NCBI GenBank assembly: GCA_024137785.1
Contig: JAHRHZ010000140.1
Coordinates: forward strand, 30,609,687-30,673,686
Length of the DNA: 64,000 nucleotides
Reading direction: 5' to 3'
Source: Ginglymostoma cirratum
Lineage: Eukaryota
A model generated the notes under the pieces. The model was not told the origin of the DNA, searched no databases, and saw nothing but the letters and a program-made list of their open reading frames with translations. The position numbers and the translations under genes are program-made. This document shows, in pieces, positions 1-64,000 of this stretch. Numbering within the stretch: position 1 is the stretch's first letter; each line of letters starts with the position of its first letter.

Positions 1-1286
1 TATTCTTCCTCACAAAGAATGTGAATCTCACCATATTGTCAAATGGAAGCCTGGCAAAAAGGTACTATTGAACATGGGAGGTCATTATTTTCCTACGAGG
101 AGAGTTAATGTTTGAAAGTTTTGGCCAACTGGGAGGGCATCCTATGAACCATGAGCTCTAGCTGCTGGAGAATCATACTCAGCTGGGTCTCACTTTGAAC
201 GTGCCAGCATTGATTGAGAAATCAATGGCATCACATTCTAGTATGGTGCCACAATGTCATGGAGCCACAGTACACTGTGGGCTGTCTGGAATCTCAGGAT
301 AGCTGACATGGATGAAAAGAGGTGCAATCTTTAAGGAGCTCAGGTGTAGGGGTCAACTTTCTCCAGGATTGACCCTCTACTTTCCCAGCAGGTAGCTCAT
401 GCAAAGCAAGGACAAGGCAATGCGGGGATGCTGGGATAGGGGTGAATGGTCGTCAGTCTATAATGCCAATACAAGTTTATAATGGTTGTTCTTCACCCTT
501 GTTGCAGAGAAGCTGATTACTGTGTTTGGGAAGGTGCACTGTCATGCTTCAAGTATCCCCAGCAATGTACAATGTCTCCATGCACTTGAATGTTACACCA
601 CCAAGGGGTTATACTTTGGACCCAAACAGGTTACAGCCCACTGTGATGGGTGTGCTGTTTGGAGAGGAAGCTAACACGGGAAAATGCTAAGTTAGGGGCT
701 TAACTGCAGCATCATGGTGCAGAAATACAGAATGATGAGCATACTATGGCAAAGAAGAACCCTGCCCGTTTTCTCACAATCATGCAGTCGAAGAAGAATC
801 AGCAAAGAGGGATAGAGGAGCAGTAACTGTGGCCACAGGCAGCGGACCAGCTTGCAGAGGTACTATATCCAGGAAACCAGGGGCCATGGCAATGATGAGC
901 AAGACTAAAAACCAGATTTACTGACTCACTGTAGCCATTTCCGAATAGTAGAAAAGCAATGCTGGAGGCACCTCAGAATGCCTTACAGGTGGTGTCCTAT
1001 ACATGCCAGATATTGGGACAAGGACTGCACCTACAAGGGCCAGCGGACTATCCTCAGTCGCCTCAAGGTTAACAGTGGTCTTGAACTTTGTGGCCATTTG
1101 TGGTTGGTTCCAGGGCTCCAATAGGTCCTTCCCAGTCAGCTGCCCACAAGAGTATATAGAAAGGTGACTGATGCTTGATTCTGAGAAGCCCAGGATTTAG
1201 TGAGACTCCTCTGGATACAGAGAGCTAGAAACCAGGGAAGAGGGGCCTTCTGCCGAAAACTGCTTTCCCAGAGGTACAAGGTGCTG

Positions 1287-1812
1287 TCATACAATCATAG
1301 AATCCCTACAGTGTGGAAGCAAGCCATTTAGTCCATTGAGTCCACACCAACCCTATGAAGACCATCCCAGCCAGACACAAACCCCCACCCTATCCCTGTA
1401 TCCCTGTATTTCCCCTGGATAATCCACCTAGCCTGAACATATCTGGACACTATGGACAATTTAGCATGGCCAAACCACCTAACCTGCACATGTTCGGATG
1501 GATGTTGGAGGTGCTCGTGTTGGGCTACAGTGGACAAAGTCAGAATTCACACAACACCAGGTCAGGTGATGAAGGAGCAGTCCTGCAAAACCTTGTGATT
1601 TCAAATAAACCTGTTGAACTATAACCTGGTGTCATGTGACTTCTGACTTCATCATTGGACTGTGGGGAGAAACCGGGAGCAGTCAGAGGAAACCCACGTA
1701 GACGCGGAGTGAAAGTAGAGACTCCACACAGACAGTGGCAGACAGCAGGAATTGAACTGGGTCCCGGGTGCTGTGAGGCAGCAGTGCTAACCACTGAGCC
1801 ACTGTGCAGCCC
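1287..1812 (-). mobile_element. HE1-type tRNA-derived SINE, full length, with a nested insertion at 1499-1649
   Basis: Reverse complement carries the head ggctcagtggttagcactgctgcctcacagcacc and the ccacactgtagggattctatga tail; the same family recurs eight more times in the window. Confidence 0.92.
1499..1649. mobile_element. Short Penelope-like (PLE-derived) element with inverted arms and a degenerate hammerhead motif
   Basis: Inverted repeat aagtcagaattcacacaacaccaggt / acctggtgtcatgtgacttctgactt (23/26). Internal gtgatgaaggagcagtcctgcaaaa resembles a decayed CUGAUGA-stem-GAAA. Flanked by a degenerate duplication of the SINE target (catgttcgga / catcattgga). Confidence 0.7.
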
Positions 1813-2446
1813 CTGCTGAATACCAGAGCTCCCTGAGATCAGGCAATTGTCTTATCAAAAGCAAAAAGCTCCACTGCATTGATGTGCAGCTGATATTTGA
1901 CCACACCAGCTAAGCACTCCAGGATTGCGCCCACTTTCCAGGCAACTCACACATTCAGATTCTGACATTCTGGAGCATTCACAGCTGGCTGTAGGTTTCA
2001 ATGTCTCGTGTCAGTTACAGAGGACTGACAGCTGGGGGGAAAGGGGGTAGCCACAGAAGACTTGACTGTTGATGCAAGTGAGGAACCCTCAAACTGTAAC
2101 TGAGGTGAGGTTCAATGCTGCACAAACCTCCATACGGGCCATCACTGACAAAATGATAGGATTGCTCAAAACAAACTTCAGATGTTTCAACCACTCAGAC
2201 AGTGCACTCCAATATCCCGAGACCCAGAAAGAGTTTTCCTAATTCATCAAAATCTGTTTCTTAAACTTTTAAAGCATTTTGAAAACTTCCTGGCTGTGAA
2301 TCTGCTGCTGGACAGAATTCATTAGGTTAAGAACATTTTATTTTTCTCTGTTTCATTAAATATAGGGTCATTTTAAAATTTAACTTTAAGTCCTGTGATC
2401 CGTTGGAAGCATCAAACTGCATAGAAAAACGTAGCCTTTGCACTAA

Positions 2447-2588
2447 CCAAAAACTGAAAGGACTGCAGATGCTGGAAATCAGAAACAAAAAAAGAAATTG
2501 TTAGAAAAGAACTCAGCAGGTCTGGCAGCATCTATGGGGAGAAATTAGAGTTAACTTTTCGTCTCCAGTGACCCTTCTTCAGAACTAT
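2447..2588 (-). mobile_element. Short PLE-derived element with hammerhead-like motif
   Basis: Perfect 11-bp TSD ctttgcactaa (2436-2446, 2589-2599). Minus strand reads agttCTGAAGAagggtcactggagacGAAAagttaact. Confidence 0.8.
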
Positions 2589-2689
2589 CTTTGCACTAAT
2601 TGCACTTAGTACTTCCACAACCTCTGATACTTGAAGGGAAGCATTGTTACAGACCTGATCTCAAGTAAACTGAGGCACTCAGCCACACG

Positions 2690-3130
2690 CCTTTGTCGTG
2701 GATGTGACTTGCTGCCTTATTCCTTCACTATCCCTACACTTCTGGTGATCATTCAGTTCCATGACAATATGGTTACTTTAGTTGAGTATCCTCAGTGACT
2801 GTACCTCCACGGTCCCATAGGCAGACAATTCCAAATGCATCCCTCCTATCCCCTCGAGAGAATGAATTCCTCACCTTTCAGTAGTTTATTGTCTACCTCT
2901 GATTTGGAAATACTTCCCAGCTATGGAGCTCTTAGCCAGTGGAAAGATCTCTCCCTACTCTATCTTGCAAAGTCTAGCCACATTTGTTCATTGCTCATAG
3001 CGATCATTTCTTCACTGTCCGCTATGTAGCAAACCCAAGCCCATTCACCTCGCTCTCATCTCGTATGAAAAAGTCAATATCATTGAAATCAATCTATCTG
3101 TCTTGGCTACAATCTCCGAATGATACACAT
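2690..3130 (-). mobile_element. CR1-type LINE 3' region, old and degraded
   Basis: Resembles the reverse complement of a CR1 ORF2 end and 3' UTR (cctccacggtcccataggcagacaattccaaa...gaatgaattcctc). Confidence 0.5.
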
Positions 3131-3513
3131 ACCCTTCTTTTGCTAATGAGGACAACTTATGCACACATGTTACTGAGGATATGAGACAATGAATGGTATC
3201 TTGGAACTCAGCTCTAGATCTGCGTCGGTAATGTGCATGGGAGAGTGGGGTTCAGCAGAATCCCATGGGTAGGAATTTGGCGGAATCTCTACCTTCTCAT
3301 CCCTACAAAGGAAAGTTCCACATTTGCTTTCCAGGGCCTCTTCCTCCTGTATACCGGCTAACAGTGAGAGGGGCTCCATAGTTGGGATCCCACTCCATTG
3401 GTGGTTAACATGCCATCAGGACCTTTTATATGACATTTGATCCTGACTTACATGGAAGTGTGAGACTCATATCAGATTAAGGTAGACACTTTAGCACCAT
3501 GTCCATCTCACTA

Positions 3514-3545
<32 letters not shown>

Positions 3546-3546
3546 A
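3514..3546 (+). repeat. (AC)n microsatellite
   Basis: Directly visible, with one interruption. Confidence 0.95.
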
Positions 3547-3768
3547 TCCCCTCCCCACACACCCCAACTCCCAATGGGGCAGGAAATTGACTCACTCATT
3601 TTAAATTGCGCTTCGCAGTTTCTGTTTGATATGGGATAGATTCATTTGTGGTCCCAGGTTGCACTTAATGCAAATGACAGCACTGGGTGCATGGCTTCTC
3701 AGAGTATTCTGACTGTTATTATTTACAGTAATAATTTACAGGGGTAGATTAGCTCACACCTCCATTTC

Positions 3769-4061
3769 GAATCATAGAATCCCCACAGTGTAGGAAGCGG
3801 CCATTTGGTCCATCAAGTCTGCACTGACCTTCCAAAGAGGATTCTCCTCACCCCCATCCCCATAACACCGCATGGGGTTTGTACCATGGCCAATCCATCT
3901 GACCTGCATATCTTCGGACTGTGAGACGAAACCAGAGCACCTGAGGAAACCCACGCAGACACCGGCAGCATGTGCAAACTCCAGTCGCCCAAAGGTGGAC
4001 TCAAACCTAGGTCCCAGGTGCTGTGAGGCAGCAGTGCTAATCACTGAGTCACCACGCTGCC
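3769..4061 (-). mobile_element. HE1-type SINE
   Basis: gaatcatagaatccccacagtg tail through gcagtgctaatcactgagtcaccacgctgcc head. Confidence 0.9.
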
Positions 4062-4878
4062 TGGTTACTTTTGGGAACTGCAAAATAGCTCACGTTTGCT
4101 ACCCTACTGAAGGTAACATCACCATTCAGAAACCTTGAAGGGAAATGCACAGGAGAGTAACCTGGATTTGACTCCAATTAATAGTAAAATACAGTAAAAT
4201 GCACTGAGATAGAATGTGTCTTCATTTAAAACCATTGCCTTCCAAGCTCCAGTCAAACAATATCTGACTTCATTGGTGATACATTAGCCATTTACCTCTT
4301 TGCTGTTTACACTTTTTACAACAGCATAGGGGAGTTAGAAAGGCCCATTCTCAGACTAGATTTTCAATTTCTGTATAAAATATAACACTTCTTGATTTAA
4401 CTTTAGCTGGCCGACACAGAAATGAGAATGATTTGAAATAGAAATGAATGACCCAAAGATAGGTAAGATGGCCTTAAGTTTCTTTAATTTTCACAGTCAC
4501 AGCAGCTTTGTGGCAGTAGAGATCATGAGCTACAATTCTCAAGATTTCTTGTCTGTCATAAAATAGGTTCTTTATGGCAACTATCAGAAGCGATTTTAAT
4601 ACAGTGCACCAGCAGCAAACTTATCTGAACAGACACTGAGTCAGCAGCCATTTTATAGAGGAATTCTCTTGTTAAGATGATAAATTTGATTGAAACTTTG
4701 TTGATCGAATTAAGGCACATTGACGTAAAGAAGAGATTTCTCTCTGGCCTAAAATAAACATGGATTGTTTGGGTGAGCGTGTGCTATATGTGGTATAATG
4801 TCATTTAGCATTAGGACTCAGGAGCTGTAAAGTACAATTTCACCAGCCATTCTTGCTGAATTGTATTGTCTTTCACAG

Positions 4879-4923
4879 AATGAGAAAAGACAGAAATTGA
4901 TTGGATTTCACTACGAAAGAAAG
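4879..4923 (+). other. Candidate 45-nt internal exon of an unidentified host transcript
   Basis: ttgtctttcacAG|aatgag...gaaagaaag|GTATGT. One frame is open (NEKRQKLIGFHYERK); no partner exons were identified. Confidence 0.3.
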
Positions 4924-6029
4924 GTATGTTTTTCTGTCATGTATTTTAGGTGAAAGCAAAGTTTGTTGGTTTATAATTGTCCTTCATCTGGCAAGAGTAC
5001 ATTGCTGTTTCTCCCTTACAATGACAGGACAATGCATACATAACCACTTATGTAATTATCAGAGCTAGCAAATGCAATAAGAGAATCTATCTGATGTTCC
5101 ATGCGCTATCATTGAACTTGATATAGAGTGCACTCTGAATTGCAGCATTGCGTGGATTCTTTTGGGAGTGATATAAAGAATATCTCACACAAAAGCTGCA
5201 ACATAGTAAAGGGAACATTATTTCTTTGTTTCACGTGGCCCCAAAAGAGCCCAATCCAGGGGAAACAAAAAAACATGAAAAACAGAACTTTGAATACAAA
5301 CCACATTGCCAAATTCAGCAACTTCTAATTTTGCTTGATGGAACAAGGTGAGGGAATGTTTCATCTGTCATATTTAATTATACAAGATACACTATTTTTT
5401 ACAAGATTTGTTCTGTCTATAGGGATGGGTGTGGAATATCTAAAACGTTGCAAAATTGACATTAAATGTTATTTATAATCTCACTGTATTGAATCTTACT
5501 GTGCTGCATGCTATTTACTGTGCCACTATGGCATAAAGCTGCAACTCTGCTACACCAGGTCTACCAGTTTGGCCTTCCAAACAGTGTTTGTCATACTAAA
5601 AGTAGGAATTTTAATGAAGGTTACTGTGCATTTTTTTTAACTTAACAAATATGAACAGTCCTGGGTGATTCAGTTTCAAAAGTGCCACTTCACTGAATTG
5701 TCCAAAAAGGTAATCAATTATACCTGCAATACATCAGATTTGGGTGTCATACCAGTAGCAGCCACCATGTCTCCAGTGGTGCAGACATTAAACAAAGCTC
5801 CCATGCTCCGATCAGTAGCAACTTTGGCTGGCAGGACCTCCAAGGATGCCTGGGGTCCGTGTTCCTAAAACAGGCCAGACACTGTTCTGTTAAAAGCCTG
5901 ATTGGTACTTAATTTGGCAGGCCTTCTCTAAAAGAAGCACAATGGGACTCTCACTGCCTCTCCAACTGACACACGAGATTGCTGCCCTTTCCAATCAGTA
6001 CCACTGAACATAGTTTTTAAGTAAAAGAA

Positions 6030-6260
6030 AGGGGACAAAGTAGGAGAAAGAATAAATATGAAGGTCTATGGTGGAGTGGAAGGCAGAAGAGATTAAATAA
6101 CAAAAGGGTTGACACAAAACCTAAAGAAGTGGTTAACAGGAAAAGTAAAGGAAAAAAGTTTAAAGGAAGTTTGAATGACAGAATGATACACAACTTCCAT
6201 CCAAATCGAAAACATGAGAAATATTAGAGTGAATCCAAAACTTGCAAAGGGAAAGGAAAC
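6030..6260. mobile_element. Probable Penelope-like element internal fragment
   Basis: Purine-rich aaggtctatggtggagtggaaggcagaagagattaaataacaaaaggg, recalled from shark PLE bodies; recognised by eye only. Confidence 0.35.
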
Positions 6261-9200
6261 AAATTAGATTTAGCCATTTAATTTTTTTACATTTTTTTTA
6301 CAACAGCTCATAAACATTTAATACCTTGCCATGCAGCATCATATGAAAATAAGGTGTCACTTCTCAGGTGTTTACTGGTGAAATACTTTAAATAAATAAA
6401 GTCAGAATAAATATGCTCACTGCTGTAATTGTGCTGCTGGGCTTGGCACAACATTGTTAAGTAAGCAGAGTTGAATTGAAGAATCTATTGTTTTATACAG
6501 AATACGTCTTACAAATATTCATCCCAGCACTTTTCAATCAGGTCTGATGTCTAATTTTACCAGTTTAGGACAGAGTCAATCAACTTTTGATTTTACAAAT
6601 TATTTGAAACATACGTACCCACAGCAACACTTTAAACTGTTTTTCTCATTTAAAGGAGCAGTTCAGTTTTCTACTAACACAAAACACAATAATGTCACCA
6701 TCCATTACTTATCATAGTTATAATTTAGATTGAGGTCATGACTGACAGTATAGATCAATAGCAAATGACTTGTTTACAGAATAACAAATAAACTAATAAA
6801 CGTAGTGTGTTATTTTCTAGTACCAGGGTTCTATCTTGTTAAAAGTTACTGTTCCTATTGCTTTATTTTGTGTTTTACATTGAGATACCAGGCTACCGTC
6901 ACATTGAGATGGCAGTCTGGAGTATGTTGGTTGTTACAGTCTGTCCTTACAATGTTCCTGAGGCTAGTTGTTCCTTTTCTTTCATTTTCCTATCTCTAAG
7001 TAAAGCTCTTCAATTCCTTAAGTACTGTAGCATTCCTTTATTTATATCTATACAGTATAGGTTCTCAAATAAAGCTCTTTCATGTAGTGTCTAGGACCTC
7101 TCTTTCCACATGCTCATTCCAGACTGGTATTCTCTCTTATCAATGTCAAAATCATGTGATCAGTTATAGAATCATGATTTACATAAATGTCTTTATATGA
7201 CACCTATCACATAATCTGAAGTTTTGGATTAAGCTTCAGTGGCTGAAGTAAAGCTAGTAAAGTGAATAGCAACAGTAGTAAGCTGAGAATTAAAGTGGGG
7301 CTACCATATTTTAAGTTGTCATATGTGCAAATGGCTAAATGATAAAGTTTGGCGATAGTGGAAAATGTTGGCCTGCTTTATAATTATCAATAACATGAAG
7401 CAAGACAATATAAGTAATATAGTGCAACATACTGTGTAAATTTCTTAAGCTTTGCTTTCAAATTTTATTACACTACACTGGCTAAATAAGACTGTTTTAC
7501 AGCAACAAATTCTTACACATCTTTATTCTCTATAGCTTTGAAATTACACTGTTCACACATTAGTGTATAAGGGCTTTATGTGCCTGAACGCCATTCCTCT
7601 GTCAGCTATGTTAATGGAGGCATTAGCTCATTTTAAATAAAGGAATTTTATGTCAATGCATTAAGTATTCGTGTGCTAATACCCATACAGCATAATTTCA
7701 AAGCCCACACAATTAAAGGGATAATGATGGGTGATCTCATGCATTCTATGCAATGTATGAATTCTATGTAACATGGTTCCACTCATATTGTGTGATAGCA
7801 TTATTACAATATTTGTTAGAACAGGAATTTCATTTTTCAATTTTTCTGAAGTCTTTAAAAGGATGCTTAAAATTTGGTTCAATTGTAATTCAACATAATA
7901 TTCCAGATAAGAAAAATCTCAAATTTCAACAAGACTGCTTGAAAACAACAGTATGTATCCTCCTGTGGAAACTCTCATATTTCAAATCAAGAGAAGAGTA
8001 AAATAATATTGTAGTATTCCAGCTAACCTCAACCTTTAAATATATTGTAAAATGATTTTATGTACTTGAGAATATATAAATATCATGCATTAAGATCGAT
8101 TGAAGAGATAACTCGTCATGAACCTGTAGTGTGGAAAAATTAAATATATGGCATAGCATAACACTGAACAATTTTTAGTTAACATTTGGGAGAGGCTAAA
8201 ATATTTGTATTAACAGAAACAAGTTCAAAATATTTCGGTAATTCTAAAATGAATAAAGATCACTTTAACTGAAATTAGAAATAAAATGAGTCCCATAATC
8301 TCTAGAAGAATGTGTGTGAGGCTGCTAGAATCTCATTCTAATCCTTTCATCATGATAAGTCTTTGACATCAAGGTTACAGCAAGATGATGCTCTCTAAGC
8401 TTTTATGAAATCAATTCAATTTACCTTCACCTTTACTTAATATCCAGTTAGAGTTGTAACATGATCAACATAAAACATAATTGTTAGCAGCTGTATACCT
8501 TAAATGGCAAAGTTAAGGCTGGCTTAATGTTATAGTGATGAGAGCAAATAAAACGGCTAACTAATGACGCTTATGTGTTAATACTAACATTATAATTACT
8601 ATTAATACAGCTCTTAAAATACCCCTCCAGTTATTTATCTCTGTTTCTCCCTTTCTATGCTTAATACAGGATTTGATATTAAAGTATAATTCCTTTATGT
8701 GAACAGAAACATCTACGGATATAGGATTTAAAAAAAGGGGAAGAATTTTGAAAAAGTACCTTTTGGAAATGTGACACACAGATTTGGCCATTAGGTTAAG
8801 ATCACTTTTCACAGTATGAAGAAGCAAATCTGAAATCGTTTCAAAATCCCAAGTAATTGTGTTTTTCAGGGGTTTCATTATAGCTTCTTTTGAATGATCT
8901 AATCAGCCAGCTACAAGATCAAACATTCATATTAAGAACAAATAGTTGCACAGGAGATTTCAGAAGAAGGTCAGATCACAAATAATTCTTGTTGATTATA
9001 GATTCCCAAATTGCAGCTAAAAAATGCTAACAGATGTATCATTCTAGGATAGCGTTAACCTACATTGCTATTTTCTTTTTCCATGTACCAGTAATACTTC
9101 ACACTTATGTGATTCACATGTACATGAAACTAATATTAAACATCATGCAAATAGCAAACAAAGCAAAATATTAAGTACAATAATGAAAAACAGTGTTTTA

Positions 9201-10449
9201 ATCACATTTCTGCAGTAAATAGTAAGGGTAAGTAAAGGTGTTGAGAATTCTTTTTGAAAACAAAACTAATTATTCATTCCAGATTCTTGGCTAGAACATT
9301 CTATTTCTATTTGCTAAACCAGGGAACTCTGTATTTCGCTAGCTCACAAGACATTAATATTACATTTGTAGTATTGATTAGAAATCATTGTATCACTGTC
9401 TACCGATTGAAATGTTGCTTTCCAAATGACATGGTACTTACCAACACTGTAGACTAGCTAGCCTCTGACTGCTCTCAGGAGTCTGATAATACTGGCACAA
9501 GAAAAGAGAAAGGCAATTTCTCAAAACAAATTTATATTAACAATATATTTGTTGGAGTGGTTCTGCTGAGAACTGTGTATTCTTGCATCAATTTTACTGA
9601 AAATTCCTTCCTAAGTTTTAATCTAAATACAAGTAAAATATGTGTAAAGACACTTCAAGTCTGTCATTTTAGATACTCTCATTCTGTGAGCTAACTGGAA
9701 CATTTCATGCACAAGCAAAATATATGAGTAAACTTCACACTTGACAGTGCCTTGAAGGGAGAAGTATGGTCAATGCTTTTTCAGGGTTCCAGGCTGATTT
9801 ACGTCTTACATAATGATACTAATAGTTGAAATGATCACCTGTCATCATTCACCGATAGCAATGTCTATTCGAGAATGTAATACTTGTGGTCTATATACTC
9901 TATCATTGTTTCTTTATTATTTTTGAATTTCCACATAGTTGCAATCCTGATCATGTCATAATCACTATGGTAACAGATCTAAACTGTACCTATGTTTACA
10001 TTGTTACTAGACATCTCTTCCAACATAGCTAAAATATAGACAGTTTGCAATTCTAAGCAACTTAGAGGTAGTGACATTTTATTAGTAACAGGATATCTGA
10101 CTGGTGAAGGGATCTAATTCTCACTATTTGTCAAAAGGCAGTCATGCAATTATTTATATGAATGAATCATTTTTTAAAATTGTTAGCATCCTCATGAAGA
10201 GTTTCTATTGAACCAGCATGTACACTCTTTCCTGTACATTTAGAAAATTGTGTGTGTCAATGAAAAATTTATTCCTTCAGAAAGAAGTTGCTCTGTTTTG
10301 CTTGCTATACCTTTTTCTTAAATTAGATTTCAAAGTTATGTAGATTGAAATTTTTCTTCAAAGCTTATAATTTCACTAAATTCTTTGTTTTGTTTTGAAA
10401 GTACTGTATATTTTCTGAAGGTGTCCATAAACAACAATGAAATTAGAAA

Positions 10450-11145
10450 ATCAAAGAATGGCAATTTGTGGTCTGGAAGGTTCTCACCAGGAGGTAGGAG
10501 AGGCAGTGAGAACTCACACCACATCTTTCAGAGAAAGTCCTCTGTATGAAATGTCAATCAACGAACAGTATTGGTCTATCCTGGATCAAGGACTCTGGGG
10601 ACACAAATCCTGCCCACTGCAAGTTGTTGACTAATCAGAAGCCAGAAACTCTATAGAACAGCAGCTCACCAAGGTGGGGGTTGCAGTTAATATGGCACTC
10701 ACCCAAGGTCTAGTATGGTCATAAGATCCTGGGCCACAGATGAGAGATGGCAGGAGGAAGATGTAGGATGGAGGGTTGCAGGAGATAGGGTAGGATAGCA
10801 GCTAGGGGAGGGTTGGCTGTCAGTCGGCCTCCTCAGCCAGTGCTAAGCACCTTTATCTGGCACTGACTGGTTTTTGGTTGTGGCATACCGTTCACCCCTG
10901 AAACCTGCAGATGACCCCACACAGCTATGTTTCCTACAATGCCCAACCATGCCCCACCACAGTATTAATGCTAACATCAGCATAGGAGACCCATATTTGG
11001 ACATTTATTGCTTGCCCACGGGTGTCAATTTGTGGTCGAGTGAGGGATATTTTTATCACAGAATTAATCAGGAAGGGATCAGCCTATTTTGAATGTGTAA
11101 ATAATCCCACCTTCAAACTTGCCACAGGAGGCAATTCATTCTCCT
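10450..11145. mobile_element. Probable old non-autonomous DNA transposon (Harbinger-like MITE)
   Basis: GC-richer island within AT-rich flanks; termini degraded and no TSD verified. Confidence 0.3.
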
Positions 11146-14100
11146 TAAAGTGTCTTTTTTAAACATACTGTTCCATTCGTTGTGGCCATCATTTGAGGAT
11201 AGACATGAGAAGCTGATATCATTAAAAGAATCCATCAGGTCGTTTAGTAACACCTCCTTTAGATTTGATGGTCAGTAGTATTCATGCTAGCACGAGACAA
11301 TAGTCAGATTTAACAATCATCTACCTGTAGCTGTGTGTTTAAGTGTGAAAGTCAATGACTTTAGATTCAGGATGTTATAAATATCAGATGTTTTAAATTA
11401 TTAAAAAACAATAAGGTGACTGAATTAAATTGAATAATTATTCTAACTTTCTTCTAAATTTATGTATTTACATTGGTTTGCATATATTGTGAAAGTGATA
11501 TCAATGGTTAATCACAATATATTAATTTAAATCATTTATAAAATTTCAATTTCTTTCATATTTGTATAGATATTGCCATCCCATAGATCAATTAGAATGG
11601 CTATGATTATTGGAAACCTTGCTGAAAAATAGCTTTCGACTAAAAAGCCTGTTTCTTTATATTGAATTGCATGGTTCTGATTTATTCACTGAAATAAAAA
11701 AAAACAATACCTGTGGGGAAAGGGGTGTCTGCCAAGAGCAGCGGTGTTTTTTACATCCAACTGTTTTATTTTTCAAATGGCAACATCACTGCTTGTATCA
11801 TTTAAAGGAGGTCGAGTTGTATTTGGGCAGCTCTTTTAATTCATTTTGATGACTTTTAAATTAGGTAGCACAGGTCGACGAGAAAAGGAATACAGCATCA
11901 CACACCTTAAGGCAGAATGATGTGTTACAGTTGATTCTTCCTTAGATTTTCTGAAGTGTCTAAATCACCAAAAGGCTTCTTTGTAATACTGTCAAATAAA
12001 CATTAAGACAGCAATGTGAGAACTGTATGACAATGGGGCACATTATGCCAGAGTAAATTTATGTTTACATCGCTAAGGAAAGATGCATTTGGTCATTTTC
12101 AAAGTGAGTTCTTGAACCAGATCACTTTCGTATGTTGTTTTTGTAATCTTCAGCATGCTTTGTTAGATTAATATGTCCAGGAATGTATATTTATTTTTCA
12201 TTTCCCTCTCCCAATCAGCATTGTGTTTATAAGTGGCTGCCTTGGATAGTCAATTGCAGGTTTAACAAAATGCCCAGCCTGAGCCAATTGATTCATATAC
12301 TAGGTCAAGCTTTGAAGTTCAGTAGATGCATAAATGCAAAACATTTTAGAATTATTGAGCGCATGATAATTATAGGAGGAATATTTGGAAGATTCAACAA
12401 GGTAATGTTGAAATATTTCAAAAAGGATTTGTACTGCATGAGGTCACATATGCTTAACTGCATTCCATTGGGCAGAGAGATTACTTCAAGAAGTAGACAG
12501 AAAGCAGTCTGGAGAAGATTCTTATTAATAATTTGCACAAACGTAGTGCATCCTTTAATCTCCCATCACAGGGTTTCAGACTTAATAAATCAATGAGTCA
12601 ATTTAATTGGTCAAATTAATCAGATAACTATAGAAACTCAATACAGGACTGTAAGCTTACACCTGCACTGTGGATGTGTAAACTCAGCAGTGTTTCTCAT
12701 TATTCTGACTTTCCTGTTTTACAAAGAATTTGACCTATGGATGATCTTCCTGCATTTTTGGTAATCTTTAGCACACTGGATTAATTTAACTATGTCAAAA
12801 CAGGTCTAAACGTTTGACTCAATGGAATTCAATATGATGGAAACTGGACAATTTATGGAATATCATGGGATGATATAAAAGAAGCCATATGAAGTAGATT
12901 TTAATACAATCACTTAACTGCCTTAAAGAATGCTTATGCTAACATTCAGCCTCTTTTCCAAGCTTGCACTTGTATTGGTCAGAATATAGTGGATGGAAGA
13001 ACATTCCAGAAAGCCAAAGTTATTCAATGCGTCACTGTGTATTATTGAACCTTGTGGGTTAATGGCTGGTTCAGAGAGCCCTGCAGATGCAACATATTAA
13101 TATAATCATCTGCAAATTGATTCAGGTGCTTCCTGACTTCACTGCCTAGTTGGATTAACATGGTACAATATCACATCTACCTTTATATGATGTCATACAG
13201 TCTGAAGAATAGCAGAAGACACTGACATATTGAATGGCCTGATGACATCAAAATCCATGGAAGCAAAGGTCTACATTAATGAGGGAACTTTAATTCAATT
13301 TAATAGATGGCAGTCAGCTATGATCATAATTTGAACTGAAGTTGTGTGGTAACAGAAGATGCACTGACATTGGGTATTCATTTCAATATCCGACAAGGAA
13401 TAGCAAGACTGTAAGTGAGGACTGCAGGGATACACTGTTAACCTGAGTTACCCAGAAATGCACAAGAATGTATGATGTAGCACAAAGCTGAAAGCCATGT
13501 TTAGTATTGTGCCAGTTATTTCAACTTCTACAGGACTTAGATGCTAGTCCCAATCACTTATTTTGTTTTCTGAATATTTTAATTATAAGTACAAAACTAA
13601 CTGCCCCAAGACACACCAATTTTACAATGAGGGTTTCAATGTGTGTTCAATCTCTTCTCTGCTTGTACAATATGCCCAACCTGTTTCAGACATGGGTACT
13701 ATATGATAATACTTTTTTTCCCAAATTTGATAGGCAGTGCTCTCACTGTTACAAATGATTGCGCGCTTCCTGTCTGCGAGATTGCAGATATAACAGTCTG
13801 ATTAGTATCTGATAAGCAGGCCCTGTATAGACAAGAGTTTCTTGTAATGCTTAATTTCACATCTTGAAGTACATTTACTCACTGAGTCAACAGTAGTCTA
13901 ACAATTTGGCATTATTAAGGAAAACCAAATTGAAAATTCAATATTTAGTATCTCTAAAATCAGATAATTAAAGCTTAATTGTCTAATTTAGTGAACTTTT
14001 AATGACTCACATCATTTACTTTGTTTAATCATTTTTAGCGTGTTCAACCACAGCTGTGCATGCCCGTTTACCCACTGACTGACTCAGTCCAGCACCCACA

Positions 14101-15020
14101 AAGAGTCATGTCATTCATAATAGCACATTTCTGGGTTTCGAAAACCCAGTGGACCCATTTCAAGTCCGAGCTCTGAGGACTTGGTATTGTGCTTTATTAT
14201 AGCCTTGAACTGGAATGTTTAATGTGACTGGCCGAGGAGCTGTCACTTGTTATAAAGCAGTGTCATTATTCTATACTAATTGATGGTATCAGGCAGTAGA
14301 ATTGAGTGGGCGATATTGCCCACAGCCATCACAGCACAAGCTCGTTAGTTGCTACGTGAATGAAGGATTAGTTTGAAATCTTACGGGATGTAGGTGATGC
14401 TCACCAAATTCTGGAATTCAATTTATGTTTTTTTCTCAATGATATTTTTACCATATTCATAATAAAATCTGTGTCAGTAGCCTGGCAATAGTAAAGAGAG
14501 CAGTCATGATTATTAGCACAATATCAATGAAAGTGAGTTCATCTGTTCTGAAGTTGATAAAACTGCCGGGTGAAAAATTGAGGAGCTGATTATCCATGAA
14601 GGCAGTAAAACTGAAGGAAAAGCACAGAGGAGGGGAAAGGGTAATGATGGAACAATAGAGGAAGGTTATAAAACTGAAGTTATACACAATTTTTGCATAA
14701 ATGTAAAGTGGTTTTGCTTGTGCATTAACATGTAAGCAGCAGTATACTTTGGGAGTCAGTTTATGATCAGTCTCCTGAGCACATTAAAGCCACCTCAGAC
14801 TACTTTGCCTTCCCAGTAGGTAGAGTATAAATCTAGACTGATTTGAAGCTGTGTTTTTTCAGACCGTCCACTGGACCTCTTGGACACACTCTAATGTTAG
14901 ACAAGAGGTTTTTGTTGTCATGCAAAAGCAGACGCTGCTGCTTGCCTTTTTCTAATGCATGTTGGACAGAATCACTGCTAGGCATAACTGATAGCATAGG
15001 TTTAAAAAAAGCACGGAAAC

Positions 15021-15425
15021 ACTGGATTCTTATTGCACCATTCCCAAGCACGTTCCAAAATGCTTTACTGGTAATGAAATACACTGTAATGTAGGAAACA
15101 CAGCAGCCAATTTGCTCACAGCAAGTTCCCATAAACAGCCATGGGACAATGATCAGTCAATGTGTTTTTTTGCTGAGGGTCAAATTGTGGCCAGGACAGA
15201 AGGCTAGTGCCTCTCTACTTCTTCACAATAGTGTTACATAACTTTTATATTCAAGAGAGTGCTATCAAGACTTTGGTTTAATGTATGATCCAAAAGGCAG
15301 CATATCTCTAACAGTGCTGTACTGTCTCAGTACTGCAGTAGAATGTCAGGTCTGACTTTTGTACCCAAGTCCTGGAATGGGGCTAGAGCCTGCAACCTGC
15401 TGACATAGAACTGAGAGCGCTATTG
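15021..15425 (-). mobile_element. Deu-domain SINE (SacSINE1/AmnSINE1-like)
   Basis: Minus strand shows a tRNA-like head, then the Deu-type core (rc of ggtttaatgtatgatccaaaaggcagc...acagtgctgtactgtctcagtactgcagtag), then the tail (rc of gtaatgtaggaaacacagcagccaatttgctcacagcaag). Confidence 0.75.
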
Positions 15426-18169
15426 ATGGACATCTGCCTGTCCTGCTTGACAGACATTAGTTTCAAGGCAGACCTGCAGTAGATGTGGAACATGAAAGGG
15501 AAAGTAAAGTCAAAATGGGAGCGCAGGTGAGGGGACAAGAACAGTTCATATGTAATAAATAGGAGAATTACTTGAGAAATAGATTGAAAGGGAAAGTGTA
15601 GAAGAACAAAACGTCAACAAGGAAGCCAGCAATGTGAAACAGCTATTTTTGAATACTGAACCACAGCAAAAAAGAAGATGACTGATGTAGAATTGGGGGT
15701 AATTTAGCTTGTTACTTCCTAAAGGCATCTCAGACACCTAAATTGCTGTGCATTTCAGGTTATCTGAAGTTAACAGAGGACATAAGTATCGATTGACATC
15801 CTGTATGGTCACACAAAAATGTACAACTGCATTTTCTACTCAATTACTGTGCCAATCCGATTAGATTAATGATGGTGTAGGATAGTATGGCAGCTGGACT
15901 AACAGCTCTGAATGAGATACACCTTAGAAAATCTATACCACATCCTGTTTAAGGAACAGCTTTGTTTAAAGAAAGAGCAGTCTGCTCCTTGTATTGAAAG
16001 CATTTTAGATCCTAAGTAGCAGTTTCCTTACACGCAACCTGATTATATTTTCTTGCATATTCTCAGCAGTCCCTGATGTCACCTTCACAGCTTCGCATTT
16101 CCAGCCGCGCAGTGTATTCTCCTATTCTGCCTTCAAGCTGGTTATCACAAAGGAGTTCCAAATAAGTGTCACAGATGAGCTGTGCCATTCTATACTCGCT
16201 TTCCTCAGAGGGGATTTGATGCATTAAAATACCAAAGTAACTAGCACATTGGTTATGCAGTTTAGTAAGTGAGACAAATTCTGAAACTATTCTTCACTAA
16301 ATGTGCCATAATCTATAATATCTTGATGTTATTGTTTTGAGCTGGAATACACAGTTTTGTTTACGCAGAATCAGAAAATTTAAGAATGTGTTTGATCATT
16401 GTACTCTTGCCCTTTTTGGTTGATGGTTCTAATTCAGAGGATTTTGTGTTTTTAGAAATTTCCTTTCACAATATTTCTGGGCAGGCTTTGGTTGTTTGGA
16501 AGAATATTTTGTTTTACTCCAATATATAAGTCTCTTCAGGTGCCCTTCACCCTTGATGTTAACCTAAGGCTGAGCAAGACTGAGAGGACTGCATTCCAGG
16601 CTGCCAATATAGCAGCGACCGCCAAGAAATAAACTGCACAGGGTTTCAGTGAAAGGCACAGGTGTGTCACACGGTGGGTGTCGGAAATGGACCAGAAGAA
16701 ATAGTCTGACTGGCATCACCCGCTTTCATTATCTTCTCCATAATTATGCCACAGCTTAGATAGAACTTAACTTGTGCCATATGTGCTGATACTCCAGTGA
16801 AAGCGACCCCCTGTGCTGATGGCAGTCTGTCACGTTGAAGGCTGTCAGTGCTATACTAAGCACAATACATGCATAAGTGGGAAAAGATCCATGTTAAACA
16901 TAAAAGCTTGTGATAAAACTGTGGATGGTGTAAAAACTGTGGTTTCATAATAATAATGAATATTTTACCAATATGATTACTGACGGTCAGCACATTTTCT
17001 ATTTTATTATGATTAAATTTAAATATGTATAGTTATCAGTCTATGAGCTATTAAGAACAAAATATAGTGTCACTATGTGTAACTGTGGTGTCAGATAGCT
17101 TATTTCTATTGACAATTGAACCACAGTGGTATCGATCACGGAATTGAGGCTGCTGGCCCCAAATTTCTAGCATTGGAGAATATGGCAACGTCACTCTTCA
17201 TTGCTTTAAAAATGGGAAATTTAATCAGCATGAACAGACAGAGGGAATGTCATAGATAGGATTTTACTTCACACATTTGTTTAATACTGAGGTCTTAAAT
17301 GTCAGCTGTTTGTCTCCTATGTTCAGGAGTGCTATACAAGCATGCTGAGTGTCACTAACCACCTTTTAAATGTGACATGACAAGTAGGGTTATTTATTTT
17401 AAATGCAGTACAATAGCATAACTGTGGGATTATAGGGTGAACTAGAACCACAATGTACCTGTTTTTCATGTGTAAACTGTGTGCAGAATGTTATCATCCC
17501 AGCTCATGTTATTCCTGGTCAAGTCATATCCAAAGCTGAAACATGACTTGAAAGGTCATATTTTGTTTTGTATTGGTTTTAACAAAGTGGTCTCTTGCTG
17601 AAACATAAACATGCAAAACTGCAGATCTTCTTTAGCAGTAAAACAAAAGTTTATTAACAAAAGAAATGAAGATAAAATAGAATAAGCCGAACAATCAATT
17701 TATAACAAATTTCACAGTAAATGTATAAACCCATTCATCCCAAAATATTCCTTTATAAATTGAACAGATAAACAACAGCCTTTGTAAAGCATTCCAAAAC
17801 CCTACTTGTACAGTACTCACACCAAAGTCCCTGTCCCTAATGCCTTGATAGGTTTAAGTCACTTGAGAATTTAACTTATAGACTGGAACTACAAATGGCT
17901 TATTTCTGGAGCTATTATACACTTGAGCTTAAATATCCTCAGATTTAAATAACCTCTTCAGGATTTTAACTCAACACTTCTGGTCTGGGACTAACATTAA
18001 CTCTTTACTCCAATGTAATCTTCTTTCACTCCCTTCTCAGGAGCATCGGTTTACACAGCCATTTTCATCCAAGGACAAAACAAGACTGCTCAAAACTCAA
18101 AGTAAAACTAAAAGAAAAATTCTCTAGGCTGTCAGTGTTTCCCTTAAGCTTAAAAAAAAACAAGTTTCA

Positions 18170-18325
18170 GAAACATATTGCCAATCCTTCGCTGTTGTTG
18201 AGTGAAACTCCTGGAATTCCCTTTCTGACAACACTGAATACACCTACACCGCGTGGATTCCAACAGTCCACCTTTCCAAAGGTAATTAAGGATTGACAAT
18301 AACTACTGTTCTTCACAGCAAGTTA
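18170..18325 (+). mobile_element. CR1-type LINE 3' tail fragment
   Basis: ccttcgctgttgttgagtgaaactcctggaattccct...cctacacc...ggtaattaaggattgacaataa; similar to 38953-39157. Confidence 0.55.
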
Positions 18326-19303
18326 AAAAAGATTTCTACATACATAATGTGGCTAGTTAGGTTTGGACCAACACTTCTTATTTATCAGTTTTTTGCAAGT
18401 CCCTTTCGTCTATTTCAAAGGAAGAGTAAACATTTGAATACTTAGATTTCAACATTAACACTACCAAAAGCCTCACTCCACCCTGCCCACACTGAGTGAG
18501 ACAGGGCTGGAGGAAAGTGGTTTAAAGTAATCAAAAGTGTGAAGTTCAATCAACTTTTTGTTGCTGTTTTTACAAGGCAACTGTCACACAGGGTCTCCAG
18601 CCATGAAGAGGCAGTATGCATCATTCAAACAGAGCTCCAACAGGGTAATTGGGAGCCTAGTGCAATGTTTAAATTTGTTTTGCAGCTTCCTTTGGAGTTG
18701 TAAACATGGCAGAGAAAGGGATTTGGAAGTTTTAGGCTGCAAACAGATCCAAAACGTAATAATGGAATCCTGTCATTATCTCAATGCGTCTGTGCACAAA
18801 TTGGATTTTTTGTTGCATCTGACCTTAATTATACTCTCACTGCATAAGCTTTCAATCTTCAGTATGTTTACTTAGCAGTTTCTTCCATTTCTATAGCAAT
18901 TTCACATTTCTTAAAGTCGTCACATAATTCCTCGTTCTCACTCTGCTGTGTTCTCTACTCCTGCTCCCAGTTTACTCTGCCTTGTTCTCTATGTCACATG
19001 TGTTGAACAACCATGTGTTGGTATCAAGTGTTTCCATGGATCCTCTTTCTGTACTGAGTCTAAGGGCCTGAAGTGATAAAGGAAGGACCAATAGTGAGTC
19101 TAAGCAAGATGAGGTACTTGTCTTAACAACATGGTTTGGCTTATTATAGGATAACAATAGGTACAAGTTACACTAGCTAGTTAGGCATATTTACAAAGAC
19201 TATTAGGAACCAGAGATGACAGGTTTGAGCCTATCAGGATTTTGAGCTGGACTTCTTCCCCCAAGGCTGTATGCATTTCCAACTTTAACCCTATCAAAAC
19301 CAT

Positions 19304-19624
19304 GGCATGGTGTCCAGGGACCAGGGTTTGATTCCACCCTTGGGCGACTGTCTGCGTGGAGTTTGCACATTCTCCCCATGTCTGCGTGGGTTTCCTCCGA
19401 GTGCTCTGGTTTCCTCCCACAGTCCGAAGATGTGCAAGTTAGGTGGATTGGCCATGCTAAATCGCCCATTGAGCCCAGGGATGTGCAATCTAGGTGGATG
19501 ATCTGTTGGAAAAGAAGGGTGATAGGGATTGGGTAGGGAGGTGGTTCTGGGTCGGATGCTGTTTGGAGGGTCGGTGTGGACTCAATGGGCCTAATGGCCT
19601 GCTTCCACACTGTAGGGATTCTAT
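19304..19624 (+). mobile_element. HE1-type SINE with partial head deletion
   Basis: HE1 body and ccacactgtagggattctat tail; TSD aaaaccat at 19296-19303 and 19625-19632. Confidence 0.92.
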
Positions 19625-22600
19625 AAAACCATTAACTCATACAACATCTTATGCTAAACATTTTCTTCATTGATAACACTTTTATATTCAGGTATATAAC
19701 TACTTTGTCATTTACCACATCCCCAAATCCTTTCAAGTGTCTACTTTCAAAAAGTCATGTTTCTGAAAGTGTTCATTCTTTACCACTGTGGATCAAAGTA
19801 ATTCCTTTACCCAGTACAGAAAAGAGGATTGGTGGCAGCATTCTTGAAGACACTATAAAACAAGGGAATTAAAAGCTAGAGGGTTACAATTAGTATTGAT
19901 ATGCTACAGTAATAAAACACCTTTAACATGTTAAGAATAAATAACCACATTATGAAGCAATGACAGGAAAAATAATAATGTCTAAAATAGTTAATGCCAA
20001 GAATGGACAAAACAGAATATAGACTTTAACATCTTGGAGAAAACAATTCTTAAGCCACAGAATTGCTTCAAAACTAAATGCCAAATCTCAAACAGAACAA
20101 GTAAATTTGCTACTGATCTCAATAAGATCTACAGTTGATAATGTCATAAATCACAAAGATAGTAAAGCAGGCACAGGTACTTTTGAAAAAGTTCTTCAAG
20201 CTTTTATTAATTATTTTAATCTGAGAACAAAGGAAATTTGTGTACGCACAAGGTTTAACAGAATAATTCAGCATTCAGGTGAAACCATAGTTTAACTAAT
20301 GACCTCTACAGATTAGTGAAAATCTGAAACTAAGGAGGTTTGAAATGAGAATTCATATCAGACAGAATTGTTGGAATTATTGATGAGCTTAAGATTTATT
20401 ACAGTCCAACAAAGATTAGACTTTCTAGAAAAGTATTCAAATTGTTCCAGAAGTAGAAATCAGGAAGACTCACCAGCGAGTCCTGAGAGGAGAAAGATGA
20501 CATATCCACAGGAAAGCACCAGAACTATCCATGTTACAAGGTACAAACAGTCTAAAGGCATGAGTGATATGCTAATACAAACAGTGGGCCAAACAGAAGA
20601 CACTGACATTCAGAGTCAGTGCTGTGGAGTTAAGAAAAAGTCTCAAAAGCGTGAGAAATGCCCAGCTATAACAAAAGTATCCTAAGTCTGTAAAACAAAG
20701 GTCTAAAATTAAACTTTCAGAACACAGGTAGAAGTTGGGCACAATTTTTGAGCAGCAAAAATTGTAGTCATTATGAAAACAAAGATACAGAACAGCAATC
20801 AGCACTGGAAAAGATACTCGAGGCATTCCTAGAGGAAATTGATGATTCAATTGGCTCATGTTTGACAGAACATTTTTATATCAATTGACATCTTATTAAT
20901 GTTAAACTTGATACAGGAACGAGTGTCACCGTCTAGCCAGATTATTTACCATAGGTGAACAAAGAGAATTTACAGCCTGCAGAGATGAGACTAAGCTGTC
21001 CAGCTGGAATAACATCCTAGAGTAATGGTATGCAAAAAATACCACTGCGACACAAAGTGCATAAGAAAGTTGAAAATATATTGGTAGTTTACATTTTAAA
21101 TTCTCACTTCTGTGGTATAAGGAGTTCAATTGGTTCCCAGAGAACGACTGGTTCAGGAACTAAGTGATAAAAGATCTTTCAAGGGAGAACTGATTTACAG
21201 ACAACAGATTCAAAGTCAACAGTCTCCTCAAGCCAGAGATCTACCAGCCACCCAAGTCTGAAGACAGCACAATCTGGAATTTTTGTGGAAGGGGCAGTAG
21301 TAAGTATAAAATCAGCAAAATATCTGAATGTATAAACATCACGAAACATTTGGTGGCAGTTGTTGTATGTGTAATGGTTCTGAAAGGTTTAATGCTGGAA
21401 AGTGCATTAACCTTCACAAAACACTAGTCTTGGGTGGAAAAAGAGGATTTCACCTCAAGATCCTGATGGGTCAGAATCTTCATCCTTGGTCCCGATAATC
21501 AGAGTAATTATGGTTAACTACTCAATATAACTTGTACTTGATGCTATCTTGCAATAACTTGCATCATGTTATGAAGACAAGTATCACTTCATGTTAAGAC
21601 TGGCTCCTGCTTCATCATTGACAACTGCTAATTAAAACAGTCCTTAGACCTAATATAGAAAGTAGAATTGCAGCCCAGTGTTCATTGAGAGGGAGCGTGC
21701 AGGTATCCACTGGAACAATAGCAGTTTTTAGGGACTGGTGGGCACTGCAAGGGATGGGGTGCTTTATCATCTCTGAAAATAATATTTTTAACTTAATTTT
21801 GATATTTCTGTTGAAGTTCTGTATGTTTCCATTGATTGTTTGGCTTTGTTTTTGATACAATGTTCCACCAAGACTCTCTCTAACTTGTTTAAATTTTATT
21901 TGGAAAGGAGTAAAAAGGAGGATTGGTTGCAACACTCTACCCTAACCATTAGGTGGTAGTGCTTGGTTCTGCAATGCATATGATACTCCATACCAATTCC
22001 CAGCTCTCTCTAATGCCTTCTCCATTCCTGTGAAGCACAGTGAGAATTTTTGTTTTGTAATATATGCTGTTTAATTGCAAATTGTTGCTTGCAGCTCTAC
22101 CTCACTGTGCTTGGGGCTATGCCCTCTGGCATAAATGACATAGCATGACTAATGGAAAATGAATCTTTTATGCTCATGGTAAAACAGTATAAAGGTGTAG
22201 AAAACAAAATGCTCAATGGATGAAAGAGGAGAAAGGAATTGGAACTTGTCAAGTCAAAATGTTGAGCAATTACTTCGAATAGATCCACTAGTCGGCTACA
22301 GTACTGCACATTTCAAATATTGAATGATGATAATTGCTGAAATTATGTATGGCACATAGAAATAGGTCTCTGCTGTTATATGGGCAGGCCAGCTCACTGC
22401 GCTATATGAAATGCTGCTCATAGCAAAGTTTGCTGCCATCATCATCTTTAAATGTAGGAAAATTCAGGACCTGATTGGTCTGGTGCGGTGGAGGAAAACT
22501 CCTTACCAGGCTAGTTAGAAGACTTTCCTGTGGTTAACAAGGAATAGTTTATTGCATGTAGTGAGCAACTGTTTGCAAGTTTCCTTGATATTATAGAGAT

Positions 22601-22794
22601 TGCTACAGAGATTTTGAGGAGGACCGGATATTAGATCACTCTCCTTCTGCATCCTATGCTGCTCTGGCCATGGATCCACATGTCATAACTATTGAGGGAG
22701 TGCTTATTCTCAGTATTAACCCATTCAGACCCATATACAGCATCTCCCCCGCCAAGATTATATTCTCATTTAATTCATTCATGTGATGCAGTCA

Positions 22795-23166
22795 TTGCTA
22801 TGAATGTCATCATTTGTTGCCCATACCTAATTACTCATGAACCTAATTGTCTTCTAGGCCGTGTCAGAGGGCAATTAAGAGTGCACCACATTGCTGAGGA
22901 TCTGTAGTAATATGGTGGCTCAGATCAGGTAAGAATGGCAAATTTCTTTCCCTAAAGGACTTCAGTGAACCAAATGGCTATTTATGGCAATGGTTACACA
23001 GTCATGATCAGACTAACTTCTTAGTACCAGATTCCTTTTATTCTTGAATTTCTTGAATTCAAATTTCACCATCTGCCACATTGGGAATTGAATCCATTTC
23101 CCTAGAAGTTTAGTCTGAGACTGTATAACTAGTTCAGTGACATTACCACTGTGTTACTGCTTCCCC
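22795..23166 (-). mobile_element. tRNA-derived SINE with CR1-like tail (shark family)
   Basis: agagggcaattaagagtgcaccacattgctg...ttccctaaaggacttcagtgaacc...ttgaattcaaatttcaccatctgcc...taccactgtgttactgcttcccc; a second copy lies at 39510-39797. Confidence 0.75.
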
Positions 23167-24950
23167 TGAATTGTCGATGGTCTCCATTTGTGTGTATAAT
23201 GAAATTTACCACTGCTCCATCCGCTAATAAATCTCAAACTTTACAAATTCAGGCAACCTAGATCTTTCTCTACTCTCCTGGTGAGTGTTCTCTTGTGACT
23301 TGGAAGTTCCCTGGGCCAAAGACCGTTCAGTTTATTCTGTTTCTGGTAATCAGGAGTACGTAGTTACCATTAAACTGGAAGGTTTTTAATCTCTTGGATT
23401 TCTTTCACAGAAGATGTCTGTGCTGGAGAAACAAACAATTTCTTCCTGGTTGTATCTTGAATCATTGGGTATGAGTCATCCCTTCAATGGGTACCTTCTG
23501 TAGTGTTATATGCATAACATCTTGAATGCGTGCCAGCAGACTTATATTTGCAAATCACCCGTAGATTTGTGCTTTTAAATGTTAATTAATTTGGAGTCTC
23601 TTCTCCACCCTCATTGATGGCATTATTGGTGAAACCACCAGGTTCATTTATTTAGTTCTACCATTTAATGGTAGGTTCTATTGCCATCAGCTGTAATCCC
23701 AATTGAGTGCAGAAGTGTTTTTCTTGGTCAGTTTCTGATATAGTATCTGATTTAGAAGCTGCTCTTTATCTCAGAAATTGTTTTTTTCCCCTAGAAATCC
23801 AATCCTGCTTCTATTTGACTCATCTCTGAAATTAAGTCTTCCGGGAAATATTATTTCTGATGCCGTGTCTTCCTAATCTGGCTAAACATTTTTCTTGCTT
23901 AAAAAACCTTTTATTTTACAGGAGCAGTAGTTCTGCTGTTCTTTGCTATTATACTGCAGGGTTTTCTCATCTTTCATAGCTAATGGAAGATTCCTGATTT
24001 TTGTGGATAAAAGAGAGGATTCTTGCACTTCATGGAATTCACTGTGTGAATCCCACTGTTCACGGCTTTAAGAAATTGTTCACCAATTTATCATGGTTTT
24101 ACTGAATGATTCCCATTTCTTGAGATTGAAGGAAATGATTCCTACTATTATAATGGCTCTTAGGAAGGATCTCCTGTCTTTTCCATGGCCTGAATGAAGT
24201 CTCCCAAACTTTCCATCCCTGTTAGAACCAAAGTGCTTAAGCTTTCTATCTGCACAATGTTGTTGCTTTACTTACTGCTTTCATAATGATGTCCCCTAGG
24301 TCTGTAACCTCTTCGATGTGTTTTTATAGCAATGTCTCACAGTACTCACTATGGCGGTGCCTCTCAATGTGAGCTGTAAGTAATGTATTAACTTCTCACT
24401 TTTCCAGCCCAGATGACTACACCTTTTAAATTTCCCCTGGAATTTCAAGCTTTAACTCTGAAGTTGTATGATATCTGTTCACTTACTTCTGACTTGGGCC
24501 CTCTCCCACAGATACTCCCTTCATGAAATAGCAGGTATCTGTTTTGGACTTACTACTGCTCTTTCTCCAAAGAATTGCTAACTCTCCTGCTGCAGTATGT
24601 CTATGCAACATGCAGTTGTGGGAGTTTTTTGAATCCCTCTCAGTTGGAGTATGTCCCAGAGTTGATATGGTCCAAAACAACACTTATGCAGTTAATTCCT
24701 GCCTGCCTCATGGGGAAGTCTGCAGTCTTAGCCTGGTACACCTTTTCATATTGGAAAGAACCTCGATGACATCCCTAGTGCATCCAGAGCTGGCAAATCG
24801 GGAGGTGCAGGTATAACCTTTTCTCATTCAAAGTTCATTGTTGCCTCTACAGACACAGGTAAAATCATCCTCACTGCTGAGGGATTATAGTTGTGGCTGC
24901 AGGTGGTGACAGATTTTGGTGCAGGCATCATTAGACAGGTCATACACATT

Positions 24951-25089
24951 AAATAAAAACCAAAAGAACTGCAGGTGCTGTAAATCAGGAACAAAAACAA
25001 AGTTGCTGGAAAGGCTCAGCAGGTCTGGCAGCATCTGTGAAAAAGAAAACAGGGTTAACGTTTCGGGTCCGGTGACCCTTCCTCAGAAT
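24951..25089 (-). mobile_element. Short PLE-derived element, apparently young
   Basis: Perfect 12-bp TSD gtcatacacatt (24939-24950, 25090-25101); same family as 2447-2588. Confidence 0.88.
25054..25089 (-). ncRNA. Minimal type-I hammerhead ribozyme motif
   Basis: Minus strand auuCUGAGGA-a-GGGUC(accg)GACCC-GAAA-cGUU/aac: intact core, 5-bp stem II and palindromic stem III (ACGU). Helix I is only ~2 bp in this copy. Confidence 0.65.
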
Positions 25090-25571
25090 GTCATACACAT
25101 TGTTCTTCACAGAATTCACATAACAGAATGTTTTTCTGAGCACCCTGGGGGATACATGGCTCCCTGCTGTGTGTTCTTCTCCCCAATTCTTCCTCCTCCC
25201 TCTTCCAGCAACTTGCGCTGCTCTGTATTATCTCCATTCATTCTCCCTGCAATGCCGTAGTCCAAGGGGCATACCTACTGTTGTATAAGGGAAGTGAATT
25301 GAAAGGGTTAATGTTCGAGGCTTCACTCAGCTCTACCCAATCTGATGATGTCATTCAGTTTTGATTGGTGGAAAAGGGGGAGTCTGTGACAGATATGACA
25401 TATTTGACTTCTGATGGCCTTAGTTATTATTTTAACTCAGTAACATATCTTTTACCTATTACTATCATGGAATAAACAATACCTTGTTAATAAAAGTGTC
25501 ACTTCTCGTTGAGGAATAGTAGTGGTTCATCCTCTAACACTGTTAACCAAATAGACCCTTACATTCAATCA

Positions 25572-25685
25572 AGGCTCTTATGGTTCAGGTGTAGTGTTCC
25601 TACCCCTGATCCAGGAGGACTGCTTTCAAGTCCCATCTGTACCAGAGGTGTTTAATAAAGTCTCTGAGCAAGTTGACTCAAATTA
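25572..25685 (+). mobile_element. Short tRNA-derived SINE
   Basis: ggctcttatggttcaggtgtagtg...ttcaagtcccatctg...ctgagcaagttgac with A/B-box-like elements; a related minus-strand fragment lies at 53530-53600. Confidence 0.55.
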
Positions 25686-25885
25686 CATAGAGAGGAGCAT
25701 TGTGGGTGTGTCATTACCCCAGATGATAATATTTTGATCTGTTTCTATTGACTGTTTGATTTGTTTTTGTACCAGTGCCCCAAGAGACGCTGTTCAACCT
25801 CATCATTATTTTGTAGTGCTTGGTTCCACAGCACACATTCGGAATGAAGTGGTCTGTGCAGAACCACTGAAATAAGAAAATACTA

Positions 25886-26133
25886 ACACACTCTCCTTGC
25901 GTCTGCGTGGGTTTCTTCTGGCAGCTCCGGTTTCCTCCCACAGTCCAAAGATGTGCAGGGTAGGTGGATTGGCTATGCTAAATTGCTCATAGTGTCCAGG
26001 GATGTTTAAGTTAGGTGGGTTAGACATGGGAAATGCATGGGTAGGGGGATGGGTCTGGGTGGGATGGTCTGTGGAGGAGTGGTATGGACTTGTTGGGCCA
26101 AATAGTCTGTTTCCACACTGTAGAGATTCTATG
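25886..26133 (+). mobile_element. HE1-type SINE, 5'-truncated
   Basis: gtctgcgtgggtttc...ctcccacagtccaaagatgtgcagg...ccacactgtagagattctatga. Confidence 0.9.
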
Positions 26134-26494
26134 AAAAAAAATGTATGAAAAAGCCAGACCATTCCTTGTAGCTTTCACCAACTCTGGAAACCACAAATGC
26201 TTCTCCTAACCCATTGATAGCTAACATAAATCAATAAGAAATTAATATGAATGTTGTTGTTGCTCCCTTTAAACAGCACTGGTGGAGGCCCTTCCTGCTG
26301 CTGAATGTATGTTTGTCTGTGTGAGGTTAAGAGAGGGTGTTAGCTGGATTGTTCAGGTCCATAATGCAGCACAGTCTTTGAATCAGCATTGCACATTGGT
26401 TATGTCACAATCTGCCTAATCTTCATTCTTCTGCCAGACCCTCCTGCAAAATGGCATCTGAGTGACTTGAAACAGAAGTGGGATCACGTATTGT

Positions 26495-26620
26495 GGATAA
26501 CAAGCATGGGGCTGGATGAACACAGCAGGTCAAGCAGTATCATAGGAGCAGGAAAACTTGACGTTTCGGGCCTAAAAAGCCCGAAATGTCAAGTTTTCCT
26601 GCTCCTATGATACTGCTTGA
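26495..26620. mobile_element. Palindromic PLE-derived element, cut by the assembly gap
   Basis: Same family as 29896-30003; 42-bp inverted arms at 26530-26571 and 26579-26620 (41/42 identical). Confidence 0.85.
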
Positions 26621-27020
26621 NNNNNNNNNNNNNNNNNNNNNNNNNNNNNNNNNNNNNNNNNNNNNNNNNNNNNNNNNNNNNNNNNNNNNNNNNNNNNNNN
26701 NNNNNNNNNNNNNNNNNNNNNNNNNNNNNNNNNNNNNNNNNNNNNNNNNNNNNNNNNNNNNNNNNNNNNNNNNNNNNNNNNNNNNNNNNNNNNNNNNNNN
26801 NNNNNNNNNNNNNNNNNNNNNNNNNNNNNNNNNNNNNNNNNNNNNNNNNNNNNNNNNNNNNNNNNNNNNNNNNNNNNNNNNNNNNNNNNNNNNNNNNNNN
26901 NNNNNNNNNNNNNNNNNNNNNNNNNNNNNNNNNNNNNNNNNNNNNNNNNNNNNNNNNNNNNNNNNNNNNNNNNNNNNNNNNNNNNNNNNNNNNNNNNNNN
27001 NNNNNNNNNNNNNNNNNNNN
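26621..27020. other. Assembly gap (400 N)
   Basis: Run of N. Confidence 1.
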
Positions 27021-27897
27021 AAGCCCAATGCAAAACCTTTATTTTAATAGTGCCCAGGTAGACCATTGACCTTCTGGACTGTTTTAAACTCAGAATCAAA
27101 GAGTGGCACATTGCAGATACAAGTGATTTAGCTCACCAAGTTATCACATTGATACACAATGAGTATTACATTTGCCTCGGTTGATTTAAATTCATTTTGT
27201 GTTAAACTATAATAAATCAGAACTGAACAAATCAAGCAATCAACAGCAGCCAAAGCAGATACATAAATTTCCAATGAAAATCTACCGAGCCTGTAGGAAA
27301 ACAACGAATGAATAATGAATGATCAGTGAGTTAAAGCTACTCACTAAATAAAGCTGAAATGAAGGCTCTACGTATTTTCTGAAAATTGTTTCTGCCACTA
27401 ACTTGCATTTTCTCTCTTGCAAAGTATTAGTCTTGTAGATTAGATTATCACATAATAACTTCATAAATAATTATGAAGCTTACAAGAACATTACTGAACC
27501 TACCGGATTCTTGCCTTAAATCCTCCAGTCAGCTGTAGTGTGACTCAATGTAAAACTCTGTGGAGCATCAGGGTAAATATAACCATGTACTGGATGCAGA
27601 AGTTAGAGAATGGCACCTGTCATATTCATTATGAGCATGGTTTTCTGCTTCCAGAGGGGCTGAGAATAATGGGAGGCATGACAAATTAATCTGCTGAGTG
27701 TCCAAAAATCAGATTCTTGCCATCAAGATAAACTTTAAAAATTATGTCCTCCCACTTCGGAAGGTGAGTTGACCTTCTTGCCGTTAGGTGGCAATCGCCT
27801 ACTGTGCATACATTTGCATATTATTAATTGCACATCTCGCTAGAATTAACTTCACCTGCCCAAATAACTTTGGCTCAATCATAATACCTGGGCACTT

Positions 27898-28640
27898 CAG
27901 TACTATTGCCCTTTCCTCAAATGGGGTGAAGGTCTTAATGTCTGGCAACCCTCCATTGGGATCCTCTTCAAGTTTCTGGGCCAGCTTATCTAATTATGAG
28001 ATAAAGAGACAATTGAGAGTGATGGCAACGGGTGCAGGAACATTTTGTCAGCATGCATTGTCAAGCTTTGAGCCATCTTATGAATAGGAATCACAGTATC
28101 CAAGAACGTACAGTACGCTGAGAGCATGAGGAGATTGTGAGCTTTTGAGTATGCGTCATGCATGTACAGTTGAGACTTTCAGGTTATGACCCCTTGTAAG
28201 ATGCCTGTGCAGTGGCAGGGCTAGACTGAGTGATGCTCCTGTGAGTGTGAGCTGGTAGAAAGAAGGTGGTGCCGCTCACCCTTATGGAGCTCATGAGATT
28301 GTTCATTTTCTTCTGGCTCTGTTGCCAGGTGTCTTGGTGAGGGCCAGTTGCTCTTTACAGCCACCTTGCCTTGCTTCAGGCCATCTGGGTTTGATTGGAG
28401 GGCATCCTGGTGCTATCCATCAAGAATATAACCTCCCTTCCTTCCCTTACTCCATTCAGCAATAACTGTAAGGGAACATTACTAAAGCTTGGGGTGAGCT
28501 TGTTACTTCTTGGGAGGCATCTTCAGTGGGGGGGACCTACATGTTTGAGTGGATGTTCCTTGCTTGCAGTTAGTGAAGTGGAATCCAGTTGGTCTTTAGT
28601 AATAGCAACCAAATCTACACACCTGATGGATACCACCAAG
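27898..28640 (-). pseudogene. Harbinger Myb/SANT-like DNA-binding gene relic, copy 1 (exon 1, intron, part of exon 2)
   Basis: Minus strand: KLTPSFSNVPLQLLLNGVREGREVIFLMDSTRMPSNQTQMA*...TWQQSQKKMNNLMSSIR|gtgag, then an intron, then KLAQKLEEDPNGGLPDIKTFTPFEERAIV. This fits the Myb_DNA-bind_5-type pattern (PRFS..L..L....W..VA...RTWQQCRKK.NDL...TGGG). Confidence 0.75.
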
Positions 28641-29094
28641 TGTTTCAAGTGTGTGCTGGTCACTTGGACTTTGGCTTCCAGTTTAGGCAATTTATTTGTT
28701 TCTTCTCCTCCTATCAAAACATGGTAAATATTGGTAATCTTAGAAACACATGAAGTGCAGGTAGATTGGGGATGTGGTTATGTGAGAGACTCACTTCTGT
28801 AAGTACATAACCTAGAGTATACTGGGAAAGGAAGTCGGGGTGAGATGGTCCTTCACTAAGGTCATTGACCTCCTCTTACTGTTGTCATGGATCTCCTGAA
28901 AAATCAAGGATGGAGTAAATAATGGAGCAGAATAACCATGTCATTCCCCTTGTGCTGTCACAGCTTAGAAAGAAGACCCATTATAAAAGCTTCCTTGGAG
29001 AACAGCAACAGCAGCAGCCACCACTGGCTGCAGAGAAAGGAGGAGCAGAACAACAATTACCACGTAGAAGGAGAGCTCTCATGTGAAACAGGAT

Positions 29095-29205
29095 CTACAG
29101 GCTTCAAACAGAAACAAAAACATTTCTGCAGAAACACATCACATCTGGCAGCATCTGGAGAGAAAAAAATAGTTATGTGACCAGTGACCAGCTGCAGACC
29201 TGTTG
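29095..29205. mobile_element. Degenerate short PLE-derived element
   Basis: aaacagaaacaaaaacatttctgcagaaacac...tctggcagcatctggagagaaaa...gtgacc, similar to 2447-2588 and 24951-25089. Confidence 0.55.
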
Positions 29206-29895
29206 CATTGACGTGCTCATCAGATTGCGTCCCCTTCTTTATTCTTGATAAAGAGATGATTGTCGCTTTGCTGGTGGGTGCTTTGTTAGCAACTAACTAA
29301 GAAGACAGTTGTGCCTTCAATTGTGCCCCACTGATCCACAAACCATCACAAACTGTGTAAATGTATTAAATCCTAACCAGACAACCAAAATGACCAATTT
29401 GCCTGACAGACTGATATTCAGGACAAAACAAAAATTGTACCAGGTTTTGCCAGCTTCAGAAAAATAACTGTTTATTGTAACATACTTAACTGTAACAAGA
29501 GCAATGAAAAGAAAGGATTTCTAGTCTACTACTGCACAACTTAAACTCTATACCTTCAGTAACCTCAAATACATACACACAATTACAATGACAAGAGTCA
29601 AAAGACAAATTGTTTAACATAGGTACCATGGTGTCAAAGAATATTACACATGGTAATCAATGAAAGATCAAAAGTCCAGGCCCTGAAATGGAAAGTTCTC
29701 ACAGTCCTTTTGATGTTAGCAATGATGACCCACTATTGTTTGTAGGGTGATGGGTATTTTGTGATTTGATGGTTGATCAAGTGGGCCGAAGTTTCTCTTG
29801 TTTTAGATGTTTTTGATTTTCCTATCTTTTCCGACAGAAGAGCGAGAGAGAGGGAGAATTGGACGCTGTCGATCTGCAGGTTGTGGAAGTTTCTG

Positions 29896-30003
29896 AGATA
29901 ACAAAGTGTGGGGCTGGATGAACACAGCAGGCCAAGGAGCACCATAGGAGCAGGAAAGCTTGACGTTTCGGGCCTAGACCCTTCATCAGAAACCTTTTAT
30001 CTC
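29896..30003 (-). mobile_element. Short PLE-derived element (108 bp)
   Basis: Perfect 14-bp TSD tgtggaagtttctg (29882-29895, 30004-30017); short inverted ends agataacaaag / cttttatct. Confidence 0.88.
29955..29996 (-). ncRNA. Minimal type-I hammerhead ribozyme motif (best-preserved copy)
   Basis: Minus strand aagguuu-CUGAUGA-a-GGGU(cuag)GCCC-GAAA-cGUC/aagcuuu: intact core, GUC site, 4-bp stem II, 7-bp helix I (two GU pairs) and ACGU palindromic stem III. Confidence 0.75.
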
Positions 30004-30551
30004 TGTGGAAGTTTCTGTTTGCTGCTGCCTTTAGGTTTACAGTTTTTTAACTCTCTGCAGGTCAACCAATCAGAGTGCTGTTGTCAGGCAAAATTTTCTT
30101 AATCTGAAAGAGTCTCAGCATTGCTCCATCTGAAATTATTCCTCTTACTTCTTCAAAAAGCCAACATTTATTGTCCAATTCAGACCTTCAATTTTGAAGT
30201 TGCAAAATTCTCCTGAATCTTTCTGTTATAGCAGTCCAACTTCTATTTCAGTTTATAGTGCTGAGAAAGAAACTAAGTGTTCTCATACAATATAAATGAA
30301 TGCCTTGTTAATTCATCCTCTGAGGTTTCATGAGCTTCCTCCTTGGAGGTCGTGCTGGTGCAGATGGGCTCTGATTTTGGCCTATTGCAGTGTACTGAGT
30401 GATGGATATCACTAATGCCTGCAGAAGAAAAGGGAAGTAATTATTTGATGAAGTTCGGCATTAATCTGTGTCGACCCTCATGCATATCCAAGAAGAGTAG
30501 AATACAATGCTGTTTGCTGGCCTCCTGGGATATTCCTGTTATGACAGAAAT

Positions 30552-30698
30552 AGGATAACAAGGTGTAGAGCTGGATGAACACAGCAGGCCAAGCAGCATC
30601 AGAGGAGCAAGAAGGCTGACGTTTCGGGCCTAGACCCTTCTTCAGACCCTACACCTTGTTATCTCAGATTCTCCAGCATCTGCAGTTCCTACTATCTG
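30552..30698. mobile_element. Short PLE-derived element with inverted arms
   Basis: 11-bp TSD atgacagaaat (30541-30551, 30699-30709); inverted arms gataacaaggtgtag / ctacaccttgttatc. Confidence 0.88.
30613..30650 (-). ncRNA. Minimal type-I hammerhead ribozyme motif
   Basis: Minus strand agggu-CUGAAGA-a-GGGU(cuag)GCCC-GAAA-cGUC/agccu; core intact, helix I has one G-G mismatch. Confidence 0.65.
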
Positions 30699-31974
30699 AT
30701 GACAGAAATGGGCCTTGGTCTTCCCTGGCCAGTTCTATTGCCCTTTCCTCAAATTGTTTGACAGTCTTAATGTCTGGCAACCCTCCACTGAGATCCTGTC
30801 CAAGTTGCTGGGCCAGCTTGTCCTATTATGAGATAAAGAGATGATTGAGTGTGATGGCAACGGGTGCAGGAACATTTTGTCAGCATGCATTGTCAAGCTC
30901 TGAGCCATCCTAGTCAGTGAATAGGAATCACAGTATCCAAGAACGTACAGTACGCTGAGAGCATGAGGAGATTGTGAACATTTGAGTATGTGTCATGCAT
31001 GTATAGTTGAGACTTTCAGGTTATGACCCCTTGCAAGATGCCTGTGCAGTGGCAGGGCTAGACTGAGTGATGCTCCTGTGAGTGTGAGCTAGTAGAGAGA
31101 AGATGGTGCCACTGAACTTTGTGCCACCCAAGAGATTGTTCATTTTCTTCTGGCTCTGTTGCCAGGTGTCTTGGTGAGGGCCAGTTGCTCTTTACAGCCA
31201 CCTTGCCTTGCTTCAGGCCATCTGGGCTTGATTGGAGGGCATCCTGGTGCTATCCATCAAGAATATAACCTCCCTTCCTTCCCTTACTTCATTCAGCAAT
31301 AACCGTAAGGGAGCATTACTAAAGCATGGGGTGAGCTGGTTACTTCTTGGGAGGCATCTTCAGCGGGGGGGACCTACACGTTTGAGTGGAAGTTCCTAGC
31401 TTGCAGTTAGTGAAGTGGAATCCAGTTGGTCTTTAATAATAGCAACCAAATCTACACACCTGAAGGGTACCATCAGGATTCACCAATTCACTTGTACATC
31501 ATCACAATTTCATAGATAATGAGGTGAAAAGCAAGAGCTTCCATGAGATAACTCCCTCCAGGCCTTGGTAAAAGTCACCCTGAATTAACTCCAAAATGGA
31601 AAATCTAAGTGACAAGAGTTTGTTTGCTTTCCTTAAAAGTCCGAGATCTACTCTACTTAAAATGAAAGGTATATTGACAGACATATTCATGCACAGTTGC
31701 AGTGTTTCTTTCCCAGGTACAAATCTTCTACAATCTATTTTGCACAAAATTAGGCTTTGCAAGCCATAGTTTTAATTGGTTTCAATGAGTCATTTGGTAC
31801 TATATTCCTTATGAGGTGAAGGATAGGACGTTAATGCTCCACTTTCTCTTTAAGTGATTGATAATTTCATTATAATCTTAGTGCAGTTCCATTAATTTAT
31901 ATTGTTAAATAACTGCGACCCTAAGTTATATCCTTATCTTGCGGCACTCTACCCAGATAGAGTTCAATGCCGAC

Positions 31975-32137
31975 AGATAAACAGAAATTCATGGAGAAAT
32001 ACAGTTCTGAAGAAGGTTTACTGGACCTGAATTATTGACTCTGCTATCTCTCCACAAATGCTGCCAGAGATGCTGAGTTACTCCAGCAATTTATGTTTTT
32101 GCTTCAGATATCCAGCATGTGCAATTCTTTGTTTTTG
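31975..32137 (+). mobile_element. Degenerate PLE-derived element
   Basis: cagttCTGAAGAaggtttactggacctGAAAtt...ctctccacaaatgctgccagagatgctgag...ccagcatgtgcaattc. Confidence 0.7.
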
Positions 32138-32179
32138 GCTGACTTCAATTCTATTGGGTTCAACCTAAATTAACTGCAA

Positions 32180-32900
32180 CTTGAAATGATATAACACGTA
32201 CAATGCAGTAAAATACACAAATCACTTGATAGGAATTTAGCAGACAGAATTTGATATCACGTCATACAAGATGATTTTGGGACAGATGGCTAAAAACTTG
32301 GTCAAAGAGTAGGTTTAAAGGAGCATCAAAAAGGCAGAGAGTGAGCTAGAGAAGTTAAATGCTTCGAAATGGAAATTCCAGCTGTTAGGGCCCTGATAAC
32401 CAAATGCATGTTTTCCAATGGAAAGTCACGAAAAATAGGGAGCACAAGAGTCCAAAATTGGAGGAGTGCAGAGTTGTCAGAATGTTTCTAAGTCTCAGAA
32501 ATGTTTGTCTAATGGGGAAAGGACAGGACCATTGAAGGATTAGAAAACAAGGATGAACATTTTAACATTGAGGTGTTACTGAACCAGGGAGCAAAACTGT
32601 GTTGGGACTTGGTATGTGTTGGAATAAGCACAGATTAGGATGCGTTCAAATTTATGGAGGGTACAAAGTGCTTGCCAGGGCTGTATTGGAATAGTTGAGT
32701 CCAAACTGAACACAGCGCTGGCTGAAGGTTTCAGCAGCAGTTGAGCTGAGGCAGGAGGAGAGATTATTGATGGTATTGTGGCAAGAGTGGATGGCTGTGC
32801 TGTTGGGATGGGTGTAATAGTTAGACATTCATATCAGGATCAAACAGCAAACCACATGACCGTGGCTGGGTTCAGTTACACTATATTTAAGATGGCCGCT
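32180..32900 (-). mobile_element. L2-type LINE 3' region
   Basis: ggacagatggctaaaaacttggtcaaagagtaggtttaaaggagcatc...ggaaattccagctgttagggccc, resembling the reverse complement of a fish/shark L2 3' end. Confidence 0.6.
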
Positions 32901-35285
32901 GGGCTGGTAACTCCCTTGGAAACTGTGCAAGTTTATTTTTGGCCATTCGTGGCATTTTTTTCATCCTTTCTCCCCCATTCTCTTCCATTATATTAAGTTC
33001 CTCTGATTTTATTAACAGTTGAATTTTTCCCTGATTACCGGCATTGAACAACAACTCTCAAGTAATCACAGTAACAATTTAGCAAACATGGCTTTGACAA
33101 CATGTCATTATAGATGTAAAGCACGATAAATATCAGCATATTTATCCTTGAAAAAGTTTTGAATTTCCATTTTCCCTTATTAAATGAAAGAATGATGATT
33201 AACTGAGGAAAAATGTTCAAACAGAAATTCGGCAGCTTTGAGAAGTGAACACATTTTACCTCAACATAGGACAGATTATTAAAACACCATGGCGTAGATA
33301 TTTGCTCAGGATGTAAAAGCTTCTAGTACCTTGGTTTTATTTTAAATCAAGGTGTCTGTGTACATACTTAAATATTTACTGTGACTGAATGTGCAAAGGT
33401 CAAACGATTACCATGCATGTATGTTACCTCCTTCAGAGGATGGTATTTAAGACAAATTATGCAATAAACCAACACTCATTCTAATTAAGCAACCATCTGT
33501 TTGTATAAGTTACTTTTTATGATCTTAATGATGATTCTGTGCATTTTAATTATGTAGCCACTTCCAATCAGTCTGAAAAGTGACTGCTTGATAACAGGTT
33601 TGCCAAAATATATTAAGAGAATTAGAATGCAATGCTCAGTTTGCTATGTCTAAATGCCTAATAATTGACTGAAAAGTAATTTTGTAATCAACTTGTTGCA
33701 ATCTTATTCCCCAGATTTCATTAACATTCATTTTGTACGATGCAAATAATGTTATCTACTGAGTAAGTAAGGGGGGAACAATTATTATTTTCTAATTAAT
33801 TGATCAGTTAATGAATCACAAAAGTGTGTAATTATTTCACCCTTCATGGGACAATGGGCACTTAGCTGCACATAATTTAAAGGGGCACGGAACTTTATTT
33901 TTGTACTGGTGTGCGAGTTACTAAGGTAGAGTTCTTCTGTAGCTTGACTGTGGATCCTAATAATTAGTTGAGTTCTTGTAAATTCTGATATTAGAAAATG
34001 ATTCTTGAACAGGTTTGCAAATAGTTAGCTCAGCAGTTTGATCTTGTAAAATCTTGATGTTTTAAGGTTATTAAAAATTTTATGTGCATATTTTACTGAC
34101 CACATAAGTAAATTTTGCTGATTAAGCAGCATTGCTGTGATAATGAGGAGATCGAGAGATAAATGGCAGAATAAATGAAAAGGACAAAGGAATCGTTATA
34201 AAATTCCCATAACTAAAACAGTCCTCAGCCTATATCTTGAGGTATTTAAGTTCCCTTCCATGGCTCCTTTTATAAGCTCCTTTGATGTACAGTACCACAG
34301 CCTCTAATATGACATGCATTTAAAACTCCCTTATTCAAAAAAACTGTACAACAGATTCCCTTTATAGTGTATCTGCCTTAAAACCTTATTTGTGGATGAC
34401 GACCAAATACAGGATTACTGTAAACGTGGGACCTACTGTAAAATTTAAAATGACTCTGTCTTTTCAATATGCATTTTAAAACATACTTCTACACATTTTG
34501 GCAAGTTTTTACTAAGCTGTATTTCAGAAGCATAGCAGATTCTTACTGCTCTAACTGCAAATAAAAGATTTATTGTAGGCATCTTGTATACTTACTTACT
34601 TAAGTCATAATCAATAAAGAGTTTGATTTTACCAGAATTGTTTTGACGTGAACAGGAAAATGTAATCATATTAATGATATTTTCAAGGCTTTGACAGCAG
34701 ATTTACAATTTTTTGTTTATATCAAACGACTTCAGATTTTTAATGTTTTTCTTCTAAGACCTATCCTTTCCTTCATTCCCCTGGCCTTTAGCTTGATAGC
34801 TGAGAGGCAGGTACATGTAAAGGAGTGCCAGACGTCACTGGGGAGTCCCCAGGTGTGATTTTTCAATCTTCACTTTCCTTCCTCCCAGCGAGAAGTTCTA
34901 CACCTTGAGCTCAGCCACATTTGGACAGACCAGAATTTGAACCTGAATCTATTCACACGCTGTGGCATTGAGCACCAGGGATCTGACACACAATGTTAGT
35001 GGTCTAATTTTTTTTAAAAAAAGAACTGAAATTAATTACACATTCCGATATTATATAGACAGGATCGGACACAACTGTGACGCTGTCCTTGGCCAAATAG
35101 TCCGTGTGCAATAGATGTCTCTGCTTACAAATAAAAATGATTTGGGTGGAACACAACAGGGCAGCATGAGGCAGTCACCCTAAGAAAAGAGGGGAAAGGT
35201 AAGGAAATGGGGTGAGGAGGCTATAAAGAACGACATTGTTTGTTGAACTCATTAATGTAACAGATATTGTAGAATAAAATGGAAT

Positions 35286-35607
35286 TCATAGAATCCCTAC
35301 GGTGTGGAAACAGGCCCTTTGGCCCAACAAGTCCACACTGACCCTCAGAGCATCCCACCCAGACACATTCCCCTATAGTCCACCTAATCTACACATCCCT
35401 GAACACTACAGGCAATTTAGCATGGCCAATCCACCTAGCCTGCATATCTTTGGACTGTGGGAGGAAACCAGCGCAAATGCATGCAGACACAGGGAGAATG
35501 TGCAAACTCCACACAGACAGTTGCCTGAGAGTGGAATTGAGAGAGTGGAAAGTGGGTCCCTGCTACCTGTGAGGCAGCTGTGCTAACCACTGAGCCACCG
35601 GGCTGCC
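35286..35607 (-). mobile_element. HE1-type SINE
   Basis: tcatagaatccctac tail through gtgctaaccactgagccaccgggctgcc head. Confidence 0.92.
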
Positions 35608-37224
35608 AATTTGAGATGTTTATCCAGAATTTAAAGCTGTTAATGGGATTGATGCTGCTAGGTCTGAAGTATGTAGATGGGGGGTGGGGAGGGGAATGTA
35701 GTATGGGGTGGAGAACACAAGTCACTTAGAAGGGAGCCCACCATCTATCTGTCCCCAGCAGCTGCTGGCCATTCAGAAGCCAGTAGTGCATCATCCTCAC
35801 TATTCTTAACAGGAAGCGGTGACCATGGCTGATGCACAGTTGGAGGAGGAGGAGGGCACAACCAGGTGGGGTCTGAGGCACTATCTGGTCCTGTGAGGAA
35901 TGGTGGTGGTCTTGATGAGGCAGGTGATGCCACTGCCACAATTGCTGCCAGTGCCTCTGCTGTGGGCTGACACGTGCCCGAATAGGAACTCTTATATGAC
36001 CACCCCTGTCCCAGAACTAGCCCCCTGGTGATTTCCACATGAGGCAGAGACCCCTCCCATCACTAGTGAAATTCCACTGGAGGCAGGACTACACTCTTCC
36101 TTGGCCATGTAAGGGGCTCACCAACTTCCTCAATGTCCACCCAGAATGTTGGTAAAATCCAATCACTCAATGGAGCAGAAAAAAATCTGTTTCATGTGAA
36201 TTACATATAACTTTCATTATACTCAACCACTGAGTAATTCCAGGAAATCATTGAAGAAAGCATATTTTTCTTTTTCCTGCCTTCAATTATCAGCTTCTTG
36301 CCCCTGCTTCAGAATTGTTTTATGTCTCTATACTTGAGTTGGAACTATGGGACCATATCGACTGAAAGTTGTGCCACAGTTTCCTAGTTTGATCATCAGT
36401 ACAACAGTTTTGGGATAGCAGCCATTTTTAGTTTCAACCTGTATAAGGTAGGCTGTCAACGACTATTTTGAACAGAACTTCAAGGAGGAATTCAGGGAGA
36501 AACAATAAGAGCAAGTCTTAAGTGTCAAAGGGATCTCAAAGAGGAAGGCAAACAAAATATTTTGGTATTTTGCCAAAAGAACCCAGGGAATCTGCAAGTG
36601 CTGTAACTGCAGAACTAATGAGGACCTGCTCTCTCTCCCTTCCAAATCCTGCTGACCTGCTGAGTCTACCTGTACAGACAATCTTTAATATTTGACTAGA
36701 GTAGCCATCACAGCTCATCACATGAATTCTGACTTTATGTCTTTAACGTCTTCACTTTTGAAAGAAAAGCTTCAAGCAAGTAACAAGCCTCAACAATCTT
36801 AGAGACACAACTTAATTTCATCCTCATATTTTGTTCTTACCTATTTTCTATCTTTGTGTATGTATTTTTATCATTTGATTCCTAAGTAATTTTCAGAAGT
36901 AGTTGTGTAATATATTAACCTTCTTTCTTGTTTAAAGCACAGAGCTGTGTTGCTGTTTATTTTAAATTGAAAATCTTGAAAATTGATGAGGGCTACAAAT
37001 GAGTTTTACAAATTTGCAGTTTATGGACCCCTCTGAGGCCATGCCTGATGAGGTTGTGACACCACAGTGAATCTGTCACTGGTTGAGTTGATGTGCTCCA
37101 CGCTCACAGACACACCTATGCAGTGCTCACTGTGTTGTCTTGGAGGAGGTGGAGAGAGGCTGCTTAACCCTCTGGCTGGTTGGCATTGAGGAGCATTGTG
37201 ACCAGCTGTACTAATTTATCTAAC

Positions 37225-37535
37225 TCTGTCAGCATATCCTTTGATTCCTTTTTGCCCGTACATAAGTATTCAGCTTCTTCTTCAAAATGAATATATGCTA
37301 TTTGCTTCAATTGCTTCCTGTGGTGGCAAACTTCAGTCTAAGTACTCCCTGGGTAAATACTTTCTGGATTCATTGATGATTATTTTTGTAGTTACAGTTT
37401 CTAGTTTTAGATAAGTGGAATAACCTAGTTTATGTCTACGCTGTTAAACACTTTCTTGATTTTAAAGACCTTGTTTAGTTCAGTCCTCAGCCTTTTCTTT
37501 CCAGGGGAAAGAATCCAAGCCTTCTAATATTTCCA
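37225..37535 (-). mobile_element. CR1-type LINE 3' fragment
   Basis: Reverse complement resembles the CR1 ORF2 end (fragments like EKKRLR and KVFKIKKVFNSVD) followed by 3' UTR. Confidence 0.6.
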
Positions 37536-38364
37536 GCTAAGTTAGATTTCTCATGAAGTAAAGAGGATCCTGCTCAATTGCAGTAGTGTGATGATAGTGT
37601 TCTGTTTGATATGCTCCTGCACCAATATATTAGTGAGAGATTAAAGCAAAATATGAAACCAAGCTTCAGACATTGGTCTAGAATAGAAAAAAAACAGTTT
37701 TAATGAAGAGCTCTCTTCGATGAACAAAATGTCAGTTAACTTTTAGCTCTGCTTCATTACAATGGTGCCTCAACATAATTTTCTGCTCATTTATGTGATT
37801 TGCATCTACTTGTGCTAGTTGGTTGACATTAAATAGAGAATCCCTCTGAGGTGGAACTTTCAGCAGCTGAGCACCATTATTACCACTCAGGAATGTAGTG
37901 TAATTGAAAATAATCAAGGGTGGGGGAGGAATAAATAGACTTGAGAGTAATCGGCGGAAGGGAATGGGAAATAAATATGTGAATCTAGCTGTGGAAAGCA
38001 ATGTTTATGGAGGTGATCGAATCTTTCAGTTGAGTACACCTTTTTAAAATCTGTGCATTTAACAAATAATTCAATCTGTCAATTTATATATGACTGGTGT
38101 TATATATATATTATTCTCTATGTATCTGAAGGAGGTGAGATGAATTTCCTCCATGTTTTTCCTGCTTAGCTCTTGCAATTTTTGATGTATAAATAAAAGT
38201 TGAGGCAACCAACTGTGCATAACTAGTGCTAATTATTCTAAAGATGGATTTGCTTCAGAGCACATGAGGAATTCTTTTGTACAGATGAATAAAAAGGACA
38301 TATATTAGCCATATAAATATAGTTTGCTTATTGTCATTATGTAATTATTCAAAATGTTTTGCTT

Positions 38365-38680
38365 CAGCAGGAAGCAAAGGGTAAAATAAAGGTGGAAGTA
38401 AAATTGGAATTGAAGGAAAAAGACTTGAGGGAAATTGAGGTGCAAAGGAGAAGACGCAGGGCTGAAGGGAAGAGGGAAGGAGAGAGGGGTAGAGATGAAA
38501 ATTGGACGGAGGAGAGGAGAAACAGATTTAGGGGTGGAGGAGGAGAGAAAAGGATAGGGGAAGATGCAAGTGTAAGAAATGGTAGAGTGGGGGCAAGCAA
38601 AGTGAAGAAGAGAATAGGAAAGGGGATGTATAGAGGGAAGGGAATGAGGGGAGAAAGGCGGGAAGGGAAGGAGAGCAGAA
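38365..38680 (+). repeat. Purine-rich (G/A) low-complexity tract
   Basis: Strongly G/A-biased sequence over ~300 bp. Confidence 0.85.
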
Positions 38681-38952
38681 TATATAAATATCATGACTGG
38701 GCTCTGAATGTAGCTAACCGATAAGGACTGGAAACCATACTAGTGCAAACTCATGAAAGTTTGTTAACTATTTACAAGATATGGTGCAGCAGGATTCCAT
38801 TAGAATTATCTTTTCTCAGGTCCCAGTTCCATGTGATATCACCAATGATGCATTCTAGTTATTATTAATACAGCTATTAACCCCTTATGTTGTGGAGAGG
38901 GAAGGAATTGTGTTGGAATAGTTGGTTATGTGTGTAGTCTTTAGTATTACTT

Positions 38953-39157
38953 ACTATACAAGATCCCCTCTAAGTCACACATCATCCTGACTTGAAGATA
39001 TATCATGATTTCTCTATTAACATTATGTCAAAATCATAGAATTGTGCATGTCACTGCAAAGTATGAATTGCAGCGGTTCACGAAGGTAGCTCACTACCAT
39101 CTTCTCCAAGGCAATCAGGAGTGGACAACAAATGCTGAAGGAATAAGAAATAATAAA
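38953..39157 (+). mobile_element. CR1-type LINE 3' tail
   Basis: cccctctaagtcacacatcatcctgacttg...gcagcggttcacgaaggtagctcactaccatcttctccaaggcaatcagg...aaatgctg. Confidence 0.7.
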
Positions 39158-39509
39158 TGGTTCTTGGATGAGAAACTGAAAGGAAACTTCTGTCCTACAT
39201 ATGGGAGTCACCTCATTTGGGTTGTATATGTGGCATATATAGCAACAGTAAGAGGAAGCTTCCATTACAGCTTTGTTAACTATTTGTTAAAGTAAACCTG
39301 TTATTATGAGTGTTGTCCTTTTCACTCAAGATGTGACTAAGTTGACGGAAGAGTATGGGGACCAGGGTTAGTGAGGAAGGAAGGGAAAATGAGAGCAAAG
39401 GGGAAGGGAGGAGAGGGGAGACAGTTATAGCAAAATTCAAAGTCAAGTGGAGGTAGAGAGCCCAAAATATTGGAATGAGGACTACCACAATGGCTTTTAA
39501 AAACAAGCA

Positions 39510-39797
39510 AATTCCTAGGATGTAGGTATCACTGAAAAATCAGCATTTATTGCCCAGCCCCATTCTCGAGCTGTCTGTGTACTGAACGTGTGGTTTGCTT
39601 TGCCAGAAGGCAGTTAGGAATCAATCACCTAATATGGATCTGGAGTCACATATGTTGAGACCAGAGTAGACAAAGAAGGTGGATTCCTTCCTTGAAGGAT
39701 GTTAGTGAGCCAAATGTGTTTTTGCAATAGTTGCATAGTCACTGTTACCAATACTAGTTTTTAATTCCCTAGCTGCCACAGTGGAATTTGAAATCAA
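39510..39797 (-). mobile_element. tRNA-derived SINE, same family as 22795-23166
   Basis: cagcatttattgccca...ggcagttaggaatcaatcac...ggatctggagtcacat...ccttccttgaaggatgttagtgagcc. Confidence 0.7.
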
Positions 39798-41480
39798 GAT
39801 TGATCCCATTACCAAATATTTTTTGAGACAGTCATGGAGCAAAAAATGTCGATACAAGATCCTCCTCCTCCATTTGGAGTTTACCAGTGCTTCCCAGGGC
39901 CACGTTCTGGCTCTGCAGTTTAGCAGCAAAAGATGGTAGAAAACAGGAACATTAGCTGCAATGCCAAGCTGACCCACTCCCTCGGTCCCTTGACCCTCTC
40001 CAATCCAACCTGCATGTAGCCAATTGGACAGCAGCAGACAGCAATGAGCCTGAAAGATATTGTGAAGGATAAATTGCCTCAATAATTCTCAACCATTCTG
40101 TGAGATAGAGAATACAAGGTAAAACAAGTGACTGAAACTGATTATTTTCAAACATTTACATGTATGAATGCTGTCAAGAATAAACATTGACAAGCGTTGA
40201 TTCTGCCTTTTTCTTCCCTCATAATGGTAAAGTCTAAAACCTGTGAGACATTCACATCTTTTTATTCAATTTACTCATGAAAATTTAACAATTGAATATC
40301 TAGACGTTCACAGATTTTTTTTTGGTGCAGTTGAGAGAGCATGAGAAAAGAGGCACCTGTCAAATGCAATTTTTTTATTAAAGAGTGTTGAACAAAATGG
40401 GCAGAAATGAATTAATAGGCAGCTTGAAAGAGACAGGTTATGTCTACTGTTGAAACTTTTTTCTTAACTACTGTGTCTTTTGCCACTAAGATAACTCTCA
40501 CCAGTTTCTATTAGTGAACAGGCACTTTATTTCAATGCTTTTAAAATGTCTGTTTTGGCATGCATAATCATTAGTTTCAGATTCTCTGTATCCACACACC
40601 ACAATGTTGACAAACAGTATATGCTACAGTGAGCGGTCAACACAAACACTCAAACACATGAATGCAATGGAACAAAGCTCCTACCTCAAGTTTTAATTGA
40701 ATGTAAACAAAGATAGATGAGAATGGTTAGTGTTATAACGATTTTAATGAAGTAAAGCTTTACTAATGTTGTGATTTATTTCACAATTATCCTGCAATCG
40801 CCCCTGTATCATGGTATGTAACCTGATGATATGAATATCTCGAGCTTCATGTTGGCTGGGGCAACTTGAAGCATGACATGCTGCTGAAAGCATGCTTCTA
40901 TTTGTAAACAAATAGCCTAGTTTTAGCCCAGACACTGAAGTGCCTGAAAAAGTAGTAAATGTATATAGCAAACATCTGTTGAATCTATTGGAAGTACCTA
41001 CTTATATTTAAGAACAATCTGGCAGATATTTGAAGAGTTTGGAATATTTGGACATTCCCTGGATCAAGAGGTGTTATACCCTGTGATTACATAGAAATGA
41101 CACCAGGAGTTTAATATGTGCTGTAAGCTACCTACTGTTTTTCTTAAAATCAAGTGACTTAGGAGAAGCTGCAAAGCAAAGTTCGAAAAGGTAAGGAATG
41201 GGTTTCACTGCTTAATTATGGGGAAAACCTAACTTTGAGATGGGGCTCTTATGTTAATAGTTGCCTAGAAATCCACTTTTGTCTTAAAGTGATGTTTTCT
41301 GGCCCAGCAGTGAGAGACTAAAATTGCCATCCAATAAGCTGCAGTCTCTCTACTCAAATTCTGTCTCACTGCAGAAGTTTCTGGGAACTGATAGATTTTA
41401 CCGGGTAGGTAGAAATACTGATATTTGGAAACTAAGTGGAATGTGACCAATTTTCAACAAATTGAATCCAAGCTTATTGG

Positions 41481-41697
41481 CAGACAGAGGAGGCTAGAAG
41501 AACGCAGCAGGCCAGGCAGCATCTGGAGGAAAGGAGCTGTCAACGTTTCGGGTAGTCCCCTTCTTCCAGTCTTGAAGAAGGGTAATACTCGAAACATTGG
41601 CTTCCACATTCTGCCAGATGCTGCCTGGCCTGCTGTGTTCTTCCAGCCTCCTGTTTGTCTACCTTGAATTCCAACATCTGCAGTCTTTTGTCTCTAA
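41481..41697. mobile_element. Palindromic PLE-derived element with two divergent degenerate hammerhead motifs
   Basis: 13-bp TSD ccaagcttattgg / ccaagtttattgg. Long inverted arms (ggaggctagaagaacgcagcaggccaggcagcatctgg / ccagatgctgcctggcctgctgtgttcttccagcctcc). Confidence 0.85.
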
Positions 41698-43672
41698 CCA
41701 AGTTTATTGGAATCAGAACTGGATATTTATCATCAATCTACTGCTGTCAGAAGTTCAGCTTCATTGAAAGAAAATTTATTAGGCATGAGAAGACATTGCA
41801 TTTGATTGTTTTGCTTCTAAAACCTTGGCCTGCTGATTAGTTTTTGCCTCTCCTTTTTAAAAAATTATCGCTGCAAACCCTTGTCGTGTTTTTGCAGTAT
41901 GAATGTTTCTGGCTGTGGCAATAAAGTGACATATTTAATTTTGGATCTAAGCTTATATGTAAATCTAAACTTGCAACTTGTTTTAAGAATAAGTTTTGTT
42001 TAATATAAATAGATTATTTTTGACCTAGTTAAAGGAGTTTGGCAAATGTTTCTTCTATTTTTGATAGTACTGAAGAGCAGCAATTGGCTATTTTGGAAAT
42101 TGAATCAACAAATTTCTAAAAGTGGTGCAACTGGTGGAGTAGTGGTGTTTGATTATCAATGTATTTCTCCTGCCACATTGTAAAAAATCTTTCAGTACCG
42201 TGTTCCCCACATCTATTTCTTAATGACATAAGCATTGCCACATCAAGTACAAACATCCTGCTGGAGGCATAGCTCACACCATGGTGGCAGGCCATGGTCA
42301 GCAACAGTGGCTGTTTATAAAAGAGACTAAGTTCTTATCAGTAGATATTTGGAAATCTCATTCTAGATCACTTCAAAGGATTTGGAAAACTAACAGCACC
42401 AATTTCTGCAAGTACAGATCAACAAATTGAACAGCCAATGACAGCTTTGCTTTCTTTCTGCTTAAAATATATATCCTGTCAGGACTGAACCCATGTTTCT
42501 CTAACTATAAAAAAATCATGAGTCTGCACTCCAGTTTAAATGTTTAAAAATGTCAAAGGCTCTCAAAGCTTAAATGCAGAACTCTCCGAGATGAAATACA
42601 GCTTTTAAAACACACACACAAAGAAGTTAGAACCTAACAAGTCTTATATGTGTGCAGATGCTGTTTGGCCTGCCATCTTGACACTCTAATTCATGCCAAG
42701 GCAGAGGAAGATCCCCCATGACATTATCATTCCTTATTTAGCATGTACCCCATGCTACTGCAGGCCCCTATTTCTTAAAGGAACAGTCTAAAGTGACTAA
42801 ACATAATAAAGGAGCGGTAACAACAAAAATAAACAGAAGCAGAAAAAGGGGGAAAACACGTCAAACATGAGAAACAAGAAAAGAGATGGAAACAAATACA
42901 TAAACCTTGCACTCTACTTCTCAACAAAGTCAAACTCCTTCGATCAGCAATGGAAAGCAAACACTTTAATATGGATTGAGCAGCCAATGATACCTTTACT
43001 GATTTACAGCTATGTAAGCAAGGTATGCAGCTTTAGTGTATAGGTTAAATAGTACATGATCCCAAAAAAATCTCTGAAAATCTTGCTTGCCATCAGCCAG
43101 GAGTGATCTCATGAATTAAGACATCTAAGCTATCTGTGGTTGATCAGAAAGATAAAGAAAAGATCTGGAGGGTGCTTGAGACCAGCTCAAGGTAAGAATT
43201 GATGATATGATTAACAGACTTCAACTCATGTTATATAAACAGAAACCCCCAGAGCCTATTCTTGGTTTCAGAACAAGATGCTGTAGCAAAGGATATGAAT
43301 GTGATTTCTCTGAAGAACTCTCAGATTGGTTCATTGATTTTAAAATGGCCTCTATACTGATTGGAGCCTGAAGAAAGGACCCTCTGAGGAGGAAGAAGGC
43401 TATACTTTTGAAGTATTCTTGACAATAATGCTAATGTGAAGGAATAGTAGAAGGTCAACAACAAATCCATTCTTTAGGTCAGCTAACACCATTGCTACAG
43501 ACAGAAATATGCACCAGGCCACCAAGATTTGAAACGTACAATTTTTCACAACTAAAAGTTGTCCAACATTGCTTCACATCTGCAAAGGACATTGGACATG
43601 CATGCATGCACAGGAAATCTGGTTCCAAAGCCAATCCAGACCCTGGAACAAAACACAGGTGAACGACTACAT

Positions 43673-43964
43673 GGTGGCACAGTGGTTAGCACTGCTGCCT
43701 CACAGCACCAGGGACCTGGGTTCAATTCCAACCTCGGGTGACTGTCTGTGTGGAGTTTGCACATTCTCCCTGTGTCTGCGTGGGTGTGCTTCGGTTTCCT
43801 CCCACAGTCCAAAGATGTGCAGGTTAGGTGGATTGGCTGTACTAAATTGCCCGTAGCGTTCAGGGAGGTGTAGATTAGGTGGGTTATAGGGGGATGGGTC
43901 TGGGTGGGATGCTCTGAGGATTGGTGTGGACTTGTTGGGCCAAAGGGCTTGTTTCCACACTGTA
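43673..43964 (+). mobile_element. HE1-type SINE
   Basis: ggtggcacagtggttagcactgctgcctcacagcaccagggacctgggttcaattcc head through gtttccacactgta. Confidence 0.93.
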
Positions 43965-45108
43965 TTACACCATATTTACACCATTCTATATACACCATAA
44001 TTCTTGCCGTGAGGACGGTATTGAGAATATGTATAAACACAAATACATCAACAAAACAAAGGGCAAGGTTTGGAAGATGATCAAGCTTTCACATCATTAA
44101 CCTTCCATATTTCATTGATGGTTTAAAGTTATCAGAAGGTTTTACAACCATTAACATAACTTGTCCTGCAAGGGCAGGTTGATACACACCAAAAGCTAGC
44201 ACTGATGCAGGGCTAGTCACTGTGCATTCTGAAAGACATATACCTTAGCAAGTCAGACTCCATGGTACAAGCTATGAGAGACCACTCCTCAGTACAAAAT
44301 GGATCACCAATTCCATGTGTTGGCAGAATCGCACAGCAGTGCCAATACACACACTCATTTGATTCTTGAAATCTTCTACATGGTAGAGACCAAGGGATCA
44401 TTGACAGGACTACCAGATCATTATGTAGCCCAGTTCATGAGATTTAAATTACACCCACTGTTTTGGAACAGACTATATGTGATGCAATTGAATTGACTGA
44501 AGTTGAAACTGATCTGTTGGACTTTGGCTAGGGCCAGTGTGAACTGTTGCAACTGGCAACAAACTGCTGAAAATGAGCAAATACAAGAGTTAGAACAAAC
44601 TGTAATCCAGGGATGGCCTGATTAGTATTAAATAAGTTCCAGAGAACATTAGTTCATCTTGCCATACAGAGGTGAAATTGGTAATTGATAGCAGGTTATT
44701 TTTAGAAGCAAACAAGTCCAAACACCAAAGCATTATGTCTGGATCTCATGACCAGGTTATACCAAGTGCATATGAGCATTAAACATACAAGAAGGCTAGT
44801 ATCTGCGTAATGGCTAGGAATCCGAATATTCAAAGTCTTGTGAGTGCATGTGAGGCATGCCAATTTACAAAGCCCTCACAGAGGAAGAAGCCTCTAATTC
44901 CATATTATGTCATGCCGACTCCTTGGACAAAAATGGCAACAGACTTATTCACTGTGCACGGGGAAGGTTACAATCTTGTTATAGAGTACTTATCCAAATT
45001 TCCCATTGTCACAAACACAATGTGTACAACGATCATTGACACCATGACTGCTATTTTCAGTTTATTTGTTGTTCCAGAATGGAAACTGTGTGATAATAGG
45101 CTGCAGTA

Positions 45109-45320
45109 ACAAAAACAAAAATTACTGGAAAAACTCAGGAGGTCTAGCAGCACCTATACAGAGAAAGCAAAGTTAGTGTTTTGAGTCCTTTGAAGAAGGG
45201 TCATCAGTTAACTCTGTTTTCTCTCCATAGATACCGATAGACCTGCTGAATTTTTTCCAGCAATTTCTATTTATGGTTCTGATTTCCAGCATCTGCAGTT
45301 CTTTGGGTTTTTTTGTTTGT
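45109..45320. mobile_element. Palindromic PLE-derived element inserted in the Gypsy integrase
   Basis: Degenerate 15-bp TSD taataggctgcagta / taacagactgtagta; inverted arms ctggaaaaactcaggaggtct / agacctgctgaattttttccag; internal tgaagaagggtca. Confidence 0.8.
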
Positions 45321-46529
45321 TAACAGACTGTAGTACACTGGCAAATCTTTTCAAGATGTATTCTAAATGGGGAGTGACCATATCTATATGATGTTGTTAA
45401 CCAGATTTCCCCAACTCAAATGGTCTAACAGAATGCATTTTATGCATTACCTAATCAATGGTCTTCAAGTGTTGAGCAACAAAACCAGATTTTCACATTG
45501 CATTTTCATGCAACACCAATTGGGAAGGGATTTCCACACTGATGACACCTAATACTCAGAAGGCAAGAGCAAATGACCTTGCCTAAAGATCAATTGTCCA
45601 ACCATTCTGAGACATAGGACATTCTTATTAAAAGACGGAGAAGAATGAAAGAGATACATGACCAGTGAGCAGGTAGAGAACAACCACAACTGTGCAGTGG
45701 GCAAAGAGTGTGAGTCAGAAATATAAATACACCAACTTGATAACCAGCAAATGTTTCAAGAATAAACAACTAGCCTAGGTCATAAAAATCATTACTGATC
45801 GTGGTGCTATTCACTTGGGTAGCACATTGAAAATCAGGGCACAATATTTCTGGAGATTTAAGATTTTAAAAGAAACATCCAAAATCCCCAATTTACCTGA
45901 TTTTCACACCCAGATTGATAAAAAGCATGGATCAGTCTTCTGTACTTAACAAGCGTCACTATTTATCATCAGTCATTAGATTCTAGCAGCGGGCAAATTA
46001 AAATAAATAAACTCTAAAAAATAAAACTTTAAACTTTTTACAAGCACCCCCTTTCATACACACAGTCAGAGAAACATAAATTGGGAAAGTAACATGTGAG
46101 TCGATGAAAATTGAGAAAAAAGCCCTGCAGTCTTTGTTCCCAGATCTGTTAGGTTGGTTCTTGTTAATACAAAGCTTTCTCCTTGACCTTTTTTCAAATG
46201 CTTCCACTGGTTTGCAAGAGGCACAGGGTTGCTGTTTCACTTATAAAAGGTCTCTGACTTACCCAATTCAAAGTCACAGCTTGGAACATCTCCTGAACGA
46301 AAGATAAACTAGTTTCCTTCAAGTCTGAAGTGGCTTACTGCTGAGAACGGAGAAAAATAGTTTTTTGGCTGCTGCCGATCTGTTGGTTTCTCTTCTGGTC
46401 TTTGATGTCTGCCTGTCTTATCTGTATCAATTCAGTCATTAATCCATGCCTCTAATTCTATGTGCTTTAATTTTTTCTAACCAACCTCCTGTTTTGGGCT
46501 TAATCGAAGAACCTTCTGAAAATCGAAAT

Positions 46530-47335
46530 ATGCTAGATCCATTTTATATCATCAATTTTGTTAGTGATAGCTTTAAAAAACTTCAATAATTCATCAAAGA
46601 AGGTTTTCCATTTGCAAATCCATGCTGACTATGGCTAATTAGATCAATATAAAACAGGTGTTTATAACAGATTCTAATATTTTCCCAATTACTGATGTAA
46701 GGCTATCAAGTCTGTAGTTCCCTGCTTTATGCCAATCCCTTTTTAAACGGTGACTGATATTTGTTACCTTCCAATCTACAGGAATTATTCCAGAATCTAT
46801 AGAATTTTAGAAAATAATCATCAATGCATTATATCTATAGTCACCTCCTTTAACACTCTGGAATGTAGAACATCAGGTCCAGAGGGATTCATCAACTTTC
46901 TTCCCTATAAATTACTGCTGTGGAATATTCTTACTAATGATAATTTCCTTTAATTCCTCATTCTCCCTAACTACTTGAATCTCTATTTCTGGGAGAATTC
47001 ATCAGTGAAAACTGGCAAATTTAACTATTTAGCTTCTCTACCATTTACCTATTTCACATTATAAGTTGCTCTGACTTCATGTAATGGATCCAAAATTATT
47101 CTAGCCAATATTATCTCTTTATGTACCTATAGAAGCTTTTACAGTACATTTCTATGTTTTTTGTTATATTGCAGTCAGATTCTATTCTTCATTTTCTTTT
47201 CATTTCTCAGACCTCCTTCAATGTATTCAATAAACCTCTCAGTCCTTACTGATATTTCTGGCAACTTTATAGATCTTTTCTTATAATCTAATAAAATCCT
47301 GAAGTTTCTTTGCTAGCCATAGTTGACTAGCTTGT
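46530..47335 (-). mobile_element. CR1-type LINE ORF2 fragment (pre-RT linker and RT start)
   Basis: Minus strand gives SGPDVLHSRVLKEV, DWKVTNI and GNYRLDSLTSVIGKILES. Confidence 0.8.
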
Positions 47336-47344
47336 TTTAAGTTT

Positions 47345-47877
47345 TGAAATTTGAGTTTTTAAGAACTAAAGGTGATTTCATTGAAACCTGCAAAATACTT
47401 AAATGTGTAGACAGTGTAGATGCAGGTAAGATATTTCCCTTGGTTGGGAAGTCAAAAACTGGGGGCACAATTTAAAAAATGAGAGGAATGCGACTTCAGT
47501 CTGAGATAAGGAGAATTTTTTTTTACTCAGAGGGTTGTGAATCTTTGGAATTCTGTACGACGAGGTTGTGCATTTGAAGTGGGTTAATGTAGAGAGTAGG
47601 TTTAGAGGAGATTTTGATTGATTTCTGATTACCATCTGAAGATGGGGCAGGTAAAAAGCATTGAAATGCTCACTCAACCATGATCCTATTTAATGGTGAA
47701 ACAGGCTCAACAGGTTGAATGACCTACTCCTTAGAATCCCTACAGTGTGGAAGCAGGCCATTTAGCCCATCAAGTCCACACAATGCTCTGAAAAGCATCC
47801 CAACCTATCCCTGCATTTCCCATGGCTAATCTACTTAGCCTACAAATCCCTGGACACTTCCTGTTCCTATGTTCCCA
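47345..47877 (+). mobile_element. CR1-type LINE 3' end with an HE1 fragment inserted in its tail
   Basis: KGDFIETCKILKCVDSVDAGKIFPLVGKSKTGGH...FFTQRVVNLWNS, then 3' UTR ending tgaatgacctactcct...tcctgttcctatgttc. Confidence 0.85.
47732..47858 (-). mobile_element. HE1-type SINE 3' fragment
   Basis: tagaatccctacagtgtggaagcaggcc...ccctggacac. Confidence 0.85.
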
Positions 47878-50279
47878 GAATGAAGCAAAACTGTGACTAC
47901 CTGCTTTCTGAGGAAATGTCTAAACAACTCAAACAAAAAATAGTTCTATCTTCACAGCCCATCTCTATGACATCATGGTATACTTTGAGATGATTTTAAT
48001 AGAAATGGAAACCAATAATTTACCTTCAACAAAATTCTTTGATTTTGTAAACCACATGAATAACTTACATCTCTAATAGAGTTTCATGACCTTTTTCACA
48101 ATATTGCTAGCTTTCAGCTTCTTTTATGAAGATAATGACAGACATCTCACCTATACCAAAAGGCCCACAAATATATCTATTGTTCACTATCTATACTTTT
48201 AGCTGTAATCTTAGAGATAAACTAGGTTAGCTCTGATCTGTAATTAACTCCAAACTTGTCTAAATTGCATTTACTTCAGCGTTGCTTATCAGTTTCCCAA
48301 TCAGATGTTTGACTTATATTTAACACTTTAACCCCCAACGTAAAAGATATATTCCTAAAACCAGAAGTTTACATCATAAAATGTATGAATTCTGAAATAA
48401 TCTTTGGAACAGTGATAAAAACTTTTGATGCAACTGAATCTCAAGTAACCATGTTCTTGCAAGTAAGGTAACTATTTAGAGTGGAAAGACATTGAATAAC
48501 ACGGTTTCATAACTATTTGAGGCAATAGTTAATGAAAGTAATGTGGAGCCATTAGAGATGAGGTTCAACATCTCAAAGGAAAATAATTTACTGAGTTACA
48601 TAGAAATCAATTTGAAACATAAATTGATGAGCAAGGCAAAACAAACCAGCTTGAACCATGTCAATGCAACATTACTGATGACACAAGTTATTGTTTTGAG
48701 GTGTGATAGGAGAGATGTTTCAAATATGTTAAACGGGATAGAGTTTTGTAGAATCGCATGAAGTTCTATGGTAGAAGAAGCAAGTATATAAATGAAAGAA
48801 TAAATAATTGTATTCCCAGCGAAGAGAGAAATGTTTTACCAGATGGTCTGAAAAGTATTAATTACCAGTTTGTAGCTAAAATGGAAACTAGCCCAGTGAG
48901 TTCTATACACATTTTGAAATATTTAAATAGGAGCAAACTAGTTTAACAAAGGAATCGCATATTATAAAATGCCTGAGCTGAACAGAGAGGGAGCAGTGCC
49001 AAATGAATGTGTCAAAAGCATTTAAGATGTCAGGAGAATCAGCATGAGTTTCAACATTTTGATTTAAACCATTGGCCCCATGCTAATAGAGAAACAGTTT
49101 GAGATCAAGGGTAGAGTAACCTGGGAAGAAGCCAAACTCTTGATTGAAGATTAAGGATGTGGAAAAACAGTTAAAAAAATTCTAGCTATAATAGATCATA
49201 TTGTGTTGCTAACGAAGAAAGGACTGATCAGGTCAGTAATTGATGGATTACATTTTTCTTCCAAATATTTATAACCAGTCCTGGCCATGCAAAGGGTTGA
49301 AGAGGTGTAAAACAATTCAAGTGTGTAAATGAACAACAGACTATTTAAGAATACAGAGCCTGAGTTATGGATTTAATTCCTGTGACCATTAGTTCTCGTG
49401 TGTAGAGCGTAACATCTGGGTTTCATCCCCTTTGTTATTTTAGCCAATGCAACAGCCATCTCTGCACGTTCACATTGGAAATGCATCAACATGATGTTTA
49501 GATTTCACCCTCGTTCAGTAAAGTCAAGTTAAAATAAAGGTCTGAACTTCATAATAACGATCCATGGAGTGTCTACTGTGCTTTGTTTGTATTAGTTATT
49601 AATTGGTTGGCAAAACCCAGAGCAAAATACAAGTAAAAACTTGGATATCATCTCTTGCTTTATAAACATGGATAAGTTGTTGTTGTCAATCCATTTCTCT
49701 CCATTTAGCGGTTTACTTCTCAGCTATTTTAAGGGCACTTGGCCTTTTGCACAATCCAGGCAGTCTTGGCCATTATTTTGCTGGTTGAGTCATTCAGGAA
49801 ATCAACATCTAACTGTTCAAATTGAATGGCCCTCCTGTTCACCATCCTGCTAAAATATAAGATTCTGAACTTGTCTTTTATGTATTTTACACCAATATCA
49901 GACTTCATCCTGGTCCTGTTTTCTCTGTTTTTGGTACCTGGGAGGGAGAGTTGGGTTATAAGCTATTGTATTTACTGTTTTGTTCTTCCTGCTTAGTCCA
50001 TTCAGTTCCATTGATTGGATGGATTGCTGTGTACAGATTGACTACTTATATGTATTTGCATGGAAGATATGGCTAAAACTTTTCATTTCCAAGTATATCA
50101 GGTATTTAAATTTATAATCGAGTGCAGAACCTCCAGCTCTGGAAGTGGCAAGAGGTGAATTTAATTAGAATTGGCCTAACTTACTCCTAACGGAGGCAAG
50201 CTGTCAGTTTCTGGAAAAAAGATAGGTGGTGTCCCTTGTGCAAGACAAAGGGAATTGACAGGAATTGTGGCTGTTAAGA

Positions 50280-51608
50280 TGTTATGACCAGATGAGGAGA
50301 GGGTAACAGCTCCCCCTCTTTTTTAACCCTCTCTCGGTCAATCACAACACATTTCCTTTTCAGCTGTTGCAATCCAATTTATATATATAGTCCACCAAAA
50401 AATGAGGAAGCCAACTACCAAAGTTTTACTGAGTGAAAGAAAGGAAAGTTTTATTCAATACTAGCCTTGAGAAAATTGTAAAAATACATGAAACACACAC
50501 AAACACAGCTAATAAATTTAACAGGGAGAGTGGCTGCTACAGGAAAATGAAAATTACATAGTTAAACAGTCGTTAGAGCCCTTGAGATATTAAGTTCTTA
50601 ATCTGTGACCACAGTTGCTTAACGATTTATTTGTATTCTCTGAATAATGGTATCATCATAGAAATCTTTGTGTTCTTAGTACATGATTGATTTTCTGACT
50701 TGATTTTTCACTGAGTGCATAAAGCTGAGATGACTGGTGAAACAAGAAGGAATGGAGAAGGTTTTAGCTTGTGTTGTCAGAATTAACTTTTCCTTGTCTC
50801 TTTTCTGTTTCTTAATAGAAATTATTGAAATACAGTTCAGTGTATTTTCCAGAGTATAGCTCCATTCAAGCCATCAATTTCTAGGATGCCTAAATGTTCA
50901 GTGAGCTTTTCATCTCCTAATATGTGAAACTAGATACACATTTGAATTACAGAGGATGCAGTTTTCCGGACATTGAAACAGTTGTGTAGTTTACATTTGG
51001 TTAGATAAAAAGGTAAATTCAGTGCAGATAGTTTCACTTATTCCATTTGGGTTTTTGGATGCTTTCCTGAATCTCTGGTTTGGTGGCCAGAGCAGGCATT
51101 TTAGGTCCATGCTTCTTCCTCCTAAAAAAAAATTTATTCACGCAAGGCCTTAGCTGTAATAATCAGATGATAGAAGTTAAAATTCAATAGTACGTTTTTA
51201 CCAGTACCATAGCAAAGGCCACATCCTGAACTCACTCTTGATTCTGCTGCTCCTCGTTTTCCCATGACCCCAACCTCTAGAATCTTCTTCACCTCGAAAC
51301 AACTAACTTTCCTGTTGGTGATCCTCCTTTCTGGGAATCTAGAGGGTGATGTTCTGGCAACAGGCATGACCCACACCGTGTTCTGGAATTGCCAGCCTCC
51401 TGGTCCAGTGTCTTGCTTCCAGAAAAACCCACTGGTAACCAATCAGTTGCCTGATTGCTGGAAGAACTGGCCAGCTTTTGTACCTTAGGAGGCCAGAGAT
51501 TTCCCACCTGGACACTCTCCCACTTTGGGATTTAGTCTGCAAATGAGAAAATCCCCATCTTTAGAGTTAATATTATAAAACTAAATCTTGTCTTAGTGTT
51601 TCCATAAT
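50280..51608. mobile_element. Possible solo LTR (~1.3 kb)
   Basis: Begins TGTTATGA and ends CATAAT (imperfect inverted termini); internal ttttatt. TSD not verified. Confidence 0.35.
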
Positions 51609-52139
51609 TTCATACTGTACTACTTATGTTTCAGGATAAGCACATTGATTGCGTTCAACTACCTATTTTAAAAGGTACTAATATTTTAAGTGTTAAATTG
51701 TTTTTCAAAATTTTGAAACATGTTTATTTTAGTATAATTTTACCGTCATTGTGTAAAGCTAATACTGGCAACTTAATAACATTTTGCAGGAATTTTAGGG
51801 AATTTTAGAATATTTGACCACAAAATTAAAACAAATGTCATGGGCAGAATTCTACAGAGTTTAGCAGCACAAGATTTAAAAATAAAATTAACATGGGAAG
51901 GTAGTGCCAAAGGATAAATGATTAAGTACATTAATCAGTATGCAATTGTTTTTCAAAATCTATTAACTTACCTATGTACAAAAGATGTACTTGTGCAATA
52001 AGATAATTTTGGATATAGTAGAACATTTGGGAAGAAAATCAATGGATGTTAAAGAAAATAAAGAGATTTTTAGGGTGTGCTTGTAACAGCCAAAATATAA
52101 ATGAAACCAGAGAACTTTAAGGGTGATAGACAAATCTGA

Positions 52140-52875
52140 GAGTGTATCAAAACTTTAAACTTGTTTTTCCTTCAGGTTTTCACTTCAGATTTTTAATATT
52201 ACTTTGAAGCTGAAAACTAATGTGTACGAGACCTGTCTGAGTTCATGACGATAATAGTAGGCCAAATTAACTCATTACAAAACTGAAAAACTTGAATATT
52301 CATAAAGTAACCGTGCCAGATGGAAAGCATCTCTGACTAATCAAATAAATTAAGGCCGATGGAAGGAATACAGAAATTGTGCAAAGCATAAGGACGATAG
52401 CTAACCTATCTAACTTAGCTAAAGACTGGAAAGTAACTAACATGATTCCAGTTTTTTAAAAAAGGTCAGAAGCATGATCCTGGGAATTAAGAGCCTGTTA
52501 GTTTGACATCTACAGTGGAAAAATTATTGGAGTCTATTATATAGGAAGCAATTGAAGTGCATCTAGCAAGAGTAAAAGCAATAAAAGCAATAAATCCAGC
52601 CAATGTAGGTTTGTGAAAGACAGATCACGACTAACAAATCTGCTGAATATTTTGGCGAATTGAACAGAGCTGTGAACAAAGCTCATGGATTTTTTACCCT
52701 GACTTTTAGTAAGCATTTACCAAGGTCTCTCACGAGACACATGACGAAAATGAAAATTTATGATTTGAGGCAGAAGTTAATTAATTTGGTGGAAACTACA
52801 AAATTGAGAGTATATATAAGTGGTAATAATTTTAGTTGGGCAGGTGTGACTAGTAGAATGTCCCAGGAGAATGAC
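52140..52875 (+). mobile_element. CR1-type LINE reverse transcriptase fragment
   Basis: DWKVTNMIPVF.KK..KHDPGN*EPVSLTSTVEKLLESII...SQCRFVKDRSRLTNLLN...FSKAF...VTSRMSQ. Confidence 0.8.
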
Positions 52876-54294
52876 AAGTAGAACATCCATGTTCAGTGAT
52901 AAGACTACAGTGTGTACAGTGTTCCAATGAGTACGATAGACATCAATAGAGAGACCCAGAAACCTGTCAAAAATGGTAATTCATATCTTGTACTGAAAAC
53001 ACAAGGCATCTTAGACAAATTAGCTAATTGGGGATGGGCAATAATGCTAGCATTGCTGGCGACACTCACATCCTGTGAATAAATATTGAATAAGTAACAA
53101 AGAATTGACTTGTAAGCAAATGTGCAACAGAGAGAAAAAGAAGTACAATAGCTGAATAAACAATGAAAGCGTAACAGTACGTGACATCAAGTGCCAAGCC
53201 AAATATAGTTATGCAGCTTTTTTTGTGGGATGGTATCTGATGGTGTACCTGGCATATGTTGGATTTGTCCTTGCCTTGTTATATTAAAATATTTTTGCTG
53301 AATGTACAAGATGAATAGAGCACTGTGAGAGAAACAGGCAAACCCATGTGTTTCTCCTTAACCAGTCAGACTGAAGAATTGAGAAATAAACAGAAGAAGA
53401 ACTGAAGAGGAGCATGAATTAAATCGGGTAAGTTCAATGCGAAATCTCTTGCAGAAAGAGAAATAAAGAAAAATGATTAGCTTATGAGAAAGAAGACAGG
53501 AAAATTCAAAAGATTTTACAATGTTTAGTTGTTTTTAATCAACCTGCTCAGACATGTTATGACAGCCTTCTGGAGCAGGTGGAAATTGAACACAGGGCTT
53601 CTTTATAATTATTACATAAAGAAGTCTTGAACAATATTGAGCAAGTGGTGGAATGACACGTAATGGTTAACTTTCTGCACAGGATAGGGCCATTAACAAT
53701 TATCACCTTGTTAAAAAGATAGTTAAGATTATAATGATTAGTTTCTTTGCCAACATTAGTACATATCACAAAAGTACAAGAACCTCACGGCATTCAATAC
53801 TATTCAATGATGAACTGCTTAGAACACAAGCTACTTCTGAAGGGCTGGGAAAATTCCAGTCTTGGGGTGTTGGAGCTGGCTGTTGCTACCTCCTTATGAT
53901 GTTTTCTGGAAATAGGCTCCCAGTGGTAATGTCTAGCTGCCTGGCAGTAGTGATGGTCAATACAAGCATATGAAAGCTCAATTAGTCCCTGTTTTGACAT
54001 GACAATGATATTTTCTGTAGATTGTATGTAGCCCTGATTGGATGCAGCTTGTGTCACAGAAGTTGAAATCAGTGCAGAAAGTCACAACACCATAGTTGGC
54101 GCATGTTTGGGTATTTTTGTAAAGGAAATAAATTGTGTTTTCAATTGGAAGTGCTTTGACTGAATGGGTTATGCTGGTTCCCAGCATTGCTTTCGCTCAC
54201 CACCTTAGGCTGTGTTCTCCTAATCCATATATCTGCATAACATACTCTATTCTCATTGTATAGAGTGGGGTCTCAGCAGAAAGCCCATCATATC

Positions 54295-54415
54295 TCCATC
54301 TCTCTTCAGTCCCGAAGAAGAGCCATTTTTAGACATGAAACATTAACTCTTGTTTCTTGCTCCACAGATGATGCTCGACCTGCTACATTTCTCCAGCATT
54401 CTCTGTTTCTATTCC
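54295..54415 (+). mobile_element. Degenerate PLE-derived element
   Basis: cagtcccgaagaagagcca...gaaacattaactc...ctccacagatgatgctcgacctgct...ctccagcattc. Confidence 0.65.
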
Positions 54416-56223
54416 ATTCTCAGAAGGTCATCCTTCCCTTTGGCCACTCTGGTTCTCCCACATTCAACGTCTAGTGAGATGAGGAATGTGGAGGTATCCT
54501 GTTAAATGGCTACCTCCTGTAAGATCACTTTGGAAGTGTATTGCTGACACAGTTAGGGTGGAAACCTGAACATGGTCCCGATATGTGAAAATCTTTCCAG
54601 TGGAGAAAAGTCTAGCCATGGAAATCACATTTTGAACACCACCGATCAGGTTTAATGGAATAAATGGTATCTGAATCATATAACTGTGTTGTTGAGTGAG
54701 CAGCCAAGTTTGGCCTGGTGTTCATGGAAAGTTTACTGAGTAGCCGCAATATTCAAGTGTTTAAATTAATAATGAACTTAGTAATATTATTATTCAAGTA
54801 AATTTGTATGGAAATGAAACTGAGTGAAGCCAAGACACAAATTCTGAGCTGGTGAAAATATGATTGCGTATAATTTAAGTAGTCACCTCTTCAGGTTTTC
54901 AATCATTAATTAGTGTCTTCTCCTCGATGCCATAAATGCCAACATAATTAAAAGCATTCAGTAGTGAAATTCCTGACTTTAAAAAGACAGAAAATGACCA
55001 ATACTTCCAATTTGGTGCCAAACTTGTATTAACATTTTGGAGAATCCATATAAATTACTGTGCATAATTTCAATGCAGACAGTGAAGACACTTCCAACTC
55101 TGTTTAAAATATTGTAGACTTGAACAGCTGAGATACAGAATTTACAGTGCTCTTTCCTGGATTTCCCTATCAATGGCTACTGTAGCCACCGAACTGAAAC
55201 TGATAATGATAATATTACTGCATCTTGCAGTATGTAAAGCAGATTAGTGATTTTTAAATACACACCATTATTTTGTCAACTATTTTAAGTACATATCCCT
55301 TTCTTAATGATATAAGCTATAAAACTATGTGTTGCCAACTCAAATAGAGGAACTTATGCAAACAATTTTTCACATTGAAGATTGTGGGTAATCCTGGCAC
55401 TTGATTCTATAATATTTGTATGCCCATTATTTTTACAGATCTACCGGTTTTGCAATAAATCTTTGATCTTACACTTGAATATCATGAAATTATTTGCATT
55501 TAAATTGTAAAGGAAACTATGAAATCTTTCATTAGTTGAAGTGAAAAGATGTGTGTAAGAAGACAAAATGAAGCAATTTCATTGATAAACAGAAATTAAT
55601 TATCAACAAGTCAGCTACTGTCTGAAATTTAGTTGATAATTGCATGGAAATTAGCATTATTATCTATGAGGTACGTTCTAAAAATTAACATAAATAGACC
55701 AAGTTAACAACGTGAGTAATATTTGTCAATCTTGAAGAACCTAATTTTAGCATAGCCCATAATGTGAAATTGTGAAATTGTGAAATTCATTTTAGAATAA
55801 TTGCCAATATAGGAAAAGAGGACTTTTCTGGATTTCAAAAGGAGGAAACACAAATACAACCAAAAATAATCTGAAACATTGTTCAGTTTCTTATCCAATA
55901 ATCTGAGTTAAAAGAATCAGCATGCTAAGTGCTATATCAGCTGGAGCCAAAAATAGGAGCCAAGTGGTAGGATAGAATGACTATAAATGCTTTCATCAAA
56001 TCATTGAAAGATTTGACATTGTTACAGAAAATACATCATAGATTTTCAGGCTAATCATTCGCAAGAATATCTCGATAGATGAATGTAAAAGAATGTGGCA
56101 TAAATTGTCTTTTTGATGTGCAGGTTAGTGATTTAATGAACTAACTCGGACAATATTTTGTGCAATATATTGAATACATAGAATAAGTGAACTTTGTTCA
56201 GATAAATTTTCATATAAAAAATG

Positions 56224-56385
56224 TAGAGTTGTCATAGTCTTACCAGACCCTATGGCTGCCCTTTATAGTTTAACCTGAGGTCCAGCATACCTCTGGCAAG
56301 GGCAGTACAGGAATTGAACCCAAGCTGTTGGCGTCAACAGGCATTGCAAACCAACTGTCCAGCCAACTGAGCTAACCGACACCCA
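56224..56385 (-). mobile_element. tRNA-derived SINE with internal deletions
   Basis: Minus-strand head gtcggttagctcagttggctggacagttggtttgc...gggttcaattcctg (A and B boxes); tail ggtctggtaagactatgacaactc. Confidence 0.75.
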
Positions 56386-56490
56386 AATTTTGATTTATGT
56401 TCATAGAGAATAATAGCCTTCAAGCAGCAATACAGGAGTCAGGGAAATGACTGAAGACAAAGTTAAATAGATAAGTTTTTGGAGACTTAA

Positions 56491-56797
56491 AGAATCATAG
56501 AATCCCTACAATGTGGAAACAGGCCCTTCAGCCTAACAAGTCTACATCAACCCTCAGAGCATCCCAGCCAGACCCATCCCCTATAACCCACCTCATTTAC
56601 ACATCCTTGAACACTATGTGCAATTTAGCATGGCCAATCCACCTGGCCTGCACATCTTTTGACTGTGGGAGGAAACCCACACAGACACAGGGAGAATGTG
56701 CAAACTCCACACGGACAGTTGCTTGAAGGTGGAATTGAACCCAGGTCCCTGGTACTGTGACGCAGCAGTCCCAACCATTGAGCCACCGTGCTTCCCC
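56491..56797 (-). mobile_element. HE1-type SINE
   Basis: agaatcatagaatccctaca tail through aaccattgagccaccgtgcttccc head. Confidence 0.92.
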
Positions 56798-56929
56798 AAG
56801 GTGAAGATAAATGTAACAGGAGAGTTAAGAGTGTCAGTGAGTGAGACTGAGACACCTGAAGGCTCTTCTCCTGGTGGTCAAAGAAAGACAACAAACAAAT
56901 AACACAAAAAAAACTTCAGACTGATTTAA

Positions 56930-57480
56930 CTGAAGTGTACAGGCTAGGGCATTGAGCTGGAGGAAGTTGTGGATGTAGAGAGGAGCGGAGCTGTAGATTA
57001 AACTGTAAATTGGAATGACACATAATAAAACATAGAATTAACAGAGGTTTACATGAAAGATCAATGAGTGAACAGAACATAGTGCAAGAAAGGCAGCTAA
57101 GAGCAGAGTTTTGAATGATTTTCTTGGTGTGTAGTGTAGGTGAAATAGCTGTGGAGCTCTGGTAAAACTGAACCTGTAACTAATGAAAGGGTGCATTCAG
57201 GATTCAAAAGGCAGAAGGCACATGTTAAAGCTGAAGCTACTCAACATTGTTCAAGTTAAAATCACACATTGTTTGGTTCAAACTAACTTAACAATGAGAG
57301 AAGAGAGGGCTCAGGTGAGGAGTCAGCATAAGGTATTAGTTGCAGGAGTTGAAAAGAGTGAGTTCGACTTTGACACATTTCAGTCAGAACAAAATCTGAT
57401 TCACCCGGAGATTTCCTGCACAAAATGTAATTTAACAATGTTTATAATGGAACTAAGATGATACGATGAGATGAAGTGTA
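56930..57480 (-). mobile_element. L2-type LINE fragment, old
   Basis: Loosely similar to 32480-32900 (gagtgaacagaacatagtgc...gcagagttttgaatga). Confidence 0.4.
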
Positions 57481-58049
57481 TGTGATGAAGCTCATATGGA
57501 TAGAAACTTCAGTGGAGAACAATTGGGCTGAATGGCTGGATTTCGAGTTATCCATGTAACACCATGGAGCTTCCGTGTAACATATAAATGAAGGAAAGTC
57601 TAGGGGTTAACAAGTCTGGGAATTGGAAGGGAGACTAAAGTAGCCATACAAAGATGACAGTCTATTTGACAGCAGAAATTTTGTAAGCTCCTTGAGTTGC
57701 ATTTGGAGATAAGAAGAAGGTGGTTAGAGAGAATTGGGACAGAAGATGAATTTAGCTATTGAGATGGAGAGTTCTGGACTATTTTCACTCTCAAGGATAA
57801 TTATGGTCTGGGTATACTTGGCAGAAGTGGGAGATCCTTTCTTGCTTGAAGTGCTCCAGCCAAGATGCAGAATGACATTCAAGAAACAGATTTAAGTTTT
57901 ATAATACCTTTCTACATAAGTTACAGTTAATTTCATTCTTATTTAAACAAAAAAGTCATCTGTAACCTTTACACGTAGTCTCAGTCATCAGCAGGTGCAC
58001 ATATATCTACAAAACATATACTTGAGGATACAGTTGTGGGCATTATATG

Positions 58050-58410
58050 AGGACAACAGCAGAGCAGGGAGATTACAACAGTGTTTAGCATCAAAATCAA
58101 ATACAATAGTGATGTTGAGTACCTTAACAAGACCAGAGATAGCATGACAGGGGAAAAGCCTGAGGAAAGGAAATTGAGCATTAGAAAGTTTTTGAGAACC
58201 CTGGGTGTCATGTGTTCCAAGGATGGATGGTGCAGGAGATTGAGCTGGATATTTATAGAAGAGAAATATTGAAAATGATCAGCAAGTCATCAGAAATTGC
58301 CTTATCGATATTCAGAACCGTGAAAATGGCACGGGGGCATGGCCTTACAAAGGAACAGGGGTAGTCTATTTAACCACTTATGTCTACCCTACAACTTTGT
58401 TAGATCAAGG
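58050..58410 (+). mobile_element. Old CR1 ORF2 fragment
   Basis: Weak match to the KSPGPD/YPR/IF and KKG..NYRP region. Confidence 0.35.
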
Positions 58411-60567
58411 TTGATCTAAAAATGATGAGTTTTAGTAAGGTCTGGCAGCAAGTATGGTGGCTGCAAATGGAATTGAGGTGAAAATTGAAATTGCTCTGGA
58501 TACAGAATTGATCAATGCAGAACCTAACAGTTGGAAATATTCGTGTGGGAAATGGTGACGTTCATGAGATATTGCTAGAGAAAAGAAAGCTAGAGTTTAA
58601 AAAGTGACAGAGAAACCAGCATTAAGCGAGAAACGGCTGGGACCTTATGAAAATTGAAGTGTTGTCAGTTCAGCTTGTGTGGGAGATTCAACAAAACAGA
58701 GTAAGGTTTAATGATTGGAAGGAATCACTTCCCTGAGCTGGGAAATAAATTCCTCAATGTGGCAATGAAGTGACAGTGGAAATTTGTAATTGGTGGGGGA
58801 TTTCACCAAGAGAAAAACTCAGCAGATTTCTAAACTTGTAGCATTGCTAAAGTGTCCAATGGCTCTGGAATGATCTCCCAGGTTAGTCTGAAATAACATT
58901 GCATTGATTCCAAGGTTTTCCTGTGGTTCATCACAGCAACCCAAGGTTGTCCATGAGAGTCTGTAAAATTGACATTTGCAGAATATTCATTCACTTAAAA
59001 TACTTGTATGCCACAGCCTGTGTCTGACAAGCTGGTTTCTGAGGAACATGGATAAGTAAAAATTGCGCTTTCAATTTTAACTCAAGTTAATTTCTGTTAG
59101 TTACTTAATATTTGTTAATAATGTTATAGACAATTTAAAAACAAAGTCTTTTTACTCCATGATACTTAACACAAAATTATTTCCTACTGTGCCTGTCTGA
59201 CTTACCAGCTTGTACACTGTTAGACTACACTGTATATCTTTCGCTATTCAACAATGCTCACTACTTTTTGCTAGATGCTGTTTCTCCTCCCTGCTGCTCT
59301 GCTCTTAATGCATCTTTTTACTGTTCTCCATTGCTGCACCTGCTTAACTGTATCCGCTGGTTCAGCCAATTATGGAGGGGTTACTACATAATAGACACTT
59401 TTAATTGAAGAGGCTAATAAGAATTCCAATGTAAATACACTTCAGGAACAGAATGTTAGGTGAGCAGTGAGGCTTAATCATTCTGTGATAAGTCTGAAGT
59501 TAACATCTCACCACCTATTTTCAATCTAAATAGAATCCATTGAATTGAATACATTTCCATGCTTCTTTATACAGCAATAGTCTGCTTTTAGTCTAGTTGT
59601 TTGATTGTTTATTTAAAGGTAAATCTCTTGATCAAACAAGCAACAGTCCAAATTTCTCTCTAATCCAACAGTAGCATCTGCTGCTTTTTGAGGTACAGAT
59701 GCTGAAAAAAAATTCTGAAAAAAATGCTTAATTATTTTGTTATGTTTTGCTGCTTTTTTTTGAATACTGTAAGAATTGCTTTCCAAATACAGGAAATATT
59801 GCAAAGTTTACAAAATAAGGGAGGACATAAATTACAAGGATTTTTAGCTAATTGGCACATGGAAATATAAAGCATAAAGAGAGTTAATCTTAAATTAATT
59901 TGACAAAGTACTAAAAAGAAAGAGTAAAATATATGATTTTTCAATCTTCCATTTCCCTTTCTCAGGCTGTGCATGTCATGCACCATTCCCCAGTCAAGCT
60001 GGCAACCTGCTTTCTAGCCTCTGCCAATATAACTTGCAAGTGAAAGAACAGCCTGAGCAACCCTCACTCTTATTTACCCTTCTTCCCTGTGGATAAGCAC
60101 TTGACATCCCTTGCCATCTCCCACTGATGGCTTGGATGAGATCAGTAACTCACCATGTGGGGAATCAAATTCCTCGCACTTCATGACACATCATATTGGA
60201 GTATCATCACGTGCTGTGTAATTGGATTTAACGCAGGAGTATTTGTGAGCAGAGTTATGCAGTATGGCAGAAGAACTACAAATGGCGAAGATTAATAAGT
60301 TTGTAAAGGTTCAGGGGTGAAAAAAACTCTTCATCTAAGGAATTTTCATATGTTTGATTTGATTGGAGGAACCAAATTAGGATATTAAATAATTGTTAAA
60401 ACTGACAAAGTGTAATCTTATTTGCCACCAGCTTGCAAGTCAGTTGTAAAATGATAAACAGCTGAAAAGTAAATTTATCCATATATCCAGAATGAGTCCA
60501 GCATAACTTTGTTTAATTAGTGCTCAAATAAGATGAGTGCTCTTGCATTTTCCTTATTATTAATTAG

Positions 60568-60763
60568 AGAATCGTAGAATCCCTAGAGTGTGGAAACAGG
60601 CCAATCGGCCCAATATGTCACACTGCCTCTCTGAAGAGCATCCTACCCAGACCCAGCTCCCTACCCTTTTTCTGTAACCCTTCATTTCCCATCGCTAATC
60701 CAACCAATTTACACATCCCGGATACTATTAGTATGGATACTATTAGGCAATTTAGCATGGCCA
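60568..60763 (-). mobile_element. HE1-type SINE 3' half
   Basis: agaatcgtagaatccctagagtgtggaaacagg...caatttagcatggcc; internal duplication of ggatactattag. Confidence 0.88.
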
Positions 60764-61527
60764 CTGATCTCCTATGATGCCAGATGTGAACTTAATCTGA
60801 GAAGGATAAAAACTGTATAATCTTCACCATTTTGAAGAGTTCCTGCTTATATAGATATTATTTTCAATTCCTTTAATCTGTAATATTGTGCTACAAGCCT
60901 TGAAATACGGACATGATTAGATACTAAGTACTATGATATCAAGTCCAGATTGAATTACTTTCTTAAATGACTTGGTGGTTTAGGGGTAATAATTTGCTCT
61001 TCTAGACAACCACAGTCTTGCATTGGTCATTTACCATAGCAACCATTTCTGCAGAGATTGAAGAAATATGTGAGCACATGTCCTATACTGGGGAATTGAG
61101 GTTAAGCAGACCAATTGAAGAATTTCCTGCTGCAGTGAACAGCATTGTTACTCTTCAATTAGAGCTTCACAATACATAAGAAACACATTCCTTTCCTGAA
61201 GAAAATAGGCATATTTTCAGTTTAAAAAAATATATATGTATCCAGCTTCACCTCAGGCTGAAGGAACTGCAGTACAAATCATTATGTTGGCCTGTCTCGT
61301 TGGAATAAACTCAATCATAAAGATCTGATCAGTTGAGTGTGAAGGGATGGTCAAGAGCCAGCATGTACTAAATCCAACAGGTACGATCAAATCAACATTT
61401 AAATTGAGCAAACAATTTATTGCCATATCAAGGAAAAGTGGTTATGGGAATTCTAGAAAATGCCCATTTTAACCTTAAATAATTGTTTTCAGATTTTTTA
61501 ATGTAACCAATCTGTTATGGTTTGGCA

Positions 61528-61801
61528 TCTGTAGGTAAGGTATAGAGTTAAATAGGTGTTATAGTTATTAACTGCAATGTTTGATACTACCTCAATAATA
61601 CTGTATGCTTTAGCATTATTAAAAATCTTCCAATACGCAATTTGTCAAATGCATTTTGAAAATGCCCTAACATTCATTGCACTTACTTAAGTATATATCG
61701 GAAGATTTTTAATAATACTAAAGCATATAGTATTATTGGGGTAGTATCGAGCATCACAGTTAATGACTATAATGGTTATTTAACTCTGTCTTACCAACAG
61801 A
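61528..61801. repeat. Long imperfect inverted repeat (~105-bp arms, ~60-bp spacer)
   Basis: The left arm 61528-61635 aligns to the reverse complement of 61696-61801 with ~15 substitutions and one 2-nt indel. Confidence 0.92.
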
Positions 61802-63009
61802 CTTTGCATTCGCTGCATTTACTTAATTGCACATAGGTTCAGAGAAGTGTATTTATGAGTGAAAACATGAAAAGTCTGTCAGTATGTTTAATTAGAAAGA
61901 CTAGACAGTGATAAAGAAACAACAGAAAAATGGAAAGGGTATTGATAGATTAGTTCCTTGGTATTTCTTTGGAATTTCCTGGACTTTCTCCAAAACAGAG
62001 AACCGATGATTAGCTATGCTAATAAGGTGAACAGGAATTGTTCTGACCATGTCCAATCATTGTACCTGCATAGGTCCAAAAATGCAATCATTTTGAGGGA
62101 CATCTGATAAAGTGTGCTTTTCTCTATGCTTTTGCTTAATACTGCTACTGGCATAGTTGGATACTTCCACCTAGCATTTCTGAGCTTTGCAAACACTATT
62201 ACAAAGGCTGGCTCCTTATCCTAGTGTAAGGTTCTTTCACTCTTTCAGTCCCGTAACACTCATTATTTACATTTATATATTGAACGTTGTTGAAACACCT
62301 TTTTAAGGTAGAGTCCAAAATCTTCATTTATATGCTTCCTTTTAGTCTGGTGCTCGCTTCTCTTCTTTCAGCCTGCTCTTCTGGTCTCAGAGTAAGATCA
62401 TCAGTTACATCATCATCATTTGTATATTCCATTATGCTATATCTTCATCCATGTTTCTCTTTTACTCATTTTACATAATTCCAATAATTTGCCTTTAATA
62501 ACTTACATAGTTGATTTTAGAATTAACATCATTATTAGCATCTACCTCACTCTGAAATTCTGAATCAAACAAGTTGAGATGATCTGGACTTCTGATTGGA
62601 CACCTTGATTTGATTTGCTTTATTTCCATATGAGGGTGACATTTCTCTGCCATTCCTGGAATTGTGTCCCTTTGGTGTGGTATTCAATGCAGAATGGATG
62701 CGTCTTTCCTAGTTCTATGATAATTGTGCTTGGTCTCACTTCTTGGCTTCACTAAGATCAAGGCTTTCCTATGTCTCCTGAATATTCCTTCTGGTATTTG
62801 AACTATATAAGAGCTAGGTTGATTTGTCCTCCATAGATGTTTTACATCTATTTTTACTGTGCCGTACCAAACTTATTCCTGCCTGTCAGCTTCAGTGCAT
62901 TGAAAGTACTTGGAGCATCTGAGGAATTTATATTTGTAGGATAAAGTGAAGAGAGTGGGGATAATTCCATGAATATTATACTATTTCAAGTAGCAGGTGT
63001 TGGCGATCT

Positions 63010-63162
63010 GAGACAAACACAGAAAGAGCTGGAGAAACTCAGCAGGTCTGGCAGCAGCTGTGAAGAGAAACGCAGAGTTAAGGGTCACTGGATTTGAAAT
63101 GTTAACACTGTTTCTCTCAGCACAGCACAGATGCTGTGTTTTGTCAGCACTTTCTGTTTCGT
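63010..63162. mobile_element. Palindromic PLE-derived element, degenerate
   Basis: gctggagaaactcagcaggtctggcagc...gagttaagggtcactggatttgaaatgttaac...tttctctc...cacagatgctg. Confidence 0.75.
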
Positions 63163-63392
63163 GAATATTTGCTATCAGAAAATTAGGTAACAGAAAATGT
63201 GTTGAGTGGTCATTGGATTTTCAGGGCACATGAATCGTGATTTTCAATCATGAGTCAAACATCGGCACAGCACGTACCTACATTTCTGAAATGCATTGCC
63301 AGCTGTGATGCTCCCCACCAGCGATGTAACCTCATAGAATTACCCATGTGAAGGGCTGCATTCTTTAATGAGGAAAGAGATATATACATTTC

Positions 63393-63530
63393 TAGGTTAT
63401 AAACAGGTATGGGGAGGAAGTGGGAACATGGAATTGAAATAGGTGTTTAGTTATGATCCTACTGACTGGAGAAGCAGGCTTGAAGGGCTGAATGGCCTTA
63501 CTCCTGCTCCTAGTTTCTGTGTTTCTTTGT
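63393..63530 (+). mobile_element. CR1-type LINE 3' tail
   Basis: ggagaagcaggcttgaagggctgaatggccttactcctgctcctagtttctgtgtttct. Confidence 0.75.
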
Positions 63531-64000
63531 TGCACTTTGTATAACAGCTGGTTTATTGCCTTCATACGGCTGGCTGCGGTAATGGTGAGCTCTGTGAAGG
63601 TTGCTGCATATCCCCACATTTGTATTAGAAAAATAATGAGAGAATTTTTAAATTGAGTGTTTTCTCAGCACTTTTCAACTAGAACCTGGATCTTGAAGTG
63701 TGAGTATGATGTCATACTAACATATACTTCCTAAGGTAATACAGACAAGAGGAAAATCTAGGTGCTCTCTGCTCACTTAGTAAGCCAATACCATATAATG
63801 TTTCTCATTTCTATTAGGCAACAGGGATCAGGTTGAAGGATTTTCGATAGCTAACTCTGACTAGACTTCCTTGATTTTTATCTTGATGGCTGTTTCTAGA
63901 ATTACACTGAAATTAACTTGTGCCTCAGTTTTGTTGATGTCACAGCTGTAAATGGAAGCACCTTTATGTTGGTTGCTCTATTGAATAAGTCATTGTTTGG

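What the first reader, a model, noticed from the sequence alone, without database searches (positions are those of the whole stretch)
1499..63162. Dense family of miniature hammerhead-ribozyme-bearing Penelope-like elements (~12 copies in 64 kb, at least three subfamilies)
Seen: 100-220 bp inserts at 1499, 2447, 24951, 26495, 29095, 29896, 30552, 31975, 41481, 45109, 54295 and 63010. Six have 11-15 bp TSDs, several have inverted arms, and many contain CTGANGA-a-stem-GAAAcgt. Stem II stays paired while its loop and sequence change between subfamilies (GGGUC-accg-GACCC, GGGU-cuag-GCCC, GGGU-aau-ACUC, GGG-gacua-CCC), which is what structural selection would look like. Established: Penelope-like retroelements carry minimal type-I hammerheads with a palindromic stem III that cleave as dimers, and they often produce inverted pLTR structures. 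Inference: these are truncated or non-autonomous PLE ends, possibly a SINE/retrozyme-like system mobilised in trans. They are about as frequent here as HE1 SINEs and are probably poorly annotated as ribozymes in sharks.
Basis: partly seen in the sequence, partly recalled or inferred. Interest (0 to 1): 0.75.

Follow-up and report, generated by a model that had tools for sequence, protein, structure and literature searches.

The report
Penelope retroelement stubs with minimal hammerheads
These are many short, mostly decayed end-pieces of a known kind of jumping gene (Penelope-like retroelements) that carry its small hammerhead ribozyme motif; ordinary in kind, except that most pieces begin right at the ribozyme's front edge, which hints at a defined RNA or cDNA end there.

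Summary
All 12 inserts are real. Eleven form one family (about 50-90% identical); 1499 is unrelated. Six of 11 tested have significant 11-15 bp TSDs. Only 3 of 12 keep a full minimal type-I hammerhead (shuffle mean 0.007); most others are mutated or cut. The claimed stem II covariation fails: 0 of 5 pairs change on both sides, and two of the four quoted stems are the two arms of one insertion. No RT/GIY-YIG ORF could be linked (no genome held). They are not tandem retrozymes, Pol III SINEs or MITEs. Best reading: dead-on-arrival PLE pLTR/tail copies. One odd point: 10 of 15 arms start within -6 to +2 nt of hammerhead C3, not at the cut site; one public DNA run shows the same edge with diverse flanks. 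This scan noted the same on other DNA (three earlier findings). Known kind, new host example.

The parts
1499..1650 (.). Fold-back insert of a separate family (D) inside a tRNA-head SINE. Minus arm 1499-1562 carries a tail about 35 nt longer; plus arm from about 1562 has a decayed hammerhead-like core. TSD not significant.
2447..2588 (-). Subfamily A single arm, hammerhead to long (tail) end. Core box intact, stems II and III broken. Starts 6 nt before C3. Exact 11-bp TSD 2436-2446 / 2589-2599.
24951..25089 (-). Subfamily A single arm with a complete minimal hammerhead at 25057-25086 (5-bp stem II, palindromic stem III, stem I cut to 2 bp), long end. Exact 12-bp TSD 24939-24950 / 25090-25101.
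26495..26620 (.). Subfamily B head-to-head fold-back; both arms begin in stem/loop II. Plus arm runs into the 400-N gap 26621-27020.
29090..29203 (-). Old, degenerate subfamily A-like arm; hammerhead no longer recognisable; no significant TSD.
29896..30003 (-). Subfamily B arm with the best-preserved minimal hammerhead (29962-29989; 4-bp stem II; 7-bp stem I partly from a 12-nt micro-inverted arm), short end. Exact 14-bp TSD 29882-29895 / 30004-30017.
30552..30698 (.). Subfamily B fold-back. Minus arm 30554-30646 has an intact core (30618-30645) and the short end; plus arm 30647-30698 ends in a tail of about 35 nt. Exact 11-bp TSD 30541-30551 / 30699-30709.
31975..32138 (.). Subfamily A: 29-nt inverted short-end arm, then a plus arm from the hammerhead edge (decayed GAAA) to the long end; marginal TSD.
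41481..41697 (.). Subfamily C head-to-head fold-back, both arms starting at the hammerhead edge. Minus arm short end, plus arm long end; both cores broken; arms 78% identical. 13-bp TSD with 1 mismatch 41468-41480 / 41698-41710.
45109..45318 (.). Subfamily A fold-back: minus arm short end, plus arm long end with a deletion through the hammerhead; 15-bp degenerate TSD (12/15).
54295..54420 (+). Divergent arm with decayed hammerhead and short end, preceded by a micro-inverted piece; TSD not significant.
62986..63160 (.). Subfamily A fold-back: minus arm has the long end and starts within 2 nt of the predicted cut site; plus arm has the short end and starts at stem II; TSD not significant.

Best explanation
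These are dead-on-arrival insertions made by the RT/GIY-YIG protein of endonuclease-positive Penelope-like elements. The protein nicks a target with an 11-15 nt stagger (stagger shown by the TSDs; the enzyme is inferred). It primes reverse transcription at one of two sites about 86-107 or 126-136 nt downstream of hammerhead C3 (two ends shown; their identity with RT start sites inferred from the anole PAc work). Synthesis stops after about 90-140 nt, usually just past the hammerhead's 5' edge (shown). Often a second cDNA from the other start site joins head-to-head, giving a fold-back with a tail on one arm (structure shown, route inferred). The copies then decay neutrally (shown). The hammerhead is a passenger from the parent pLTR, where it would need a dimer or the PLE protein to cleave (from the literature). 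Most likely cause of the sharp 5' edge (inferred, about 50%): the template RNA ends there (transcription start or splice junction), so RT primed at the 5'-proximal tail site runs off the end, like a strong-stop product.
For: Two 3' end classes, one on each arm in 6 of 6 scoreable fold-backs (1499, 30552, 31975, 41481, 45109, 63010). PMC8557442 describes an adjacent inverted 5'-truncated copy and a 30-40 bp tail as PLE features. PMC11167929 ties the tail to two internal RT start sites, one 111-118 nt into an ORF that begins at hammerhead stem II. The three intact motifs have the four traits listed for metazoan PLE minimal hammerheads in PMC4209133: family consensus, extra base after A9, G10.1-C11.1, palindromic 15.2-16.2. 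TSDs vary from 11 to 15 bp. Arms of one insertion are only 72-78% identical, and CpG-type changes hit catalytic G12 in 45109 and 1499 (read). In run X1, 78,146 contigs laid on the 30552 copy, with depth confined to about 30554-30697; loose ends pile at the 5' edge 30646 (899 contigs, flank agreement 0.37) and at the long end 30697 (1148, 0.42).
Against: No link to a PLE ORF was found. No Pfam family reached its cut-off in 148 of the window's frames; a protein search with the open frame of 24951 gave 0 of 10 candidates; the hammerhead pattern gave 0 matches in three mostly prokaryotic or viral collections. Random 5' truncation of a long RNA would give a spread of lengths with some copies running upstream of the hammerhead; 0 of 15 arms do, which fits a short dedicated template as well. 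The loose-end counts come from assembled contigs, which collapse a shared upstream sequence and multiply unique flanks, so they can neither show nor exclude full-length parents.
Confidence: 0.65

Rival explanations
1. The source is a short non-autonomous pLTR-only master, hammerhead edge to tail (about 130-140 nt), transcribed as its own unit and mobilised in trans by a PLE protein. That would be a SINE-like or solo-retrozyme-monomer family, and the inserts would be full-length copies, not truncations.
For: 10 of 15 arms start between -6 and +2 of C3 and none extends upstream; the same edge with diverse flanks in 899 contigs of run X1; density of 12 in 64 kb. pLTR sequence alone can drive integration in trans (PMC3846280). 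Dispersed retrozyme monomers related to pLTRs are reported, including hammerhead repeats in one chondrichthyan (10.64898/2026.07.22.740005).
Against: No head-to-tail arrays in the window; no Pol III boxes in 6 of 6 copies scanned, while SINE controls gave an A box in 2 of 2. The anole PLE protein needs RNA running to ORF position 172, beyond the 111-118 start site (PMC11167929), so inserts that end at the start sites may lack part of the binding site and could not re-mobilise (inference).
Confidence: 0.25
2. Fold-back or MITE-type DNA transposons whose inverted arms are TIRs; the hammerhead is a coincidence or a captured piece.
For: Seven loci have inverted arms and fold into long hairpins (one search folded six of them, -35 to -129 kcal/mol).
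Against: Arms are unequal by about 30-40 nt and join at variable points; single-arm copies carry their own TSDs (2447, 24951); TSD length varies from 11 to 15 bp.
Confidence: 0.03
3. The hammerheads in these copies are kept by selection for a host function, such as cleaving intronic or read-through RNA.
For: Three copies keep a full core; two of them (29896, 30552) lie on the same strand 656 nt apart and could pair as a dimer in one transcript. Among contigs of run X1 the commonest non-CpG changes inside the motif fall on tolerated positions: N7 27%, U-G to U-A in stem II 15%.
Against: 9 of 12 loci have lost the motif. Two of the three intact ones belong to the least diverged subfamily (86-89% identity), which explains their state by youth. 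Tolerated variants shared by many copies reflect selection in the parents, not at the loci.
Confidence: 0.04

Closest known systems
5'-truncated and inverted pLTR insertions of canonical EN+ Penelope-like elements (Penelope/Poseidon or Neptune clades; PMC8557442, PMC3846280, PMC11167929)
   Same: Inverted adjacent truncated copy, 30-40 nt tail on one end, TSD of variable length, hammerhead about 90-135 nt upstream of the two 3' ends.
   Different: No ORF seen here, so the clade is unassigned; copies are uniformly tiny; 5' ends cluster at the hammerhead's stem I edge instead of spreading; TSDs 11-15 bp against the 8-10 bp examples in the rotifer paper.
Minimal type-I hammerheads of metazoan PLEs (PMC4209133)
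   Same: Core boxes, extra base after A9, G10.1-C11.1, palindromic two-base stem III, short stem I, dispersed singles and opposite-strand pairs, several sequence families per genome.
   Different: Host not named in the parts of that paper I read (fish, coelacanth, Xenopus, turtle and snakes are); stem II here is 4-5 bp; 9 of 12 copies are broken.
Metazoan non-LTR retrozymes (PMC7229834; 10.64898/2026.07.22.740005)
   Same: Short, non-coding, type-I hammerhead, related to PLE pLTRs; dispersed monomers exist.
   Different: Defined by head-to-tail tandem units and circular RNA; here copies are single or head-to-head, carry TSDs and the PLE tail, and no tandem was seen.

Membership tests
EN+ Penelope-like element | Linked ORF with PLE-type RT and GIY-YIG endonuclease | tested here: inconclusive
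   None in the window; protein search negative and weak; no genome held; collections hold no relatives.
EN+ Penelope-like element | 30-40 nt tail at one end (two 3' ends) | tested here: met
   6 of 6 scoreable fold-backs have one short and one long end; the opposite-strand joint 30554-30664 shows short end and tail are colinear in other copies.
EN+ Penelope-like element | Adjacent inverted 5'-truncated copy | tested here: met
   7 of 12 loci.
EN+ Penelope-like element | Minimal type-I hammerhead with palindromic stem III in the pLTR | tested here: met
   3 of 12 loci complete, against 2 hits in 300 shuffles; remnants alignable in most others.
EN+ Penelope-like element | Target-site duplication of variable length | tested here: met
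   11, 12, 14, 11, 13 and 15 bp at 6 of 11 loci tested.
EN+ Penelope-like element | Partial tandem pLTR-ORF-pLTR arrangement | not testable with these tools
   Needs full-length copies; no genome held.
Hammerhead ribozyme (functional) | Self-cleavage as dimer or with protein help | not testable with these tools
   Folding only: the hammerhead-competent monomer fold is 0.6-4.5 kcal/mol less stable than the minimum-energy fold; the intermolecular stem III is worth about -3 kcal/mol.
Hammerhead ribozyme (functional) | Compensatory changes in stem II | tested here: not met
   0 of 5 pairs change on both sides; score reached by 104 of 500 shuffles (alignment A1, 16 arms, many with gaps here).
Non-LTR retrozyme | Two or more head-to-tail units each with a hammerhead | tested here: not met
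   No adjacent same-strand arms among the window hits; no tail-to-head joint among the 15 best-supported joints shown (106 more were not shown).
Non-LTR retrozyme | Monomeric linear and circular RNA | not testable with these tools
   Only contig-level runs guessed as RNA were available; contigs show no ends, strand or circles.
Pol III SINE | Internal A and B boxes in a tRNA-like head | tested here: not met
   0 of 6 copies on either strand; SINE controls gave an A box in 2 of 2 and a B-like box in 1 of 2.
MITE / DNA transposon | Terminal inverted repeats with fixed TSD length | tested here: not met
   Unequal arms, single-arm copies with TSDs, TSD 11-15 bp.

The most novel reading that the evidence does not exclude
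The inserts are not random truncations but copies of a discrete 130-140 nt RNA or cDNA unit whose 5' end is set at the hammerhead's stem I edge. It would be either a strong-stop-like product of PLE RT primed at the 5'-proximal tail site, or a pLTR-only non-autonomous element, and it has reached SINE-like density in this lineage across several subfamilies. The boundary would place the PLE hammerhead at the very start of the template RNA and make its open role in transposition testable.
Probability: 0.35. Interest if true: 0.55.

Novelty: new member of a known kind. Interest (0 to 1): 0.3.

Why it matters
As it stands it adds a host lineage and a density figure (12 copies in 64 kb, on par with the local tRNA SINE) to a known pattern, and shows that Rfam misses the motif (0 hits). 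The part worth following is the 5' edge. The role of the PLE hammerhead is open: in the one reconstituted system cleavage was not needed for insertion and no RNA ends were seen at the cut site (PMC11167929). Very many short copies that keep the whole uncut ribozyme and stop at its front edge are a natural record of where the template or cDNA ends.

Tried and rejected
Rfam scan of the whole window at E<=1: 0 hits. No whole genome held, so no genome-wide count or ORF linkage. Hammerhead-plus-downstream pattern: 0 matches in metagenome, viral and prokaryote-genome contigs. A 21-base stretch gave 1 metagenome match, L001, whose flanks share nothing with the element, so it is chance. Protein search with the 44-codon open frame of 24951 against longer proteins: 0 of 10 candidates. 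Reading frames downstream of the hammerhead are not kept between subfamilies A/C and B, so I do not claim these stubs code. Pfam on 148 stop-free frames (most of the 158 frames of 68 aa or more, SINE-derived and low-complexity ones left out, plus 16 shorter ones at 27-31.5 kb): 8 weak hits, none at cut-off. Sequencing runs: no RNA holder listed. Two runs guessed as RNA laid 9,532 and 2,272 contigs with the same edges, but RNA is a guess and DNA may be in them, so this says nothing on expression; raw-read run X23 laid 0 reads, no test. My first descriptor missed 24951 through a greedy pattern and was fixed; my first TSD scan was unanchored and was replaced. Covariation: rejected. Lunse et al. 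on dimer cleavage was not held; I know it only through passages of PMC6765202. Passages of PMC9004415 and PMC7561263 had nothing on this. Supplementary Fig. S2 of PMC11167929, which plots genomic copy coverage on the template and may show the same 5' edge, held no readable text; supplements of the bioRxiv preprint were not seen and may list chondrichthyan families.
Full report
Observation. All 12 listed inserts are present. BLAST within the window joins 11 of them into one family and leaves 1499 apart; a profile of the arms finds no further locus at E<0.1. Identities group them as subfamily A (2447, 24951, 31975, 45109, 63010, with the more distant 54295 and 29095; about 58-80%), B (26495, 29896, 30552; 86-89%) and C (41481). 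A tRNA-head SINE occupies 9 loci. An anchored TSD test passes at 6 of 11 loci, lengths 11, 12, 14, 11, 13 and 15 bp; it is marginal at 31975 and fails at 4; 26495 is cut by a 400-N gap.

Hammerhead. A minimal type-I descriptor (core boxes, stem II of 4 bp or more, palindromic stem III, UH) hits 3 places, at 24951, 29896 and 30552, all on the minus strand; 300 dinucleotide shuffles gave 2 hits in all. The motif has the extra base after A9, the G10.1-C11.1 pair and the palindromic 15.2-16.2 that PMC4209133 lists for PLE minimal hammerheads (parts 1-2 of 4 read). Rfam does not detect it. The other 9 loci have lost the core by mutation or truncation. The covariation argument does not hold. On alignment A1 no stem II pair changes on both sides (0 of 5), and the score is reached by 104 of 500 shuffles. 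If the arms were alike at insertion, that is plain decay (inference).

Anatomy that points to PLEs. The aligned arms end in two classes, about 86-107 nt and 126-136 nt from C3; 29095 is intermediate. In all 6 fold-back copies with both ends visible, one arm has the short end and the other the long end, about 30-40 nt further. PMC8557442 (passages) and PMC3846280 (passages) describe this inverted truncated copy plus a 30-40 bp tail as PLE features. PMC11167929 (parts 1-2 of 4 and passages) shows that the anole PLE protein starts reverse transcription at two internal sites that bound the tail, one 111-118 nt into an ORF that begins at hammerhead stem II. The spacing here is of the same order. 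Laying four public runs on the 30552 copy at 80% likeness, DNA run X1 gave 78,146 contigs with depth confined to about 30554-30697. Loose ends pile at 30646 (899, flank agreement 0.37), 30697 (1148, 0.42) and 30554 (1415, 0.42); only the six best-supported places per run are shown, 494 more are not. This is one subfamily in one run of an organism that held 0.26 of the stretch's words, so perhaps a relative, and contig counts are not copy numbers.

What could not be shown. No RT or GIY-YIG remnant lies in the window, no genome is held, the collections hold no relatives, and a protein search was empty. PLE membership therefore rests on four structural features met and one, the ORF, inconclusive. 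Retrozyme membership fails on tandem units, Pol III SINE on promoter boxes, MITE on fixed TSD and equal arms.

The 5' edge. Of 15 arms of the main family that reach the hammerhead, 10 begin between -6 and +2 of C3, 4 begin in stem or loop II (+6 to +13), and 1 (63010 minus arm) begins at +28, within 2 nt of the predicted cut. The reference arms start at -3 or -6 themselves, so that alignment cannot see further upstream; but TSDs (2447, 24951) and fold-back junctions (29896, 30552, 31975, 41481) fix the edge independently. Copies therefore hold the uncut ribozyme and were not made from its 3' cleavage product, in line with PMC11167929, where uncut RNA is the main template. A polymerase blocked by a fold should stop at its 3' side, not its 5' side, so a template end is the likelier cause (inference). 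In Drosophila Penelope the transcript starts 46 nt before a 75-nt intron (PMC2377424, passages) whose end maps to the 5' end of helix I (PMC4209133), so a start or splice junction at this spot has a precedent. My model: RT primed at the tail site near the 5' end of the PLE transcript runs off the end after about 90-140 nt. A short non-autonomous master would give the same picture, and these data do not separate the two.

What is known. Solo and opposite-strand minimal hammerheads from truncated PLEs, in the thousands per genome, are in print for fish, coelacanth, Xenopus and reptiles. Penelope-like elements are reported as expanded in whale shark introns (10.1101/443036, passages). Hammerhead repeats were found in one chondrichthyan and tied to pLTRs, with cleavage in 1 of 9 Xenopus dimers tested (10.64898/2026.07.22.740005, parts 1-3 of 5). 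Other papers seen as passages: PMC6155905, PMC6765202, PMC7229834, PMC8969392. Nine searches of the open library turned up no description of these shark-type stubs or of a 5' edge at stem I; subscription journals and Repbase/Dfam entries were not searchable, and two sets of supplements were not seen. Three earlier notes of this scan report the same elements in other genomes, two of them the same 5' edge; I tested the edge here myself, and they are not independent support.

Verdict. A real, dense set of PLE end-pieces with a passenger hammerhead, mostly dead; a new member of a known kind. Interest 0.3, carried by the 5' edge; 0.55 if that edge proves to be a discrete RNA or cDNA end.

Noticed in passing
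window 27898-28638 and 30730-31475: Local direct duplication of about 741 bp, 92.5% identical, 2.8 kb apart. By eye part of it translates like a decayed Myb/SANT-type (Harbinger-like) ORF, but Pfam gave no hit at cut-off.
   Followed up: partly
window 44783-45106 (+): 108-codon frame that by eye resembles a decayed LTR-retrotransposon integrase start; no Pfam hit. The 45109 insert sits at its end.
   Followed up: partly
window 26621-27020: 400-N assembly gap that begins inside the plus arm of the 26495 fold-back; the hairpin may have broken the assembly.
   Followed up: no
window 1294-1811: One tRNA-head SINE copy is split by the 1499 insert, so that insert is younger than the SINE copy.
   Followed up: partly
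window 29962-29989 and 30618-30645 (-): Two intact hammerhead cores on the same strand 656 nt apart: the only pair here that could form a dimeric hammerhead within one read-through transcript.
   Followed up: no
window 30620-30626: Among laid contigs each of two CpGs in the motif shows a change of 5% or more on only one of its two bases (11.1 and 16.2 at 11%; G12 and 15.2 not listed). Unexplained; window copies show changes at both bases.
   Followed up: partly
window 38305-38739: Purine/pyrimidine-biased low-complexity stretch giving three long open frames.
   Followed up: no
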